A stretch of DNA of 64,000 nt from Cyclobacteriaceae bacterium (GTDB taxonomy: Bacteria > Bacteroidota > Bacteroidia > Cytophagales > Cyclobacteriaceae). Below the pieces are notes generated by a model. It searched no databases. It was not told the origin of the DNA and was given only the letters and a program-made list of their open reading frames with translations. The DNA is taken from assembly GCA_030584025.1 (NCBI GenBank), contig CP129487.1:1664158-1728157 (forward strand), read 5' to 3'. Positions 1 to 64,000 of the stretch are shown in pieces (position 1 is the stretch's first letter; each line of letters begins with the position of its first letter). Both the position numbers and the translations under genes were made by a program.

Positions 1-1416
1 AATCTTCCCCAAAATGGCTGCATACACATTGATGAGTGTCTTCATAGCCGCCACAAGGAAAGCGCCAGAGCCACAGGCCGGGTCGAGAAGTGAGAGGTTG
101 GGTAACACGGCCGTTTCACCCACCACCAGTTTTCGGCAGGTGTCTGCGTTAAGATCAATCAATAAGTCTTCAATGCGTTCGTAGCGTTTGCGTTTTTGAA
201 CTTCTTTGTTTTTAGCAGATAAAGGAGTGGGCTTACTCAGCAATGCGGACGAACCTTTTACTTTTTCAATTACCTCATCGTGTTCGCTGGTATCGGGGCC
301 GTTGATGGCATCAAGAATTAGTTTATAAACCGTTTGTTCGCATAGGTACTCGGTAATTTCGGTGCGCGTGTAGTAGGCGCCAAAGGCTTTCTGGTTAATG
401 TACTTTTCAAAAATGTAACCCAGCACATCGGGATTCAGTTCATTGTCTTGTCCGCCCGGGGTGTCGTTCAAATTCCAACTGTAGGCTTTAAAGAGTTCCA
501 GCAGGTTTTCAAAGGCTTTGTCGGCAATTTTAATCTTGCCGTTGTATTTCTTTTCAATTTTATGTTGCAGAAACAAACCACCGTTCAGGTATTTGATTTT
601 GCCAATCAGTTTGTTGATTTCGGCAGTGCGGCTTTTTTCTTCTTTAGCAAAACCCTCGAAGAACAAGGCCTTTAGGAATACATCGTAGTACTTGTTCTTA
701 CCTAACTGTTTCTTGCTGTATTCGAGTTTGGTTGAAAGATAATCGGCATCACTATTGTCAAGAAAGAATTTGCGTTGCAGGAAGTAGATGAACATTAATC
801 GGTTCAGGATAACCGAAGCATACCATTTGCGGTCGTTCTCATCGCTGATGCCCTCAATGAATTCCAGAAAGCCGTTAAACTCATCCTGGTAGCTTTTGTA
901 GAATTTCTTGGTAACTACTTCTACATCCAGCGCAGCTTTCATTCGTCCGGCTACTTCGGCAATGGGCACATTACCGTCCTTGTCAAAATCACTCAGGTCA
1001 AATACGAGTGCAGAAAGTTTGGCAATAAATAAATCGCCCGGTTGCCCACGCATGTAGAAATGATCGCGCGGCATCATCTTCTTATCTTGCTTTTTCTCCC
1101 AATGCCAGATGCTTTGGCTTCGGTCTTTATCCACAAAAATGCAAACGTTCTCAAAGTTGAGATCACGAATAAATTTTGAAACTTCCTTACGTTGAGAGGA
1201 GTCAGGGAGCGAACCATCCGCCATGGTAATTTCATATACCACAGCACCTGAGAGTTCGGCTATTCGCTTTCTTGTGAATGAAATATCTTTGATTGTTTCC
1301 TTAATAGTTGTGGTGGACTTCGGTGCGCTCCATCCCAATTCCTCGCGGAAGAGTGAAGCAAAGTCGAAGTTTTGCAGGGCGATTCGGGTGCTTTCTATGT
1401 TGAGTTTCTTAGCCAT
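1..1416 (-). CDS. N6-adenine DNA methyltransferase, PglX/Eco57I-like (COG1002-type). Only the N-terminal 472 codons are present; the gene runs off the left edge.
   Basis: Absent from the ORF track because it is open at the window edge. My own minus-strand translation from the ATG at 1416 gives MAKKLNIESTRIALQNFDFASLFREELGW...RLMFIYFLQRKFFLDN...FGAYYTRTEITEYL...LLDPACGSGAFLVAAMK (SAM-binding motif I), with no stop down to nt 1. It overlaps the stop of the upstream ORF6N gene by 8 nt. Confidence 0.8.
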   Translation of the reverse strand, partial: MAKKLNIESTRIALQNFDFASLFREELGWSAPKSTTTIKETIKDISFTRKRIAELSGAVVYEITMADGSLPDSSQRKEVSKFIRDLNFENVCIFVDKDRSQSIWHWEKKQDKKMMPRDHFYMRGQPGDLFIAKLSALVFDLSDFDKDGNVPIAEVAGRMKAALDVEVVTKKFYKSYQDEFNGFLEFIEGISDENDRKWYASVILNRLMFIYFLQRKFFLDNSDADYLSTKLEYSKKQLGKNKYYDVFLKALFFEGFAKEEKSRTAEINKLIGKIKYLNGGLFLQHKIEKKYNGKIKIADKAFENLLELFKAYSWNLNDTPGGQDNELNPDVLGYIFEKYINQKAFGAYYTRTEITEYLCEQTVYKLILDAINGPDTSEHDEVIEKVKGSSALLSKPTPLSAKNKEVQKRKRYERIEDLLIDLNADTCRKLVVGETAVLPNLSLLDPACGSGAFLVAAMKTLINVYAAILGKI

Positions 1417-1957
1417 TTTTCGGATTGATTTTAAAGCCAACCGGTGTGCGATCTTTGATGGCTGGTTCTAATAGTTCTTTTATGAGGTTGTAAATAGACG
1501 CAATGTCTTCATTGTTTTCCATTTGTGCCTTTTCCAGCTTTTCGATTTTCTTTAGCAGGTCCTTATAGCCAATGATCATCTGGCGCATCTTCACGAAAAG
1601 CCGCATGATTTGAATGTTTACGGCAATGGCGCGGGGGCTGTTCAATACGCTGGAAAGCATGGAGACACCTTGTTCAGTAAAGGCGAACGGGGCATAACGT
1701 CTGCCACCTCTTGTACTTTTTGAGGTCACAAATTGTGACCTCAAACTATCCCACTCATCCGCGCTAAGTTGAAACATGAAATCATCAGGAAACCGGTCAA
1801 GATTTCGCTTAACAGCCTGATTCAAAACTTTTGTATCGACCTCATATAGATCTGCCAGATGAAAATCCAGCATGACCTTATGCTTTCTAATGACAAAAAT
1901 CTGGGCGTAGATTGCTTCTTCAGATAACGTTATTTCAGCTTTTTTATGTTTTCCCAT
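1409..1957 (-). CDS. ORF6N (KilA-N-related) DNA-binding domain protein
   Basis: 182 aa. The segment IFVIRKHKVMLDFHLADLYEVDTKVLNQAVKRNLDRFPDDFMFQLS...RYAPFAFTEQGVSMLSSVLNSPRAI is the typical ORF6N signature. The gene lies between the helicase and methylase genes on the same strand. Confidence 0.8.
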   Translation of the reverse strand: MGKHKKAEITLSEEAIYAQIFVIRKHKVMLDFHLADLYEVDTKVLNQAVKRNLDRFPDDFMFQLSADEWDSLRSQFVTSKSTRGGRRYAPFAFTEQGVSMLSSVLNSPRAIAVNIQIMRLFVKMRQMIIGYKDLLKKIEKLEKAQMENNEDIASIYNLIKELLEPAIKDRTPVGFKINPKNG

Positions 1958-2026
1958 AGTTATGCTTTAAGGTGCCAGATCGGCTCCTTTATTATTTTCT
2001 GAAGTCATAAATAGTGACATCAAGTT

Positions 2027-5000
2027 CTATGTATTTTTTAATCCCATGGAGCAAATAATTTGTGGTTCGCGCTTCACATCAGGTTCATTGGAATGTATGC
2101 ACAACCGGTCTTCTTCACGAAGGGATACCACCAGGTTTGCGAGTGTACTATCATCAGCACCTGCCTTTAATTGACGGCCAATAATTTCTTTGGCCGCTTC
2201 TTTTAATGGAAAGCGATAAATGTCATCAATAGCACGGCTTAGTTCTTCCGTTACAAATAGTGTATTCTTAAACTCCTCATAGTATCGCTTTAAGTGCATG
2301 TAAATACGGTATCGCACACTGGTTTGTCTGCCCAGCTGTCCGCCAACATTATTTTCAATGTCTTTAATGTAGTCGAGTGCTTTTCCCAGCAAGGCATGAT
2401 GATTATCCAATTTATAAAGCGCTTTTGTATCAGGCTGACATTGTGCGGCCTTTAAAATGGTGAGTTGAGATTGCGTAATGATCTCTCCTTCTTTATTAAC
2501 CCAGGCAAGAATATCGTTATCATCTGCTGTTCGTGAATACACAATCACACCTTCTTTTTGTGGTTCATCGCTATTCTGCTTAGTGGCATAGACCACATTG
2601 GGCATATCGGGTATGGTCTTCTGAAGGCTAGGGTCGTGGTCTGTTGCATTTTTCCAGATCTGGTAAGCATACGAGGCCAGATCGACTTCACCATCATCTT
2701 CTTCATCCAGAATGCCGGATTGTTCGCTATAAAGCGCTTCAAGCTGACTTCTGATCTTTTGGTTATCAAAAAAGATTTCATCCGGAGAACTCAATACTTC
2801 ATCGCTTTGCTCTAATCTGGTTTTAAGTCGTGAACGTAGCCGGATAATCTTTTCAATTCCATCTTCGGGTAAAAACGAATAGCAATAGATTTTCTCTGAT
2901 TTTTGTCCAATACGATCCACACGTCCTGCCCGCTGAATCAATCGGATGATAGCCCAAGGCAAATCATAATTTACGATTACGTGGGCATCCTGAAGGTTTT
3001 GACCTTCACTGAGTACATCCGTACTTATCAACACACGAATTTCTTTATCTGCAGAAGTTGAAGCACGCTTTTCATTGCTTACCGGGCTAAAACGATAAGC
3101 AAATGAAGTGGGATCGTCAGCATCACCGGTAACACATTCGATGTCTGCTACACCTCTCTTTTGAAGATTCTCTTTTAGATAAATGGCCGTGTCGGCAAAT
3201 TGAGTGAATACCAAGACCTTTTCTTTACCGTGTTTTTTCTGAATTAGATTTTGCAATGTATTGAGCTGCCGATCTTCCTTAGGATTCCAGTCTTTGCCCA
3301 AGTGGAGTATTTTCAAAAGTTCGCGACTATCGGATAACAATGCAGCTTTTAGTTTCTGTGAAAACAAATGACTGCCAATCCAATCAAAACGTTTGTGATA
3401 TTTCCTATTTAGAATATCATAAACGCGCTCAGCCTGATTGAAGTAATCATCTTCATCCAGAATCAGATTAATTTTATCACCATTATCCTCTAAAGCTTCC
3501 TGATCTTGATCCTCCAGATAGTCATCCAGCATGGCCACGTCCTGTTTACCAATAGGGAAGGGGAGTTTGTTTTCAATGGCATAAATGAAAAGGAAGTTCC
3601 TCAGGATATGCCTGCTGATGGAGAGCAGGAAGGAGTGACCACTGCTTTCCAATCGCTTAAAAAGATTAGTACGGGCAAATCCTTTAAGTCGCGCGCCTGC
3701 ACGACCAAGATTCGCCTGAATTACGAGTTCGTCTTTGGTAGCCGCTGGTACAGGCTGCTGCTCCATGTAAATATCCAATCCCAGACCATACCGAGGAAGA
3801 TTCAAATGATTGATGATTTCAACGATTGAATCGCTATATAACTTGGCGTATTGATCATGTGGATCATTCTGGTCAAAGTGATACTCAACCTTTTTGGGAA
3901 TCCGTTCAGGGAAGAAGGAGCGAGTGCCGTCAGCAAAAGTCAGAAACTTCCTGCCTGTCGCTGAATCAGTTTCAGTATAGTATTGTTTAATGAAACTTCT
4001 TGTTCTACGCACGAGGTATAAGCGCATCAATTCACGCCAATCATCTGGGAAATGACTCTTTTCAAAAGCTGAGATGCTACGAATAGGCGTTTGATATTTG
4101 CCTACGAATTGAACTTTGCCGCCTATGCTTTCTATGAATTGTTCTGGGGCAATACCCAAATCAGCTTCTTCGGGAAGAAATAGACGAAGCTGGTTTGATA
4201 AATCAATGTAGCTTTTATTAAACGGTGTTGCCGAAAGCAAAATCACTTTGCTATCATTCAAATGAATATATTCCTGAATAGCTTTATACCGCTTGCCCTC
4301 ACGATTTCGAAGGTTATGACTTTCATCAATGATGACAAGGCGATATCGCCTCATTTTAGGCAGAACTGTTTGTGCTTGTGTAACCGAGATAACTCTTGCT
4401 CTTAGCTGATACTTATGCACATAATCCTCCCACATGTGCACAAGATTTTTTGGACAGATGATGAGTGTCTCTAGAAAGAAATCATCCTCAAAAACCTTAG
4501 CAAGGGCTGTGGCAGTAATTGTTTTACCTAATCCCACCACATCACCAATGATAACGCCACCACGTTTGTTCAAGTGATGCGCAGCCACTAAAACAGCTTT
4601 TTGCTGAAACTCCAATAGTTGCTTTTCAAAAACGCGTGAAAGTTTAAACTCAGAAAGACCAGATCGTGCTTCACGACTTAAGTGGTAAGCTATTTTTAAG
4701 TAGATGTGAAAGGGTTCTAAAAGTTTGTCGGCAGCCCAACTGTTATCAATAATGTGCGCGAGTTCCTCAGAAATATCAATGCAAAACTTATCATCCCATC
4801 TGTCATTGAACCATTTCGATAGTTTGTTGCTTGCATCTTTGTCTAACACATCAACATTCAATTCACCTTGTAAGGAGAGACCGGAAAGCGTTAAGTTGCT
4901 GCTTCCTACATAGCCAATGATTGGATTGATCTTGTCATCCCGGAAACAGAGGTACAATTTGGCGTGCAGGGGATGACGGAGAAAGAGTTTAACCACAACT

Positions 5001-5599
5001 TTACCTTTCTTGATCTGATTGGATAGTTGCCTTAAGCCTCGTTCATCATCTTCTGTGGGGATACCAATGGTAAGCTGCTCTCTAAACTTTTCAGCGAGTT
5101 TTTTCCGGATGAGAATCGCTTGCTGATTATCGATGGGCTGTTGCTCTATCCTTGAGAAATACTCCTGGATTAATTCGTCATCCGGCTTTTGCATTCCTAC
5201 CAAAAGCCGACAGCGGTTATCATCATTACCTTCCCAGCCTTCAATGTACCTGGCAACCTGTTTCCATCCACGAAGATTAAAATACCCAACACAGAAATCG
5301 GCACGTCTTGAAACTTCCAGTGAATCCTTTAGCCCTTGAATAAGATGGTTCTCAATGTTGTCGAATATAACTGGCATCCGTTGCGCGTAAGAAGTGGGAC
5401 AAATAGGGTCAAAGTCTAAATATAAGGTTTTCGGGTCAAAAACTGCGATTTTTAGGCCCAAAGTACGATTATCCTGTAATGATATTTGCTTGTTATGACA
5501 TTTCATGTCACGTGTGGTGAAGCCTATTGCTTTCAATCCAACCAACCCTTTATGTTTGGGTATGGCGTTGGTAAATGGGTTATACAAGATTAAATTCAA
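2027..5599 (-). CDS. PLD-family nuclease domain fused to an SNF2/SF2 helicase. The start is possibly at 5377.
   Basis: 1190-aa ORF. There is a single HxK...GSxN PLD motif (HPLHAKLYLCF...GYVGSSNLTLSGL). SNF2 motifs are I GDVVGLGKTITA, II IIDESHNLRN and VI QRAGRVDRIGQ. Family-typical N-termini resemble MPVIFDNIENHL...DFCVGYFNLRGW, which begins at the internal Met at nt 5377. Confidence 0.85.
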   Translation of the reverse strand: MNLILYNPFTNAIPKHKGLVGLKAIGFTTRDMKCHNKQISLQDNRTLGLKIAVFDPKTLYLDFDPICPTSYAQRMPVIFDNIENHLIQGLKDSLEVSRRADFCVGYFNLRGWKQVARYIEGWEGNDDNRCRLLVGMQKPDDELIQEYFSRIEQQPIDNQQAILIRKKLAEKFREQLTIGIPTEDDERGLRQLSNQIKKGKVVVKLFLRHPLHAKLYLCFRDDKINPIIGYVGSSNLTLSGLSLQGELNVDVLDKDASNKLSKWFNDRWDDKFCIDISEELAHIIDNSWAADKLLEPFHIYLKIAYHLSREARSGLSEFKLSRVFEKQLLEFQQKAVLVAAHHLNKRGGVIIGDVVGLGKTITATALAKVFEDDFFLETLIICPKNLVHMWEDYVHKYQLRARVISVTQAQTVLPKMRRYRLVIIDESHNLRNREGKRYKAIQEYIHLNDSKVILLSATPFNKSYIDLSNQLRLFLPEEADLGIAPEQFIESIGGKVQFVGKYQTPIRSISAFEKSHFPDDWRELMRLYLVRRTRSFIKQYYTETDSATGRKFLTFADGTRSFFPERIPKKVEYHFDQNDPHDQYAKLYSDSIVEIINHLNLPRYGLGLDIYMEQQPVPAATKDELVIQANLGRAGARLKGFARTNLFKRLESSGHSFLLSISRHILRNFLFIYAIENKLPFPIGKQDVAMLDDYLEDQDQEALEDNGDKINLILDEDDYFNQAERVYDILNRKYHKRFDWIGSHLFSQKLKAALLSDSRELLKILHLGKDWNPKEDRQLNTLQNLIQKKHGKEKVLVFTQFADTAIYLKENLQKRGVADIECVTGDADDPTSFAYRFSPVSNEKRASTSADKEIRVLISTDVLSEGQNLQDAHVIVNYDLPWAIIRLIQRAGRVDRIGQKSEKIYCYSFLPEDGIEKIIRLRSRLKTRLEQSDEVLSSPDEIFFDNQKIRSQLEALYSEQSGILDEEDDGEVDLASYAYQIWKNATDHDPSLQKTIPDMPNVVYATKQNSDEPQKEGVIVYSRTADDNDILAWVNKEGEIITQSQLTILKAAQCQPDTKALYKLDNHHALLGKALDYIKDIENNVGGQLGRQTSVRYRIYMHLKRYYEEFKNTLFVTEELSRAIDDIYRFPLKEAAKEIIGRQLKAGADDSTLANLVVSLREEDRLCIHSNEPDVKREPQIICSMGLKNT

Positions 5600-5758
5600 C
5601 AGGCGTTACCACCTCATGCGGATAGGTACGCCTAGCGGCAAGAAGATGTTTAAGCTGGATCATGGAGATTGGGAACCCTTAGAGAAACTCAAAAAGCCTA
5701 CCTGGCTGGATTTATGAAATGAAATATGATTAGCTTTAATTATTAACGCAAAAGAAAA

Positions 5759-6430
5759 GTGCAGCACCCGTGGCGAATATATAAGTACTGTAATTCACTT
5801 CATGGTGCATTAAAAATTAACTTTCTCATCAAACAGGGAAATTTCGATTCTGATTCTATTAACGTGGATGGGTTATTCATTCATGGATATGAAAAGATTG
5901 ATAATAATGATAGGACAGCTCATATTCATGATAGAGATATAATACTTATTCATGAATACCCTGGTAAATGTAATATCAAGGTACTGGGCAAAGCCGCTGT
6001 AACCAAGGCTATTATTAGAAGGTTCAAGCCAAAATCTGATCGATCAGTAATACTTTGTGGTAATGCAGATAGTTATTACAAGACCCTTGCAAAGTCACTA
6101 GGAATTGAGGTCATCGTTATGCGGGAGCAAAAACACTCGGCTACAAAAGTTCAAGTTGAGGAGAAGAAAAAAACAACACTCAAACCTGTTCATGACTCTA
6201 ATTATGAAAATATAGTTGAGAGCATTAATACAAAACTTCCAAAGAAGAAATTTCTTCCACAAGTATGGAGTAAGTTTCAGGGTATGACTTACGGTGAATT
6301 GGCACGCAGTTACCCTCACGTACTTTTGAAATTTATCAACAAAAGGAAAGAACTTGATATCCCTGCTGAAGTTTTCGAAGAACTGATTATGATCGCTTCA
6401 ACTGAGATAAGTAGACAGATGGAATCATGA
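5759..6430 (+). CDS. Hypothetical protein, with weak degenerate NYN/LabA-like resemblance
   Basis: 223-aa ORF with a GTG start, in an AT-rich stretch. LFIHGYE...SVILCGNADSYYKTLAKSLGIEVIVM loosely resembles the NYN segments fIDgeN...lvSGDSDf..l...G..V.v, but the acidic residues are replaced. No confident family assignment. Confidence 0.4.
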   Translation: MQHPWRIYKYCNSLHGALKINFLIKQGNFDSDSINVDGLFIHGYEKIDNNDRTAHIHDRDIILIHEYPGKCNIKVLGKAAVTKAIIRRFKPKSDRSVILCGNADSYYKTLAKSLGIEVIVMREQKHSATKVQVEEKKKTTLKPVHDSNYENIVESINTKLPKKKFLPQVWSKFQGMTYGELARSYPHVLLKFINKRKELDIPAEVFEELIMIASTEISRQMES

Positions 6431-6532
6431 TGGTTTTTTTAGAAAACAGGGAAGGGGTTTTAGTAATTTCCTAGAGGCAACCACTATCGTAAGCTGGTGT
6501 TAAATCAAGTTACTATCACAGCTTAGCCTACT

Positions 6533-6913
6533 TTACTCTCCGTATAAAATAAAATCAAAATAGACTGAGTCTCCCTTACTCATACGGACCATCTTGTAAT
6601 TGGCGGCCAGTCGACCAAATACGTTTGGTTCATCTACATATGTAATGGTTAGTGTCTGACCAATCAGCGATGAATCAAATTGATGAAAAATGGGTTCAAT
6701 GTCCCGATATCGTATACGGTAGCGCGTATTATCTAATGTATCATTTATAGCAAATATTTTAGGATACATTTCTACGGATCCGACCATAACATCCTTTGTT
6801 TTTGTAAATGATTGACGAGGCATGGAACGAACTAGGCAAGTCCTAAATTCCAGTGCAATAAATATTAGTACAGAACTAATAATTACGATTTTAATAATCT
6901 TTTGTGTGTTCAT
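6533..6913 (-). CDS. Hypothetical N-terminally membrane-anchored protein
   Basis: 126-aa ORF with one N-terminal hydrophobic helix (IIKIVIISSVLIFIALEF). No recognisable motif. Confidence 0.4.
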   Translation of the reverse strand: MNTQKIIKIVIISSVLIFIALEFRTCLVRSMPRQSFTKTKDVMVGSVEMYPKIFAINDTLDNTRYRIRYRDIEPIFHQFDSSLIGQTLTITYVDEPNVFGRLAANYKMVRMSKGDSVYFDFILYGE

Positions 6914-7412
6914 AAATCGATTCTGTTGAGAAAATTCATACTAATTACATTAACAATTAAAATATAGATAATTAAAATACCAAGGCTTTGTAAATCTATT
7001 TCGCTGACAGGCTGGCCATGTAAAGGTATAATGTTTCTACTGGTTGTTAATGGTTAATGGAGTAATGAGTTTATTAATAGGTCTTGCTATGTCGATGTTT
7101 GACGCTAGAATAAATTCGATAAAATAAGTAAATATAAAAGCCTTTCCTTCAGGAACCGTTTAGCTATTTATCCCGCAAAAAGTAATGTGTTACGATAAAG
7201 CCTATCTGGCTAAAAATGTCACTTCTTCTAAATAATGCGACCAATGAAGCTTGTTTGGGCTTGTGTAACTACAAGAATTGAGACTTTCTCTCTTAATAAT
7301 TGATACTGAATTACTTTTTCACAGCAGTAAATGCGACTAAAGAAATCATAGAAAATTTATTATATATAAAGAGTTAATTATCAGATAGTTAAAAAATTTA
7401 TCATACTAGAAA

Positions 7413-7643
7413 ATGTCCCATCAAATTTCCATTGAAATCAGTGATAATGGCATTGGCATGGACGGGGCAATTAAGGCGAATGCTTTTCAGATGTTCTTCA
7501 GAGGCCATGAGAAATCTCAAGGTATTGGATTAGGGTTATTTAAAGTCAAGATGATTGTTGAGAAGTTAAAGGGAAAATTGGATTTAATATCAGATGAAGG
7601 AACAGGTACAACCGTGAAGATGATTATTCCGTTTTCAAACTAA
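7413..7643 (+). pseudogene. Histidine-kinase HATPase_c tail fragment (3' remnant)
   Basis: The 76-aa ORF contains only the G1/G2 boxes (ISDNGIGM...GIGLGLFKVKMIVEKLKG...GTGTTVKMIIPF). It has no HisKA or sensor part. It is preceded by about 500 nt of AT-rich non-coding DNA. Confidence 0.6.
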
Positions 7644-7784
7644 GGAATGTTTTACTATTTGGATACTGAATTCAGAAACTCACTGAAATCTTTATAGGGC
7701 GCAAGATATGATCTTATTTTATGGAGAGAACAGTAAAAATGGGTTATCAGATAATGGCTTAAGTTGGCTTTGAGGAAGAATAGA

Positions 7785-7814
7785 GCCCAGGATGGGCCCT
7801 ATTTTTCAATTTTT
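7785..7814 (+). terminator. Weak hairpin plus T-run
   Basis: GCCCA-GGA-TGGGC followed by CCTATTTTTCAATTTTT. The stem is only 5 bp. Confidence 0.3.
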
Positions 7815-7852
7815 GGTTTGCATTTTTCGAATTAACTTAAATGCGAATCATT

Positions 7853-9187
7853 TTAGTTGAGTTTATTCATGATTAACTTACGTGAAACAAATTCCCCTAT
7901 TTCGTTTCCTAGCTTATTACTGACTTCGCACGTATGGTAATAGTGTATGCCTCCATAAAATCTGGCCCAGATATTTTCTTCAGCGGCATGACGAAAGGAG
8001 GTAAAGGATCTGCTGGGGATTCCGAATTCTAACTCTGTTGTATCTGTAAAGGCGATCTGATCACCAAAAACTTCCGTAAGTACAGCGGCAGCTGCTGCTG
8101 AGGTGGTGGTATGCCCGGCTGTATATTCTGGAAAAGGAGGTGTTTGTAAATAGGGACGCCACTCAGGATCAATATGTTGGTTGATTACGGTTTCAGGTCG
8201 AACATAACTGTGTTCATATTTCTCGTTCCAGCATTGTATAAAAGCTTCAAATAGCGCTATGGATGTTTTAGCATAGGCACACACCAGTTTTGGGAAATCA
8301 GCTTGTACAGCAGCGCCTCCGATACCAGCAATCCCCATCCAATGACCCGGTGGTGAGAATTTTTTGGTCGAGTACATAACGTGACCGACTACATTTAGTT
8401 TGAAGGGATTGTCATCCCAGAAGTCAGCCATATGTCTTTGATCGTCAGTAAGGGTTTCGCTGGCCCTTTTAAGTTTGACTGCTTCTTGGTAGAATGCACT
8501 ACTGGTATCCGAAACATTATATGGAAATGGGGGAGGTGCTGAGATTTGATTGGCGCTATCCATCACCAAGGGCCGTATTTGATTCCAGGCGGGTTCAACT
8601 GCCTCTGCATACATGGGTGGGGTAGGAATCCAACGGCCAGGTTCTTGCGTAACGTTGAATTTTATAGCAGTACGTGTTTGCAAATAGTTATCATCTTTAG
8701 CCCAATCCAATATGGCCTGTGCAATGGCGGTAGAAAATTTTTCTGTGGCTTTAAGTGTTGCATTAGGCATACCGAATTGTTTGGCTTCCCGTTTTAAACT
8801 ATCTACATACTTTTCTAACAAACTTTCAGAAAAAGTTAATTCAACACCTACCTTGCAAAAAGCAAGCACAGCTGCAAATTCGAAATCAATGCTTTTCGTA
8901 TTTTCAGGTTGAGGCATGGGTTTTAAACCATTCAGTTGTCCTGACAATGACTGAAACTCTTCAGGATACCCCGCTGCAATGCATTCATATGCCGCAATAT
9001 TGGCATAAGTGTAGTTGCGGTTGGCAACCGGTGGAGTAAAATTATCGTGCATGACTACACGGTTAAGTTCAAATACTGTTTGGGTATATAATTTAGTATT
9101 TGTTGTAAATGCCCGGTAATCCTTTGTTTCGGTCGAACAGCTAAAGCAACATGCAGCTAGCGAAAGGATGATTAAATAAATTCTCAT
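7853..9187 (-). CDS. PAP2-superfamily / vanadium-dependent haloperoxidase-like lipoprotein
   Basis: 444 aa. Lipoprotein-type N-terminus MRIYLIILSLAACCFSC. PAP2-like motifs are YVRPET, PEYTAGHTT and ARFYGGIHYYHT. Confidence 0.7.
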   Translation of the reverse strand: MRIYLIILSLAACCFSCSTETKDYRAFTTNTKLYTQTVFELNRVVMHDNFTPPVANRNYTYANIAAYECIAAGYPEEFQSLSGQLNGLKPMPQPENTKSIDFEFAAVLAFCKVGVELTFSESLLEKYVDSLKREAKQFGMPNATLKATEKFSTAIAQAILDWAKDDNYLQTRTAIKFNVTQEPGRWIPTPPMYAEAVEPAWNQIRPLVMDSANQISAPPPFPYNVSDTSSAFYQEAVKLKRASETLTDDQRHMADFWDDNPFKLNVVGHVMYSTKKFSPPGHWMGIAGIGGAAVQADFPKLVCAYAKTSIALFEAFIQCWNEKYEHSYVRPETVINQHIDPEWRPYLQTPPFPEYTAGHTTTSAAAAAVLTEVFGDQIAFTDTTELEFGIPSRSFTSFRHAAEENIWARFYGGIHYYHTCEVSNKLGNEIGEFVSRKLIMNKLN

Positions 9188-9210
9188 AATATATAATTCT
9201 CACCGTTATT

Positions 9211-11061
9211 TTATTGAATAACACATGCTCCCCCTGCACACGCAGCTTCAGCCTGCAGATCCGTTGCATCATCGGGTTCATAGATGTTAGAAAGGTCAAT
9301 GGCATGTAGTGATGCTTCTAATTCTTCAAAGTGCTCCTTGCTGATATCTTCAAATGGAGGTTGTTTGTAATTCCCATTGTCGTAAGGTAAAACACTAAGT
9401 CCATTATAGCTGGCTTTGTTTAACCACATCCAGTGCCCAACTTTTTCCCATTCATCGTCTTTAATCGACACCGTTGCCGACACGTTGTTAGCATTGTACC
9501 CTAACCGATATCCGTTTCGTACCCACTGAATGTTAAAGTGCTTGATCCGTTCCAGCATCTGCATTACATCTTCATTCCGCAAAATGCTGTCTTCGGGCGA
9601 TTTCTGCGGAATGCACACGATGGCTTGTTTGCTGTTGAGTAAATCGTCTTCCAATAATTCAGTATGGTTTATGCGGAGGTACTCATATAGTGCTTCATTC
9701 TTTCCTATACGCATCCTACGCAAGTAGTAATCATTATGCCATGCATGAATTCCTGATGATGTCCCTAACACCAAAGAACTGGTGCCAGAGGGCTTTATTG
9801 TTGTACATCGTGCCGCAAATGAAATACCTATTTTAGCAGACACTTCAATGTTAATATGTTTAACTTCTTCTGCTGCTTCACGTAAATCTAGTTTGGCCAC
9901 TCTTCCACTGGCAATGCCCGTCATGCCAACTCCAATAAGCGCATCCTGCTCGGTAGTATTTTTCCACTCATCACGCAAGTAGTGAAAATCGGTAAAGCCA
10001 GCTTGTAAGGTGCCTAGGAATCCCGCTACACGTGCACGGTTGTTTAGCTCCTCCTGATTCTCTACATCGGAAACATTGACTTCACATAAGTTGCAAAACT
10101 GGAAGGGACGTAGCGCAATTTCACAGCAAGGATTAGTTCCCCAATCGGGGTGATTGCTGAAGTAAAAACCGGGTTCGCCAGCACCTGACAGTTCAATCTT
10201 TTTCCACAGATCAAGAAATTCTTTTTGCGTGGTATGTTCTCGCGAGAGCACAGCCGAGTTATTTGCGCGACCCCGTTGCTCGTTCAGTTCCCACCAATTT
10301 CCAAACTTACAGGTCAACATTTCCTCATCATCTAGGGAGAACAAGGAAATCATGGCTGATCTACGAATGCCCCCTGCAAGCACCGCGTTGGCTATATGGC
10401 ACATGATGTCATGACATTCCAGCGGGGTGAGTTGTTCCCCGTTTTCTTTTCGATCCAAAATTGCTGTAACATGCGCATGACAAACCTTTAATGGTTCCGG
10501 GCCGGGTGCTTTGCCCCCTGCTGTTACCAGGCGTGCGCCTTTTGGTCGTATGTCGGAATAGTCGAAATCAGGCATTGCTTCATTTTGTCCAAAGTAAGCC
10601 TTCATAATCATTTTGATGGAATCGGCCCAACCTTCCAGACTATCACCAATCAGAAATCTTCTGCGCTTTTCTGCTTTTTGTATCGGAGGAAGTTTCGCTA
10701 CATGATGTTGTTGAACTGAAAAACCCACACCTGTTCCACCTAACAGCAAAAACATCGCCTCCTGAAATGCCCGGATATCATCTACCGGCATATAGGCGCA
10801 GTTATAAATGCGACTGTTATTCTTAACAATTGGAGCGCCAGCAAATTGCATGGCACGCATAGATGGCAATACCTTTTTTTGCAATACCCACTGCATATTC
10901 TCCTGAATTTCATCAGTAATGTGTGGATATTTATCAATCATCATAGCTTCGTATCGCGCGCAGATTTCGGGCCATAATTCTCTACGCTGCAATTCAGGCA
11001 GGTAGCGCGCATACTTCATGTAAATGACAATGTCACTGAGGATTTCTTGATTGAGTTCCAT
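9211..11061 (-). CDS. nrdJ: Adenosylcobalamin-dependent (class II) ribonucleotide reductase, monomeric NrdJ/RTPR-like
   Basis: 616 aa. Motifs seen are KYARYLPELQRRELWPE, SMRAMQFAG, GGTGVGFS, DYSDIRPKGARL..GGKAPGPEPL, GGIRRSAMISL, TNPCCEI..FCNLCEVN and IKPSGTSS. There is a C-terminal Cys pair, CAGGAC. Confidence 0.85.
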   Translation of the reverse strand: MELNQEILSDIVIYMKYARYLPELQRRELWPEICARYEAMMIDKYPHITDEIQENMQWVLQKKVLPSMRAMQFAGAPIVKNNSRIYNCAYMPVDDIRAFQEAMFLLLGGTGVGFSVQQHHVAKLPPIQKAEKRRRFLIGDSLEGWADSIKMIMKAYFGQNEAMPDFDYSDIRPKGARLVTAGGKAPGPEPLKVCHAHVTAILDRKENGEQLTPLECHDIMCHIANAVLAGGIRRSAMISLFSLDDEEMLTCKFGNWWELNEQRGRANNSAVLSREHTTQKEFLDLWKKIELSGAGEPGFYFSNHPDWGTNPCCEIALRPFQFCNLCEVNVSDVENQEELNNRARVAGFLGTLQAGFTDFHYLRDEWKNTTEQDALIGVGMTGIASGRVAKLDLREAAEEVKHINIEVSAKIGISFAARCTTIKPSGTSSLVLGTSSGIHAWHNDYYLRRMRIGKNEALYEYLRINHTELLEDDLLNSKQAIVCIPQKSPEDSILRNEDVMQMLERIKHFNIQWVRNGYRLGYNANNVSATVSIKDDEWEKVGHWMWLNKASYNGLSVLPYDNGNYKQPPFEDISKEHFEELEASLHAIDLSNIYEPDDATDLQAEAACAGGACVIQ

Positions 11062-11116
11062 GGTTGTGGTAAGTTTTAGTTTAAAAAATAGTTACGGGCT
11101 TTTTATACAATACCGT

Positions 11117-11821
11117 TCAGGTACCTTTATATATTTCGCTTTCTAATGTTAAGGCTTGGGGAAAAAGAATATCGTTTTCAAGTTTGATAAGCTTGTTCAA
11201 TGATTTCTCTAAACGTGCTACCTGGTTTCTAATGGTCTTGTAGCTATTATCTTTATCGGTGATGCAAAAATATTCACTCACTTTTTTTACTTCAGTCATG
11301 ATTTGTTGTGTGGAGGCATGTTCATTTTCCAGTCGCTCAATCGGATACTGAAAACGAAAAGTAGGCTGGCAGCTCACACCTGAATTTTTATATTTTTTGG
11401 ACCAAACAGCTATAAACTCGGGAAACAGAATCATTTCTTCCTTATATAGGTGCATCTCTAATTGTTCAGCCAGTATTTCAATATTTACTTTAATTGTTAA
11501 TAATTCAAGGGTGAAGGAGCTATAACGTTTTGTAGCCTTTTCAAGCGAACGCGTCAGTATAGATAATCGCCTTTTAACTTGATCATGTTCGTTCATGGTT
11601 TCGCTAAGCAGTTTGTCCATAGGTGTGGATGAAAACTGTAAGGATTTTATTTCCTCTTTAACATGAATGGGATTTACGGAGCATGTTTTGCATGCCTCCT
11701 CGAACTCCATTTGACGGCACCGCAAGTAGTGAAGACCGTATTTTCGCATGATGCGGGCACTGGAAGGCTGAAGGTTTAAAAGTTCACGAATTGTCATATC
11801 AATCAGTAATGGATATACCAA
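11117..11821 (-). CDS. Hemerythrin-domain, RIC(ScdA/YtfE)-like protein with a degenerate N-terminal domain
   Basis: 234 aa. The N-terminus TIRELLNLQPSSARIMRKYGLHYLRCRQMEFEEAC parallels the canonical RIC at 55010-55753 (TVGELVSQDWRKAEVFKKYGIDFCCGGKQSVEEAC) but lacks CCGG. The C-terminal half is H/E-rich (EHD...HLYKEEMILFPE...ENEH). It overlaps the qNOR gene end by 23 nt. Confidence 0.65.
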   Translation of the reverse strand: MVYPLLIDMTIRELLNLQPSSARIMRKYGLHYLRCRQMEFEEACKTCSVNPIHVKEEIKSLQFSSTPMDKLLSETMNEHDQVKRRLSILTRSLEKATKRYSSFTLELLTIKVNIEILAEQLEMHLYKEEMILFPEFIAVWSKKYKNSGVSCQPTFRFQYPIERLENEHASTQQIMTEVKKVSEYFCITDKDNSYKTIRNQVARLEKSLNKLIKLENDILFPQALTLESEIYKGT

Positions 11822-14156
11822 ATTCCTTTTTTAGTGTTTTTGGCTTTTTATGACCATTTCCGGTTACCTCCGGAAAAATCAAATTTTTCTTCAAATGCTT
11901 TCCGTTGCGCACAATGAAAATCAGCAGCGGGATTACACCCCCTAAAACAAAAATGGACCCCCCGATAATCCGTAACCAGGTAAGCCCTTGAAATAGAGAA
12001 CTGTCAATAAATTGACTGCTTCGGGCAAACCATAAACCATTTTCTACCACGGCAATAAATTGCAGAATGCCTGCAGGGAAAAGATCAAGCACCACCATGA
12101 GCAGTAAACCGATGTTGATGGACCAGAACGAAGTATTAACTAATTTTTTATCCCACACTTCCGGTTTGAATAGCAACTGACAGCAAAATAGGACAGCAGC
12201 CAGGGATAGGTTTCCGTACACGCCCATTAATGCAGCATGACCATGATTTACGGTAAGGTAAGTACCGTGTTCGTAATAATTGGCTATTGGCAGGTTGATA
12301 ATAAATCCCATAACGCCTGCACCAAGAAAGTTCCAGAAATTTACACCCAGTAAAAATAGAAACACGCCAGGAAACCCAAATGCTTCTTTTGCCTTGCTCC
12401 CATTTGTTAATTGATCTGGGAGTTTTGCAAATCGCCAGGCTTCCAGCGTCAATAAAATCAAGGGTACCACCTGTAGGGTTGAGAATACAGAACCAAGCGC
12501 CATGGTAAATACCGGTTTTGCATTCCAATAAAAGTTATGGGATATACCCAATAACCCTGAGCCCAAAAAAAGTAAACACGCCAGGTAGATAACGCGGGTT
12601 GCTGCACGCTCACTTACCAGTCCCATCAACACCATAAAGTATCCGATCAATACGGTTGTAAAGACTTCAAAAAAGGCTTCAGCCCACATGTGTACAACCA
12701 TCCAACGCCAAAAATCGGCAATGACAAAATTGGTTTTTGGCGTGAACATCAAGCCGGAAAAGAGCAACACAAGAATACTTAAGGTTGCGTATACTAACCA
12801 ATTGGGTAGGGCCCAAGGCTTTTTTAAGGTCATTACCGGTTTGAGTCCTCGGAAAAGGATCACTACCCAAAATCCGAAAATAATGTAGAGTAATCCCTGC
12901 CACAATTTTCCCGGCTCAAGGTATTCCCAACCCTGGTGCCCTATCCAATACCATGCGTTGCCGGCAAATCCCATGGGTCCGATGAACAGACCAATCACAG
13001 CACCTGCAACCAATAGCACAATTAATCCAAAAGCAATATTGATGAGTTTGCGTTGCCCGGCCGGTTCCTTAGGCGAGAGCATCGGCATAACAAAAAACGA
13101 TGCGCCTATCCAACAAGCAGAAATCCAAAGAAGTGAAAGCTGAATATGCCAACTACGGGTTACCGTGATAGGCAAACTTTTGGACATATCAAACCCAAAG
13201 AAATTTACAAATCCCACAAAATCATGTACAGTAAGAATTCCTGCCAAAACCTGCACAGCAAATAAAATGATGGCTGCATAAAAGAATTTATAGGTAGCAC
13301 GCTGTGTGGGTGTTGGTAAAAAGTCTCGAACTCCCTTTTCGGTTACTAAAGGTGCAGCATGATTAGTAAATGCGGCATCATCAAGTTTCTCCAGTTTTCC
13401 ATGGTAGTAAAGAACAATACCCAATCCAAGAACCAATCCCAATGACCCAACAATACTCCAGATTATAGTGGCAACCGTAGGTGTGTTGCCTGCCCCTGCA
13501 TCAAAAGGCCAATTGTGGGTATAGCTGTAGTCTTTCCCGGGGCGTTCTACCCCGCATACCCAAGCCCCCCAGAAGAAAAAGGCGGTTAGTTTGCGGATTT
13601 CTTCCAGGTTGGTAATGTACCCTGTTGGGGAAAAGGCTTGTTCATGTTTGGGATTTAAAAAAACTTCATGGTAATAGGTCACTAATTTTTTAGCCGCATA
13701 GGCTTGTGACATTTTAAGGGTTACTGAATGTGTGCTTTCCTGGTAGGTGTTCGCTTTAATTTCCTTTTTAACCTTTTCAGTAATCCCCAACAGTACTGTT
13801 TCCCGATCGGATACTTCGGCATGGGTTGTTTCTTTATAATAGTCTGTCATGAAAGTGGCCGTCAGGTGCAAAGCCTCGGCTGAATAATCGGGGCCCCGGT
13901 AACCACCATCGCCAAACATGGATCCATACTCCATCAGGGCATATTGCTGGAAAAGTGCCTGGCCTTTCTGGATATCGTCTTGTGTAAAAATTGTATTGTG
14001 TTCAACGTCAACAAAGTTAGCTACAGGTGGTGCCTCTGTATAAGTGTGAACACCCATCATAACTACCCCGGTAAAGCTGACAAGAAAAATTAATAGGAGT
14101 GGGAGCCACCATTTCTTTGGATTTAATAAATAGTCAAGGACGTTCCTCTTTCCCAT
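11799..14156 (-). CDS. norB: Quinol-type nitric-oxide reductase large subunit (qNOR-like) with a non-canonical HN in place of HH
   Basis: 785 aa and polytopic. It carries the NOR signature VVHMWAEAFFEVF (H..E...E) and the helix-X HGH (TVNHGHAALMGVYG). Helix VII reads GISHNFYWNAKP. I confirmed this on the DNA, where TCC CAT AAC TTT TAT TGG lies on the minus strand around 12525-12545. Confidence 0.85.
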   Translation of the reverse strand: MGKRNVLDYLLNPKKWWLPLLLIFLVSFTGVVMMGVHTYTEAPPVANFVDVEHNTIFTQDDIQKGQALFQQYALMEYGSMFGDGGYRGPDYSAEALHLTATFMTDYYKETTHAEVSDRETVLLGITEKVKKEIKANTYQESTHSVTLKMSQAYAAKKLVTYYHEVFLNPKHEQAFSPTGYITNLEEIRKLTAFFFWGAWVCGVERPGKDYSYTHNWPFDAGAGNTPTVATIIWSIVGSLGLVLGLGIVLYYHGKLEKLDDAAFTNHAAPLVTEKGVRDFLPTPTQRATYKFFYAAIILFAVQVLAGILTVHDFVGFVNFFGFDMSKSLPITVTRSWHIQLSLLWISACWIGASFFVMPMLSPKEPAGQRKLINIAFGLIVLLVAGAVIGLFIGPMGFAGNAWYWIGHQGWEYLEPGKLWQGLLYIIFGFWVVILFRGLKPVMTLKKPWALPNWLVYATLSILVLLFSGLMFTPKTNFVIADFWRWMVVHMWAEAFFEVFTTVLIGYFMVLMGLVSERAATRVIYLACLLFLGSGLLGISHNFYWNAKPVFTMALGSVFSTLQVVPLILLTLEAWRFAKLPDQLTNGSKAKEAFGFPGVFLFLLGVNFWNFLGAGVMGFIINLPIANYYEHGTYLTVNHGHAALMGVYGNLSLAAVLFCCQLLFKPEVWDKKLVNTSFWSINIGLLLMVVLDLFPAGILQFIAVVENGLWFARSSQFIDSSLFQGLTWLRIIGGSIFVLGGVIPLLIFIVRNGKHLKKNLIFPEVTGNGHKKPKTLKKEFGISITD

Positions 14157-14217
14157 ACCGTGTATTTAGTGGTTAAACTTAATAAAAGATAAAATACTCT
14201 TAATATAATTATACAAA

Positions 14218-14237
14218 AAAAGATAAATTAGTCCTTA
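14218..14237. promoter_or_regulatory. Candidate 20-bp operator (member of the recurrent palindrome family)
   Basis: AAAAGATAAATTAGTCCTTA. Its half-sites are AAAAGATAAA and TAAGGACTAA. It lies in the 94-nt divergent region between the qNOR gene and the tryptophanase gene. A weaker copy, AAAAGATAAAATACTCTTAA, is at 14185-14204. Confidence 0.5.
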
Positions 14238-14250
14238 AATAACCTGATAC

Positions 14251-15636
14251 ATGCAAGAAAATCCACGAAGGACCTTGGCTGAGCCCTTCCGTATTAAAAT
14301 GGTTGAGCCGTTGCGCATGACCACCGAGGTCTACCGGGAAAAGGCGCTTCGTCAGGCTGGTCATAATGCCTTTCTTCTTAAATCAGAAGATGTGTTTATT
14401 GACCTGCTTACCGACAGTGGAACTGGGGCGATGAGCGACCGTCAATGGGCAGGTATGATGATAGGTGATGAAAGTTATGCTGGGGCCCGAAGTTGGCAAC
14501 GGCTACAGGAAGTGGTGATGAAGTTATGCGGGATGCCTTATATACTTCCAACACATCAGGGACGGGCATCTGAACGAATCTTATATGGAATCACAGGTGG
14601 AAAAGGAAAGGTTTTCTTGAGCAATACCCATTTTGACACCACAAGAGCCAATATTGAATTTACCGGTGCCACAGCATTGGATCTAGTGCCTGAAGAAAGT
14701 GCAGACCTCGAACGGGAATTCCCCTTTAAGGGAAATATTGACCTTGAAAAGCTGGAGGCGGAAATCCGGAAGCATACCCCGAAGCATATTGCCGCAGTGA
14801 TAATGACAGTGACCAACAACTCCTCTGGAGGCCAGCCCGTGAGTATGGAAAATATGAAGGCGGTGCGGTCGGTGTGCAACCGCCATAAGCTGCTGCTTGT
14901 AATTGACGGATGCCGGATTGCTGAAAATAGTTATTTCATCCGTCACAGGGAGAAAGGATACGAGAGCAAAAGTTACTATAGCATTGCCGCAGAGATGCTG
15001 AACCTAAGTGATGCATTTGTGATGAGTGCCAAGAAAGACGGGTTGGTGAACATGGGTGGTCTGCTCTGCTTGAAGGATGAGGAACTCCACATTAAGTGCA
15101 CAAACATGCTCATTATTTCAGAAGGTTATACCACCTATGGTGGATTGTCAGGCAGGGATATGGAAGCCATGGCGGTGGGGCTGACCGAAGTTTTTGATCC
15201 AGATTATTTACAATACCGAATACGAAGTACAACTTATCTGGGCGAACACCTGAAGGCAAAAGGTGTACCTGTTGTATGGCCTATAGGAGGACACGCGGTT
15301 TATGTGAATGCGAAAAAGCTTTACCCAAACATTCCGGTTGAAGAATTTCCAGGACAAGTATTGGTTTGTGATCTTTATTTACGTGGGGGGATACGCTGTG
15401 TTGAAGTGGGCAGCGTAATGTTTGGCACGTACGATGAACAAGGCCGAATGAAACATGCGCGGCATGAACTAATGCGTATGGCTATTCCACGTAGGGTGTA
15501 TACGCAAAGCCATATCGACTATGTACTGGAGGTGTTTGATGATATCCTAGAAATGCGCGACAAGAAAAGAGGACTCAGGATCGTATACGAGCCACCTTTA
15601 CTCCGCCATTTCACAGCACGATTTGAAGCAATCTGA
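14251..15636 (+). CDS. tnaA: Tryptophanase (beta-eliminating lyase family; tyrosine phenol-lyase not excluded)
   Basis: 461 aa. Motifs seen are EPFRIKMVEP, FIDLLTDSGTGAMSDRQWAGMM.GDESYAG, PLP-Lys SAKKDGLVNMGG, MAIPRRVYTQSHIDYV and YEPPLLRHFTARFE. Confidence 0.8.
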   Translation: MQENPRRTLAEPFRIKMVEPLRMTTEVYREKALRQAGHNAFLLKSEDVFIDLLTDSGTGAMSDRQWAGMMIGDESYAGARSWQRLQEVVMKLCGMPYILPTHQGRASERILYGITGGKGKVFLSNTHFDTTRANIEFTGATALDLVPEESADLEREFPFKGNIDLEKLEAEIRKHTPKHIAAVIMTVTNNSSGGQPVSMENMKAVRSVCNRHKLLLVIDGCRIAENSYFIRHREKGYESKSYYSIAAEMLNLSDAFVMSAKKDGLVNMGGLLCLKDEELHIKCTNMLIISEGYTTYGGLSGRDMEAMAVGLTEVFDPDYLQYRIRSTTYLGEHLKAKGVPVVWPIGGHAVYVNAKKLYPNIPVEEFPGQVLVCDLYLRGGIRCVEVGSVMFGTYDEQGRMKHARHELMRMAIPRRVYTQSHIDYVLEVFDDILEMRDKKRGLRIVYEPPLLRHFTARFEAI

Positions 15637-15825
15637 TTCCGACCAATCATAATAACAATGAAAAGCATAACTGAGCCAATTCCTGACTATCTCAGGCCCG
15701 TAGTACGGGTAAGACCGGAACATTCCTGAGTCGTTTTGAAAGATAATATGTCAGATGATCCTAGGTTTAGTTCATGTAAAGTAAAACCTAAGCATGGCTG
15801 GAAGGCCATTGTTTCCGGAGAACTT

Positions 15826-17253
15826 TTAGTCCTTGATACAGCGTACAGAGACACCACAACCTTTACTGTAACTTCCTCTGCCTATGCCATTATTGATGTA
15901 ACTGAGCAGGTAGTACCAGGAACTGTAAGCATTGTACGCAGTGGAACTCCACCAATTACCGTATTTATCCGGTGGACCAAATGTTCCGTCTGGGTTACGG
16001 TAACTACCGGGCAAGCCTGCGAATCCACTGGTGTTTACACCGTTTCCCTTTTCATGCCAGGAGGATATGCTTTTCAGTGATAACCCACCCGAATCTTCAC
16101 CTCCTAAAGATTCAATCAAGATGGTCCACTCTTTAGTGGTGGGTATGTGCCATCCGATGGGCGCGAGACCGCGAGGGTCATTCACGGCATACCAATTATA
16201 CATTTTACCATAGATGTGACCATTGGCTGGATCATCTTCATAATAACACCAGGCGGGTCGTTTGTTGGCATCTGCACGACTCCACTCCTCTGGTGTTTTA
16301 GCTTCCGGTATCGGGTCGCCATTGGCAAAGTGATCAACATCCAGGTTTCGGCTCATCCATACCTGGGTGCCAATTGTGGTTGAGTTGAATGGATCAACAC
16401 TTTTATCCTTTTGTTTGACAATTGTTTCAGCGGGGGGCTCGGTTATGGTTTCCCGTTTGCTTGCGGGTTTAGTCATTGTTTCCTTAACTCCTGATCCGGG
16501 CGTGAAATAAAAATCTCCCGTATAATCCGAGGCAATCCAAGGGCGTTGCGCATCACCCGATGCTGCCGCTACATCTCGTGCCACATTCTTGAATACCTGT
16601 TCAATATTGAGGCCGGGTGAATTCATGTATTGCAATAACTTGGAGGTAAATAGGCCATTCCGTCCCTGACCATCACTAGCCACAGAGCCGGGCTTTGTGG
16701 CATACACGATATACGAGCCTTTTGGCGTAGCTACCATACTGAGCCCCTTTTCACCTGTACGACTGAAGCTGCGAAATGGATTAATTCTACAGGCATCCAC
16801 AATAAAAATATTCAATCCATTTCCGGCCTCTTCTATGGCGCGCATCACGTAATCCATGTTCACGCACTGGTCGTCAAGGTCTGCTTCTATTTGAGGATTA
16901 GCACTGGTTGGTATGAGGTAGTTCACACCTTTTACCTGCATGCCGTGACCCGAGTAAAAAACCAAACCGGTAGCATGAGGTTCAGTTTGCAGCAGCTTAA
17001 AGTACCGCAGGATACCGTCCAGCATCACACGTTTATTCATGGGATCATAAATTTCCACCACAGTAAATCCTTTTTTCTTCAGCGTTGAGGCCATATCAAC
17101 CGCATCATTCAGTGAATTCTTTAAAGGCGGAACATGCTGATAGGATTTTACACCGATCACAAGCGCATACTTCTCTTGCTGTGCCAGTATACGCTCACTT
17201 ATCGCACTGAATACCATCGCAGCAACAAGCATTTTGATCATCTGGTTTTTCAT
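15826..17253 (-). CDS. Secreted caspase (peptidase C14) domain protein with a C-terminal FISUMP domain
   Basis: The ORF extends to 17307, but the likely start is MKNQMIKMLVAAMVFSA (signal-like) at 17253. Caspase motifs are YALVIGV, YSGHGMQ and FIVDACR. The C-terminus TIGTQVWMSRNLDV...MYNWYAV...GWHIPT..EW...GFAGLPGSYR...VRCIKD matches the Fibrobacter-type paralogous domain. Confidence 0.75.
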   Translation of the reverse strand: MKNQMIKMLVAAMVFSAISERILAQQEKYALVIGVKSYQHVPPLKNSLNDAVDMASTLKKKGFTVVEIYDPMNKRVMLDGILRYFKLLQTEPHATGLVFYSGHGMQVKGVNYLIPTSANPQIEADLDDQCVNMDYVMRAIEEAGNGLNIFIVDACRINPFRSFSRTGEKGLSMVATPKGSYIVYATKPGSVASDGQGRNGLFTSKLLQYMNSPGLNIEQVFKNVARDVAAASGDAQRPWIASDYTGDFYFTPGSGVKETMTKPASKRETITEPPAETIVKQKDKSVDPFNSTTIGTQVWMSRNLDVDHFANGDPIPEAKTPEEWSRADANKRPAWCYYEDDPANGHIYGKMYNWYAVNDPRGLAPIGWHIPTTKEWTILIESLGGEDSGGLSLKSISSWHEKGNGVNTSGFAGLPGSYRNPDGTFGPPDKYGNWWSSTAYNAYSSWYYLLSYINNGIGRGSYSKGCGVSVRCIKD

Positions 17254-17390
17254 ACTGCTATTGATTAATATGATTTGAATCGAATATTGCAATTCAAAAA
17301 AAAGCACGTAACAGATTTTAAGTCGTCACGTGGCAGAGTATCTCAACCCTGCTTGGCTGGTTACAGCGTTTTCAGCGTAAATCAAAGAGT

Positions 17391-18068
17391 TCAATATTGT
17401 GCATAAGCCACTACCTGTTTCAGCAGGGTATCAAATTCCTGGGTGCTGATGTACTTATTTGCTTTCGGAAATACCACGTTCTCCTCACGGAAAAGGTGTA
17501 ACTTGAGTAGTTCAATGAGAGCGAATCCCTGTTCGGCAGCGACATCGAACGTTAACGCACGTGAAGTAACATCTGGCAGTCGTGTAGCCAGCGAAATAAA
17601 ATTGAACATGAGAGTCAGGTGCTGCATAATTTTCAAGTGGTCATCCTCCAGCATGTCAATGGCTGTTTTAGGAAACGGTCCTTTACTGTGCTCCTTGTGT
17701 TCGATTAGCCTTTTCTGTAATACCGGGAACAACACTTTCTCTTCCTTCAGGTGATGTTTCACCATGTGGTTGTCCATGTAGGAGAAGAACGTGTGAAAAC
17801 TCTTTTCGATATCGGGATGTCGTTGCCAACCATTTTGCTTAAAGGCAATCAGAGCTTGTTCAAACGCTTCCAATTCCTTTTTGGCTTGCGTGTGTTCATC
17901 CATAAATTGCTGCAAACACGGATGTAATTCATCGTAGGGCACCGTATCCACTACGGGTGGTGTAAAGGCTTCAGGTGGATCCATCGGTGAAAATTCTTCA
18001 ATCCCACTTTCCTTTTCAACCATCCGCTTCAATGGATCATTATTGTTTATTTTTTGTAAATCGATCAT
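17391..18068 (-). CDS. Hemerythrin-like (HHE cation-binding) domain protein, last gene of the nar cluster
   Basis: 225 aa. It has helical H/E-rich repeats (FMDEHTQAKKELE, MVKHHLKEEKVLFP, EDDHLKIMQH, LHLFREENVVFP). It starts 9 nt after narI. Confidence 0.6.
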   Translation of the reverse strand: MIDLQKINNNDPLKRMVEKESGIEEFSPMDPPEAFTPPVVDTVPYDELHPCLQQFMDEHTQAKKELEAFEQALIAFKQNGWQRHPDIEKSFHTFFSYMDNHMVKHHLKEEKVLFPVLQKRLIEHKEHSKGPFPKTAIDMLEDDHLKIMQHLTLMFNFISLATRLPDVTSRALTFDVAAEQGFALIELLKLHLFREENVVFPKANKYISTQEFDTLLKQVVAYAQY

Positions 18069-18077
18069 GTTGAAACA

Positions 18078-18806
18078 TTAGTTATTTCTTGGCCTATAAA
18101 CCGACCAGCCGTTGGCTGGATTTCGCACCTTGTTTTTGTTCCAGTTCCAGATTACCCGTTGATACGGCCGCCATAGGTAATCCAACGGGGCAACCAGTGC
18201 ATGCATCAGGCGTGAGAAGGGGAAGAGCATTACAATCAGGTAAGCTCCGATCACATGCAATTGGATAACGAGCGGCATCGCCACTACGGCATCCATGCGC
18301 GGCTCGAGTAAGAAAATGGACCACAAGTAAGGTGTAAGTGACGATGCAAACCAGGATGAACCCCAACGGTATTCGTAAGCTACCCACAATCCCAAAAACA
18401 CCTGTGCCAGTAACAGAATTTCCACCACATGATCCATCCAACTGGTTACCACCCGAATGCGGCCCTGCGTCCACCTACGGTAAATCAGGTTTGCCAGGCC
18501 AACCAGCATACTCAAACCAAAGGCAAAAGCAGCTACCTCCAGCACCAGTAAACGTACCGGGTGACTGTTCCACAGCAACACACTTTTTGGAATGAGAAAT
18601 GCGGTAAGGTGACCAAAGAAGAGAAAGAGCATACCCCAGTGAAACGGTACACTGCCCCAAAATAATTTCTTACCCTCCAGAAATTCGGATGACAGAGAGG
18701 AGATCTGAAACTTGACATTCCGGTACCGGTAAATGGTACCGATAAAAAATATAAACAAAGCCAGATAAGGAAGTATGATGAAGAAGAAGGTGTTAAGAAT
18801 AGTCAT
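18078..18806 (-). CDS. narI: Respiratory nitrate reductase gamma subunit
   Basis: 242 aa with about 5 TM helices. The N-terminus is the typical MTILNTFFFIILPYLALFIFFIGTIYRY. It occupies the position after narJ. Confidence 0.9.
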   Translation of the reverse strand: MTILNTFFFIILPYLALFIFFIGTIYRYRNVKFQISSLSSEFLEGKKLFWGSVPFHWGMLFLFFGHLTAFLIPKSVLLWNSHPVRLLVLEVAAFAFGLSMLVGLANLIYRRWTQGRIRVVTSWMDHVVEILLLAQVFLGLWVAYEYRWGSSWFASSLTPYLWSIFLLEPRMDAVVAMPLVIQLHVIGAYLIVMLFPFSRLMHALVAPLDYLWRPYQRVIWNWNKNKVRNPANGWSVYRPRNN

Positions 18807-18818
18807 AGTCTCGAAAGG

Positions 18819-19481
18819 TTATGGTTCTAATTTCATTTCAGTACTGATGCTGTTAAGGAAATCCGATGTTTTATCTTCAGTTACTTTTTCAAGATTAAAC
18901 TCAGAACGGAAAATTTCGAGTAGAACCATGAGCGGCCGCTGATATAACGTTCCGTAATCGCCTGGCATATCAATCAAGGTTTTGTGATGGCGCACATACA
19001 CTTCGTTTTTCTTGCCGAGGTGGTGGGGATCGAATTCTGAAACCATTTTCTTTAATCCCGGGAATACTACTTTGGCGGCCAGTTCATGCCTGAGTTCTGC
19101 ATCGGTCATTTTATCCATTAACCTGATCACATTGGGAAGATGATCGGCCAGTTCGTACCCGCAGTCGTTGGCGGCTGCGGTGTGCTCCCGGCTCAGGTTT
19201 ACCAGCAGTTCGGCACGCTTGTAGTCGTCACCAAAGAGCAGGTAGCCAACATCCAATGTGGTGATGGCCTGCACTTCAAAGGTGCGCGTGTGCAACTCCT
19301 GCATCTCATCCAGAGAGGCTGTGGAAACAAACTCGGTAAAGGGTTCCAGCACTTGGCCCAACTCAGGATAACAACCATCCAGGTAAAGCTGAATTTCCTT
19401 TACTTTTTCGGTAAAGCCTTCCAACGGAAAATCCGTGAGTGCCGACAACAAGGTTAATCTTGAATTTTTTGTCTTAATCAT
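18819..19481 (-). CDS. narJ: Nitrate reductase molybdenum cofactor assembly chaperone (TorD family)
   Basis: The ORF extends to 19553 but would then overlap narH. The Met at 19481 (MIKTKNSRL) leaves a 16-nt gap. Its position between narH and narI supports the call. Confidence 0.8.
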   Translation of the reverse strand: MIKTKNSRLTLLSALTDFPLEGFTEKVKEIQLYLDGCYPELGQVLEPFTEFVSTASLDEMQELHTRTFEVQAITTLDVGYLLFGDDYKRAELLVNLSREHTAAANDCGYELADHLPNVIRLMDKMTDAELRHELAAKVVFPGLKKMVSEFDPHHLGKKNEVYVRHHKTLIDMPGDYGTLYQRPLMVLLEIFRSEFNLEKVTEDKTSDFLNSISTEMKLEP

Positions 19482-19497
19482 ATCCTGTTTGTTTTCG

Positions 19498-21048
19498 TTA
19501 TGCACTGCGTAACGGTTCCGATTTAAATCCAAATCCAACAGAGCCACGGGCATCGCCTGGAAACTCCAGCATCTCCAGCGATTGCTCGCGGTGTGAAGCC
19601 GGTATCACAAATCGATCATCAAACTTGGCCAGCGAAGTGAGGTAGTAAATTGCTTCTGCCTCTTCGGCTGTCAGGTTGGTGTCTTTCATTACCTGGTCAA
19701 CCTTAGCCTGCTCCATATCGCCTACGGTTTTGCTTCTGCGATAAATACGCACGGCCATAAGCTTTTTCAGGATGTGCTTGATTTTCCCTTCGTCACCCGC
19801 ACTAAAGAGACTGGCCAGGTATTGTAAGGGAAAACGAGCTTGCTCAATGGTACCCCATAATTCCTCGGTGCTGGTATCATAAAGCCAGTTGTCGTTCCAG
19901 TACTTGGCGATGGGATCCATCTTCTCGGATTGTGCCTGGTTATCTACTTCACGCAGGGAGGCCATCACCGGTAACAAGGGTGGTACGTAGAACAACATGG
20001 GCAGGGTTCTGAATTCCGGATGTAACGGCAGGGCCAGTCCCCATTCTTTAACAAACTTGTAGGTTGGTGAATATTGAGCCGCTTTGATGGTTGAATCGGC
20101 CACACCATTTTTCTTGGCTGCTTCAATTACTTGTTCATTGAAGGGATCGAGGATCATGCTGAGTTGCCGATCTACCAGGTTATTCTCATCGCTGGATGCA
20201 GCATCATAAATCATGTCTGCATCATACAGGACTACGCCCAGGTAGCGTATGCGTCCAACACAAGAATGCATACAGGCAGGTGCATATCCGGCTTCAATTC
20301 TGGGGTAACACAGAATGCATTTCTCAGATTTACCAGTATGCCAGTTGTAATAGGATTTTTTATAGGGGCATGCCGTCACACACATCCGCCACGCCCGGCA
20401 AACATTCTGGTTGATCAACACCACACCATCTTCACCACGCTTGTAGATCGCACCGGAAGGACAGGAGGCTACGCAGGCAGGATTTAAACAATGGTTGCAG
20501 ATGCGTGGCAGGTAATAAAAGGCCATCCGCTCCAGCTGGAACATAGCTTCCTGCTCGGCAGGCGACAGGTTCTTCAGGTTTGGATCCTGTCGAGCATAAT
20601 CGGGTGTTCCGCTCAGGTCATCGTCCCAGTTAGGACCGCCTTTGATATCGATGGGTTTGCCTGTGATGAGCGAAACCGGCCTTGCCGTTGGTTGATCATC
20701 CATAGCGGGCGATTCAATCAGGTCGAGATACTTGTAGGTAAAAGGCTCGTAGTAATCATCAATTACCGGCAAGTGTGGGTTGTGAAAGATGTTCATCAAT
20801 CCACGCAGTTTACCTGCACCCTTCAAACTGATGTCACCATTCTTCTTTTCCCAACCGCCTTTGTAAATATTCTGATCTTCCCATTTTGTGGGATAACCGG
20901 TTCCCGGTTTGGTTTCTACATTATTCCACCATTGATATTCGGCTCCTTTACGGTCGGTCCATATATTTTTACAGGCAATGGAACAGGTATGACACCCGAT
21001 GCATTTATCGAGGTGAAAAACCATTGACATTTGTGCTCGTACATCCAT
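19498..21048 (-). CDS. narH: Respiratory nitrate reductase beta subunit
   Basis: 516 aa. MSMVFHLDKCIGCHTCSIACKNIWT...WWNNVETKPGTGYP, with multiple Fe-S Cys motifs. Confidence 0.95.
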   Translation of the reverse strand: MDVRAQMSMVFHLDKCIGCHTCSIACKNIWTDRKGAEYQWWNNVETKPGTGYPTKWEDQNIYKGGWEKKNGDISLKGAGKLRGLMNIFHNPHLPVIDDYYEPFTYKYLDLIESPAMDDQPTARPVSLITGKPIDIKGGPNWDDDLSGTPDYARQDPNLKNLSPAEQEAMFQLERMAFYYLPRICNHCLNPACVASCPSGAIYKRGEDGVVLINQNVCRAWRMCVTACPYKKSYYNWHTGKSEKCILCYPRIEAGYAPACMHSCVGRIRYLGVVLYDADMIYDAASSDENNLVDRQLSMILDPFNEQVIEAAKKNGVADSTIKAAQYSPTYKFVKEWGLALPLHPEFRTLPMLFYVPPLLPVMASLREVDNQAQSEKMDPIAKYWNDNWLYDTSTEELWGTIEQARFPLQYLASLFSAGDEGKIKHILKKLMAVRIYRRSKTVGDMEQAKVDQVMKDTNLTAEEAEAIYYLTSLAKFDDRFVIPASHREQSLEMLEFPGDARGSVGFGFKSEPLRSA

Positions 21049-21077
21049 GAGATTTCAGGTTTATGCGTTGGGAATTA

Positions 21078-24000
21078 TTACCATACTAATTTTTCCATCT
21101 TCTTTACAATTACGTGGGTATCGCGGTTTGGTGCGATTGGGCCCCAATAGTTGAAATGATAAGAAAACTGACCGTATCCACCGGTAAGGTAGTTCGGCTT
21201 CAAGTGTATGCGTGTGAAGCTGTTGTGTCCGCCACCACGCTTGTTACCCCGAACTTGTGATTTGGGGATACCTGTAGTTCGTTCCGGTACATGGTAAACA
21301 ATGCATACACCGCGTGGTATCCGTGAGCTTACACAAGCTCGCGTACAGTAAACACCGTGGTCGTTGTACACCTCTACCCAGTCGTTGTCTTTGATGCCGA
21401 GGTCTTCTGCATCTTTCTCATTGATCCAGCACGGTTCGCATCCCCGCGAAAGCGTGAGCATGCGCAAGTTCTCCATATACGTGGAGTGGATGTGCCATTT
21501 ACCATGCGGTGTGAGGCAGTTCAGCACTTTGGCCTGCTCGCGCTCCAGCGATTCCTTGAGATCACCGTATGCTTCTGGTTTGGGTGAAGGCTTATAGGTA
21601 GGAAGGTGCTCGCCATAGGCGATGTACAACTCATGATCCAGGTAGAAGTGTTGCCTGCCGGTAAGGGTTCTCCATGGAACCAATTTATCAACATTGTAGG
21701 TGTAGGCAGAGTAGGCACGACCATCCTGCATTAATCCCGACCAAAGTGGTGAGGAGTTGTACCTGCGCGGTTGTGCCTGCAGATCCCCGTATGTAATGCC
21801 AACCTGTTCATAGCCTTCACCGATATCCGATAACACAAGGCCGGTTTTTTTCTCTGCTTCCCGGTAGGCACGAACAGTAAGCTTGCCGTTGGTTAGCGTA
21901 GATAGTTTTAAAAGTATGTTGGCCGCATCCCGGTCTTCTTTTAATGACGGGAGCACGCTACCATTCATCCGTTCTTTCGGGAAGTGGTTTGATTCCATGA
22001 TTTCATCGTACACATCATCACACATGTAGTTGTTGCCGTGTGCACCAAGGCCACTCTTTTTGATACGGTCGCCAAGCGTGATGAACTTGTCGTATAATTT
22101 GGTATAATCACGATCTACCACGGCTATGCTGTGCATGGTTTTCCCTGGTATGGGTTCGCATTCGCCTTTGTACCAGTCTTTCACATGCCGTTGGGTAATC
22201 TCACCGGCAGAATCATGGGAAAGCGGTGAGCACACAATGTCCTTCTGCGGCTCACTCAAATGTTGCTTTGCTATTTCACTGGTGTGTTTGGCAATCAACT
22301 TAAAAATATCCCAGTCAGTTTTGGCTTCCCACACCGGTGCAATGGCTGCTGAAAGTGGGTGAATGAATGAGTGTAAGTCTGTACTGTTCAAGTCGGCCTT
22401 TTCATACCAACTTGCTGCGGGCAATACGATATCTGAATACAAGGCTGAAGAATCCATACGGAAGTTCAGGTCTACCACGAGGTCCATTTTTCCTTCCGGA
22501 GCCATGTCGTGCCACTTTACTTCATCGGTATGATCAGGTGAATCTTTGGCGATGCGGTTGGAGTGCGTACCCAAATAGTGTTTAAGTGCGTATTCATGCC
22601 CTTTCATGCTGCCCATGATGGCGTTGCCCCGCCAGATGAACCAAACTTTTGGATGATTTTCTTCTGCTTCAGGATCACCTACCGCATAGTGCAGTTTCTT
22701 TGCTTTCAGTTTTTCTACTGTATAATTTTTGATTTCATCATCCGTCTTTGCACCATTTTGCTGCGCTTCCTTGCTTAGCTCCAGTGTGTTTTGATTGAAT
22801 TGCGGATAGAATGGCATCCATCCCATGCGCACTGATTGGAATATCGTATCGGCTGTATGTTGTTGGGTCCATTTATTTTTTGGAACCGTATTGTATTTAG
22901 AAAACTGACCGTCATACCGATATTGACACGTGTTAATGTAATGCCACAGCGGTGCCTGCTGCAGGCGCGCGGCACTCTGCCAATCCTTACCAAAGGTGAG
23001 GGCACTCCATGAATCTACTGGTGCCAGCTTTTCCTGGCCTACATAGTGATTCATTCCACCACCATTTTTCCCAACGCAACCAGTAAGCATCAGGGCCATA
23101 ATACCTGCACGATACATCAGGTTGGCATGGTACCAGTGGTTAATCCCTGCACCTACAATGATCATGCATTTACCGCCTGTAAGGTTTGCTGTGTTTGCCC
23201 ATTCTTTGGCAAACTGAATGACTGTCTTTGAATCTACACCCGTGAAAATTTCCTGCCATGCCGGTGTATAGGCAGCATCCTTATCGGTGTAGTCTTTCGG
23301 ATAATCGCCCAGTAGCCCACGATCAACACCATATTGTGCCATCACCAGGTCATACACGGTTGTTACCGGAATTTTACCTGCGCTGGTTTGCAAATACTTT
23401 ACCGGAACGCCACGCTGACGATGCTTGTCCAATCCGAACTCGGTGAAGGTTACCTGAAGAACCTCATCACTATTATTGATCAGGGTGAGGTATGGATCAA
23501 AAGGCTGGTTATCGACTTCATGCTCCAGCTTTATGTTCCAGTTGCCACCTTTCTTTTCCCAGCGGTGTCCCATGGTTCCTTTCGGTACCACGAGTTTACC
23601 TGTCTTGCTGTCGATGTTCAGAAATTTCCAGTCGCCATTTTCAAGGCTACTGAACTCAGCCATTTCATTGGCGCGAACCAGTTGGCCAGGTACAAGTTTA
23701 CCGTCTTCCTCTTCAAGTTTTACCAGGAACGGACTGTCGGTGTATTGCTTGGTATAGTCTAAAAAATACGGAGTTTGTTTTTCGTGGTGCCACTCCTTTA
23801 ATATAATGTGCGTTACTGCCATCCAGAAGGCACCATCACTGCCGGCATGAACGGGCACCCATTGATCGGCATACTTGCACACCTGGCTGAAATCAGGTGA
23901 GAACACCACGGCCTTGGTTCCGTTATGTCTGGACTCAGCAAAAAAGTGACAGTCGGGTGTGCGGGTCATGTTCAGGCAGGCACCCATATCAGCAATCATC

Positions 24001-24692
24001 TTGGCGTTGTACCAATCGGCACTTTCGCACACATCGGTTTGTTCGCCCCATATTTCGGGGAAGGCGGTGGGCAGATCGCAGTACCAATCGTAGAAGCTCA
24101 GGTTCACCCCTCCAAAGAGTTGAAGGAATCGGGCGCCTGCCGCATAGCTCAGCATGGACATGGCCGGTATGGGTGAAAACCCTATAACGCGATCAGGGCC
24201 GTATTTTTTGGCGGTGTAAATATTGGCGGCAGCAATCAGTTCCATCACCTCGTCCCAGGTTACCCTTCTGAAGCCACCTTTTCCGCGTGCGTTCTGGTAT
24301 TTCTTTCTTTTTTCTGCGTTGGCCTGCAGGCTTGCCCAGGCTTTAACCGGATCACCTGCCTTCTTTTTTTCTTCACGCCAGGCATCGATCAATGCTCCGC
24401 GAATAAGGGGATACTTAATGCGAAGCGGGCTATATAAATACCAAGAAAAAGAAATACCCCGTTGGCAACCGCGCGGCTCATAAGGTGGGAGCGAACTTTC
24501 CAGTAATGGATAGTCGAGTTGTTGGGTTTCCCATACCACGATACCATCTTTCACATGGATTTGCCAGGAGCACCCACCCGTGCAATTCACGCCATGGGTA
24601 CTTCGCACTATGCGATCATGCTGAAAGCGGTTGCGGTAAAACTCTTCCCACTTACGGGTCTGTGGCGATATGATGTCTTCAATCCAGCTCAT
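21078..24692 (-). CDS. narG: Respiratory nitrate reductase alpha subunit; no Tat signal
   Basis: 1204 aa. The N-terminus is ...[44 protein letters not shown]. Confidence 0.95.
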
Positions 24693-24708
24693 AAATATTG
24701 GTTAAGAA

Positions 24709-25578
24709 TTATGAATAAACCTGACGATCAAAAATTTTCTTGTTTACGGCATTCTTTTTTCGGTTCGACCACACCATGGAAAAGATAACCAACAATGCGA
24801 TAAAGCTTGCACCCCCACTTAACAAGAAGAAATGTTGCCAGTTGCGCGGGTATTGCCCGAATTGATCTTCATCTGCTTGTTTGAGAAAAGCTGTAAGGGC
24901 GTAGGCTTCCTGTTCTGAAACCGGGTGGTTTAAATATGCTTCTCGCATGGCTGGAAATGGGGGAGAGGTTAGGATTGCCTGGATACCCGCTTCATTCATT
25001 CGGGAAAAAGCATCGGTTAAATCCTTGGCTAATAGTCCGCCTCCAATCAACGCGTTATTTTTAACATGATGACAGGAAATGCAACCGGGACCCCCTTCAC
25101 CCAACTTTGTTTCTCCTGTGAATAGCAATTGCCCCAACTTGATTTCGCTTTCAGTAGCTTCATTCACTGAACGTACCGGTTGTTTGGGTTCCTCGGGAAT
25201 TGATGATGTAGTTGACTCAGTCGTGGCTACGAAACCGGGGCTTTTCGATTTTATATAGCCAATGATTTCCTTAATCTGATCAATCGAATAGGGCGCATCA
25301 GGCATCACAGTTTTATTGTATTCCTCAAAAAGGGCAACCGCATCGGGATCTCCTTTGCTAACCATAGCTTGTGATGATTTAATGAATTCTGCTAGCCAAT
25401 CATCTGACCTTCGAAGTTGTACATCGGCCAGATCGGGCCCTATCAGCCTACCTTTAGATATGGTGTGACAGGCTGAACAGAATGTTTTAAACATCATTTC
25501 ACCTGATTGTTGGGCGTAGGCGGCAAATATCCCCACGCAAAATACAAGGGTGGTTAAACCGAGTTTTACTGTTTTCAT
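24709..25578 (-). CDS. Membrane-anchored dihaem cytochrome c (NarC-like), first gene of the nar cluster
   Basis: 289 aa with an N-terminal signal. There are two CxxCH motifs (CSACH, CISCH) and a C-terminal TM helix (FFLLSGGASFIALLVIFSMVW). It ends 16 nt upstream of narG. Confidence 0.75.
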   Translation of the reverse strand: MKTVKLGLTTLVFCVGIFAAYAQQSGEMMFKTFCSACHTISKGRLIGPDLADVQLRRSDDWLAEFIKSSQAMVSKGDPDAVALFEEYNKTVMPDAPYSIDQIKEIIGYIKSKSPGFVATTESTTSSIPEEPKQPVRSVNEATESEIKLGQLLFTGETKLGEGGPGCISCHHVKNNALIGGGLLAKDLTDAFSRMNEAGIQAILTSPPFPAMREAYLNHPVSEQEAYALTAFLKQADEDQFGQYPRNWQHFFLLSGGASFIALLVIFSMVWSNRKKNAVNKKIFDRQVYS

Positions 25579-25630
25579 TGAAGGGTGGTTGATGGTTCTG
25601 ATATAAATATCTGCTTTTTGATTATCTAAT

Positions 25631-25650
25631 AAAAGATAATATTATCTTTT
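25631..25650. promoter_or_regulatory. Perfect 20-bp palindrome (candidate operator)
   Basis: AAAAGATAAT|ATTATCTTTT in the 98-nt divergent region between the narC-like gene and the MORN-repeat gene. Confidence 0.55.
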
Positions 25651-25676
25651 ATTACGAAAACCAAAGTACCTTTGGA

Positions 25677-26150
25677 ATGGATTTGGCAGATCTGTTAATG
25701 GTCCGTGGTAATACCATACTGCATTATCTTAAATTAATAGGGTTGGTTGCCGTAGTGATTATGATTTGGTTAACCTCGGAAAGGAGCACGGAACCACCCC
25801 GTTTTTCAACCGGTCAGCCCAAGTCGACCGGTGGGTTTATTAATGGAAAGGCCGAGGGTACGTGGACCTGGTGGTATGAGAACGGAACTAAAATGACCGA
25901 AGGAAATTTCGAGGAGGGAAAACGGAATGGCCTGTGGAATACGTGGTACGAAAATGGAGTAAAAAAAAGTGAGGGCCAGTATGTTGACGATAAATTGAAT
26001 GGAATGTATATGCAATGGTACCCAAACGGAAACCTGCGGTTGGAGGGAAGATATGTGAATGATATGAAAGATGGCCTATTCCGGTATTATGATACAAGTA
26101 GTATGCTTTTAAGGGAAAGTAACTACATTAATGGTTTGCTGATTAAGTAG
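25677..26150 (+). CDS. MORN-repeat (YwqK-like) protein with an N-terminal TM helix
   Basis: 157 aa with repeated G.W..WYENG.....G.Y..GK..G units. Confidence 0.7.
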   Translation: MDLADLLMVRGNTILHYLKLIGLVAVVIMIWLTSERSTEPPRFSTGQPKSTGGFINGKAEGTWTWWYENGTKMTEGNFEEGKRNGLWNTWYENGVKKSEGQYVDDKLNGMYMQWYPNGNLRLEGRYVNDMKDGLFRYYDTSSMLLRESNYINGLLIK

Positions 26151-26156
26151 TCCTTA

Positions 26157-26534
26157 ATGACCTGTTTAATAATTTTTATTGCTATGAAAAAGAAATCAAC
26201 CAAAAGAAAACCAATGCCAAAACCACCCAGGTTTTATGAGCAGTTCGTTAAAAAATATCCCGCTGTTGCTAAATCCTATGAAGCCATGGGTGATGCCGTT
26301 CATGGTCTTGGTCCGTTGGATGACCGCGACCGCGCGTTAATCAAACTGGCTATTTCCGGTAGTCATTTATACAGCAGCGCATTTAAAGCGCATATCCGAA
26401 AGGCAGTCGCATCAGGCCTTTCAAGAGACGAAATTGAACACCTCGTATTACTCTTCTTACCAACGGTTGGTTTTCCAACCATGATGGCTGCCATGGGGAT
26501 TGTGGAAGAGCAACTTCAATCCACGGAGAAGTAG
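26157..26534 (+). CDS. Carboxymuconolactone decarboxylase (AhpD-like) family protein
   Basis: 125 aa. The segment GPLDDRDRALIKLAISGSH...EIEHLVLLFLPTVGFPTMM is typical of the CMD family. The start is uncertain and the Met at 26184 is possible. Confidence 0.6.
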   Translation: MTCLIIFIAMKKKSTKRKPMPKPPRFYEQFVKKYPAVAKSYEAMGDAVHGLGPLDDRDRALIKLAISGSHLYSSAFKAHIRKAVASGLSRDEIEHLVLLFLPTVGFPTMMAAMGIVEEQLQSTEK

Positions 26535-26568
26535 TTGCCGGGCAGTTTAAGATTGAAATTGAGGTAGA

Positions 26569-26850
26569 TTAGGAATATTGATTCTCCGGTTTTTTTTTAT
26601 GTTTCTGGCCATAATTTCGGGCCTGTGGAACATAACGCAATAACCAAAGGGCCAAGACAAATAATACTGAAGAGCCGAGAAAGGCAGCGATTGCTATTCC
26701 GCGGTGATCTTCCAATGCATTATTTAGGGCACTGTATAACAACCACACCTGAATGCCTAGGATGCCTATTAACAAAGCAATGACTCCACCCATTAAAGTG
26801 TTGGTCTTATTCGGATGCGCCTGATTTTGTACTTCTCTGAAATCGCCCAT
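26569..26850 (-). CDS. Small two-TM membrane protein, last gene of the Mo-enzyme cluster
   Basis: 93 aa with two hydrophobic helices. It starts 2 nt after the Rieske gene. Confidence 0.45.
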   Translation of the reverse strand: MGDFREVQNQAHPNKTNTLMGGVIALLIGILGIQVWLLYSALNNALEDHRGIAIAAFLGSSVLFVLALWLLRYVPQARNYGQKHKKKPENQYS

Positions 26851-26852
26851 AA

Positions 26853-27371
26853 CTATGCTGATTTTTCTTCGAATGCTTTCACATAAACCTGATTGTCCTT
26901 TATAACCACCTGTAGTTGGGGTAAAGGTCGGGGAGGTGGTCCCTGAAGCACCACACCCGTTTGAGCATCAAAGTATCCTTTATGACAGGGGCATTCAATT
27001 TTATTCAGATCTGCCCGGTAACGCACAGCACAGGATAAGTGTGTACATTTTTGTTCAAATGCACGCCACTTATTTTCATCAAGGTGAATAAGTATATAGG
27101 GAACTTCCAGCCGTCCTTTAATTACAAATTGTTTCATTTCCCCAACCGGTACATCCGTCCGAAGGCATACCAAATGTTCTCCTGCAAGTGGCTGAGTTGG
27201 AAAGGCAAACGATTTAATTACGATGGCACCATTGCCGAGCGCCATGCCACCGGAAAGCAAGCACATAAATTTAGCGAACTCTCTTCGTGAAATGTGGGTG
27301 GCCTCACTTTGCTCTATCGGAAAGTCACTTTTCCAATTGGGAGTTTTTTCTTTTTCAGGCGTTGTCAACAT
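26853..27371 (-). CDS. Rieske [2Fe-2S] protein with a twin-arginine signal or anchor
   Basis: 172 aa. SRREFAKF is followed by a hydrophobic stretch. The Rieske boxes are CTHLSC and CPCHKGYF. Confidence 0.85.
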   Translation of the reverse strand: MLTTPEKEKTPNWKSDFPIEQSEATHISRREFAKFMCLLSGGMALGNGAIVIKSFAFPTQPLAGEHLVCLRTDVPVGEMKQFVIKGRLEVPYILIHLDENKWRAFEQKCTHLSCAVRYRADLNKIECPCHKGYFDAQTGVVLQGPPPRPLPQLQVVIKDNQVYVKAFEEKSA

Positions 27372-27382
27372 ACTTCTTCGTA

Positions 27383-27955
27383 TTAATCATGAACATTGAG
27401 TATTGTACTTCCTTTGGGCATCATAATGTTTACCTTCGTTTTAACAGTTTCATTACCGAACTTGAAAGTCTGCACAGGATCACTGTCTGGGCGCATCTTA
27501 CGGATCTCCTCGCGTGTTCCGTAGTATAGTGCCTGACTTGGGCATACGGTTGCACACATAGGTTTTTTGCCGGCACTGGTACGATCGTAGCACATGTTGC
27601 ACTTCATCATGAGTTCTGCTTTCTCTTCTTTTTTTGGTACACCAAACGGGCATGCCAGTACGCAATTGGAACAACCGATACAACGGGCCGTATTGGCAGT
27701 ATGCACCACGCCAAAGCTGTCTTTTGTAATGGCATCGGCAGGGCATACATTGGCACAGGCGGGTTCTTCACAATGCATGCATACTTGTACGGTTGTTTGC
27801 ACGGTGTGTGCTCGATCGACATAATGAATATGGATCATGCTTTCTTGTCCGTTTGTTTCACATTCGGCACAGGCCATTTCACACGCGTGGCAACCAATGC
27901 AGCGCTGCATGTCGATAAAAAATTCCTGATCATGTTTATATTCTGCTGCGGCCAT
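27383..27955 (-). CDS. 4Fe-4S dicluster ferredoxin-type subunit (DmsB/HybA-like)
   Basis: 190 aa. Cys motifs are [37 protein letters not shown] and CNMC...CATVCP. Confidence 0.85.
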
Positions 27956-27958
27956 GTT

Positions 27959-30205
27959 TTATATGCTTTGATATGCGTTGGATTGATTTAGATTAGGTGC
28001 TTTTACGCCCAAGTGCACGAGTTTACATGCGCAAACTTTAAACTCGGGTATTTTTGAAATGGGATCAAGTGTGCCCGGTGTTAACAGGTTTGCCGATTTG
28101 CTGCCCCCCCAATGGTAGGGAATGAAAACCGTATCTTCGCGAATAGTTTCTACCAGCTGTGCTGGAAAGGAGGCTTCCCCTCTTCGGGTTACTACTTTAA
28201 TAAGATCGCGTTCGCTAATGCCATAGTGCGCAGCTAACTTAGGATGGATTTCTAACAACGGTTCAGCATACTGATCAACCAGTTTGCCAATACGCCTGGT
28301 CTGGCTGCCACTCAGGTATTGCGACACTACCCGACCGGTTGTAAGTACAACCGGAAATTCTGCATCTGTCACTTCACCCGGTTCGCGATAGGGAGCAGGG
28401 TTGAAGTGAGCTTTTCCGTCTGCGGTTGCAAACTTCTTGTCTTCCCACAACCGGGGTGTTCCTGGGTGATCTAAACTCGGACAAGGCCAGAATACACCCA
28501 TGTTGCTTTCAATCTTTTCGTAGGTGATTCCATAGTAATCTGCTGTACCTCCCTTTGATGCTACGCGCAATTCATTGAAGATTGCTTCACTATTCTTAAA
28601 ATTGAATTTATCCCCAGCTCCCAGCCGTTGGGCTAACTCCAATAAGATATCACTGTCTCTTCGTGCGTTGTTGGGTGGCGTAACAGCTGCTTGTATACGT
28701 ACAACCCTCCCTTCTGCAGTAGTAACAGTTCCTTCATCTTCCTCATGCAGTGATCCGGCCATGATTACATCCGCATGACGTGCCGTTTCACTGAGGAAAA
28801 AATCAATGGCTACGTAATATTCAAGTTTTTCCAGTGCTTCTCGCACGTAGTTGCTGTTGGGCAGTGACACCAACGGATTAAAGCAAATGGATAATAATCC
28901 TTTAATTTCTCCCCGGTGAATGGCTTCAATAATTTCGTACGCGGAGAGTCCCTTACCTGGTAAATCTTTTTCTTCAATGCCCCACACACCGGAAATGTAT
29001 TTTCGATGTTCCGGGTTGGTGATGTCCCGATTGCCCGGAAGTTGATCACATTTGTGGCCGTGTTCGCGACCGCCCTGACCATTTCCTTGTCCGGTAATGG
29101 TGCCATACCCGCAGTACGGTTTTCCAATGCGTCCAGTAGCCAGCACCAGGTTGATGCAACTCACTACATTATCAACACCTTTTGAGTGGTGTTCAATGCC
29201 CCGTGCATGTAGTAAAAAACTAGTTGCAGTTTTTCCCCACCACGTAGCAGCTAGTAAAATTTTTTCTTTGGCAATTCCTGTTATTTGCTCGGCCCAATCG
29301 AGATCATAGTCTTTCACTGCGGCAACTGCGTCTTCAAAACCTGAGGTATGGTTGTTGATGAAGTCGTGATCGAGCCAATCGTTATCTACCAGAATCTTAA
29401 GCATGGCCCCATACAATGCGGAGTCGGTTCCGGGTTTAACAGGCAGATGCAAATCGGCAGTTCGTGCGATGGGGGTAACCCGCGGATCCACTACAATAAG
29501 TTTTGCACCATTGTCGCGTGCCTGCCAGATGTAATGGGTAAGCGTAGGAAAAGTTTCGCTCACATTCGTGCCGCAGATCATGATCACGTTGGCATGCGCC
29601 AGATCGGCCCAGCTGTTGGAGATGCGGTCAAGACCAAACGCTTTCTTGTTCCCTGCTCCGGCACTCACCATACACAACCTGCCGTTGTAGTCGAGGTTGG
29701 CTGTTTTCAGTGCTACGCGGGCAAACTTTCCAATCATGTAGCTCTTCTCATTGGTCAAGGAAACTCCCGACAACATCGCGAATGCATCGTTACCATAGGC
29801 AGCTTGAATGCGTCTGATTTCGGATAGGGTACGATTCATGGCGGTTTCCCAATCGATGGACTCGAACCCTTTTCCTTCTGTACGTTGAAGTGGAGACAAT
29901 AAGCGATCTGGATGATTATTCTGGAGGTAACGCTGCACACCCTTGGGGCACAATCGTCCTTCATTAAACGGAAACTCCATCCAGGGCTCAAAGCCTACAA
30001 CCGTATTGTCTTTCACTTTCAACTGTATGCCACATTGCATACCACAAAAGCAGCAATGTGTTTTTACCAGTTTGTCAGGCTCAGATCGGCCCTTGAATCC
30101 ATCTTCAGGGGTGTAGGCTTTGTGCGGTCCAAATTGCGCAACAATGTCTTCAACAGGTAGTGGTAGTTTTGCCATGGGTGTGATGTGTTCCGTCTCGTTA
30201 ATCAA
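27959..30205 (-). CDS. Molybdopterin (bis-MGD) oxidoreductase, Nas/NarB/Nap-like nitrate-reductase-type catalytic subunit; no signal peptide
   Basis: 748 aa. The N-terminal Fe-S motif is CCFCGMQCG...RLCPKG. The likely Cys Mo-ligand segment is [18 protein letters not shown]. Also present are [12 protein letters not shown] and the C-terminal [15 protein letters not shown]. Confidence 0.8.
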
Positions 30206-39185: not shown

Positions 39186-40352
39186 ATGGAAGAAAAATTG
39201 GATGTTGCCGTGCAGGCGGGAAATCCTGACCAAAAAAAACTCATCATTAAAGAAATTATTTATCCCAGAGAACTTGAGGCTTTTATCGGTTTTCCATACC
39301 TATTGTACCGGGGTAATCCGTTCTATGTGCCGCCCCTTAAATCGGATGAAAGGAAAACCCTTCGGCTCACCAATCCCGCATTCGATCATTGTGAGGCAAA
39401 ATATTGGTTGGCTTATCGAAGTGGAAAAATTGTAGGTCGGATTGCCGGGATTATTAACCATGGATTTATCGACCGTTGGGGTAAAAAGTATGCGCGGTTT
39501 GGTTGGTTTGATTTTAAAGAGGATGAAACCATTGCGCAGGCTCTTTTACACCACGTTGAACGATGGGCCAAGGAAAAGGGTATGGATGCAGTACATGGCC
39601 CTATGGGATTTACCAACTTCGACCCGGCTGGATTGTTGGTTGACGGGTTTAATCAGTTGGCAACCCTCTCAGAACTCTATAACTATCCATACTATCCTGA
39701 CTGCATCGAAAAGGCCGGATATCACAAGGAGGTGGATTGGATTGAGTATAGGATTTCAATTCCAAAAAAGGTACCCGAGAAAGTCAGACAAGTGGCGACT
39801 ATTGTTAAAAGAAGAAGCAAGCTCTCTGTGGTAAATCTTAATGAATCAAATAGTATAATGACCTATGCACATTCCATATTTGAATTGATTAATGTCTGCT
39901 ACGGTCACTTACACGGCATGGTCCCGTTAACGGAGAAACAAATTCAGTATTACACCAAGCGATACTTATCCTTTATTCGCAAAGATTATGTGTCGCTGGT
40001 GGTCGATTCGTGTGGAACATTAATCGCATTTGGAATTACTATGCCATCCCTTTCAAAAGCATTGCAAAAAGCCAATGGAACTTTATTTCCCTTTGGTCTT
40101 TTCCATATTTTGAAAGCCCTGCGAAAAAACAACACGGCAGAGCTATGCCTGGTTGCCATTAGACCAGATTATCAAGGCAAAGGAGTCAATGCTCTAGTTA
40201 TGGAAGAAATGAATAAAGCATTTAATCGAAATAATATTACCATGGCAGAATCAAATCCGGAACTGGAAGATAATAAGCAGGTGCAGTCGCTTTGGTCGTA
40301 CTATGAAGCAGAACAACATAAGCGAAGAAGGTGCTATATAAAATATTTGTAA
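39186..40352 (+). CDS. GNAT-type acyltransferase-like protein (C-terminal acetyltransferase fold)
   Basis: 388 aa. The C-terminal LCLVAIRPDYQGKGVNALVMEEM is an acetyl-CoA-binding-like segment. The N-terminal half is not assigned. Confidence 0.5.
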   Translation: MEEKLDVAVQAGNPDQKKLIIKEIIYPRELEAFIGFPYLLYRGNPFYVPPLKSDERKTLRLTNPAFDHCEAKYWLAYRSGKIVGRIAGIINHGFIDRWGKKYARFGWFDFKEDETIAQALLHHVERWAKEKGMDAVHGPMGFTNFDPAGLLVDGFNQLATLSELYNYPYYPDCIEKAGYHKEVDWIEYRISIPKKVPEKVRQVATIVKRRSKLSVVNLNESNSIMTYAHSIFELINVCYGHLHGMVPLTEKQIQYYTKRYLSFIRKDYVSLVVDSCGTLIAFGITMPSLSKALQKANGTLFPFGLFHILKALRKNNTAELCLVAIRPDYQGKGVNALVMEEMNKAFNRNNITMAESNPELEDNKQVQSLWSYYEAEQHKRRRCYIKYL

Positions 40353-40354
40353 TA

Positions 40355-41299
40355 ATGATTGACTTGCTGGAAACACAAACAATTTCATTGGAAATATCAG
40401 CGATCAAGAAACGCAAAAATGCAATTGTCCTTGCACACTATTACCAGAAACCCGAAATACAAGAGGTAGCGGATATGGTTGGCGATAGCTTGCAAATGGC
40501 CCAATTTGCTGCCGGGTCCCGGGCGGAGATTTTAGTAGTGGCCGGTGTATACTTTATGGCTGAAACCGCTAAGATTTTAAATCCTTCACGTAAGGTACTG
40601 CTTCCGGATACGGAAGCTGGCTGTTCGCTTGCCGATTCCTGTCCTCCTGAAGAATTCAAAGCTTTTATTCAACAACATCCTCAATCACCTGTGGTATGTT
40701 ACATTAATTGCAGCGCTGAAATCAAGGCGATGAGTGATGTGGTCTGCACCTCGTCCAATGCCGAGAAGGTAATTCGTTCCATTCAAAGTGATAAGCCCAT
40801 CATTTTTGCACCCGATGTAAACCTAGGCAAGTATCTCATGCGTAAAACAGGCAGGAAATTTTTGTTATGGGATGGAAGCTGCCTGGTGCATGAAAACTTT
40901 TCTATGGACAAAATTCTTTCATTACACCGGTTGTACCCAAACGCAAAATTCATTGCTCACCCTGAATCACAGCCGCACATTTTACAAGTTGCTTCTTATA
41001 TCGGTTCTACCAAAGGCATGATTGAATATGTAAAGAGCGATGCATGCACAGAATTTATTGTGGCAACTGAAGCAGGTATTTTACATGAAATGCGCAAACA
41101 GGCGCCTGATAAGCTATTGATTCCCGCACCAACGCATGAAGATAATACCTGTGCCTGCAGCGAATGTCCATATATGAAAATGAATACCCTCGAAAAGCTG
41201 CGGGATTGCCTCTTGTATGAACAACCTGAAATACAGGTGAACACGGCTATACGACAACAGGCTGCCAGCGCGCTTGAACGAATGCTGAAATTATCTTGA
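40355..41299 (+). CDS. nadA: Quinolinate synthase
   Basis: ATG at 40355, 2 nt after the upstream stop. Motifs are ILAHYYQKPEIQEVAD.VGDSL, CSLADSC and FIAHPES. Confidence 0.9.
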   Translation: MIDLLETQTISLEISAIKKRKNAIVLAHYYQKPEIQEVADMVGDSLQMAQFAAGSRAEILVVAGVYFMAETAKILNPSRKVLLPDTEAGCSLADSCPPEEFKAFIQQHPQSPVVCYINCSAEIKAMSDVVCTSSNAEKVIRSIQSDKPIIFAPDVNLGKYLMRKTGRKFLLWDGSCLVHENFSMDKILSLHRLYPNAKFIAHPESQPHILQVASYIGSTKGMIEYVKSDACTEFIVATEAGILHEMRKQAPDKLLIPAPTHEDNTCACSECPYMKMNTLEKLRDCLLYEQPEIQVNTAIRQQAASALERMLKLS

Positions 41300-41343
41300 A
41301 TTTTCTGGCGGTTGTGTACCTTTAAGTAAGACTTCAACTATCT

Positions 41344-43071
41344 ATGAACGGAGGAGAAATCATCGCCCGCCTGCTGAAGCAACAAGGTGTAAGATTTTTG
41401 TTTACCCTGAGTGGCGGACACATTTCTCCGATATTTGTGGAGGCCGAAAAACAAGGCATACGGGTAATCGATACCCGGCACGAAGTGACGGCAGCATTTG
41501 CTGCCGATGCTGTTGCACGTCTCACAGGAATACCCGGTGTGGCGACCGTAACTGCGGGTCCGGGAATTACCAACACCATTACAGCCATTAAGAATGCTCA
41601 ACTGGCGCAATCGCCCCTGGTACTTTTGGGAGGAGCGGTGGCTACACTGTTGCAGGGCAGGGGAGCACTCCAGGATATTGATCAGCTTTCGTTAATGCGC
41701 CCAATCGTAAAATGGGCAGCACGCATTACAAAAGTAAAAGAGATTGAAAGGGTACTTAGCAGGGCTTTCTATGAAGCAACCCGTGGCGTACCTGGGCCGG
41801 TGTTTGTGGAATGCCCGGTTGATATTCTTTATCCGGAGAATATTGTGCGTGAATGGTATGGAATTAAATCACATGAGGTACCGCCTAAAAATATAATTCA
41901 ACGTATGGAACGTTGGTATATTAATAGGCATGCTCGAAAATTATTTGAAGACGTAAACTTTAAAGAGCACTCTGGCCATGTTAAAGATGCAAGTGTTCCT
42001 TACCACGCTACATCCGATTTAAAAAATGCATTAAGCAAGCTCAATGGTTCAAAAAAGCCCGTTTTGGTAATCGGTAGTGGTGCCATCATGAATGCCCAAA
42101 AAGCAAATGCACTGTCCGATGCTGTCAATAGATTGGGATTACCGGTTTATCTCAGCGGTATGGCCCGGGGCTTGTTAAGAACCGATCATCCCATACAGCT
42201 GCGTCATCACCGGAAGGAGGCTATCCGGGATGCTGATCTGATCATCCTCGCTGGTGTACCAAATGATTTTCGACTGGATTACGGAAATCACATTGGCCAT
42301 ACACCTTTTATTTCTATCAACAGAAGCCGGCTGGATTTATACCAAAATAAAAAGCCAACCCTGGCAGTGCAGGCCGATCCGCAAGAATTTTTGATCGCAT
42401 TGGCCGATCACTATCAGGGTAAATACACGGAATGGATAGGGAATTTGCGCAGTCGCGATAACCAACGCGAAGAAAAAATCAATACCATGTCGGAAGAAGT
42501 GCAAGCAGGTATTAACCCGTTAACACTTTTCCGGGTACTGAATACGCTGTTAGACAAGAACACAATATTGATTGCCGATGGTGGTGACTTTGTGGCTACA
42601 GCTGCTTACACGCTTCGGCCGGCAGCTCCGCTCTCGTGGCTCGATCCGGGTGTGTTTGGCACATTGGGTGTAGGTGCAGGATTTGCCCTGGGAGCAAAAC
42701 TTGTTTATCCCGAAAAGGATGTTTGGATAATTTATGGAGATGGAAGCGCAGGCTACAGCCTGATGGAGTTCGATACGTTTACACGTCATCAACTACCTGT
42801 TGTTGCGCTAATTGGCAATGACGGGTGCTGGGGCCAAATTGCCCGCGACCAGGTAACCCTGTTGAAGAGCGAATGTGCTGTGAACCTGCGACAATCCAAT
42901 TACGAAAAAGTTGCGCATGCTTTTGGTGCCGAAGGAGTTCGGGTAGAAAGCATTGAAGACTTTAGTGATTCGGTTACCCTTGCATTGAGCAAGAGCCGTA
43001 GCGGTGTTCCATTTATCATCAATGCCATCATTAGTAAAAGCGATTTCAGAAAGGGTTCCATCTCTATGTAA
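41344..43071 (+). CDS. Thiamine-diphosphate enzyme, acetolactate synthase / 2-hydroxyacyl-CoA lyase-like
   Basis: 575 aa. Motifs are [26 protein letters not shown] and the TPP motif [14 protein letters not shown]....NDG. Confidence 0.8.
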
Positions 43072-43082
43072 ACAGCAAACAG

Positions 43083-44912
43083 ATGACACAACCAACCCGA
43101 CTATTTGATTTATTGGATGAGCAGGCTATGGCTCAACCCAATCAACTTTTTTTGTCATCAAAAAAACAGCCGGGTAACCCAATGGAGTGGAGGGGCTACA
43201 CGTATCAGGATGTAAAAAATGTAGTTAACCAAACCAGTCAGCTTTTGCTAAATCTGGGTTTACAGCACGGTGATACTGTAGCCATTATTTCATCGAACCG
43301 ACCGGAATGGAATTTTGTTGACCTCGGGGCATTACAGGTTGGCATCATCAATATACCGATGTATCCTACCTTCTCGGAACATGATTATGAATTTATACTT
43401 CAGGATGCCGAAGTGTGTTTTGTGTTTGCCGAAGATGAAATAATTATAAGCAAGGTGATGGCGGTGCGCAATAACTGCCCAACCCTGAAGGGCGTCATTA
43501 GTTTTGAGTGCTCACTAGATGCAGATTACTTCTGGGATATATTGCCTGCACTGGATACCATTGGTCACGACAAAATTAAGTTGAAAAAGAAATCCCTTTC
43601 TCCAGAACACTTGGCCACCATTATTTATACATCCGGTACAACGGGTAACCCGAAAGGGGTGATGCTGACGCACCAGAACCTGATGAGTAATATCAAGAGT
43701 GTGAAGCAGGTTTTGCCTTTGGGTGGCGGAAGGAAGTCGTTGAGCTTTCTTCCGTTGTGCCACAGTTTTGAGCGTACGGTATTCTATGTATACCTGTGCT
43801 TTGGTATTCATATCAGCTATGCTGAAAGTCTGGATACACTTGTTGATAACCTGAAGGATGTTAAGCCTTATTGTTTCACAACGGTACCCCGTTTACTCGA
43901 GAAAGTTTACGAAAAAATTATGGCTAAAGGTGCAGTGCTGGAGGGTATTAAAAAGAAACTCTTTTACTGGTCTATTGCGGTGGGTGAGCAATACCGCATT
44001 GGAGAAAAGCAGGGATTAATTTATGGTATAAAGCTCGGCCTTGCACGCAAGCTGGTGTTTTCAAAATGGCTGGAAGTGATGGGCGGTGAAGTGAAATATA
44101 TCATCACGGGTGCTGCGGCTATGCAACCCAGGCTGATCACCTTATTTACGGCTGCGGGTATCGGTATCATTGAAGGCTACGGCCTAACGGAGACTTCCCC
44201 TGTGCTTACCGTAAATGGGTATGCGGAATCTGATCGGTGTGTAGGTTCAGTGGGCATGGCCATTCCGGGTGTGGAGATTGAACTGGCTGCCGATGGGGAA
44301 GTGCTTGCGCGTGGCCCCAACATAATGAAGGGTTATTACAAACGGCCTGACCTCACCGCAGAGGTGATTCAGTCTGATGGATGGTTTCATACGGGTGACA
44401 TAGGAACGTGGATAGAACGTAACGGTAAAAAATTTTTAAAAATCACCGATAGGAAAAAAGAACTCTTTAAAACGGCTGGAGGAAAATATGTTGCTCCGCA
44501 AGTTATTGAAATGAAAATGAAGGAGATCAAATACATTGAGCAGATTATGGTGGTAGGGGGTGATGACAAAAAGTTTATAGCGGCATTGATTGTTCCCTCA
44601 CAGGTGCAGGTTCGCGAATGGGCGGAGCAAAAGGGGTTGCGAATTATTTCACGGAGTGAATTGATAGCTCATCAAGAAGTGAGGGAAATGCTTCAGGCAG
44701 AGGTGAATGCCTGCAACACGCATTTCGGGCAGTGGGAGCAAATAAAAAAGATAACCTTGCTGGCTGATGAATGGTCACCGGCTACTGGTGAATTAACACC
44801 AACCATGAAGCTGAAGCGGAAGGCCATTTATACAAAATATAAAGATCTCATTCAGGCTATGTATCAAGAGGGTAGCGACTCAGGCATGGAAGGGTATGAA
44901 CGTGTTTATTGA
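43083..44912 (+). CDS. Long-chain acyl-CoA synthetase (AMP-forming)
   Basis: 609 aa. Motifs are IIYTSGTTGNPKGVMLTHQNL, GYGLTETSP, WFHTGDIG and TPTMKLKRK. Confidence 0.85.
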   Translation: MTQPTRLFDLLDEQAMAQPNQLFLSSKKQPGNPMEWRGYTYQDVKNVVNQTSQLLLNLGLQHGDTVAIISSNRPEWNFVDLGALQVGIINIPMYPTFSEHDYEFILQDAEVCFVFAEDEIIISKVMAVRNNCPTLKGVISFECSLDADYFWDILPALDTIGHDKIKLKKKSLSPEHLATIIYTSGTTGNPKGVMLTHQNLMSNIKSVKQVLPLGGGRKSLSFLPLCHSFERTVFYVYLCFGIHISYAESLDTLVDNLKDVKPYCFTTVPRLLEKVYEKIMAKGAVLEGIKKKLFYWSIAVGEQYRIGEKQGLIYGIKLGLARKLVFSKWLEVMGGEVKYIITGAAAMQPRLITLFTAAGIGIIEGYGLTETSPVLTVNGYAESDRCVGSVGMAIPGVEIELAADGEVLARGPNIMKGYYKRPDLTAEVIQSDGWFHTGDIGTWIERNGKKFLKITDRKKELFKTAGGKYVAPQVIEMKMKEIKYIEQIMVVGGDDKKFIAALIVPSQVQVREWAEQKGLRIISRSELIAHQEVREMLQAEVNACNTHFGQWEQIKKITLLADEWSPATGELTPTMKLKRKAIYTKYKDLIQAMYQEGSDSGMEGYERVY

Positions 44913-45144
44913 AAATGGATAGCAAAAGTTATTCCTTTTGGTTTCCATTTTCCACCATAAACTTTGAGTATCATACTAACCGGACAGCGCCCGAATTCCT
45001 GGACATCCTTGACCATATTGTCAAAGCGCTTTGATTTTATTTCCATTTTTTACTTTACAAGTAATGGATGATCAATTACAGTTATCAAAAAGTAATATGA
45101 TACATAACAAAAATTTGTTGAGGTCCCTTATCTAACGATGTCGA

Positions 45145-48100
45145 TCATAATGGGTTAATAATCTTCATTTTTGACTTAAGCGAATCAACTACATAATAAA
45201 CCATTGGAACCAGGAACACTGTTAAAATCAGCGATGAAAGCAATCCGCCAATAATTACCCAGGCTAGTCCATTTTTCCACTCACTGGCTGTACCTTTGGC
45301 TAACGCTATCGGTAACATACCAATAACCATTGCCAGGGTAGTCATTAATATGGGACGCATACGCTCTTTCCCCGCAGTAATTAAGGCTTCCTTAAAATGT
45401 TTTCCGGAGGCTTTTAATTGATTGGCAAAATCCACAATCAGAATCGCATTTTTTGCCACCAATCCCATCAGCATAATTAACCCAAGCAAAGCAAATAAAC
45501 TCAGGTTGTTTAGAGTCAGATTTAGCGCCAGGAAAGCTCCAATTGCCGCAACGGGTATAGAAAACAATACCACAAAAGGATAGACAAAACTATCATACAA
45601 CGCCACCATGATCAGATAAATCAAAATGAATGAAATAAGAAGCACTGACCCAAGTGCTCCAAAACTATCATTCTGTCTTTTTATATCACTGCCCCAAGTC
45701 ATTTGAATTCCTTCGGGTAATGGATTTTGCTTTATATAAGCCACCACTTCATCCGCAACTGTTCCGGAAGGGCGCCCCAGTGCATCGGCTGTTAACGTGA
45801 TAGAAGGCTGTCTGTCTAATCGTTCCAATAACGAAGGCGAATTATCCTGGATAACTTCAGCAAATTGAGATACTTCAATAGGTAAACCTTGCGGATTAAT
45901 AATGGTTAGCGAATTAACATCCTCCATATTCTGTCGATTGAAATCATCCAGCCATATCCTCACTGGGTATTCCGTACCTTGTTCAGTAAGCGTAGCATCA
46001 TCGTTTCCCGTTAATGCTGTGCGAATACTTTGGCCAACATAAGCAGTGGTGAGTCCTAATCGCTGCATTCGATCCTTATCAGGAATTACCTGGAACTCAG
46101 GGCTTCCTTCTTCCACGGAGAGACGAACATTATCTGCACCTGGAATTTTTTCAACCACCGACTTTAATTCACTTCCTAACTTCATTACCTGACTTCCATC
46201 GCTTCCGCTTAATGTAATTTCAATCGGAGCCGAACGGGGTACAAGCCCCAATGCAGCCATAGAATAATTGATGGCCGGAAATTCTGACTTCAATGCTTCG
46301 CGAATTTCTTTCATGAATTGTTCGGTAGGTTGATAGCCTCGTTCAGTGGCAGGTTTTAGCTGAATGGTCAATTCTGATTTATTAACGGAGCCAACACCTA
46401 AACTTCCAATTCCTGAACTTGGTCCGCCCACATTACTAAAGACAGCCTGCACCTCTGGTTGTGCTGCAATAAAACTTTCTATTTTCTGAGTAACGATATT
46501 ATTTTCCTGTACCGTGGTGGTTTTGTCAAATTCAAGGTTCATGCGAAACTTTCCTTGATCACCCGTTGCAATCAACTCTTTTCCAATGATGCCTTGTTTC
46601 ATTATGCCTAACGTGAAAACAAACAACAAGAGAATAATGCCAGTGGTGATAAGTTTGTAATTTAATACCCACTCCAACTGCCTTCCATACCAATCAATAA
46701 ACCGATTTAACTGATACTCAAACCAAAGTAAAAACCGATTGAAAAAATTGGTTGGTTGTAAATCCTCCGATTTACCGATGCGCGAAGCCATCCACGGTGT
46801 TAACGTAAACCCAACGAGTAGACTTGTTAAAGTAGAGGTGACCACCACTACAGAAAATTGCTTGAGCATGTCTGCAACAAATACCTGTAGAAATAAAATG
46901 GGAAGGAATACGACCACGTCCACAAGGGTTATTGACAATGCTGAAAATCCAATTTCCATTCGACCATCCAATGCGGCCACTCGTTTATCCTTTTTCATAT
47001 CAAGATGTCGCTGGATATTTTCCAGTACGACTGTTGCATCATCGACCAAAATCCCGATGATTAATGACATGGCTAATAAGGTCATTAAGTTGAGTGTGTA
47101 ACCTAAGAGCCACATCACCGCGAAAGCAGTTACCAGAGAGGTCGGTATAGCCACCAGAACGATAATAGAGTTTCGGAAGCTTCTTAAAAATAGAAGCATC
47201 ACAATTGACACTAATATGACAGCTAAAGTCAAGTCGAATACAACAGAATTCACCGCTGCAATCGTGTTGTCTGTGGAGTCATCAGCTATGGTGAATTTTA
47301 CTTGTGCCGAAGCATACTGTTTTTCAATTGCCTGAAATTTTTCCTGCACCGCTTTGGAAACTTCCACCGCATTCGCATCCCCCTGCTTTTTAAGTAAAAG
47401 ACCAATCCCATTCACTCCGTTATATCGGCTTACAGATACGATTTCTTTAATTCCATCGGTAATGGAGGCAATGTCTTTTACATATACTGGACTGCCTGGT
47501 GTGGGCATGGCTACCTGAACTGCACTGATGTCCTCGATGGATTTAAATTTTCCTGTTAGCCTGACTGGATTGTTAACAAGGGTGGTCTGAACCTTACCTG
47601 AAGGAACATCAAGACCAGAACGATTAATCGCCTCTGTAACCTGATACATGGAGACTTTGTACAATTTCAATTTCTCCTGATCTACTTTAACCTGAATCTC
47701 CCTTTCTTCACCGCCTAGTAATGTAATTTCTGCTACTCCTTTTAGTTGCTGAATTTGCGGAAGAAAATCATCTTTCATTTTTTGATAAAATTCAGTTGCG
47801 GGAAGTTTGCTGGTTGCGCTGATCTGCATAATGGGTAAATCATTAGGCGAGACTTTGCTCATCACAGGACTTAAAATATCCTGTGGTAAATCCCTCCGGA
47901 TATTATCAATATAGCGTTGCGCATCCTGCATCGTTTGATCCAGATCAGATCCGTATTTTAAATTGACAATGAGTACCGATGCGTTAGGCAATGATTTGGT
48001 TACGATAAAATCAACGCCTTCAAGGTTAGATAAGGCGTCCTCAATTTTCCTCGAAACGGAAGTTTCTACTTCGGTAGGGTCTGCACCCGGATAGCCCGTC

Positions 48101-48243
48101 TTAATAACTACAACGGGTTGATTGAAGTCTGGCATCAACTCATAGCTGAGATTTTTATAACCTAAAAAACCAGCTAGTATAAACACGCTGAATAAGACAA
48201 TAATCAGCGAAGGACGGTTAATAGAAATTTCGGTGATGTTCAT
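45145..48243 (-). CDS. RND efflux transporter permease (AcrB/HAE1-like)
   Basis: 1032 aa with 12-TM architecture and the typical N-terminus SINRPSLIIVLFSVFILAG. Confidence 0.9.
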   Translation of the reverse strand: MNITEISINRPSLIIVLFSVFILAGFLGYKNLSYELMPDFNQPVVVIKTGYPGADPTEVETSVSRKIEDALSNLEGVDFIVTKSLPNASVLIVNLKYGSDLDQTMQDAQRYIDNIRRDLPQDILSPVMSKVSPNDLPIMQISATSKLPATEFYQKMKDDFLPQIQQLKGVAEITLLGGEEREIQVKVDQEKLKLYKVSMYQVTEAINRSGLDVPSGKVQTTLVNNPVRLTGKFKSIEDISAVQVAMPTPGSPVYVKDIASITDGIKEIVSVSRYNGVNGIGLLLKKQGDANAVEVSKAVQEKFQAIEKQYASAQVKFTIADDSTDNTIAAVNSVVFDLTLAVILVSIVMLLFLRSFRNSIIVLVAIPTSLVTAFAVMWLLGYTLNLMTLLAMSLIIGILVDDATVVLENIQRHLDMKKDKRVAALDGRMEIGFSALSITLVDVVVFLPILFLQVFVADMLKQFSVVVVTSTLTSLLVGFTLTPWMASRIGKSEDLQPTNFFNRFLLWFEYQLNRFIDWYGRQLEWVLNYKLITTGIILLLFVFTLGIMKQGIIGKELIATGDQGKFRMNLEFDKTTTVQENNIVTQKIESFIAAQPEVQAVFSNVGGPSSGIGSLGVGSVNKSELTIQLKPATERGYQPTEQFMKEIREALKSEFPAINYSMAALGLVPRSAPIEITLSGSDGSQVMKLGSELKSVVEKIPGADNVRLSVEEGSPEFQVIPDKDRMQRLGLTTAYVGQSIRTALTGNDDATLTEQGTEYPVRIWLDDFNRQNMEDVNSLTIINPQGLPIEVSQFAEVIQDNSPSLLERLDRQPSITLTADALGRPSGTVADEVVAYIKQNPLPEGIQMTWGSDIKRQNDSFGALGSVLLISFILIYLIMVALYDSFVYPFVVLFSIPVAAIGAFLALNLTLNNLSLFALLGLIMLMGLVAKNAILIVDFANQLKASGKHFKEALITAGKERMRPILMTTLAMVIGMLPIALAKGTASEWKNGLAWVIIGGLLSSLILTVFLVPMVYYVVDSLKSKMKIINPL

Positions 48244-48248
48244 AATAA

Positions 48249-49301
48249 TTAATTCTTACTTTCTACAGTAGCACCATCAAAGAGATTGATAAGGCCATTC
48301 GTGATGACCATTTCACCTTCATGCAATCCGGATTGAATAACAGCGGTGCTTCCTTTTCTATCCGCTATAGTTATGTCGCGAAGCTTGGCCTTTCCCTGTT
48401 CAACCACATACACCTGAGGCTTTAAAGTAGAGCCCACGATGGCTGATGCCGGAATGGTAAGTTGCCTTTCATCAAGCTTTTCTTCAATCACAATTTTCCC
48501 AAACATGCCTGACTTGATTTTCATGTCCTGTGTATTTTTCACCAAGGCTTGAATTGGAAAAGAATTGGCCATGTTACCTTTGCTTCCGATGAGGGAAATT
48601 TTTCCTGCAAGTGAAATTGACGGATAGAGCTCGGCAAAAACGTCTACTGCCTGGTTGTTGTGAAATATCGTTAGGTCATTTTCAGGAACCTGAATGGTAA
48701 AACGGAGTGAAGAAATATCGGTGAGTTGCAGCAGGGGTACTCCAGGTGCCGCATAGGAACCAGCTTCAGCCATTTTAAGTGTTACAATCCCATTGAACGG
48801 AGCAGCAACGATTGTTCTGCTAATTTGCTCCAATAAAGTACTCCGCTGAACCTGTGCTGATTTTAATGCCAGTTGAGTTTTTTCCAACTGTACCCCCTGG
48901 ATTGCATCTGATTCAGCAAGAATTGAATAGCGTTTCACATCGGCTTCCAATCCCTCTATTTGAATGGATACGGATTGAAGTTGTAGATTCAACAAGGCAT
49001 CATCAATTTTAATGAGCGACTGCCCTTTCTTTACATAGCTGCCCGCATCTACAAATACGCTTACGATTTTACCCTGCACATCTGCACTTACCTTGGTTTC
49101 TTTGTCGGGTTCAAACAGACCGGTAAAGGATTTTTGAATACCCGTGCGGATATATTTTACAGTATCGGTTCTTACCTCGATAGCCTGTTCTTTGTTGTAG
49201 GTATAAATACGGTTTAAAGAAGTTTCTTTATTACTTTTTAAACGCACGGCAATGAGCACAATCAAGGCCAGAGGTATTGCGAAGTACAAAATCTTTTTCA
49301 T
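48249..49301 (-). CDS. RND efflux periplasmic adaptor (MFP/HlyD family)
   Basis: 350 aa with an N-terminal anchor. It has coiled-coil and barrel-like segments and lies between the TolC-like and RND genes. Confidence 0.85.
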   Translation of the reverse strand: MKKILYFAIPLALIVLIAVRLKSNKETSLNRIYTYNKEQAIEVRTDTVKYIRTGIQKSFTGLFEPDKETKVSADVQGKIVSVFVDAGSYVKKGQSLIKIDDALLNLQLQSVSIQIEGLEADVKRYSILAESDAIQGVQLEKTQLALKSAQVQRSTLLEQISRTIVAAPFNGIVTLKMAEAGSYAAPGVPLLQLTDISSLRFTIQVPENDLTIFHNNQAVDVFAELYPSISLAGKISLIGSKGNMANSFPIQALVKNTQDMKIKSGMFGKIVIEEKLDERQLTIPASAIVGSTLKPQVYVVEQGKAKLRDITIADRKGSTAVIQSGLHEGEMVITNGLINLFDGATVESKN

Positions 49302-49310
49302 GGTACGTAA

Positions 49311-50645
49311 TTATTTAATAAACAGGTTGCCAGTTGCTTTTTTATGGTCTAAATCCGCTTTCAGATAATCGATCAAAGCTGACACGTGACCTTGTTGAGT
49401 TTCTCGTAATGCGTTATCAGCTAGTAGAACTTCGGTCAAGGATGCTACTCCCTGCTTTTGCTGAAGAATCGTTTGATCGTAAATGGATTGAGCAAGCTGC
49501 ACTTGTGCAAGGGTTGTTTCAACAGATCGCTGCGCAATTGATTTTTGCTGGTGAGCCGTTTCAATGTACAGGGCGGTTTGATCTGATGTCAAGTCTGCCT
49601 GAAGTTCTTTATTCTTAATCTCCAGTTTCTTCTGAGAGATTTTTTGTCTGGTAACGGTTCCATTGAATAGAGGATAGGACAATTGAAGCCCTGCGAAACT
49701 TACAGGATAAAACTTTAGAAATTCGTTAGGCGCCTTATCGTATCCAAATCCCGTAACACCATAACTACCATATAAGGAAATTGATGGAAGTCGTGAGTTT
49801 TTGAATGTGCTCAGTTCACTCTGTAAAAGAGCATTCTGCTTTTCAATGATACGCATATCCAAAGTAGCCGCTTGCTCATAAACTGGCGCAGTTGTATTGA
49901 TAATTGACTTTTCCACCTCAAGGTTTTGAGACAAAGGAATGCCCACCAAAATCTTCAGGGCATTTAGAACCTGACCATACTTGCTTAAAATCTGCTCCCG
50001 CTGGTTAGTCAGTTGCTCCACCTGTAATTGTACTTTGGATACATCTGTGCCCTTAGCAAGTAGTTGATCTTTCAGGGCTTGGGTATTCTGCAAGAGCTTT
50101 TTGGCATTCGTTAAATTGTCCTCTAAGAATGCCACTTGGTAGCGCAGAATTTGAGCGTTGTAATAAAGGTTTGTTATTTCATAGGTAAGTTGTTCTTCGT
50201 TTTTCTGGTTTTGCAAAGCAATAAGTTCGGAGCCAATTTTTGATGACTGAATTGAACCGTACACTTGTGGATTATACAAGGGAATAGCTAGTTGTAGGTT
50301 AGCCGCTATGTTATGAGGAACACCAAACTGAATTTCCTTGAATACTCCTTCAGGTCCACCAAAAGCCACCTGTGGCATGAATTGATAGGGTAAGTCTGCG
50401 TAATACTTGTAGTCGGCATTAATTGAAACTTTGGGTATTAGATTAGCCCTGGATTCCTGCTCTTTTTCTTGACCGATCAATACATTGTTTCGAGAAACCA
50501 GCAAGTTCTTATTGTATTGTTGTGCCGTGTCGAGACATTGTTTGAGCGTCCACACTTGTGCCTTGAGAGGCTGACTAACCAGAATGCCCACAAGAAGGAA
50601 TAGACTGAAAGTTGTTTGTTTAAAAAAGTGAATATTCACTAACAT
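49311..50645 (-). CDS. TolC-family outer-membrane efflux protein
   Basis: 444 aa with a signal-like N-terminus and a duplicated coiled-coil repeat structure. Confidence 0.8.
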   Translation of the reverse strand: MLVNIHFFKQTTFSLFLLVGILVSQPLKAQVWTLKQCLDTAQQYNKNLLVSRNNVLIGQEKEQESRANLIPKVSINADYKYYADLPYQFMPQVAFGGPEGVFKEIQFGVPHNIAANLQLAIPLYNPQVYGSIQSSKIGSELIALQNQKNEEQLTYEITNLYYNAQILRYQVAFLEDNLTNAKKLLQNTQALKDQLLAKGTDVSKVQLQVEQLTNQREQILSKYGQVLNALKILVGIPLSQNLEVEKSIINTTAPVYEQAATLDMRIIEKQNALLQSELSTFKNSRLPSISLYGSYGVTGFGYDKAPNEFLKFYPVSFAGLQLSYPLFNGTVTRQKISQKKLEIKNKELQADLTSDQTALYIETAHQQKSIAQRSVETTLAQVQLAQSIYDQTILQQKQGVASLTEVLLADNALRETQQGHVSALIDYLKADLDHKKATGNLFIK

Positions 50646-50661
50646 ACCATTTCAAATTTTT

Positions 50662-50946
50662 TTATTTAATGAGTAACAAAAGACTATTGGTCTCCGCACT
50701 TAACCAGTGCCTAACTGCTGGCTCTATATTGATAAAATCACCGGAAAGGAGCTTTTCTTTAACTCCCAGTTCATTTTCAAAAAAGACTTCACCTGTTACG
50801 CATACTAAAAATGCAGGTACTTTGGTCGTGTGTTCCTTTAACTGTGCAGATGCCATTAACTGAATGGTGGTTACGCTTTCATTGGGGGTAAACATCTTTT
50901 TTGTTTGCAGAGGTTTCGACTCTGTGAATACATCTTTCAGATTCAT
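50662..50946 (-). CDS. Small cupin-like hypothetical protein
   Basis: 94 aa and beta-rich. The family call is weak. Confidence 0.35.
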   Translation of the reverse strand: MNLKDVFTESKPLQTKKMFTPNESVTTIQLMASAQLKEHTTKVPAFLVCVTGEVFFENELGVKEKLLSGDFINIEPAVRHWLSAETNSLLLLIK

Positions 50947-51356
50947 TCGAAGTAATCTCTATAGGTTTCGAGATATATTTTTATGTCTTCTACTGTTTGC
51001 ACATCCCCAGAATTGCTTAGTGCTTCTATTTTCTTTTTGAGAGGCAATAAATAGTTATGAAGCTGATCATGGGATTCACCCTTCATGGTGCACTTCTGAA
51101 AAATACCTGTTAGCTCTGACGTCAGATTTTCTTTCATCAGGTTCAAGTCTGGAGAAGGATTGGCTAAATAACCATCAGTCAATACGATCATGGATTGTAT
51201 GCCCTGTGTTGTCTCCGCATTGGCCAGCCATTTTTTGCCGCCATCTAATTTTACTACAGCTTGATCATCATGAGTATGGGTTTCAGTGGTTTTTTCTTTG
51301 CAGCCCAGACCAAAGAAAACAAGGGTTGTGATTAAGAATGCTGTTACACGTTTCAT
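50943..51356 (-). CDS. Hypothetical lipoprotein
   Basis: 137 aa with the lipobox-like FFGLGC. Confidence 0.45.
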   Translation of the reverse strand: MKRVTAFLITTLVFFGLGCKEKTTETHTHDDQAVVKLDGGKKWLANAETTQGIQSMIVLTDGYLANPSPDLNLMKENLTSELTGIFQKCTMKGESHDQLHNYLLPLKKKIEALSNSGDVQTVEDIKIYLETYRDYFE

Positions 51357-51365
51357 AGGTGAAAT

Positions 51366-51773
51366 CTATTTTTGTTTAATTAAAGAGTAATCCTTTTCAG
51401 CGGAAGTAAATCGCCACGACAATCCAGCAAACACAGCGGTAATTGCAATCCGAAAAAGCATTGCCTTAAGAGTTTGTTGCTCGTATATTCCTCCACTTGA
51501 AATATGCCAAATCAGGCCAACGAAACTTATTGTCAAAATACTTGTGGCGAATACAAGTAATCTTGTAGTCCACGTTCTTCCAAAGAACAAGCCGTATGCT
51601 GCAATCAAATAGATAAACCCGCTGATAAAATTAGCAATCACAATAAACAAAACATAATTACCCTCCTTTTCACGGATGCCGAACAAATCAAAAATTACTG
51701 AACCACTCATGAACACTGTAATCAGTGCAAAAAGTGTAAGTAGGATAGCGGAAATTTTAAGTGTCGTTTTCAT
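51366..51773 (-). CDS. Hypothetical 4-TM membrane protein
   Basis: 135 aa with four hydrophobic helices. Confidence 0.4.
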   Translation of the reverse strand: MKTTLKISAILLTLFALITVFMSGSVIFDLFGIREKEGNYVLFIVIANFISGFIYLIAAYGLFFGRTWTTRLLVFATSILTISFVGLIWHISSGGIYEQQTLKAMLFRIAITAVFAGLSWRFTSAEKDYSLIKQK

Positions 51774-52366
51774 AAAATAGATTTATGAGGTTGAATCAGC
51801 TTGAGTAGGTTTGCCATTAACTTATTTCCCTTCAGCTTCAGATCAAAAGTAAAACCTGATAAACGCCACTGTAACATGTGCAATCTGAAACTGCCCATAA
51901 TAATATGTACCAATTCATCGGCTGATAGAGCATCCGTGAATTGCTTTTGTTTCTGACCCTGCTGGATGATCTGAAGTAAGTGCTTCCTTTTGGTACCCAT
52001 AATCTGCAAGATGGCTTCATTGATAGCCTTACTCTCTTCCAGCATGCCATCCGAAAATATCGCCACCAGAAAGTGTGGATTCTTTTTAAAGAATTCGAAT
52101 TGATTGTTGAATGCTGCTTTCAACTTTTCTTCCGGACTTTCAATGTCTTTTGTAGAATTTATAAGTCGGCTATCCATATCCGTAGACAAGTATCGCAGCA
52201 TCGTCAGAATTATTTCTTCTTTGCCTTTGAAGTGCCTGTATAGTGCCGATTCCGCAAACCCCATTTTAGCTGCGAGATTCTTTGTAGTTAATCCTACAAT
52301 ACCTGACTCGGTCAAAATCTCACCTGCTGCCTCAATAATTTCCAGTTGTCTTTCTTTGATTTCCAT
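51770..52366 (-). CDS. TetR/AcrR-family transcriptional regulator
   Basis: 198 aa with the N-terminal HTH GLTTKNLAAKMGFAESALYRHFKGKEEI. Confidence 0.85.
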   Translation of the reverse strand: MEIKERQLEIIEAAGEILTESGIVGLTTKNLAAKMGFAESALYRHFKGKEEIILTMLRYLSTDMDSRLINSTKDIESPEEKLKAAFNNQFEFFKKNPHFLVAIFSDGMLEESKAINEAILQIMGTKRKHLLQIIQQGQKQKQFTDALSADELVHIIMGSFRLHMLQWRLSGFTFDLKLKGNKLMANLLKLIQPHKSIL

Positions 52367-52367
52367 G

Positions 52368-52847
52368 TTAGTTTTTATTTAAGAAAGCAGAATACATCCA
52401 TACCAATTTTTCCTGGACACGGATATAATCGCTCATCTGTGCATTGGTCCCCTCATCATCAGCTTCTTCTGAAAGTATGAGAAGCTCACGCTGAAGTGTA
52501 ATTATTATTTTGAATGACTCAAGAATATTGGTCACAGACTTAATGCCATCACTTACTTCTTTACTCTCAGCAATTTTTGAAACACGGGTATAATCAGAGT
52601 AGTTGTGACTTGGCGAATGGCCCAAAGTCAATATCCGTTCAGCCACTTCATCTATCTTCAGCAGTAAATCGTTGTATAATTCCTCGAACTTAAGATGAAG
52701 CTCAAAAAACTTTTCACCTTTAATATTCCAGTGTGAACCGCGTGTATTCTGATAGAAAACGGAATAGTTTGCTAATAGCTCATTCAATTTTTCAGCCAAT
52801 TGTTTGGCATTGTTATTTTCAAGACCGATTGCATTTGTCGTTTTCAT
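52368..52847 (-). CDS. dps: Dps-family ferritin-like protein
   Basis: 159 aa. LNELLANYSVFYQNTRGSHWNIKGEKFFELHLKFEE.Y. Confidence 0.85.
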   Translation of the reverse strand: MKTTNAIGLENNNAKQLAEKLNELLANYSVFYQNTRGSHWNIKGEKFFELHLKFEELYNDLLLKIDEVAERILTLGHSPSHNYSDYTRVSKIAESKEVSDGIKSVTNILESFKIIITLQRELLILSEEADDEGTNAQMSDYIRVQEKLVWMYSAFLNKN

Positions 52848-52859
52848 GATTCCTTTATT

Positions 52860-53237
52860 TTAAGCGTTACTACTATTTATTTTCATTTTAAAGAAAGAAA
52901 TGCCCAGCCACGCCACAGAAGCAGTCATGGCAATTGCACCAATTAAAACGAACACGGGAGGGGCACCAAAATATACTTCAGCCAGAATTCCGATGGGCAT
53001 CAGTAATCCGGTTAAAGCCAGCCAAGAGATATATTTAGTGCTAGTCAACTTTGATTGAAAATGGAGGAGTAGGTAGCCGATAAGTATATTAAGAAAAGCA
53101 AAAAGATTGCCGTGTACGTGTGCCAACCGACTTTCAAAATGTCTACCAACGGAATAGGAATTAACCCATTCTTCTTTCCCTGGGGCAAAGTCCCTTAGGT
53201 AGATAAGGAGAAATCCATATGCCATAAATGCACCCAT
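52860..53237 (-). CDS. Hypothetical membrane protein
   Basis: 125 aa with 3-4 hydrophobic helices. The in-frame upstream sequence also looks like a TM helix but has no start codon before a stop. Confidence 0.4.
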   Translation of the reverse strand: MGAFMAYGFLLIYLRDFAPGKEEWVNSYSVGRHFESRLAHVHGNLFAFLNILIGYLLLHFQSKLTSTKYISWLALTGLLMPIGILAEVYFGAPPVFVLIGAIAMTASVAWLGISFFKMKINSSNA

Positions 53238-53547
53238 TGTCAGAAAGCCAATTGCGATGTTGTTTGGCCATTCATAACGTTAGATTAAAGTGAGTGATTG
53301 TTCACTCACAATAATACGCTATTTTGACTTGAAAAGTTTCTTGTGGATAATAAACTTTTATCGAGCACCTGAAAATCAGGAGATTGAGCCATTCCACCAA
53401 CTTTTAAAAGTGTTTCAGGCCTTGCATGGCGATTTGGGTGCCAAGGTATGGTCTTGACTAGATGATTGAAAGTACCAGTTAATTCATGAAGACAACTCGT
53501 TTTCCTAGCTGAAAGGAGATAGGTCAATATGTAATGGATCACAATTT

Positions 53548-53976
53548 CTACAGGTGGCGCACGATACTCATGGCAAACAGTGAAAAAAAAAGTAAAATGA
53601 AATCGCAGCGTTGTGCACGGGTCATGTGGTTTCGAAGTTTGGCAAGTTGGTTAAGCTGATCAAAACTAGGTGGCGTGCTATTTTTTGCCAGGCTTTGGCC
53701 TATCGCTGAAATCTTTCGTACGGTTGGTCCGATAACCAGAAAACCGATAGAACAGGCCATCAGGCCAAAGATGCCCCCAATGAGTAATACTATACCATGC
53801 ATGGAAGAAATCCACACCCTGTTAAATCCCCCGGAAATCTGGAATAACAATAAAATTCCATTGACTACTGCCAGGAATGACAAAGCCTGCATAACTACAG
53901 GAAGTTTATTTGTTTTAAAGATTTGTTTCATGAATTTACCACCCTCACTGCCTAAAGGGTCTATAGCGGGTAACAA
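53548..53976 (-). CDS. Hypothetical membrane protein
   Basis: 142 aa with 3-4 TM helices. An alternative start, MKQIFK, is at 53931. Confidence 0.35.
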   Translation of the reverse strand: MLPAIDPLGSEGGKFMKQIFKTNKLPVVMQALSFLAVVNGILLLFQISGGFNRVWISSMHGIVLLIGGIFGLMACSIGFLVIGPTVRKISAIGQSLAKNSTPPSFDQLNQLAKLRNHMTRAQRCDFILLFFSLFAMSIVRHL

Positions 53977-54159
53977 ACAGGACTAAGAAAAAGGCCGAGC
54001 CAACCCATAGTACACTTGATAGGAAATGCACGGATCGCAGAATGGAAAGATAATAATACATATGGAAATGTTTTGTAGAGGTTTTGTCAATGTAGCGGTT
54101 CATGTAAATTCTTGTAAAAGGGTTTCAGTTGAAAACTAAAAATTACACGCTACATTAAA

Positions 54160-54179
54160 AAAGGACTAAAATATCCTGT
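54160..54179. promoter_or_regulatory. Candidate 20-bp operator 7 nt upstream of a -7 box
   Basis: AAAGGACTAAAATATCCTGT, followed by TAATTTTG at 54187-54194. Confidence 0.5.
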
Positions 54180-54233
54180 AATAATCTAATTTTGCGGTGA
54201 TCGAAAGGGTGTTTTAATAATCTAACGGGCAGG

Positions 54234-54899
54234 ATGGCCGACAGAAATAATTCTAAATCAATGCCGATGTATTCCCAAAATGAAGAAAGAGCCAACTGGA
54301 TAACCCATGGCTTGGCTGTGTTGTTAAGCCTGATGGGCAGTGGCTTTATGTGTTTCGCGCTGATGAAATACAATCATTCTGTTGGGGTGTGGTTATGCGT
54401 GGGGGTGTACCTGATTTCATTACTTGCTTTATACACAGCGTCAACCTTGTATCATTTTGTCAAGGAGGAAAAATGGAAGCACATTTTTCGGGTGGCGGAT
54501 CACAGTGCTATCTATTCCAAAATTGCGGGCACGTATACTCCCTTTCTTGTTCTGGCAATTCCGAATCAACTGGGGTATGAATTGCTGATGGCTTTATGGC
54601 TTCTTGCCGGGGTTGGAGTATTATTCAAAATATTTTTTGTACGGAAACTGAACTTTCTCTCCACCCTGATTTACCTGGGCATGGGTTGGATGGCTTTAGG
54701 GGTTATTGTTCCCCTTTTTAAAGCGCTGCAACCAATAATTTTTTGGTTAATCATAGCGGGTGGAATTTTTTTTACCGTAGGTGTGATTTTTTACCTATTA
54801 CGCAACATGCGCTATAGCCACGCCATATGGCATGGGTTTGTTATGGTTGGAAGTGCCTGTCATTTTAGCGGCATATACCTGTTTCTGAGTACCAGTTAG
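54234..54899 (+). CDS. Hemolysin III / PAQR-family membrane protein
   Basis: 221 aa with 7 TM helices. EERANWITHG...STLYH...ADHSAIY...HAIWH are the conserved His/Asp positions of the family. Confidence 0.85.
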   Translation: MADRNNSKSMPMYSQNEERANWITHGLAVLLSLMGSGFMCFALMKYNHSVGVWLCVGVYLISLLALYTASTLYHFVKEEKWKHIFRVADHSAIYSKIAGTYTPFLVLAIPNQLGYELLMALWLLAGVGVLFKIFFVRKLNFLSTLIYLGMGWMALGVIVPLFKALQPIIFWLIIAGGIFFTVGVIFYLLRNMRYSHAIWHGFVMVGSACHFSGIYLFLSTS

Positions 54900-54930
54900 T
54901 TCGCGGGGATATTTCAAATCAATTTCGTCA

Positions 54931-54976
54931 GATAAAGATAAAGCCTGCCCGAATGAGCAGGCTTTATCTTTATTTT
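54931..54976. terminator. Strong bidirectional rho-independent terminator
   Basis: 15-bp perfect stem AAAGATAAAGCCTGC / GCAGGCTTTATCTTT (54934-54948 and 54957-54971) with an 8-nt loop. It is flanked by A/T runs and lies between convergent genes. Confidence 0.75.
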
Positions 54977-55009
54977 AGGTGTTGAAGCCTAGCTATTGCA
55001 GCCGAATCA

Positions 55010-55753
55010 TTACGATTTACCCAATAATTCCTGTTCCAGTTTAAGTGCCTTAGGAAACAGGATGTTATTTTCCAGGTGTATATGTTGGTGGAGATCCTGC
55101 AGAAATTCCTGGAATTTAGCAAATAAGACCCGGTAAGACATACATGCTTCCTGCGGAGGAGTAAAGTGATTGCTGAGTGTTTCAATGGATTCCATGGAAC
55201 TCCCTGCTGACGTATGTTCGGCTTCCATCATATTAATTGGATTGGCTATGGTACCAAAGGGAGGGGACTGGATTGATGTATTATTTCGGCTGGCTTCAAC
55301 CAGTTTCTTAATGTACGGGAAAAGAATCATCTCTTCCTTGCGCATGTGTTGAGTGAGCTCATCGATGACATCTGCCGCATGCTTTTCGATCTCAAGCAAT
55401 TCCGGATGATAATCACCGTGCACGCGGGATACCTTATGGCATAATTCATCTATGAATGGGATGGCTTCCTTAACATAGCTATGATGATTGTTAATGATGT
55501 AATCGGCCAGAAAGTCCAATTCCCAAGCATTGAAATTTTGGGCATTGATAATTCCTTTGCTTTCTATCTCTCTCAGCTCAGTTTCTACCTGTGTGGGATC
55601 AACGCCTTTTCGTGCGCACGCTTCTTCGACAGATTGCTTTCCTCCACAACAAAAATCAATACCATACTTTTTAAAAACTTCAGCTTTACGCCAATCTTGT
55701 GATACTAATTCACCTACGGTAAGTTGTGCAGATGTTGGAAATGCTGTGTTCAT
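55010..55753 (-). CDS. ytfE: Iron-sulfur cluster repair di-iron protein (RIC; YtfE/ScdA)
   Basis: 247 aa. TVGELVSQDWRKAEVFKKYGIDFCCGGKQSVEEAC, plus hemerythrin-like H/E motifs. Confidence 0.9.
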   Translation of the reverse strand: MNTAFPTSAQLTVGELVSQDWRKAEVFKKYGIDFCCGGKQSVEEACARKGVDPTQVETELREIESKGIINAQNFNAWELDFLADYIINNHHSYVKEAIPFIDELCHKVSRVHGDYHPELLEIEKHAADVIDELTQHMRKEEMILFPYIKKLVEASRNNTSIQSPPFGTIANPINMMEAEHTSAGSSMESIETLSNHFTPPQEACMSYRVLFAKFQEFLQDLHQHIHLENNILFPKALKLEQELLGKS

Positions 55754-55860
55754 TGATAATGGGGTTTAATTTGTCAACGGTTATTAATTATGGCGCAGTT
55801 TAATACTTATAGGCATGCCGGTAATATGAGCCAGATCATATCAAAATATTTACCATGTTT

Positions 55861-55880
55861 AAAAGACTAAAATATCTTCT
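55861..55880. promoter_or_regulatory. Candidate 20-bp operator 7 nt upstream of a -7 box
   Basis: AAAAGACTAAAATATCTTCT, followed by TAAGTTTG at 55888-55895. It lies in the divergent region between ytfE and the thioesterase gene. Confidence 0.5.
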
Positions 55881-55927
55881 ATATCGCTAAGTTTGCGCTC
55901 ATTTTCAGGCGTTAATTGATCGTTGCA

Positions 55928-56383
55928 ATGGCCATTAAAAGAACCGTGGGTGAATCAGTGGTATGGAAAACTGAGGTGGTGTGTCCAAATGATACCAATC
56001 CTATGGGAATTTTGCAAGGTGGCCGGCTGGTGCAATGGATGGATATTGCCGCGGCTGTTTGTGCGCAAACGCATGCCGGAAAAATATGCGTAACTGCCTC
56101 AATTGATAAAGTGCAGTTTCGAGCCCCCGCCCGGGTCGGAGATATCGTACGCATCGAAGCCAGGGTTACGTGTACGTTTACTACATCGATGGAAATTTAT
56201 GTAAGCGCCTGGAAGCAAATTATCGGGCAAGATGAAAAACAACAGCTTGGCGAATCGTTTTTCACGTTTGTAGCGCTCGATGAACACGGCAAACCTGTAG
56301 GTGTACCCGAATTACAGCTAACCAATGAAGTGGAGCAGCAACATTATGACAAGGCCAAAACCAGACGAGCACAACAGCAGTGA
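55928..56383 (+). CDS. Acyl-CoA thioesterase (hotdog fold, YciA-like)
   Basis: The track ORF starts at a TTG at 55916; the first ATG is at 55928. NPMGILQGGRLVQWMDIAAAVCA...VTASIDKVQFRAPARVGD. Confidence 0.8.
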   Translation: MAIKRTVGESVVWKTEVVCPNDTNPMGILQGGRLVQWMDIAAAVCAQTHAGKICVTASIDKVQFRAPARVGDIVRIEARVTCTFTTSMEIYVSAWKQIIGQDEKQQLGESFFTFVALDEHGKPVGVPELQLTNEVEQQHYDKAKTRRAQQQ

Positions 56384-57923
56384 TATTGTAATTATCGGTG
56401 GCGGTATTGGTGGCCTGGCCGTAGCCATTCACCTGGCGGAATTACTTCCTCAAAAAAGCATCATTTTAATCTCTAAAGATAAACCGGGTGAATCCAATTC
56501 ACGCTATGCACAGGGAGGTGTGGCCGCGGTGATGAACCATATTACCGACTCGTTTGAAAAACATATTACCGATACCCTTAACACGGGTGACGGCCTGTGT
56601 GATCCACAGGTAGTTGACCTGGTTGTTCGGGATGCACCCCTGCGCTTGAAGGAAGTAATCACATGGGGTACTTCCTTTGATTATGATGACAGGGGTAACA
56701 TAGAACTTGGTTTGGAAGGTGGGCACACCGCTTCGCGAATTGTTCATGCAAAAGATCAAACGGGTTTTGTGTTGGTAAATGCCTTGTTACGAAAATTACA
56801 AGCCTATCCACAGGTGCAAACACGCTGGGAAACATTAGCCGTGGATATGCTTACTTCCGGGAAAGATCAAAATCAGGTTTGTTGCGTTGCGGTATTGTCA
56901 AAGGAAGGCCTTGAACTCCAGTCGATACAGGCATCTGTTATAATCCTGGCTACGGGTGGCGCGGGCCAGGTATATCCGGTTACTACCAATCCTGCAATTG
57001 CTACCGGGGATGGAATTGCCATGGCGTACCGGATAGGTGCCACCATTGCTGATATGGAGTTTATTCAGTTTCATCCTACAGCATTAAAGATATCAACACC
57101 GGGTACACCTTTTTTGATTTCGGAGGCGGTGCGGGGAGCAGGTGCATACCTTGTTACAGCCGCTGGAAACCGGTTCATGTTCGCATATGATAAGCGCGGT
57201 GAGCTTGCTCCACGCGATGTAGTGGCGCGGGCTATCTATACCGAAATGAAGACGCAAAACATTTATCTGGATTGTCGCCACATTTCAGCGCAAAAGCTGA
57301 CGGAAAATTTTCCTGCCATTTATAAGACCTGCTTACGTTATGGTTTTGATCTGGGAAGGGATCTGGTACCGGTAACGCCTGCTGCCCATTATATATGCGG
57401 TGGGATCGTTACCAATAAGGATGGGCAAACCACCATCCCAAATCTGTATGCCATAGGCGAGTGTGCCCGAACCGGTTTGCATGGCGCTAACCGGCTGGCC
57501 TCGAACTCGATATTAGAAGCCTTGGTCTTTGCGTATCGATGTGCCATTCATGTGGCCTCACACGCTTCTTTTTCAACTTGTTCCTTTCATACTCATCAAC
57601 CGGTACGATCGACTGATGTTACGGATACCGACAGACTCAACTCGATTCACATGCGTATACAACAATGCGTTCATCAGTCCGCTGGAATTGTGCGAACGAA
57701 CCAGGGTATTCAGAGTGGATTAGAGACAATCGTGAAGTTGGAAAGTGAACTGGAAGAAGCTGAACAGAAGGTCCAACCCAATTGGGTGTATTATGAAGTT
57801 CGAAACCTGCTGATTGTTGCCCGGCTAATATTGAAACAAGCCTTACAACGCACCGAAAATCGAGGTACCCATTTCAATACTGATCTTGTTACCCATACGA
57901 AAATGCATACCATTATTTTATGA
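56346..57923 (+). CDS. nadB: L-aspartate oxidase
   Basis: DIVIIGGGIGGLA, SRYAQGGV, FIQFHPT and GLHGANRLASNS. The start is at either 56325 or 56346; both overlap the thioesterase end. Confidence 0.9.
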   Translation: MTRPKPDEHNSSDIVIIGGGIGGLAVAIHLAELLPQKSIILISKDKPGESNSRYAQGGVAAVMNHITDSFEKHITDTLNTGDGLCDPQVVDLVVRDAPLRLKEVITWGTSFDYDDRGNIELGLEGGHTASRIVHAKDQTGFVLVNALLRKLQAYPQVQTRWETLAVDMLTSGKDQNQVCCVAVLSKEGLELQSIQASVIILATGGAGQVYPVTTNPAIATGDGIAMAYRIGATIADMEFIQFHPTALKISTPGTPFLISEAVRGAGAYLVTAAGNRFMFAYDKRGELAPRDVVARAIYTEMKTQNIYLDCRHISAQKLTENFPAIYKTCLRYGFDLGRDLVPVTPAAHYICGGIVTNKDGQTTIPNLYAIGECARTGLHGANRLASNSILEALVFAYRCAIHVASHASFSTCSFHTHQPVRSTDVTDTDRLNSIHMRIQQCVHQSAGIVRTNQGIQSGLETIVKLESELEEAEQKVQPNWVYYEVRNLLIVARLILKQALQRTENRGTHFNTDLVTHTKMHTIIL

Positions 57924-58915
57924 ATCCGGCTCATCGGTATATTCAATATTGGCTTTGGACAGGTCTTGTACTGATTGCCCTGATGGTGATTATTGGGGGG
58001 ATAACCCGGTTAACCGGTTCGGGTTTATCCATGGTGGAATGGAAACCCGTCACCGGTGTGGTGCCCCCACTTGACGAGGGAGACTGGATGGTTGAGTTTG
58101 AGAAGTATAAAATGTTTCCTGAATACCAGAAATTAAATTACAACATGACTGTTCAGGAATTCAAGCGCATTTATTTCTGGGAGTATCTTCATCGGTTACT
58201 GGGCCGGGTTATGGGCATCATCTTTATTGTGCCCTTAATAATTTTTATCGTTCGTAAATGGATTGGCCGTAAGTTGCTGGTCTCTTTAGTTGTGATTTTT
58301 GTCCTTGGCATGTTGCAGGGGGTGATGGGCTGGTATATGGTAAAAAGCGGGCTCTCATCTGTGCCACACGTCAGTCACTTTCGCCTGGCAGCGCATCAGG
58401 CACTTGCCTTGTTGTTGATCGCTGCATTACTGTGGACGTCCCTTTCCTTAACCAAAGAGCGAATAAAGCCTGTTGTTGACTTTATTTTCGTTAGCTCGGC
58501 AATATCTCTGATTTTGTTGATTGGTCAGATGTTGCTAGGCGCTTTAGTGGCGGGATTAAAGGCTGGATATTCGTATACGAACTTTCCGCTGATGGGCGAT
58601 ACGTTTTTTCCTTCGGCTACCGTTGTAAATGCTGCGCCACTTCTCTACAATGGCGTGGTATTGCAGTTCATTCATCGGTGGCTCGGCTTTGCCCTGTTTG
58701 GCAGTATACTGCTTTCCTGGTTTCAAGGAGGACGAGGCACATGGAGCTGTAGAATCCTTTCGCGCATTCTTTTATTGACCGCATTACAAATTATACTGGG
58801 CATTCTCACGCTTTGGGTTCACGTTCCGGTTTGGTTGGGGGTGGTACACCAGTTCATCGCGATACTGTTGTTCGCATCAATTATAATTTTTTTACATAAG
58901 CAGCTTTACACATGA
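57920..58915 (+). CDS. ctaA: Haem A synthase (COX15/CtaA family)
   Basis: 331 aa with 8 TM helices. GGITRLTGSGLSMVEWKP and EYLHR..G are typical of COX15. Confidence 0.85.
   Translation: MNPAHRYIQYWLWTGLVLIALMVIIGGITRLTGSGLSMVEWKPVTGVVPPLDEGDWMVEFEKYKMFPEYQKLNYNMTVQEFKRIYFWEYLHRLLGRVMGIIFIVPLIIFIVRKWIGRKLLVSLVVIFVLGMLQGVMGWYMVKSGLSSVPHVSHFRLAAHQALALLLIAALLWTSLSLTKERIKPVVDFIFVSSAISLILLIGQMLLGALVAGLKAGYSYTNFPLMGDTFFPSATVVNAAPLLYNGVVLQFIHRWLGFALFGSILLSWFQGGRGTWSCRILSRILLLTALQIILGILTLWVHVPVWLGVVHQFIAILLFASIIIFLHKQLYT

Positions 58916-64000: not shown

Follow-up and report, generated by a model that had tools for sequence, protein, structure and literature searches.

In Proteobacteria, Bacillus and Streptomyces, NO is sensed by the Rrf2-family repressor NsrR, whose regulon in Neisseria includes aniA/nirK, norB and dnrN. 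In the same family, IscR operators are type 1 and type 2 sites of 25-26 bp, and half-site centres in IscR and NsrR operators are about 14-15 bp apart. RirA, an Rrf2-family protein that regulates iron in rhizobia, has the IRO box TGA-N9-TCA. The NsrR box was described as gATGyAT-N5-ATrCATc (PMC1274295). The sole NO/nitrite-responsive regulon previously inferred for the phylum Bacteroidota in PMC1274295 is that of HcpR, a nitrosative-stress regulator of the Crp/Fnr family in Bacteroides and Porphyromonas. No published description of the regulon or of the operator considered below was found in the literature.

Putative operator sites in the 64-kb window

The window, that is the whole 64-kb stretch of DNA analysed, was searched with the pattern AAARGAYWAW-WTWRTCYTTT, allowing up to 3 mismatches. 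The search returned exactly the six sites and the weaker seventh copy that a previous, sequence-only reading had listed. Dinucleotide shuffles gave 0.83 expected sites and reached seven in 0 of 100 shuffles. The consensus of the putative operator is a 20-bp palindrome, WAARGAY-N6-RTCYTTW. All seven palindromes are intergenic, spread over six intergenic regions, and coding DNA is devoid of them. Scored with a symmetrised PWM, the six main sites reached 22–28 bits and the weak one 14.4 bits. The runner-up in the 64 kb scanned, at 46491 within an RND pump gene, had just 12.1 bits, and the previous statement that no copy lies in coding sequence therefore stands. The weak copy does exist, though its best register is 14184-14203 and not 14185-14204. 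The operators, given without strand, are:

14184..14203, weak tandem copy AAAAGATAAAATACTCTTAA, 28 nt upstream of the qNOR start codon, 14.4 bits
14218..14237, between qNOR (-) and tnaA (+), 23.6 bits
25631..25650, perfect palindrome between the cyt c-narGHJI operon (-) and MORN-CMD (+), 27.8 bits
34517..34536, upstream of the 608-aa gene and Rrf2 (+) and also of OsmC (-), 25.2 bits
39130..39149, between the cyt c/HCO (NorCB-like)-PTPS operon (-) and GNAT-nadA-TPP-AMP-binding (+), 25.1 bits
54160..54179, upstream of the PAQR/hemolysin-III gene, 22.0 bits
55861..55880, between ytfE/RIC (-) and thioesterase-nadB-ctaA-U32 (+), 22.2 bits

Pfam and NCBIfam bore out the previous gene calls, both for qNOR, tnaA, narGHJI, MORN, Rrf2, cyt c/HCO and GNAT-nadA and for PAQR, ytfE and thioesterase-nadB-ctaA-U32. 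The regulator gene and the predicted targets are:

9211..14156, minus strand, qNOR, RIC-like hemerythrin/DUF1858 protein and RNR-like protein, target unit (Pfam, NCBIfam)
14251..15636, plus strand, tnaA-like beta-eliminating lyase, target (conserved sites)
17391..25578, minus strand, cyt c, narG, narH, narJ, narI and hemerythrin, target unit (site kept in L010, L016 and L029)
34559..36384, plus strand, conserved 608-aa gene of unknown function, first in the Rrf2 operon (intact in L001-L004)
36432..36890, plus strand, Rrf2-family regulator of 152 aa, proposed operator-binding repressor (PF02082, E=5.6e-27)
36879..39079, minus strand, cyt c (135 aa), heme-copper oxidase-like protein (488 aa) and PTPS, target unit
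39186..44912, plus strand, GNAT protein, nadA, TPP enzyme and AMP-binding enzyme, target unit
54234..54899, plus strand, PAQR/HlyIII membrane protein, target
55010..55753, minus strand, ytfE/RIC Fe-S repair protein, probable target (site 107 nt upstream)
55916..60147, plus strand, thioesterase, nadB, ctaA and U32 peptidase-family protein, target unit (site kept in L085)

The 608-aa gene had been read as a pair of unknown ORFs. It is in fact a single gene, intact in four sister contigs; the apparent pair arises because a 1-nt deletion around 35140 (GG in the window versus GGG in the sister contigs) frameshifts and splits it in this assembly. Pfam gave no match for this gene, which has weak fold similarity to FMN TIM-barrel enzymes. 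The cyt c/heme-copper oxidase-like pair (36879..39079) is a candidate second NO reductase.

Conservation of the motif in Bacteroidota and genes served

The sample comprised 80 Rrf2 orthologue loci, with 206 kb of non-coding DNA, and spanned five orders of Bacteroidota. When inverted dyads were enumerated de novo around the orthologues, window data excluded, the most over-represented one was AAAGA-N8-TCTTT (61 observed versus 0.6 expected), followed by other registers of it, AAAAG-N10 (38 versus 1.0) and AAGAC-N6 (21 versus 0.4). A PWM scan of these loci, of the kind proposed by the sequence-only reading for related genomes, was performed with the matrix from the window sites and a threshold of at least 17 bits. 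It gave 108 non-coding versus 2 coding matches (1.36 Mb), with 0.6 in shuffled non-coding DNA. A second sample, picked by ytfE instead of Rrf2, gave 26 non-coding matches and 0 coding.

A site precedes the Rrf2 gene or the head of its operon in 30 of the 80 loci, many Flavobacterium loci being closely related so that locus counts are not independent events. In Flavobacterium species, TAAAGATAAATTTGTCTTTT lies 44 nt before the Rrf2 ATG, and in anaerobic Bacteroidales (L035, L045, L056) the minimal unit is a single site followed by ytfE-Rrf2. No site of at least 17 bits was found within 10 kb in 27 of the 80 loci; some site-less loci carry half-degenerate variants such as AAAAGAC-N6-RTCCGAT.

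The arrangements of the window recur in relatives. Upstream of qNOR, tandem sites spaced 33-45 bp are also found in L006, L019 and L020. Operator 14218..14237 ends 13 nt before the tnaA ATG, and tnaA is directly preceded by sites in L010, L016 and L028 as well. The distance from cyt c to operator 25631..25650, 52 nt, is identical at its counterparts in L010, L016 and L029, and operator 39130..39149 has orthologous sites in L010, L016, L021 and L029. PAQR orthologues adjoin sites in L086 and L087; the closest relative, L085, retains the site at both ytfE and thioesterase-nadB-ctaA. When the DNA preceding the 608-aa gene was aligned across 11 genomes (footprint alignment A3), conservation was limited to the palindrome and the -7 box.

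Counted as loci with a site, the genes served are Rrf2 (18), qNOR (15), the 608-aa gene (14), cyt c (10), nadA, ytfE and NirK-cyt c (7 each), NrdD (5), RNR-like (4), RIC_DUF1858 and GNAT (3 each). In relatives, the same operator also stands ahead of NirK, azurin and NrdD. The genes served further include a class-II-like RNR and tnaA. Immediately before ytfE, a site was present in 17 of the 77 loci sampled by ytfE; among the Rrf2 loci this was so in 7. The members tnaA, PAQR, GNAT and MORN have no obvious NO connection, and hmp was not seen among the targets. The suggested link to NAD synthesis gains support from nadA, with its own site in 7 loci, and from the thioesterase-nadB-ctaA site kept in L085.

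Overall, these sequence comparisons show that the palindrome is real and has been retained throughout the phylum in the vicinity of a single Rrf2 subfamily. The idea of a shared regulon with Rrf2 as candidate regulator is likewise supported by the top dyad around the orthologues, the near-restriction of the motif to non-coding DNA, the 30 of 80 Rrf2 heads and the similar genes served.

Position of the sites relative to predicted promoters

Four -7 boxes lying 7–8 nt from the palindrome had been reported, and their coordinates and strands were confirmed. For site 39130 the minus-strand box was right and the listing incomplete, as a second box is present on the plus strand. The boxes are:

34545..34552, plus strand, TACTTTTG, 8 nt after operator 34517..34536 and 6 nt before the ATG at 34559
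39115..39122, minus strand, TACTTTTG, for the cyt c/HCO operon, 7 nt from operator 39130..39149
39154..39161, plus strand, TAAATTTG, for GNAT-nadA, 4 nt from operator 39130..39149
54187..54194, plus strand, TAATTTTG, 7 nt after operator 54160..54179 (PAQR)
55888..55895, plus strand, TAAGTTTG, 7 nt after operator 55861..55880

A canonical -7 box was not seen on the ytfE side of operator 55861..55880. At GNAT orthologues in L010, L016 and L021 the offset from site to -7 box is 5-7 nt. Where operators lie upstream of a Bacteroidota -7 box (TAnnTTTG), the offsets group at 2–8 nt and 13–18 nt; a canonical TAnnTTTG is absent nearby in about half of the site-gene pairs. In Flavobacterium Rrf2 promoters, a TTTG internal to the site lies 20 nt from the -7 box, at the position of the -33 element. 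With such offsets the -33/spacer region is covered, which points to repression. Thirteen sites lie just upstream of an FNR-like box, TGAT-N4-ATCA; those with a recognisable -7 box are located at about -60, which is not a classical repressor position. Overall, the location of the sites relative to the predicted promoters favours a repressor over a class-II-like activator. Of the two modes proposed previously, the repressor is retained and the activator is less favoured, given the site-to-(-7 box) offsets.

The palindrome might instead be bound by another factor encoded elsewhere, such as a Crp/Fnr-type DNR/NnrR/HcpR-like activator, the Rrf2 gene being a mere regulon member. The 5-6-5 layout ARGAY-N6-RTCYT is the general format of CRP-type boxes. 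There is also precedent for Crp/Fnr control of denitrification genes in many bacteria and of hcp in Bacteroides and Porphyromonas (PMC1274295), and the co-localisation of Rrf2 and motif is circumstantial and compatible with a regulator encoded elsewhere. However, the conserved core is GA-N8-TC as compared to TGA-N6-TCA for CRP/FNR, and a class I or class II activator would be unable to work from sites 2-8 nt off the -7 box. In the 13 promoters where a separate FNR-like box adjoins the palindrome, Crp/Fnr control would have its own site. No Crp/Fnr gene was recognised within the window, the only regulators recognised being Rrf2 and a TetR, and only this Rrf2 gene accompanies the motif constantly across five orders. 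Control by such a factor is therefore quite unlikely.

Could the repeat, rather than serving as a protein operator, act as a hairpin or terminator, represent a small dispersed repeat or belong to an alternative-sigma promoter? It is AT-rich and palindromic, RNA folding is good for two copies (25631, -9.3 kcal/mol; 34517, -8.0 kcal/mol), and several copies in relatives directly follow the Rrf2 stop codon. However, four of the six window copies lack a stable fold. The half-sites vary independently, GAC with ATC being the most frequent pairing (44/104): the non-complementary C/A combination predominates and symmetric positions do not co-vary. Unfolded copies and independent half-sites are consistent with protein recognition and not with a hairpin. 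Moreover, the copies lie 5' of genes, at fixed short distances to -7 boxes, and not at 3' ends. Their phylum-level conservation is of sequence, not structure, and an element with dyad symmetry and a variable -7 box offset is no sigma recognition element. A non-operator origin is thus very improbable.

The Rrf2 protein and its relation to known systems

Residues C93, C100, C106 and H109 of the Rrf2 protein do not vary among 24 orthologues and fall, in alignments, on the ligand region of IscR; the three Cys and the His are predicted to be kept as Fe-S cluster ligands. The protein (36432..36890) falls below the NCBIfam cut-offs for NsrR (37.9 versus 182 bits), IscR (61.2 versus 207.55) and RirA (52.5 versus 193). 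By these cut-offs it is not an NsrR orthologue, and the operator is not an NsrR box: the likeness noted previously between AAGAT...ATCTT and NsrR boxes is superficial, with AAGAY-N6-RTCTT here and gATGyAT-N5-ATrCATc in NsrR (PMC1274295). The term NsrR-type fits the regulatory logic of this protein, not its family membership.

We estimate at about 70% the probability that the palindrome is the operator of an undescribed NsrR-like, NO-responsive Rrf2 repressor of a distinct subfamily. Binding by Rrf2, repression and the NO signal are what we infer from the sequence. Rrf2 would bind WAARGAY-N6-RTCYTTW as an Fe-S-cluster dimer, with one GAY half-site per monomer. As the operator would cover the -33/spacer of the predicted Bacteroidota sigma-A promoter, directly upstream of the TAnnTTTG -7 box, the bound protein would exclude RNA polymerase and keep it off the promoter. 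NO from nitrate/nitrite respiration would damage the cluster and release the repressor. Release would switch on NO removal (qNOR and the NorCB-like enzyme), Fe-S repair (two RIC/YtfE-type proteins), the nitrate reductase operon, tnaA and the PAQR protein, and would replace or resupply NO-sensitive functions (NadA/NadB for NAD, the RNR-like enzyme, heme A synthase). It would also switch on the operon of the 608-aa gene and Rrf2 itself, a negative autoregulation.

It is less probable, though conceivable, that Rrf2 binds the palindrome but responds to oxygen, redox or Fe-S/iron, as IscR, RsrR and RirA do, or is not a simple repressor and activates some promoters, like IscR. By sequence, IscR (E about 1e-8) and RsrR rank above ScNsrR as the nearest solved relatives, and the Cys3-His pattern is that of the IscR ligands. 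Moreover, nadA, NrdD, ctaA and the U32-family protein are Fe-S/oxygen-related, and the sites at about -60 beside FNR-like boxes could be co-activating. Against this, no isc, suf or iron-uptake gene is found among the genes served. The commonest targets, NO reductase, NirK and RIC/YtfE, are the classical NO set, ytfE-Rrf2 behind one site is the minimal unit in anaerobic Bacteroidales, and most sites overlap the core promoter, consistent with repression.

The NO-responsive Rrf2 repressor proposed here has no match in HcpR, a Crp/Fnr activator with the box GTAAC-N4-GTTAC and a regulon of essentially hcp only. It resembles IscR, its best-scoring solved relative, in the alignment of the Cys-Cys-Cys-His ligand positions, but isc/suf genes are neither nearby nor among its targets, and the 20-bp operator differs from type 1 and type 2 sites. 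Half-site centres are about 10 bp apart here as compared to about 14-15 bp, which would imply another binding geometry than in the solved Rrf2-DNA complex. In RirA, too, the dyad is short and its half-sites are centred at a distance of about one helical turn (GA-N9-TC, here GA-N8-TC), and its IRO box spacing shows that such a geometry is possible for an Rrf2 protein; unlike in RirA, iron-uptake genes are absent from the regulon and the flanking bases differ. Like NsrR, the proposed repressor is a winged-helix protein of the Rrf2 family in which three C-terminal Cys are conserved, has an AT-rich inverted-repeat operator predicted to overlap promoters, and is encoded by a gene often linked to its targets. 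The predicted targets are also shared, namely NO reductase, copper nitrite reductase and RIC/YtfE/DnrN-type repair proteins, the Neisseria NsrR regulon being the nearest in content. Unlike that of NsrR, the operator is 20 bp long and even with a GA-N8-TC core, the invariant His109 aligns with the IscR-type fourth ligand, and the regulon extends to nadA/nadB, NrdD, the RNR-like protein, tnaA, PAQR and the 608-aa gene. If this reading is true, NsrR-style logic would be carried in Bacteroidota by an Rrf2 subfamily that is separate from NsrR and acts on an operator of its own.

Palindromic sites in the window

The window was searched with the degenerate pattern AAARGAYWAWWTWRTCYTTT, allowing up to three mismatches. 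Seven matches were obtained, listed below by start position together with the Rrf2 operon.

Palindromic sites and the Rrf2 operon in the window
14184, seventh and weaker palindrome, in tandem with the next before qNOR
14218, palindrome
25631, palindrome, before the cytochrome c-narG operon
34517, palindrome, upstream of the Rrf2 operon
34559-36384 (+), gene for a 608-residue protein, first gene of the Rrf2 operon
36432-36890 (+), gene for the 152-residue Rrf2 protein
39130, palindrome, with GNAT-nadA on one side
54160, palindrome
55861, palindrome

Dinucleotide shuffles contained 0.83 matches on average and none of 100 reached seven. A symmetrised position weight matrix (PWM) was derived from the six strong sites, which scored 22-28 bits; the seventh site scored 14.4 bits, and the best further position in the 64 kb, within an RND pump gene, scored 12.1 bits. 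This clean gap indicates that the window holds no copy in coding sequence, as a sequence-only reading had maintained. The gene names proposed in that reading were confirmed by Pfam and NCBIfam. They comprise qNOR, a RIC-like hemerythrin/DUF1858 protein, tnaA, cytochrome c-narGHJI, MORN, Rrf2, cytochrome c with a heme-copper oxidase, GNAT-nadA, PAQR, ytfE and thioesterase-nadB-ctaA-U32. The Rrf2 protein and a TetR are the only transcription factors recognisable in the window, whose G+C content is 42.8%.

Three further features of the window were recorded.

25590-25625, conserved block (A)TAGATATTTATC, between the palindrome and the start of the cytochrome c-narG operon
26569-31257 (-), operon between the nar and Rrf2 clusters
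37273-39079 (-), NorC/NorB-like pair behind operator 39130

The block is common to four genomes (the window and loci L010, L016 and L029 of relatives) and may be a site for another factor; a canonical -7 box was not seen at the cytochrome c-narG promoter. The operon at 26569-31257 has no copy of the operator and encodes a molybdopterin oxidoreductase (748 aa) with 4Fe-4S, Rieske, DUF6755 and QmoC/TmcC-like membrane proteins. The NorC/NorB-like pair consists of a 135-residue cytochrome c and a 488-residue heme-copper oxidase-like protein, the latter with a weak match to ccoN and a match to Pfam COX1 (E=5.5e-32). This pair is a candidate second NO reductase beside qNOR, and may belong to cNOR or to one of the newer heme-copper oxidase families of PMC11214002.

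Conservation of the site in Bacteroidota

Eighty loci (1.36 Mb) around Rrf2 orthologues of 46-74% identity were gathered from Cytophagales, Flavobacteriales, Chitinophagales, Sphingobacteriales and Bacteroidales. A PWM scan of the kind that the sequence-only reading had suggested gave, at a threshold of 17 bits, 110 sites in these loci, 108 in non-coding DNA (210 kb) as compared to 2 in coding DNA (1.15 Mb); shuffled non-coding DNA gave 0.6 sites. Because the PWM was built from the sites under test, all 5-mer inverted dyads with spacers of 0-12 were also enumerated in 206 kb of non-coding locus DNA. AAAGA-N8-TCTTT came first, with 61 occurrences against 0.6 expected. Other registers of the same motif were also high (AAAAG-N10-CTTTT, 38 against 1.0; AAGAC-N6-GTCTT, 21 against 0.4), and the second-ranked dyad, TAAAA-N5-TTTTA, mostly overlaps the same sites. 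The consensus of 79 unique sites is WAARGAYwwwwwwRTCYTTW, in which G5 and A6, T15 and C16 are essentially invariant. When the region upstream of the 608-residue protein gene was aligned for 11 genomes, the palindrome and the -7 box were the sole conserved islands.

A second sample of 80 metagenome loci (572 kb) was picked by ytfE rather than Rrf2. It contained 26 sites, all non-coding, and 17 of its 77 ytfE genes had a site directly upstream. Separate sites at ytfE and at thioesterase-nadB-ctaA are kept in the closest relative (L085), and the PAQR site is kept in L086 and L087.

No site of at least 17 bits was present in 27 of the 80 Rrf2 loci. In some of these (L008, L009, L013), half-degenerate variants AAAAGAC-N6-RTCCGAT precede tnaA or ytfE; in others, the Rrf2 gene is the last of a long hydrogenase-like/SulP operon that begins beyond the locus sequence. 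Tandem Rrf2 paralogues with 50% and 42% identity to the window protein adjoin cytochrome c-HCO-nadA-nadB and ytfE in L076, L078 and L081 (Aequorivita and other Flavobacteriaceae). No PWM match of at least 13 bits was found at these three loci, so the operator may have diverged there.

Two other readings of the palindrome were considered. A hairpin or terminator was ruled out by folding energies and by the absence of compensatory change: no stable fold was obtained for four of the six window copies, and of the four half-site combinations the non-complementary GAC...ATC occurs most often (44/104). These two observations point to recognition of the element, as double-stranded DNA, by a symmetric protein. 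A Fur box was suggested by GATAAT-ATTATC in site 25631. However, only that copy is Fur-like, the central six bases being just A/T-rich across sites, and no iron-uptake genes are served.

Genes served by the proposed operator

A gene was counted as served when it pointed away from a site and lay within 350 nt of it. Genes in the loci were predicted by a crude method, taking the longest ATG ORFs, and were named from BLASTP matches to the window proteins, those left unnamed being checked by Pfam; the resulting counts include many Flavobacterium loci that are close relatives.

Site-gene pairs in the 80 Rrf2 loci
Rrf2 itself: 18
qNOR: 15
gene for the 608-residue protein, heading the Rrf2 operon in Cytophagales: 14
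cytochrome c genes: 10
PLP-dependent class I/II aminotransferase-fold enzyme: 10
nadA: 7
ytfE: 7
NirK fused to cytochrome c: 7
NrdD: 5
RNR-like protein: 4
tnaA: 3
RIC_DUF1858: 3

In 30 of the 80 loci, the Rrf2 gene or the gene heading its operon has a site no more than 300 nt upstream. The surroundings vary. In Flavobacterium, Rrf2 and qNOR are separated by an azurin gene, a gene for an HPP-family membrane protein is found just upstream of Rrf2 in some loci, and NosZ lies downstream of Rrf2 in L046. In anaerobic Bacteroidales (L035, L045, L056), the unit is reduced to one site followed by ytfE and then Rrf2. Tandem sites before qNOR, as at 14184/14218, occur again in L006, L019 and L020.

Ribonucleotide reductase-like genes were recorded at two places.

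9211-11061 (-), window, 616-residue RNR-like protein in the qNOR operon
7026-9143 of L062, recorded together with the window gene

The matches of the 616-residue protein to ribonucleotide reductases are weak (barrel domain, E=2e-8; B12-RNR insertion domain). The RNR-like protein has its own operator in L014, L022, L026 and L027, and NrdD is preceded by the same operator in Flavobacterium. From these operators, alternative ribonucleotide reductases seem to be part of the response.

The two ORFs of 198 and 413 residues seen upstream of Rrf2 are one gene (window 34559-36384; 8127-9953 in L001), split by a 1-nt deletion at about 35140. The window has GG where four independent metagenome contigs, otherwise 99.9% identical, have GGG; the split points either to a sequencing error or to a pseudogene of recent origin. 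The family of the 608-residue protein has at least 8000 homologues, all those listed being at E <= 1e-5 and the best 60-83% identical. No Pfam domain was recognised in the protein, and nearly all annotations of it read 'hypothetical'. Its AlphaFold model is mediocre (pLDDT 65.7), with an alternating beta/alpha N-terminal half. Foldseek gave weak matches (E 2e-3, TM about 0.3) to PfaD, FabK, DfnA-ER and 2-nitropropane dioxygenase, described as FMN TIM-barrel enoyl reductases and nitronate monooxygenase, and one JGI record labels a homologue 'nitropropane dioxygenase family'. These model-based matches are suggestive of an FMN TIM-barrel-type enzyme and do not amount to an assignment.

The proposed regulator, its promoters and known systems

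The protein belongs to the Rrf2 family: it has a full N-terminal winged helix-turn-helix Rrf2 domain (PF02082, E=5.6e-27, 94.9 bits against a cut-off of 30; TIGR00738, 97.6 bits against 73.3). Across 24 orthologues of 68-78% identity, C93, C100, C106 and H109 do not vary, nor do C6 and E7. HMMER alignments place H109 on IscR His107 and the three cysteines within the IscR ligand loop; judging from alignment offsets, the invariant Glu7 would lie near the position of ScNsrR Asp8. Three C-terminal cysteines and a putative fourth ligand point to the cluster-binding Rrf2 subgroup. The protein scored below the NCBIfam equivalog cut-offs for NsrR (NF008240, 37.9 bits against 182), IscR (TIGR02010, 61.2 against 207.55; NF008110, 42.7 against 275) and RirA (52.5 against 193), and the best solved relatives in a PDB search are distant (IscR, E about 1e-8; ScNsrR, E=7e-6). 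We therefore place it in a separate subfamily of probable cluster-binding Rrf2 proteins. Between the 608-residue protein gene and Rrf2 is a 48-nt gap (36385-36431) that includes TAAATTTTTG, which resembles a -7 box but has an additional T, so Rrf2 may also have a weak promoter of its own.

As Bacteroidota promoters differ, TAnnTTTG was searched directly and a sigma-70 promoter scan was not used. Five -7 boxes lie 4-8 nt downstream of window sites on the strand of the served gene: four at 7-8 nt, exactly where they had been placed by reading the sequence, and a fifth on the GNAT-nadA side of site 39130, at a distance of 4 nt. In the loci, the distance from the site to an exact box on the served-gene strand was 2-8 nt (34 cases) or 13-18 nt (26 cases), peaking at 7 nt in the first group (16 cases) and at 14-16 nt in the second (22 cases). 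An exact box was missing for about half of all site-gene pairs. The sites thus stand in a Bacteroidota sigma-A promoter context. In Bacteroides and Flavobacterium promoters, roughly 17-23 nt separate the -33 element from the -7 box downstream of it. With the observed offsets, every site that has an exact box covers the -33/spacer region. At Flavobacterium Rrf2 promoters, a TTTG within the site TAAAGATAAATTTGTCTTTT lies 20 nt from the -7 box, showing that the -33 element is embedded in the operator. A dimer of the Rrf2 protein bound over this region would exclude RNA polymerase, the protein acting as a repressor with negative autoregulation. NO would be the signal, in view of the regulon content (NO reductases, NirK, RIC/YtfE) and of the Fe-S cluster chemistry of Rrf2 sensors, which serves as precedent.

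A Crp/Fnr operator would have a TTGAT-N4-ATCAA or TGTGA-N6-TCACA core at about -41.5 or -61.5. In contrast, the palindrome has a different core and most sites are 2-18 nt from the -7 box. No convincing FNR or CRP box was seen near the window sites, and no FNR box with at most one mismatch was found in window intergenic DNA. In the relatives, 13 sites are followed after 3-4 nt by an FNR-like box TGAT-N4-ATCA, at Flavobacterium nirK promoters and at cytochrome c promoters of Chitinophagales and Allomuricauda.

Positions of FNR-like boxes in loci of relatives
L048, 18739
L050, 18936
L067, 18814
L071, 12660
L030-L032, about 10450
L079, 876
L082, 970

The box also accompanies the half-degenerate variants at tnaA/ytfE promoters (L008, L009, L013). 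Where a -7 box could be identified, the centre of the FNR-like box falls near -41.5 and that of the palindrome near -60. The pairing of box and palindrome suggests that a Crp/Fnr protein and the Rrf2 protein exert composite control; at such promoters, the Rrf2 protein may block or modulate the Crp/Fnr activator rather than polymerase.

Overall, the data, all of them comparative, support the earlier interpretation of a nitrate/NO regulon with the Rrf2 protein as regulator. The system appears to be an NsrR-like NO regulon in which a distinct Rrf2 subfamily acts through a new 20-bp operator conserved across Bacteroidota. Its predicted membership is unusually wide and takes in NAD synthesis, alternative ribonucleotide reductases, tnaA, PAQR and a large family of hypothetical proteins. 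We give about even odds to the full reading, in which NO and denitrification genes throughout the phylum Bacteroidota are under a master repressor from a separate Rrf2 subfamily, with neither NsrR nor IscR as its orthologue. It would recognise a compact operator with half-sites one helical turn apart. In relatives, at nirK, tnaA/ytfE and some cytochrome c promoters, this operator and an FNR-like box would make up a composite site of fixed arrangement. The repressor would couple NO stress to NAD synthesis (nadA/nadB), a ribonucleotide reductase switch (NrdD or the class-II-like enzyme), tryptophanase and the very large family of the 608-residue protein, which may be a flavin-dependent enzyme acting on nitrogen-oxide species. 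The links to nadA/nadB and to alternative ribonucleotide reductases suggest that NO-sensitive enzymes are replaced during the response.

Bacteroidota are abundant denitrifiers and sources or sinks of N2O in soil, sediment and wastewater, and to our knowledge NO sensing in this phylum is essentially uncharted. A defined operator with a candidate regulator would make NO-responsive genes predictable in thousands of Bacteroidota genomes and MAGs. It also gives a handle on co-regulated proteins of unknown function, chiefly the 608-residue family, the NorCB-like heme-copper oxidase and the RNR-like protein.

In our literature search, neither this operator nor an NsrR-type regulon in Bacteroidota was found to have been described. 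The comparative study of NsrR covers Proteobacteria, Bacillus and Streptomyces only, and in Bacteroides and Porphyromonas hcp is controlled by HcpR, a Crp/Fnr protein (PMC1274295). In a metagenome, Rrf2 genes were noted beside clade II nos clusters of Bacteroidetes, the site not being defined (PMC6264515); L046 has the same arrangement. IscR is linked to isc/suf, whereas neither the window nor the set of genes served here contains an isc or suf gene. RirA acts at the IRO box TGA-N9-TCA before iron genes, whereas the core here is GA-N8-TC and there are no iron-uptake targets. The closest likeness in logic is to NsrR, the Neisseria regulon especially: as for NsrR, promoters of NO detoxification and denitrification genes carry the operators (qNOR 15, ytfE 7, NirK 7, RIC_DUF1858 3). 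However, the NsrR operator is gATGyAT-N5-ATrCATc (PMC1274295) and the palindrome lacks its ATG/CAT core, so that membership fails on the two defining features compared, equivalog score and operator. If the proposed reading is true, the palindrome would be a third operator type, evolved independently, among NO-responsive Rrf2 proteins, with a bearing on half-site spacing in the family.
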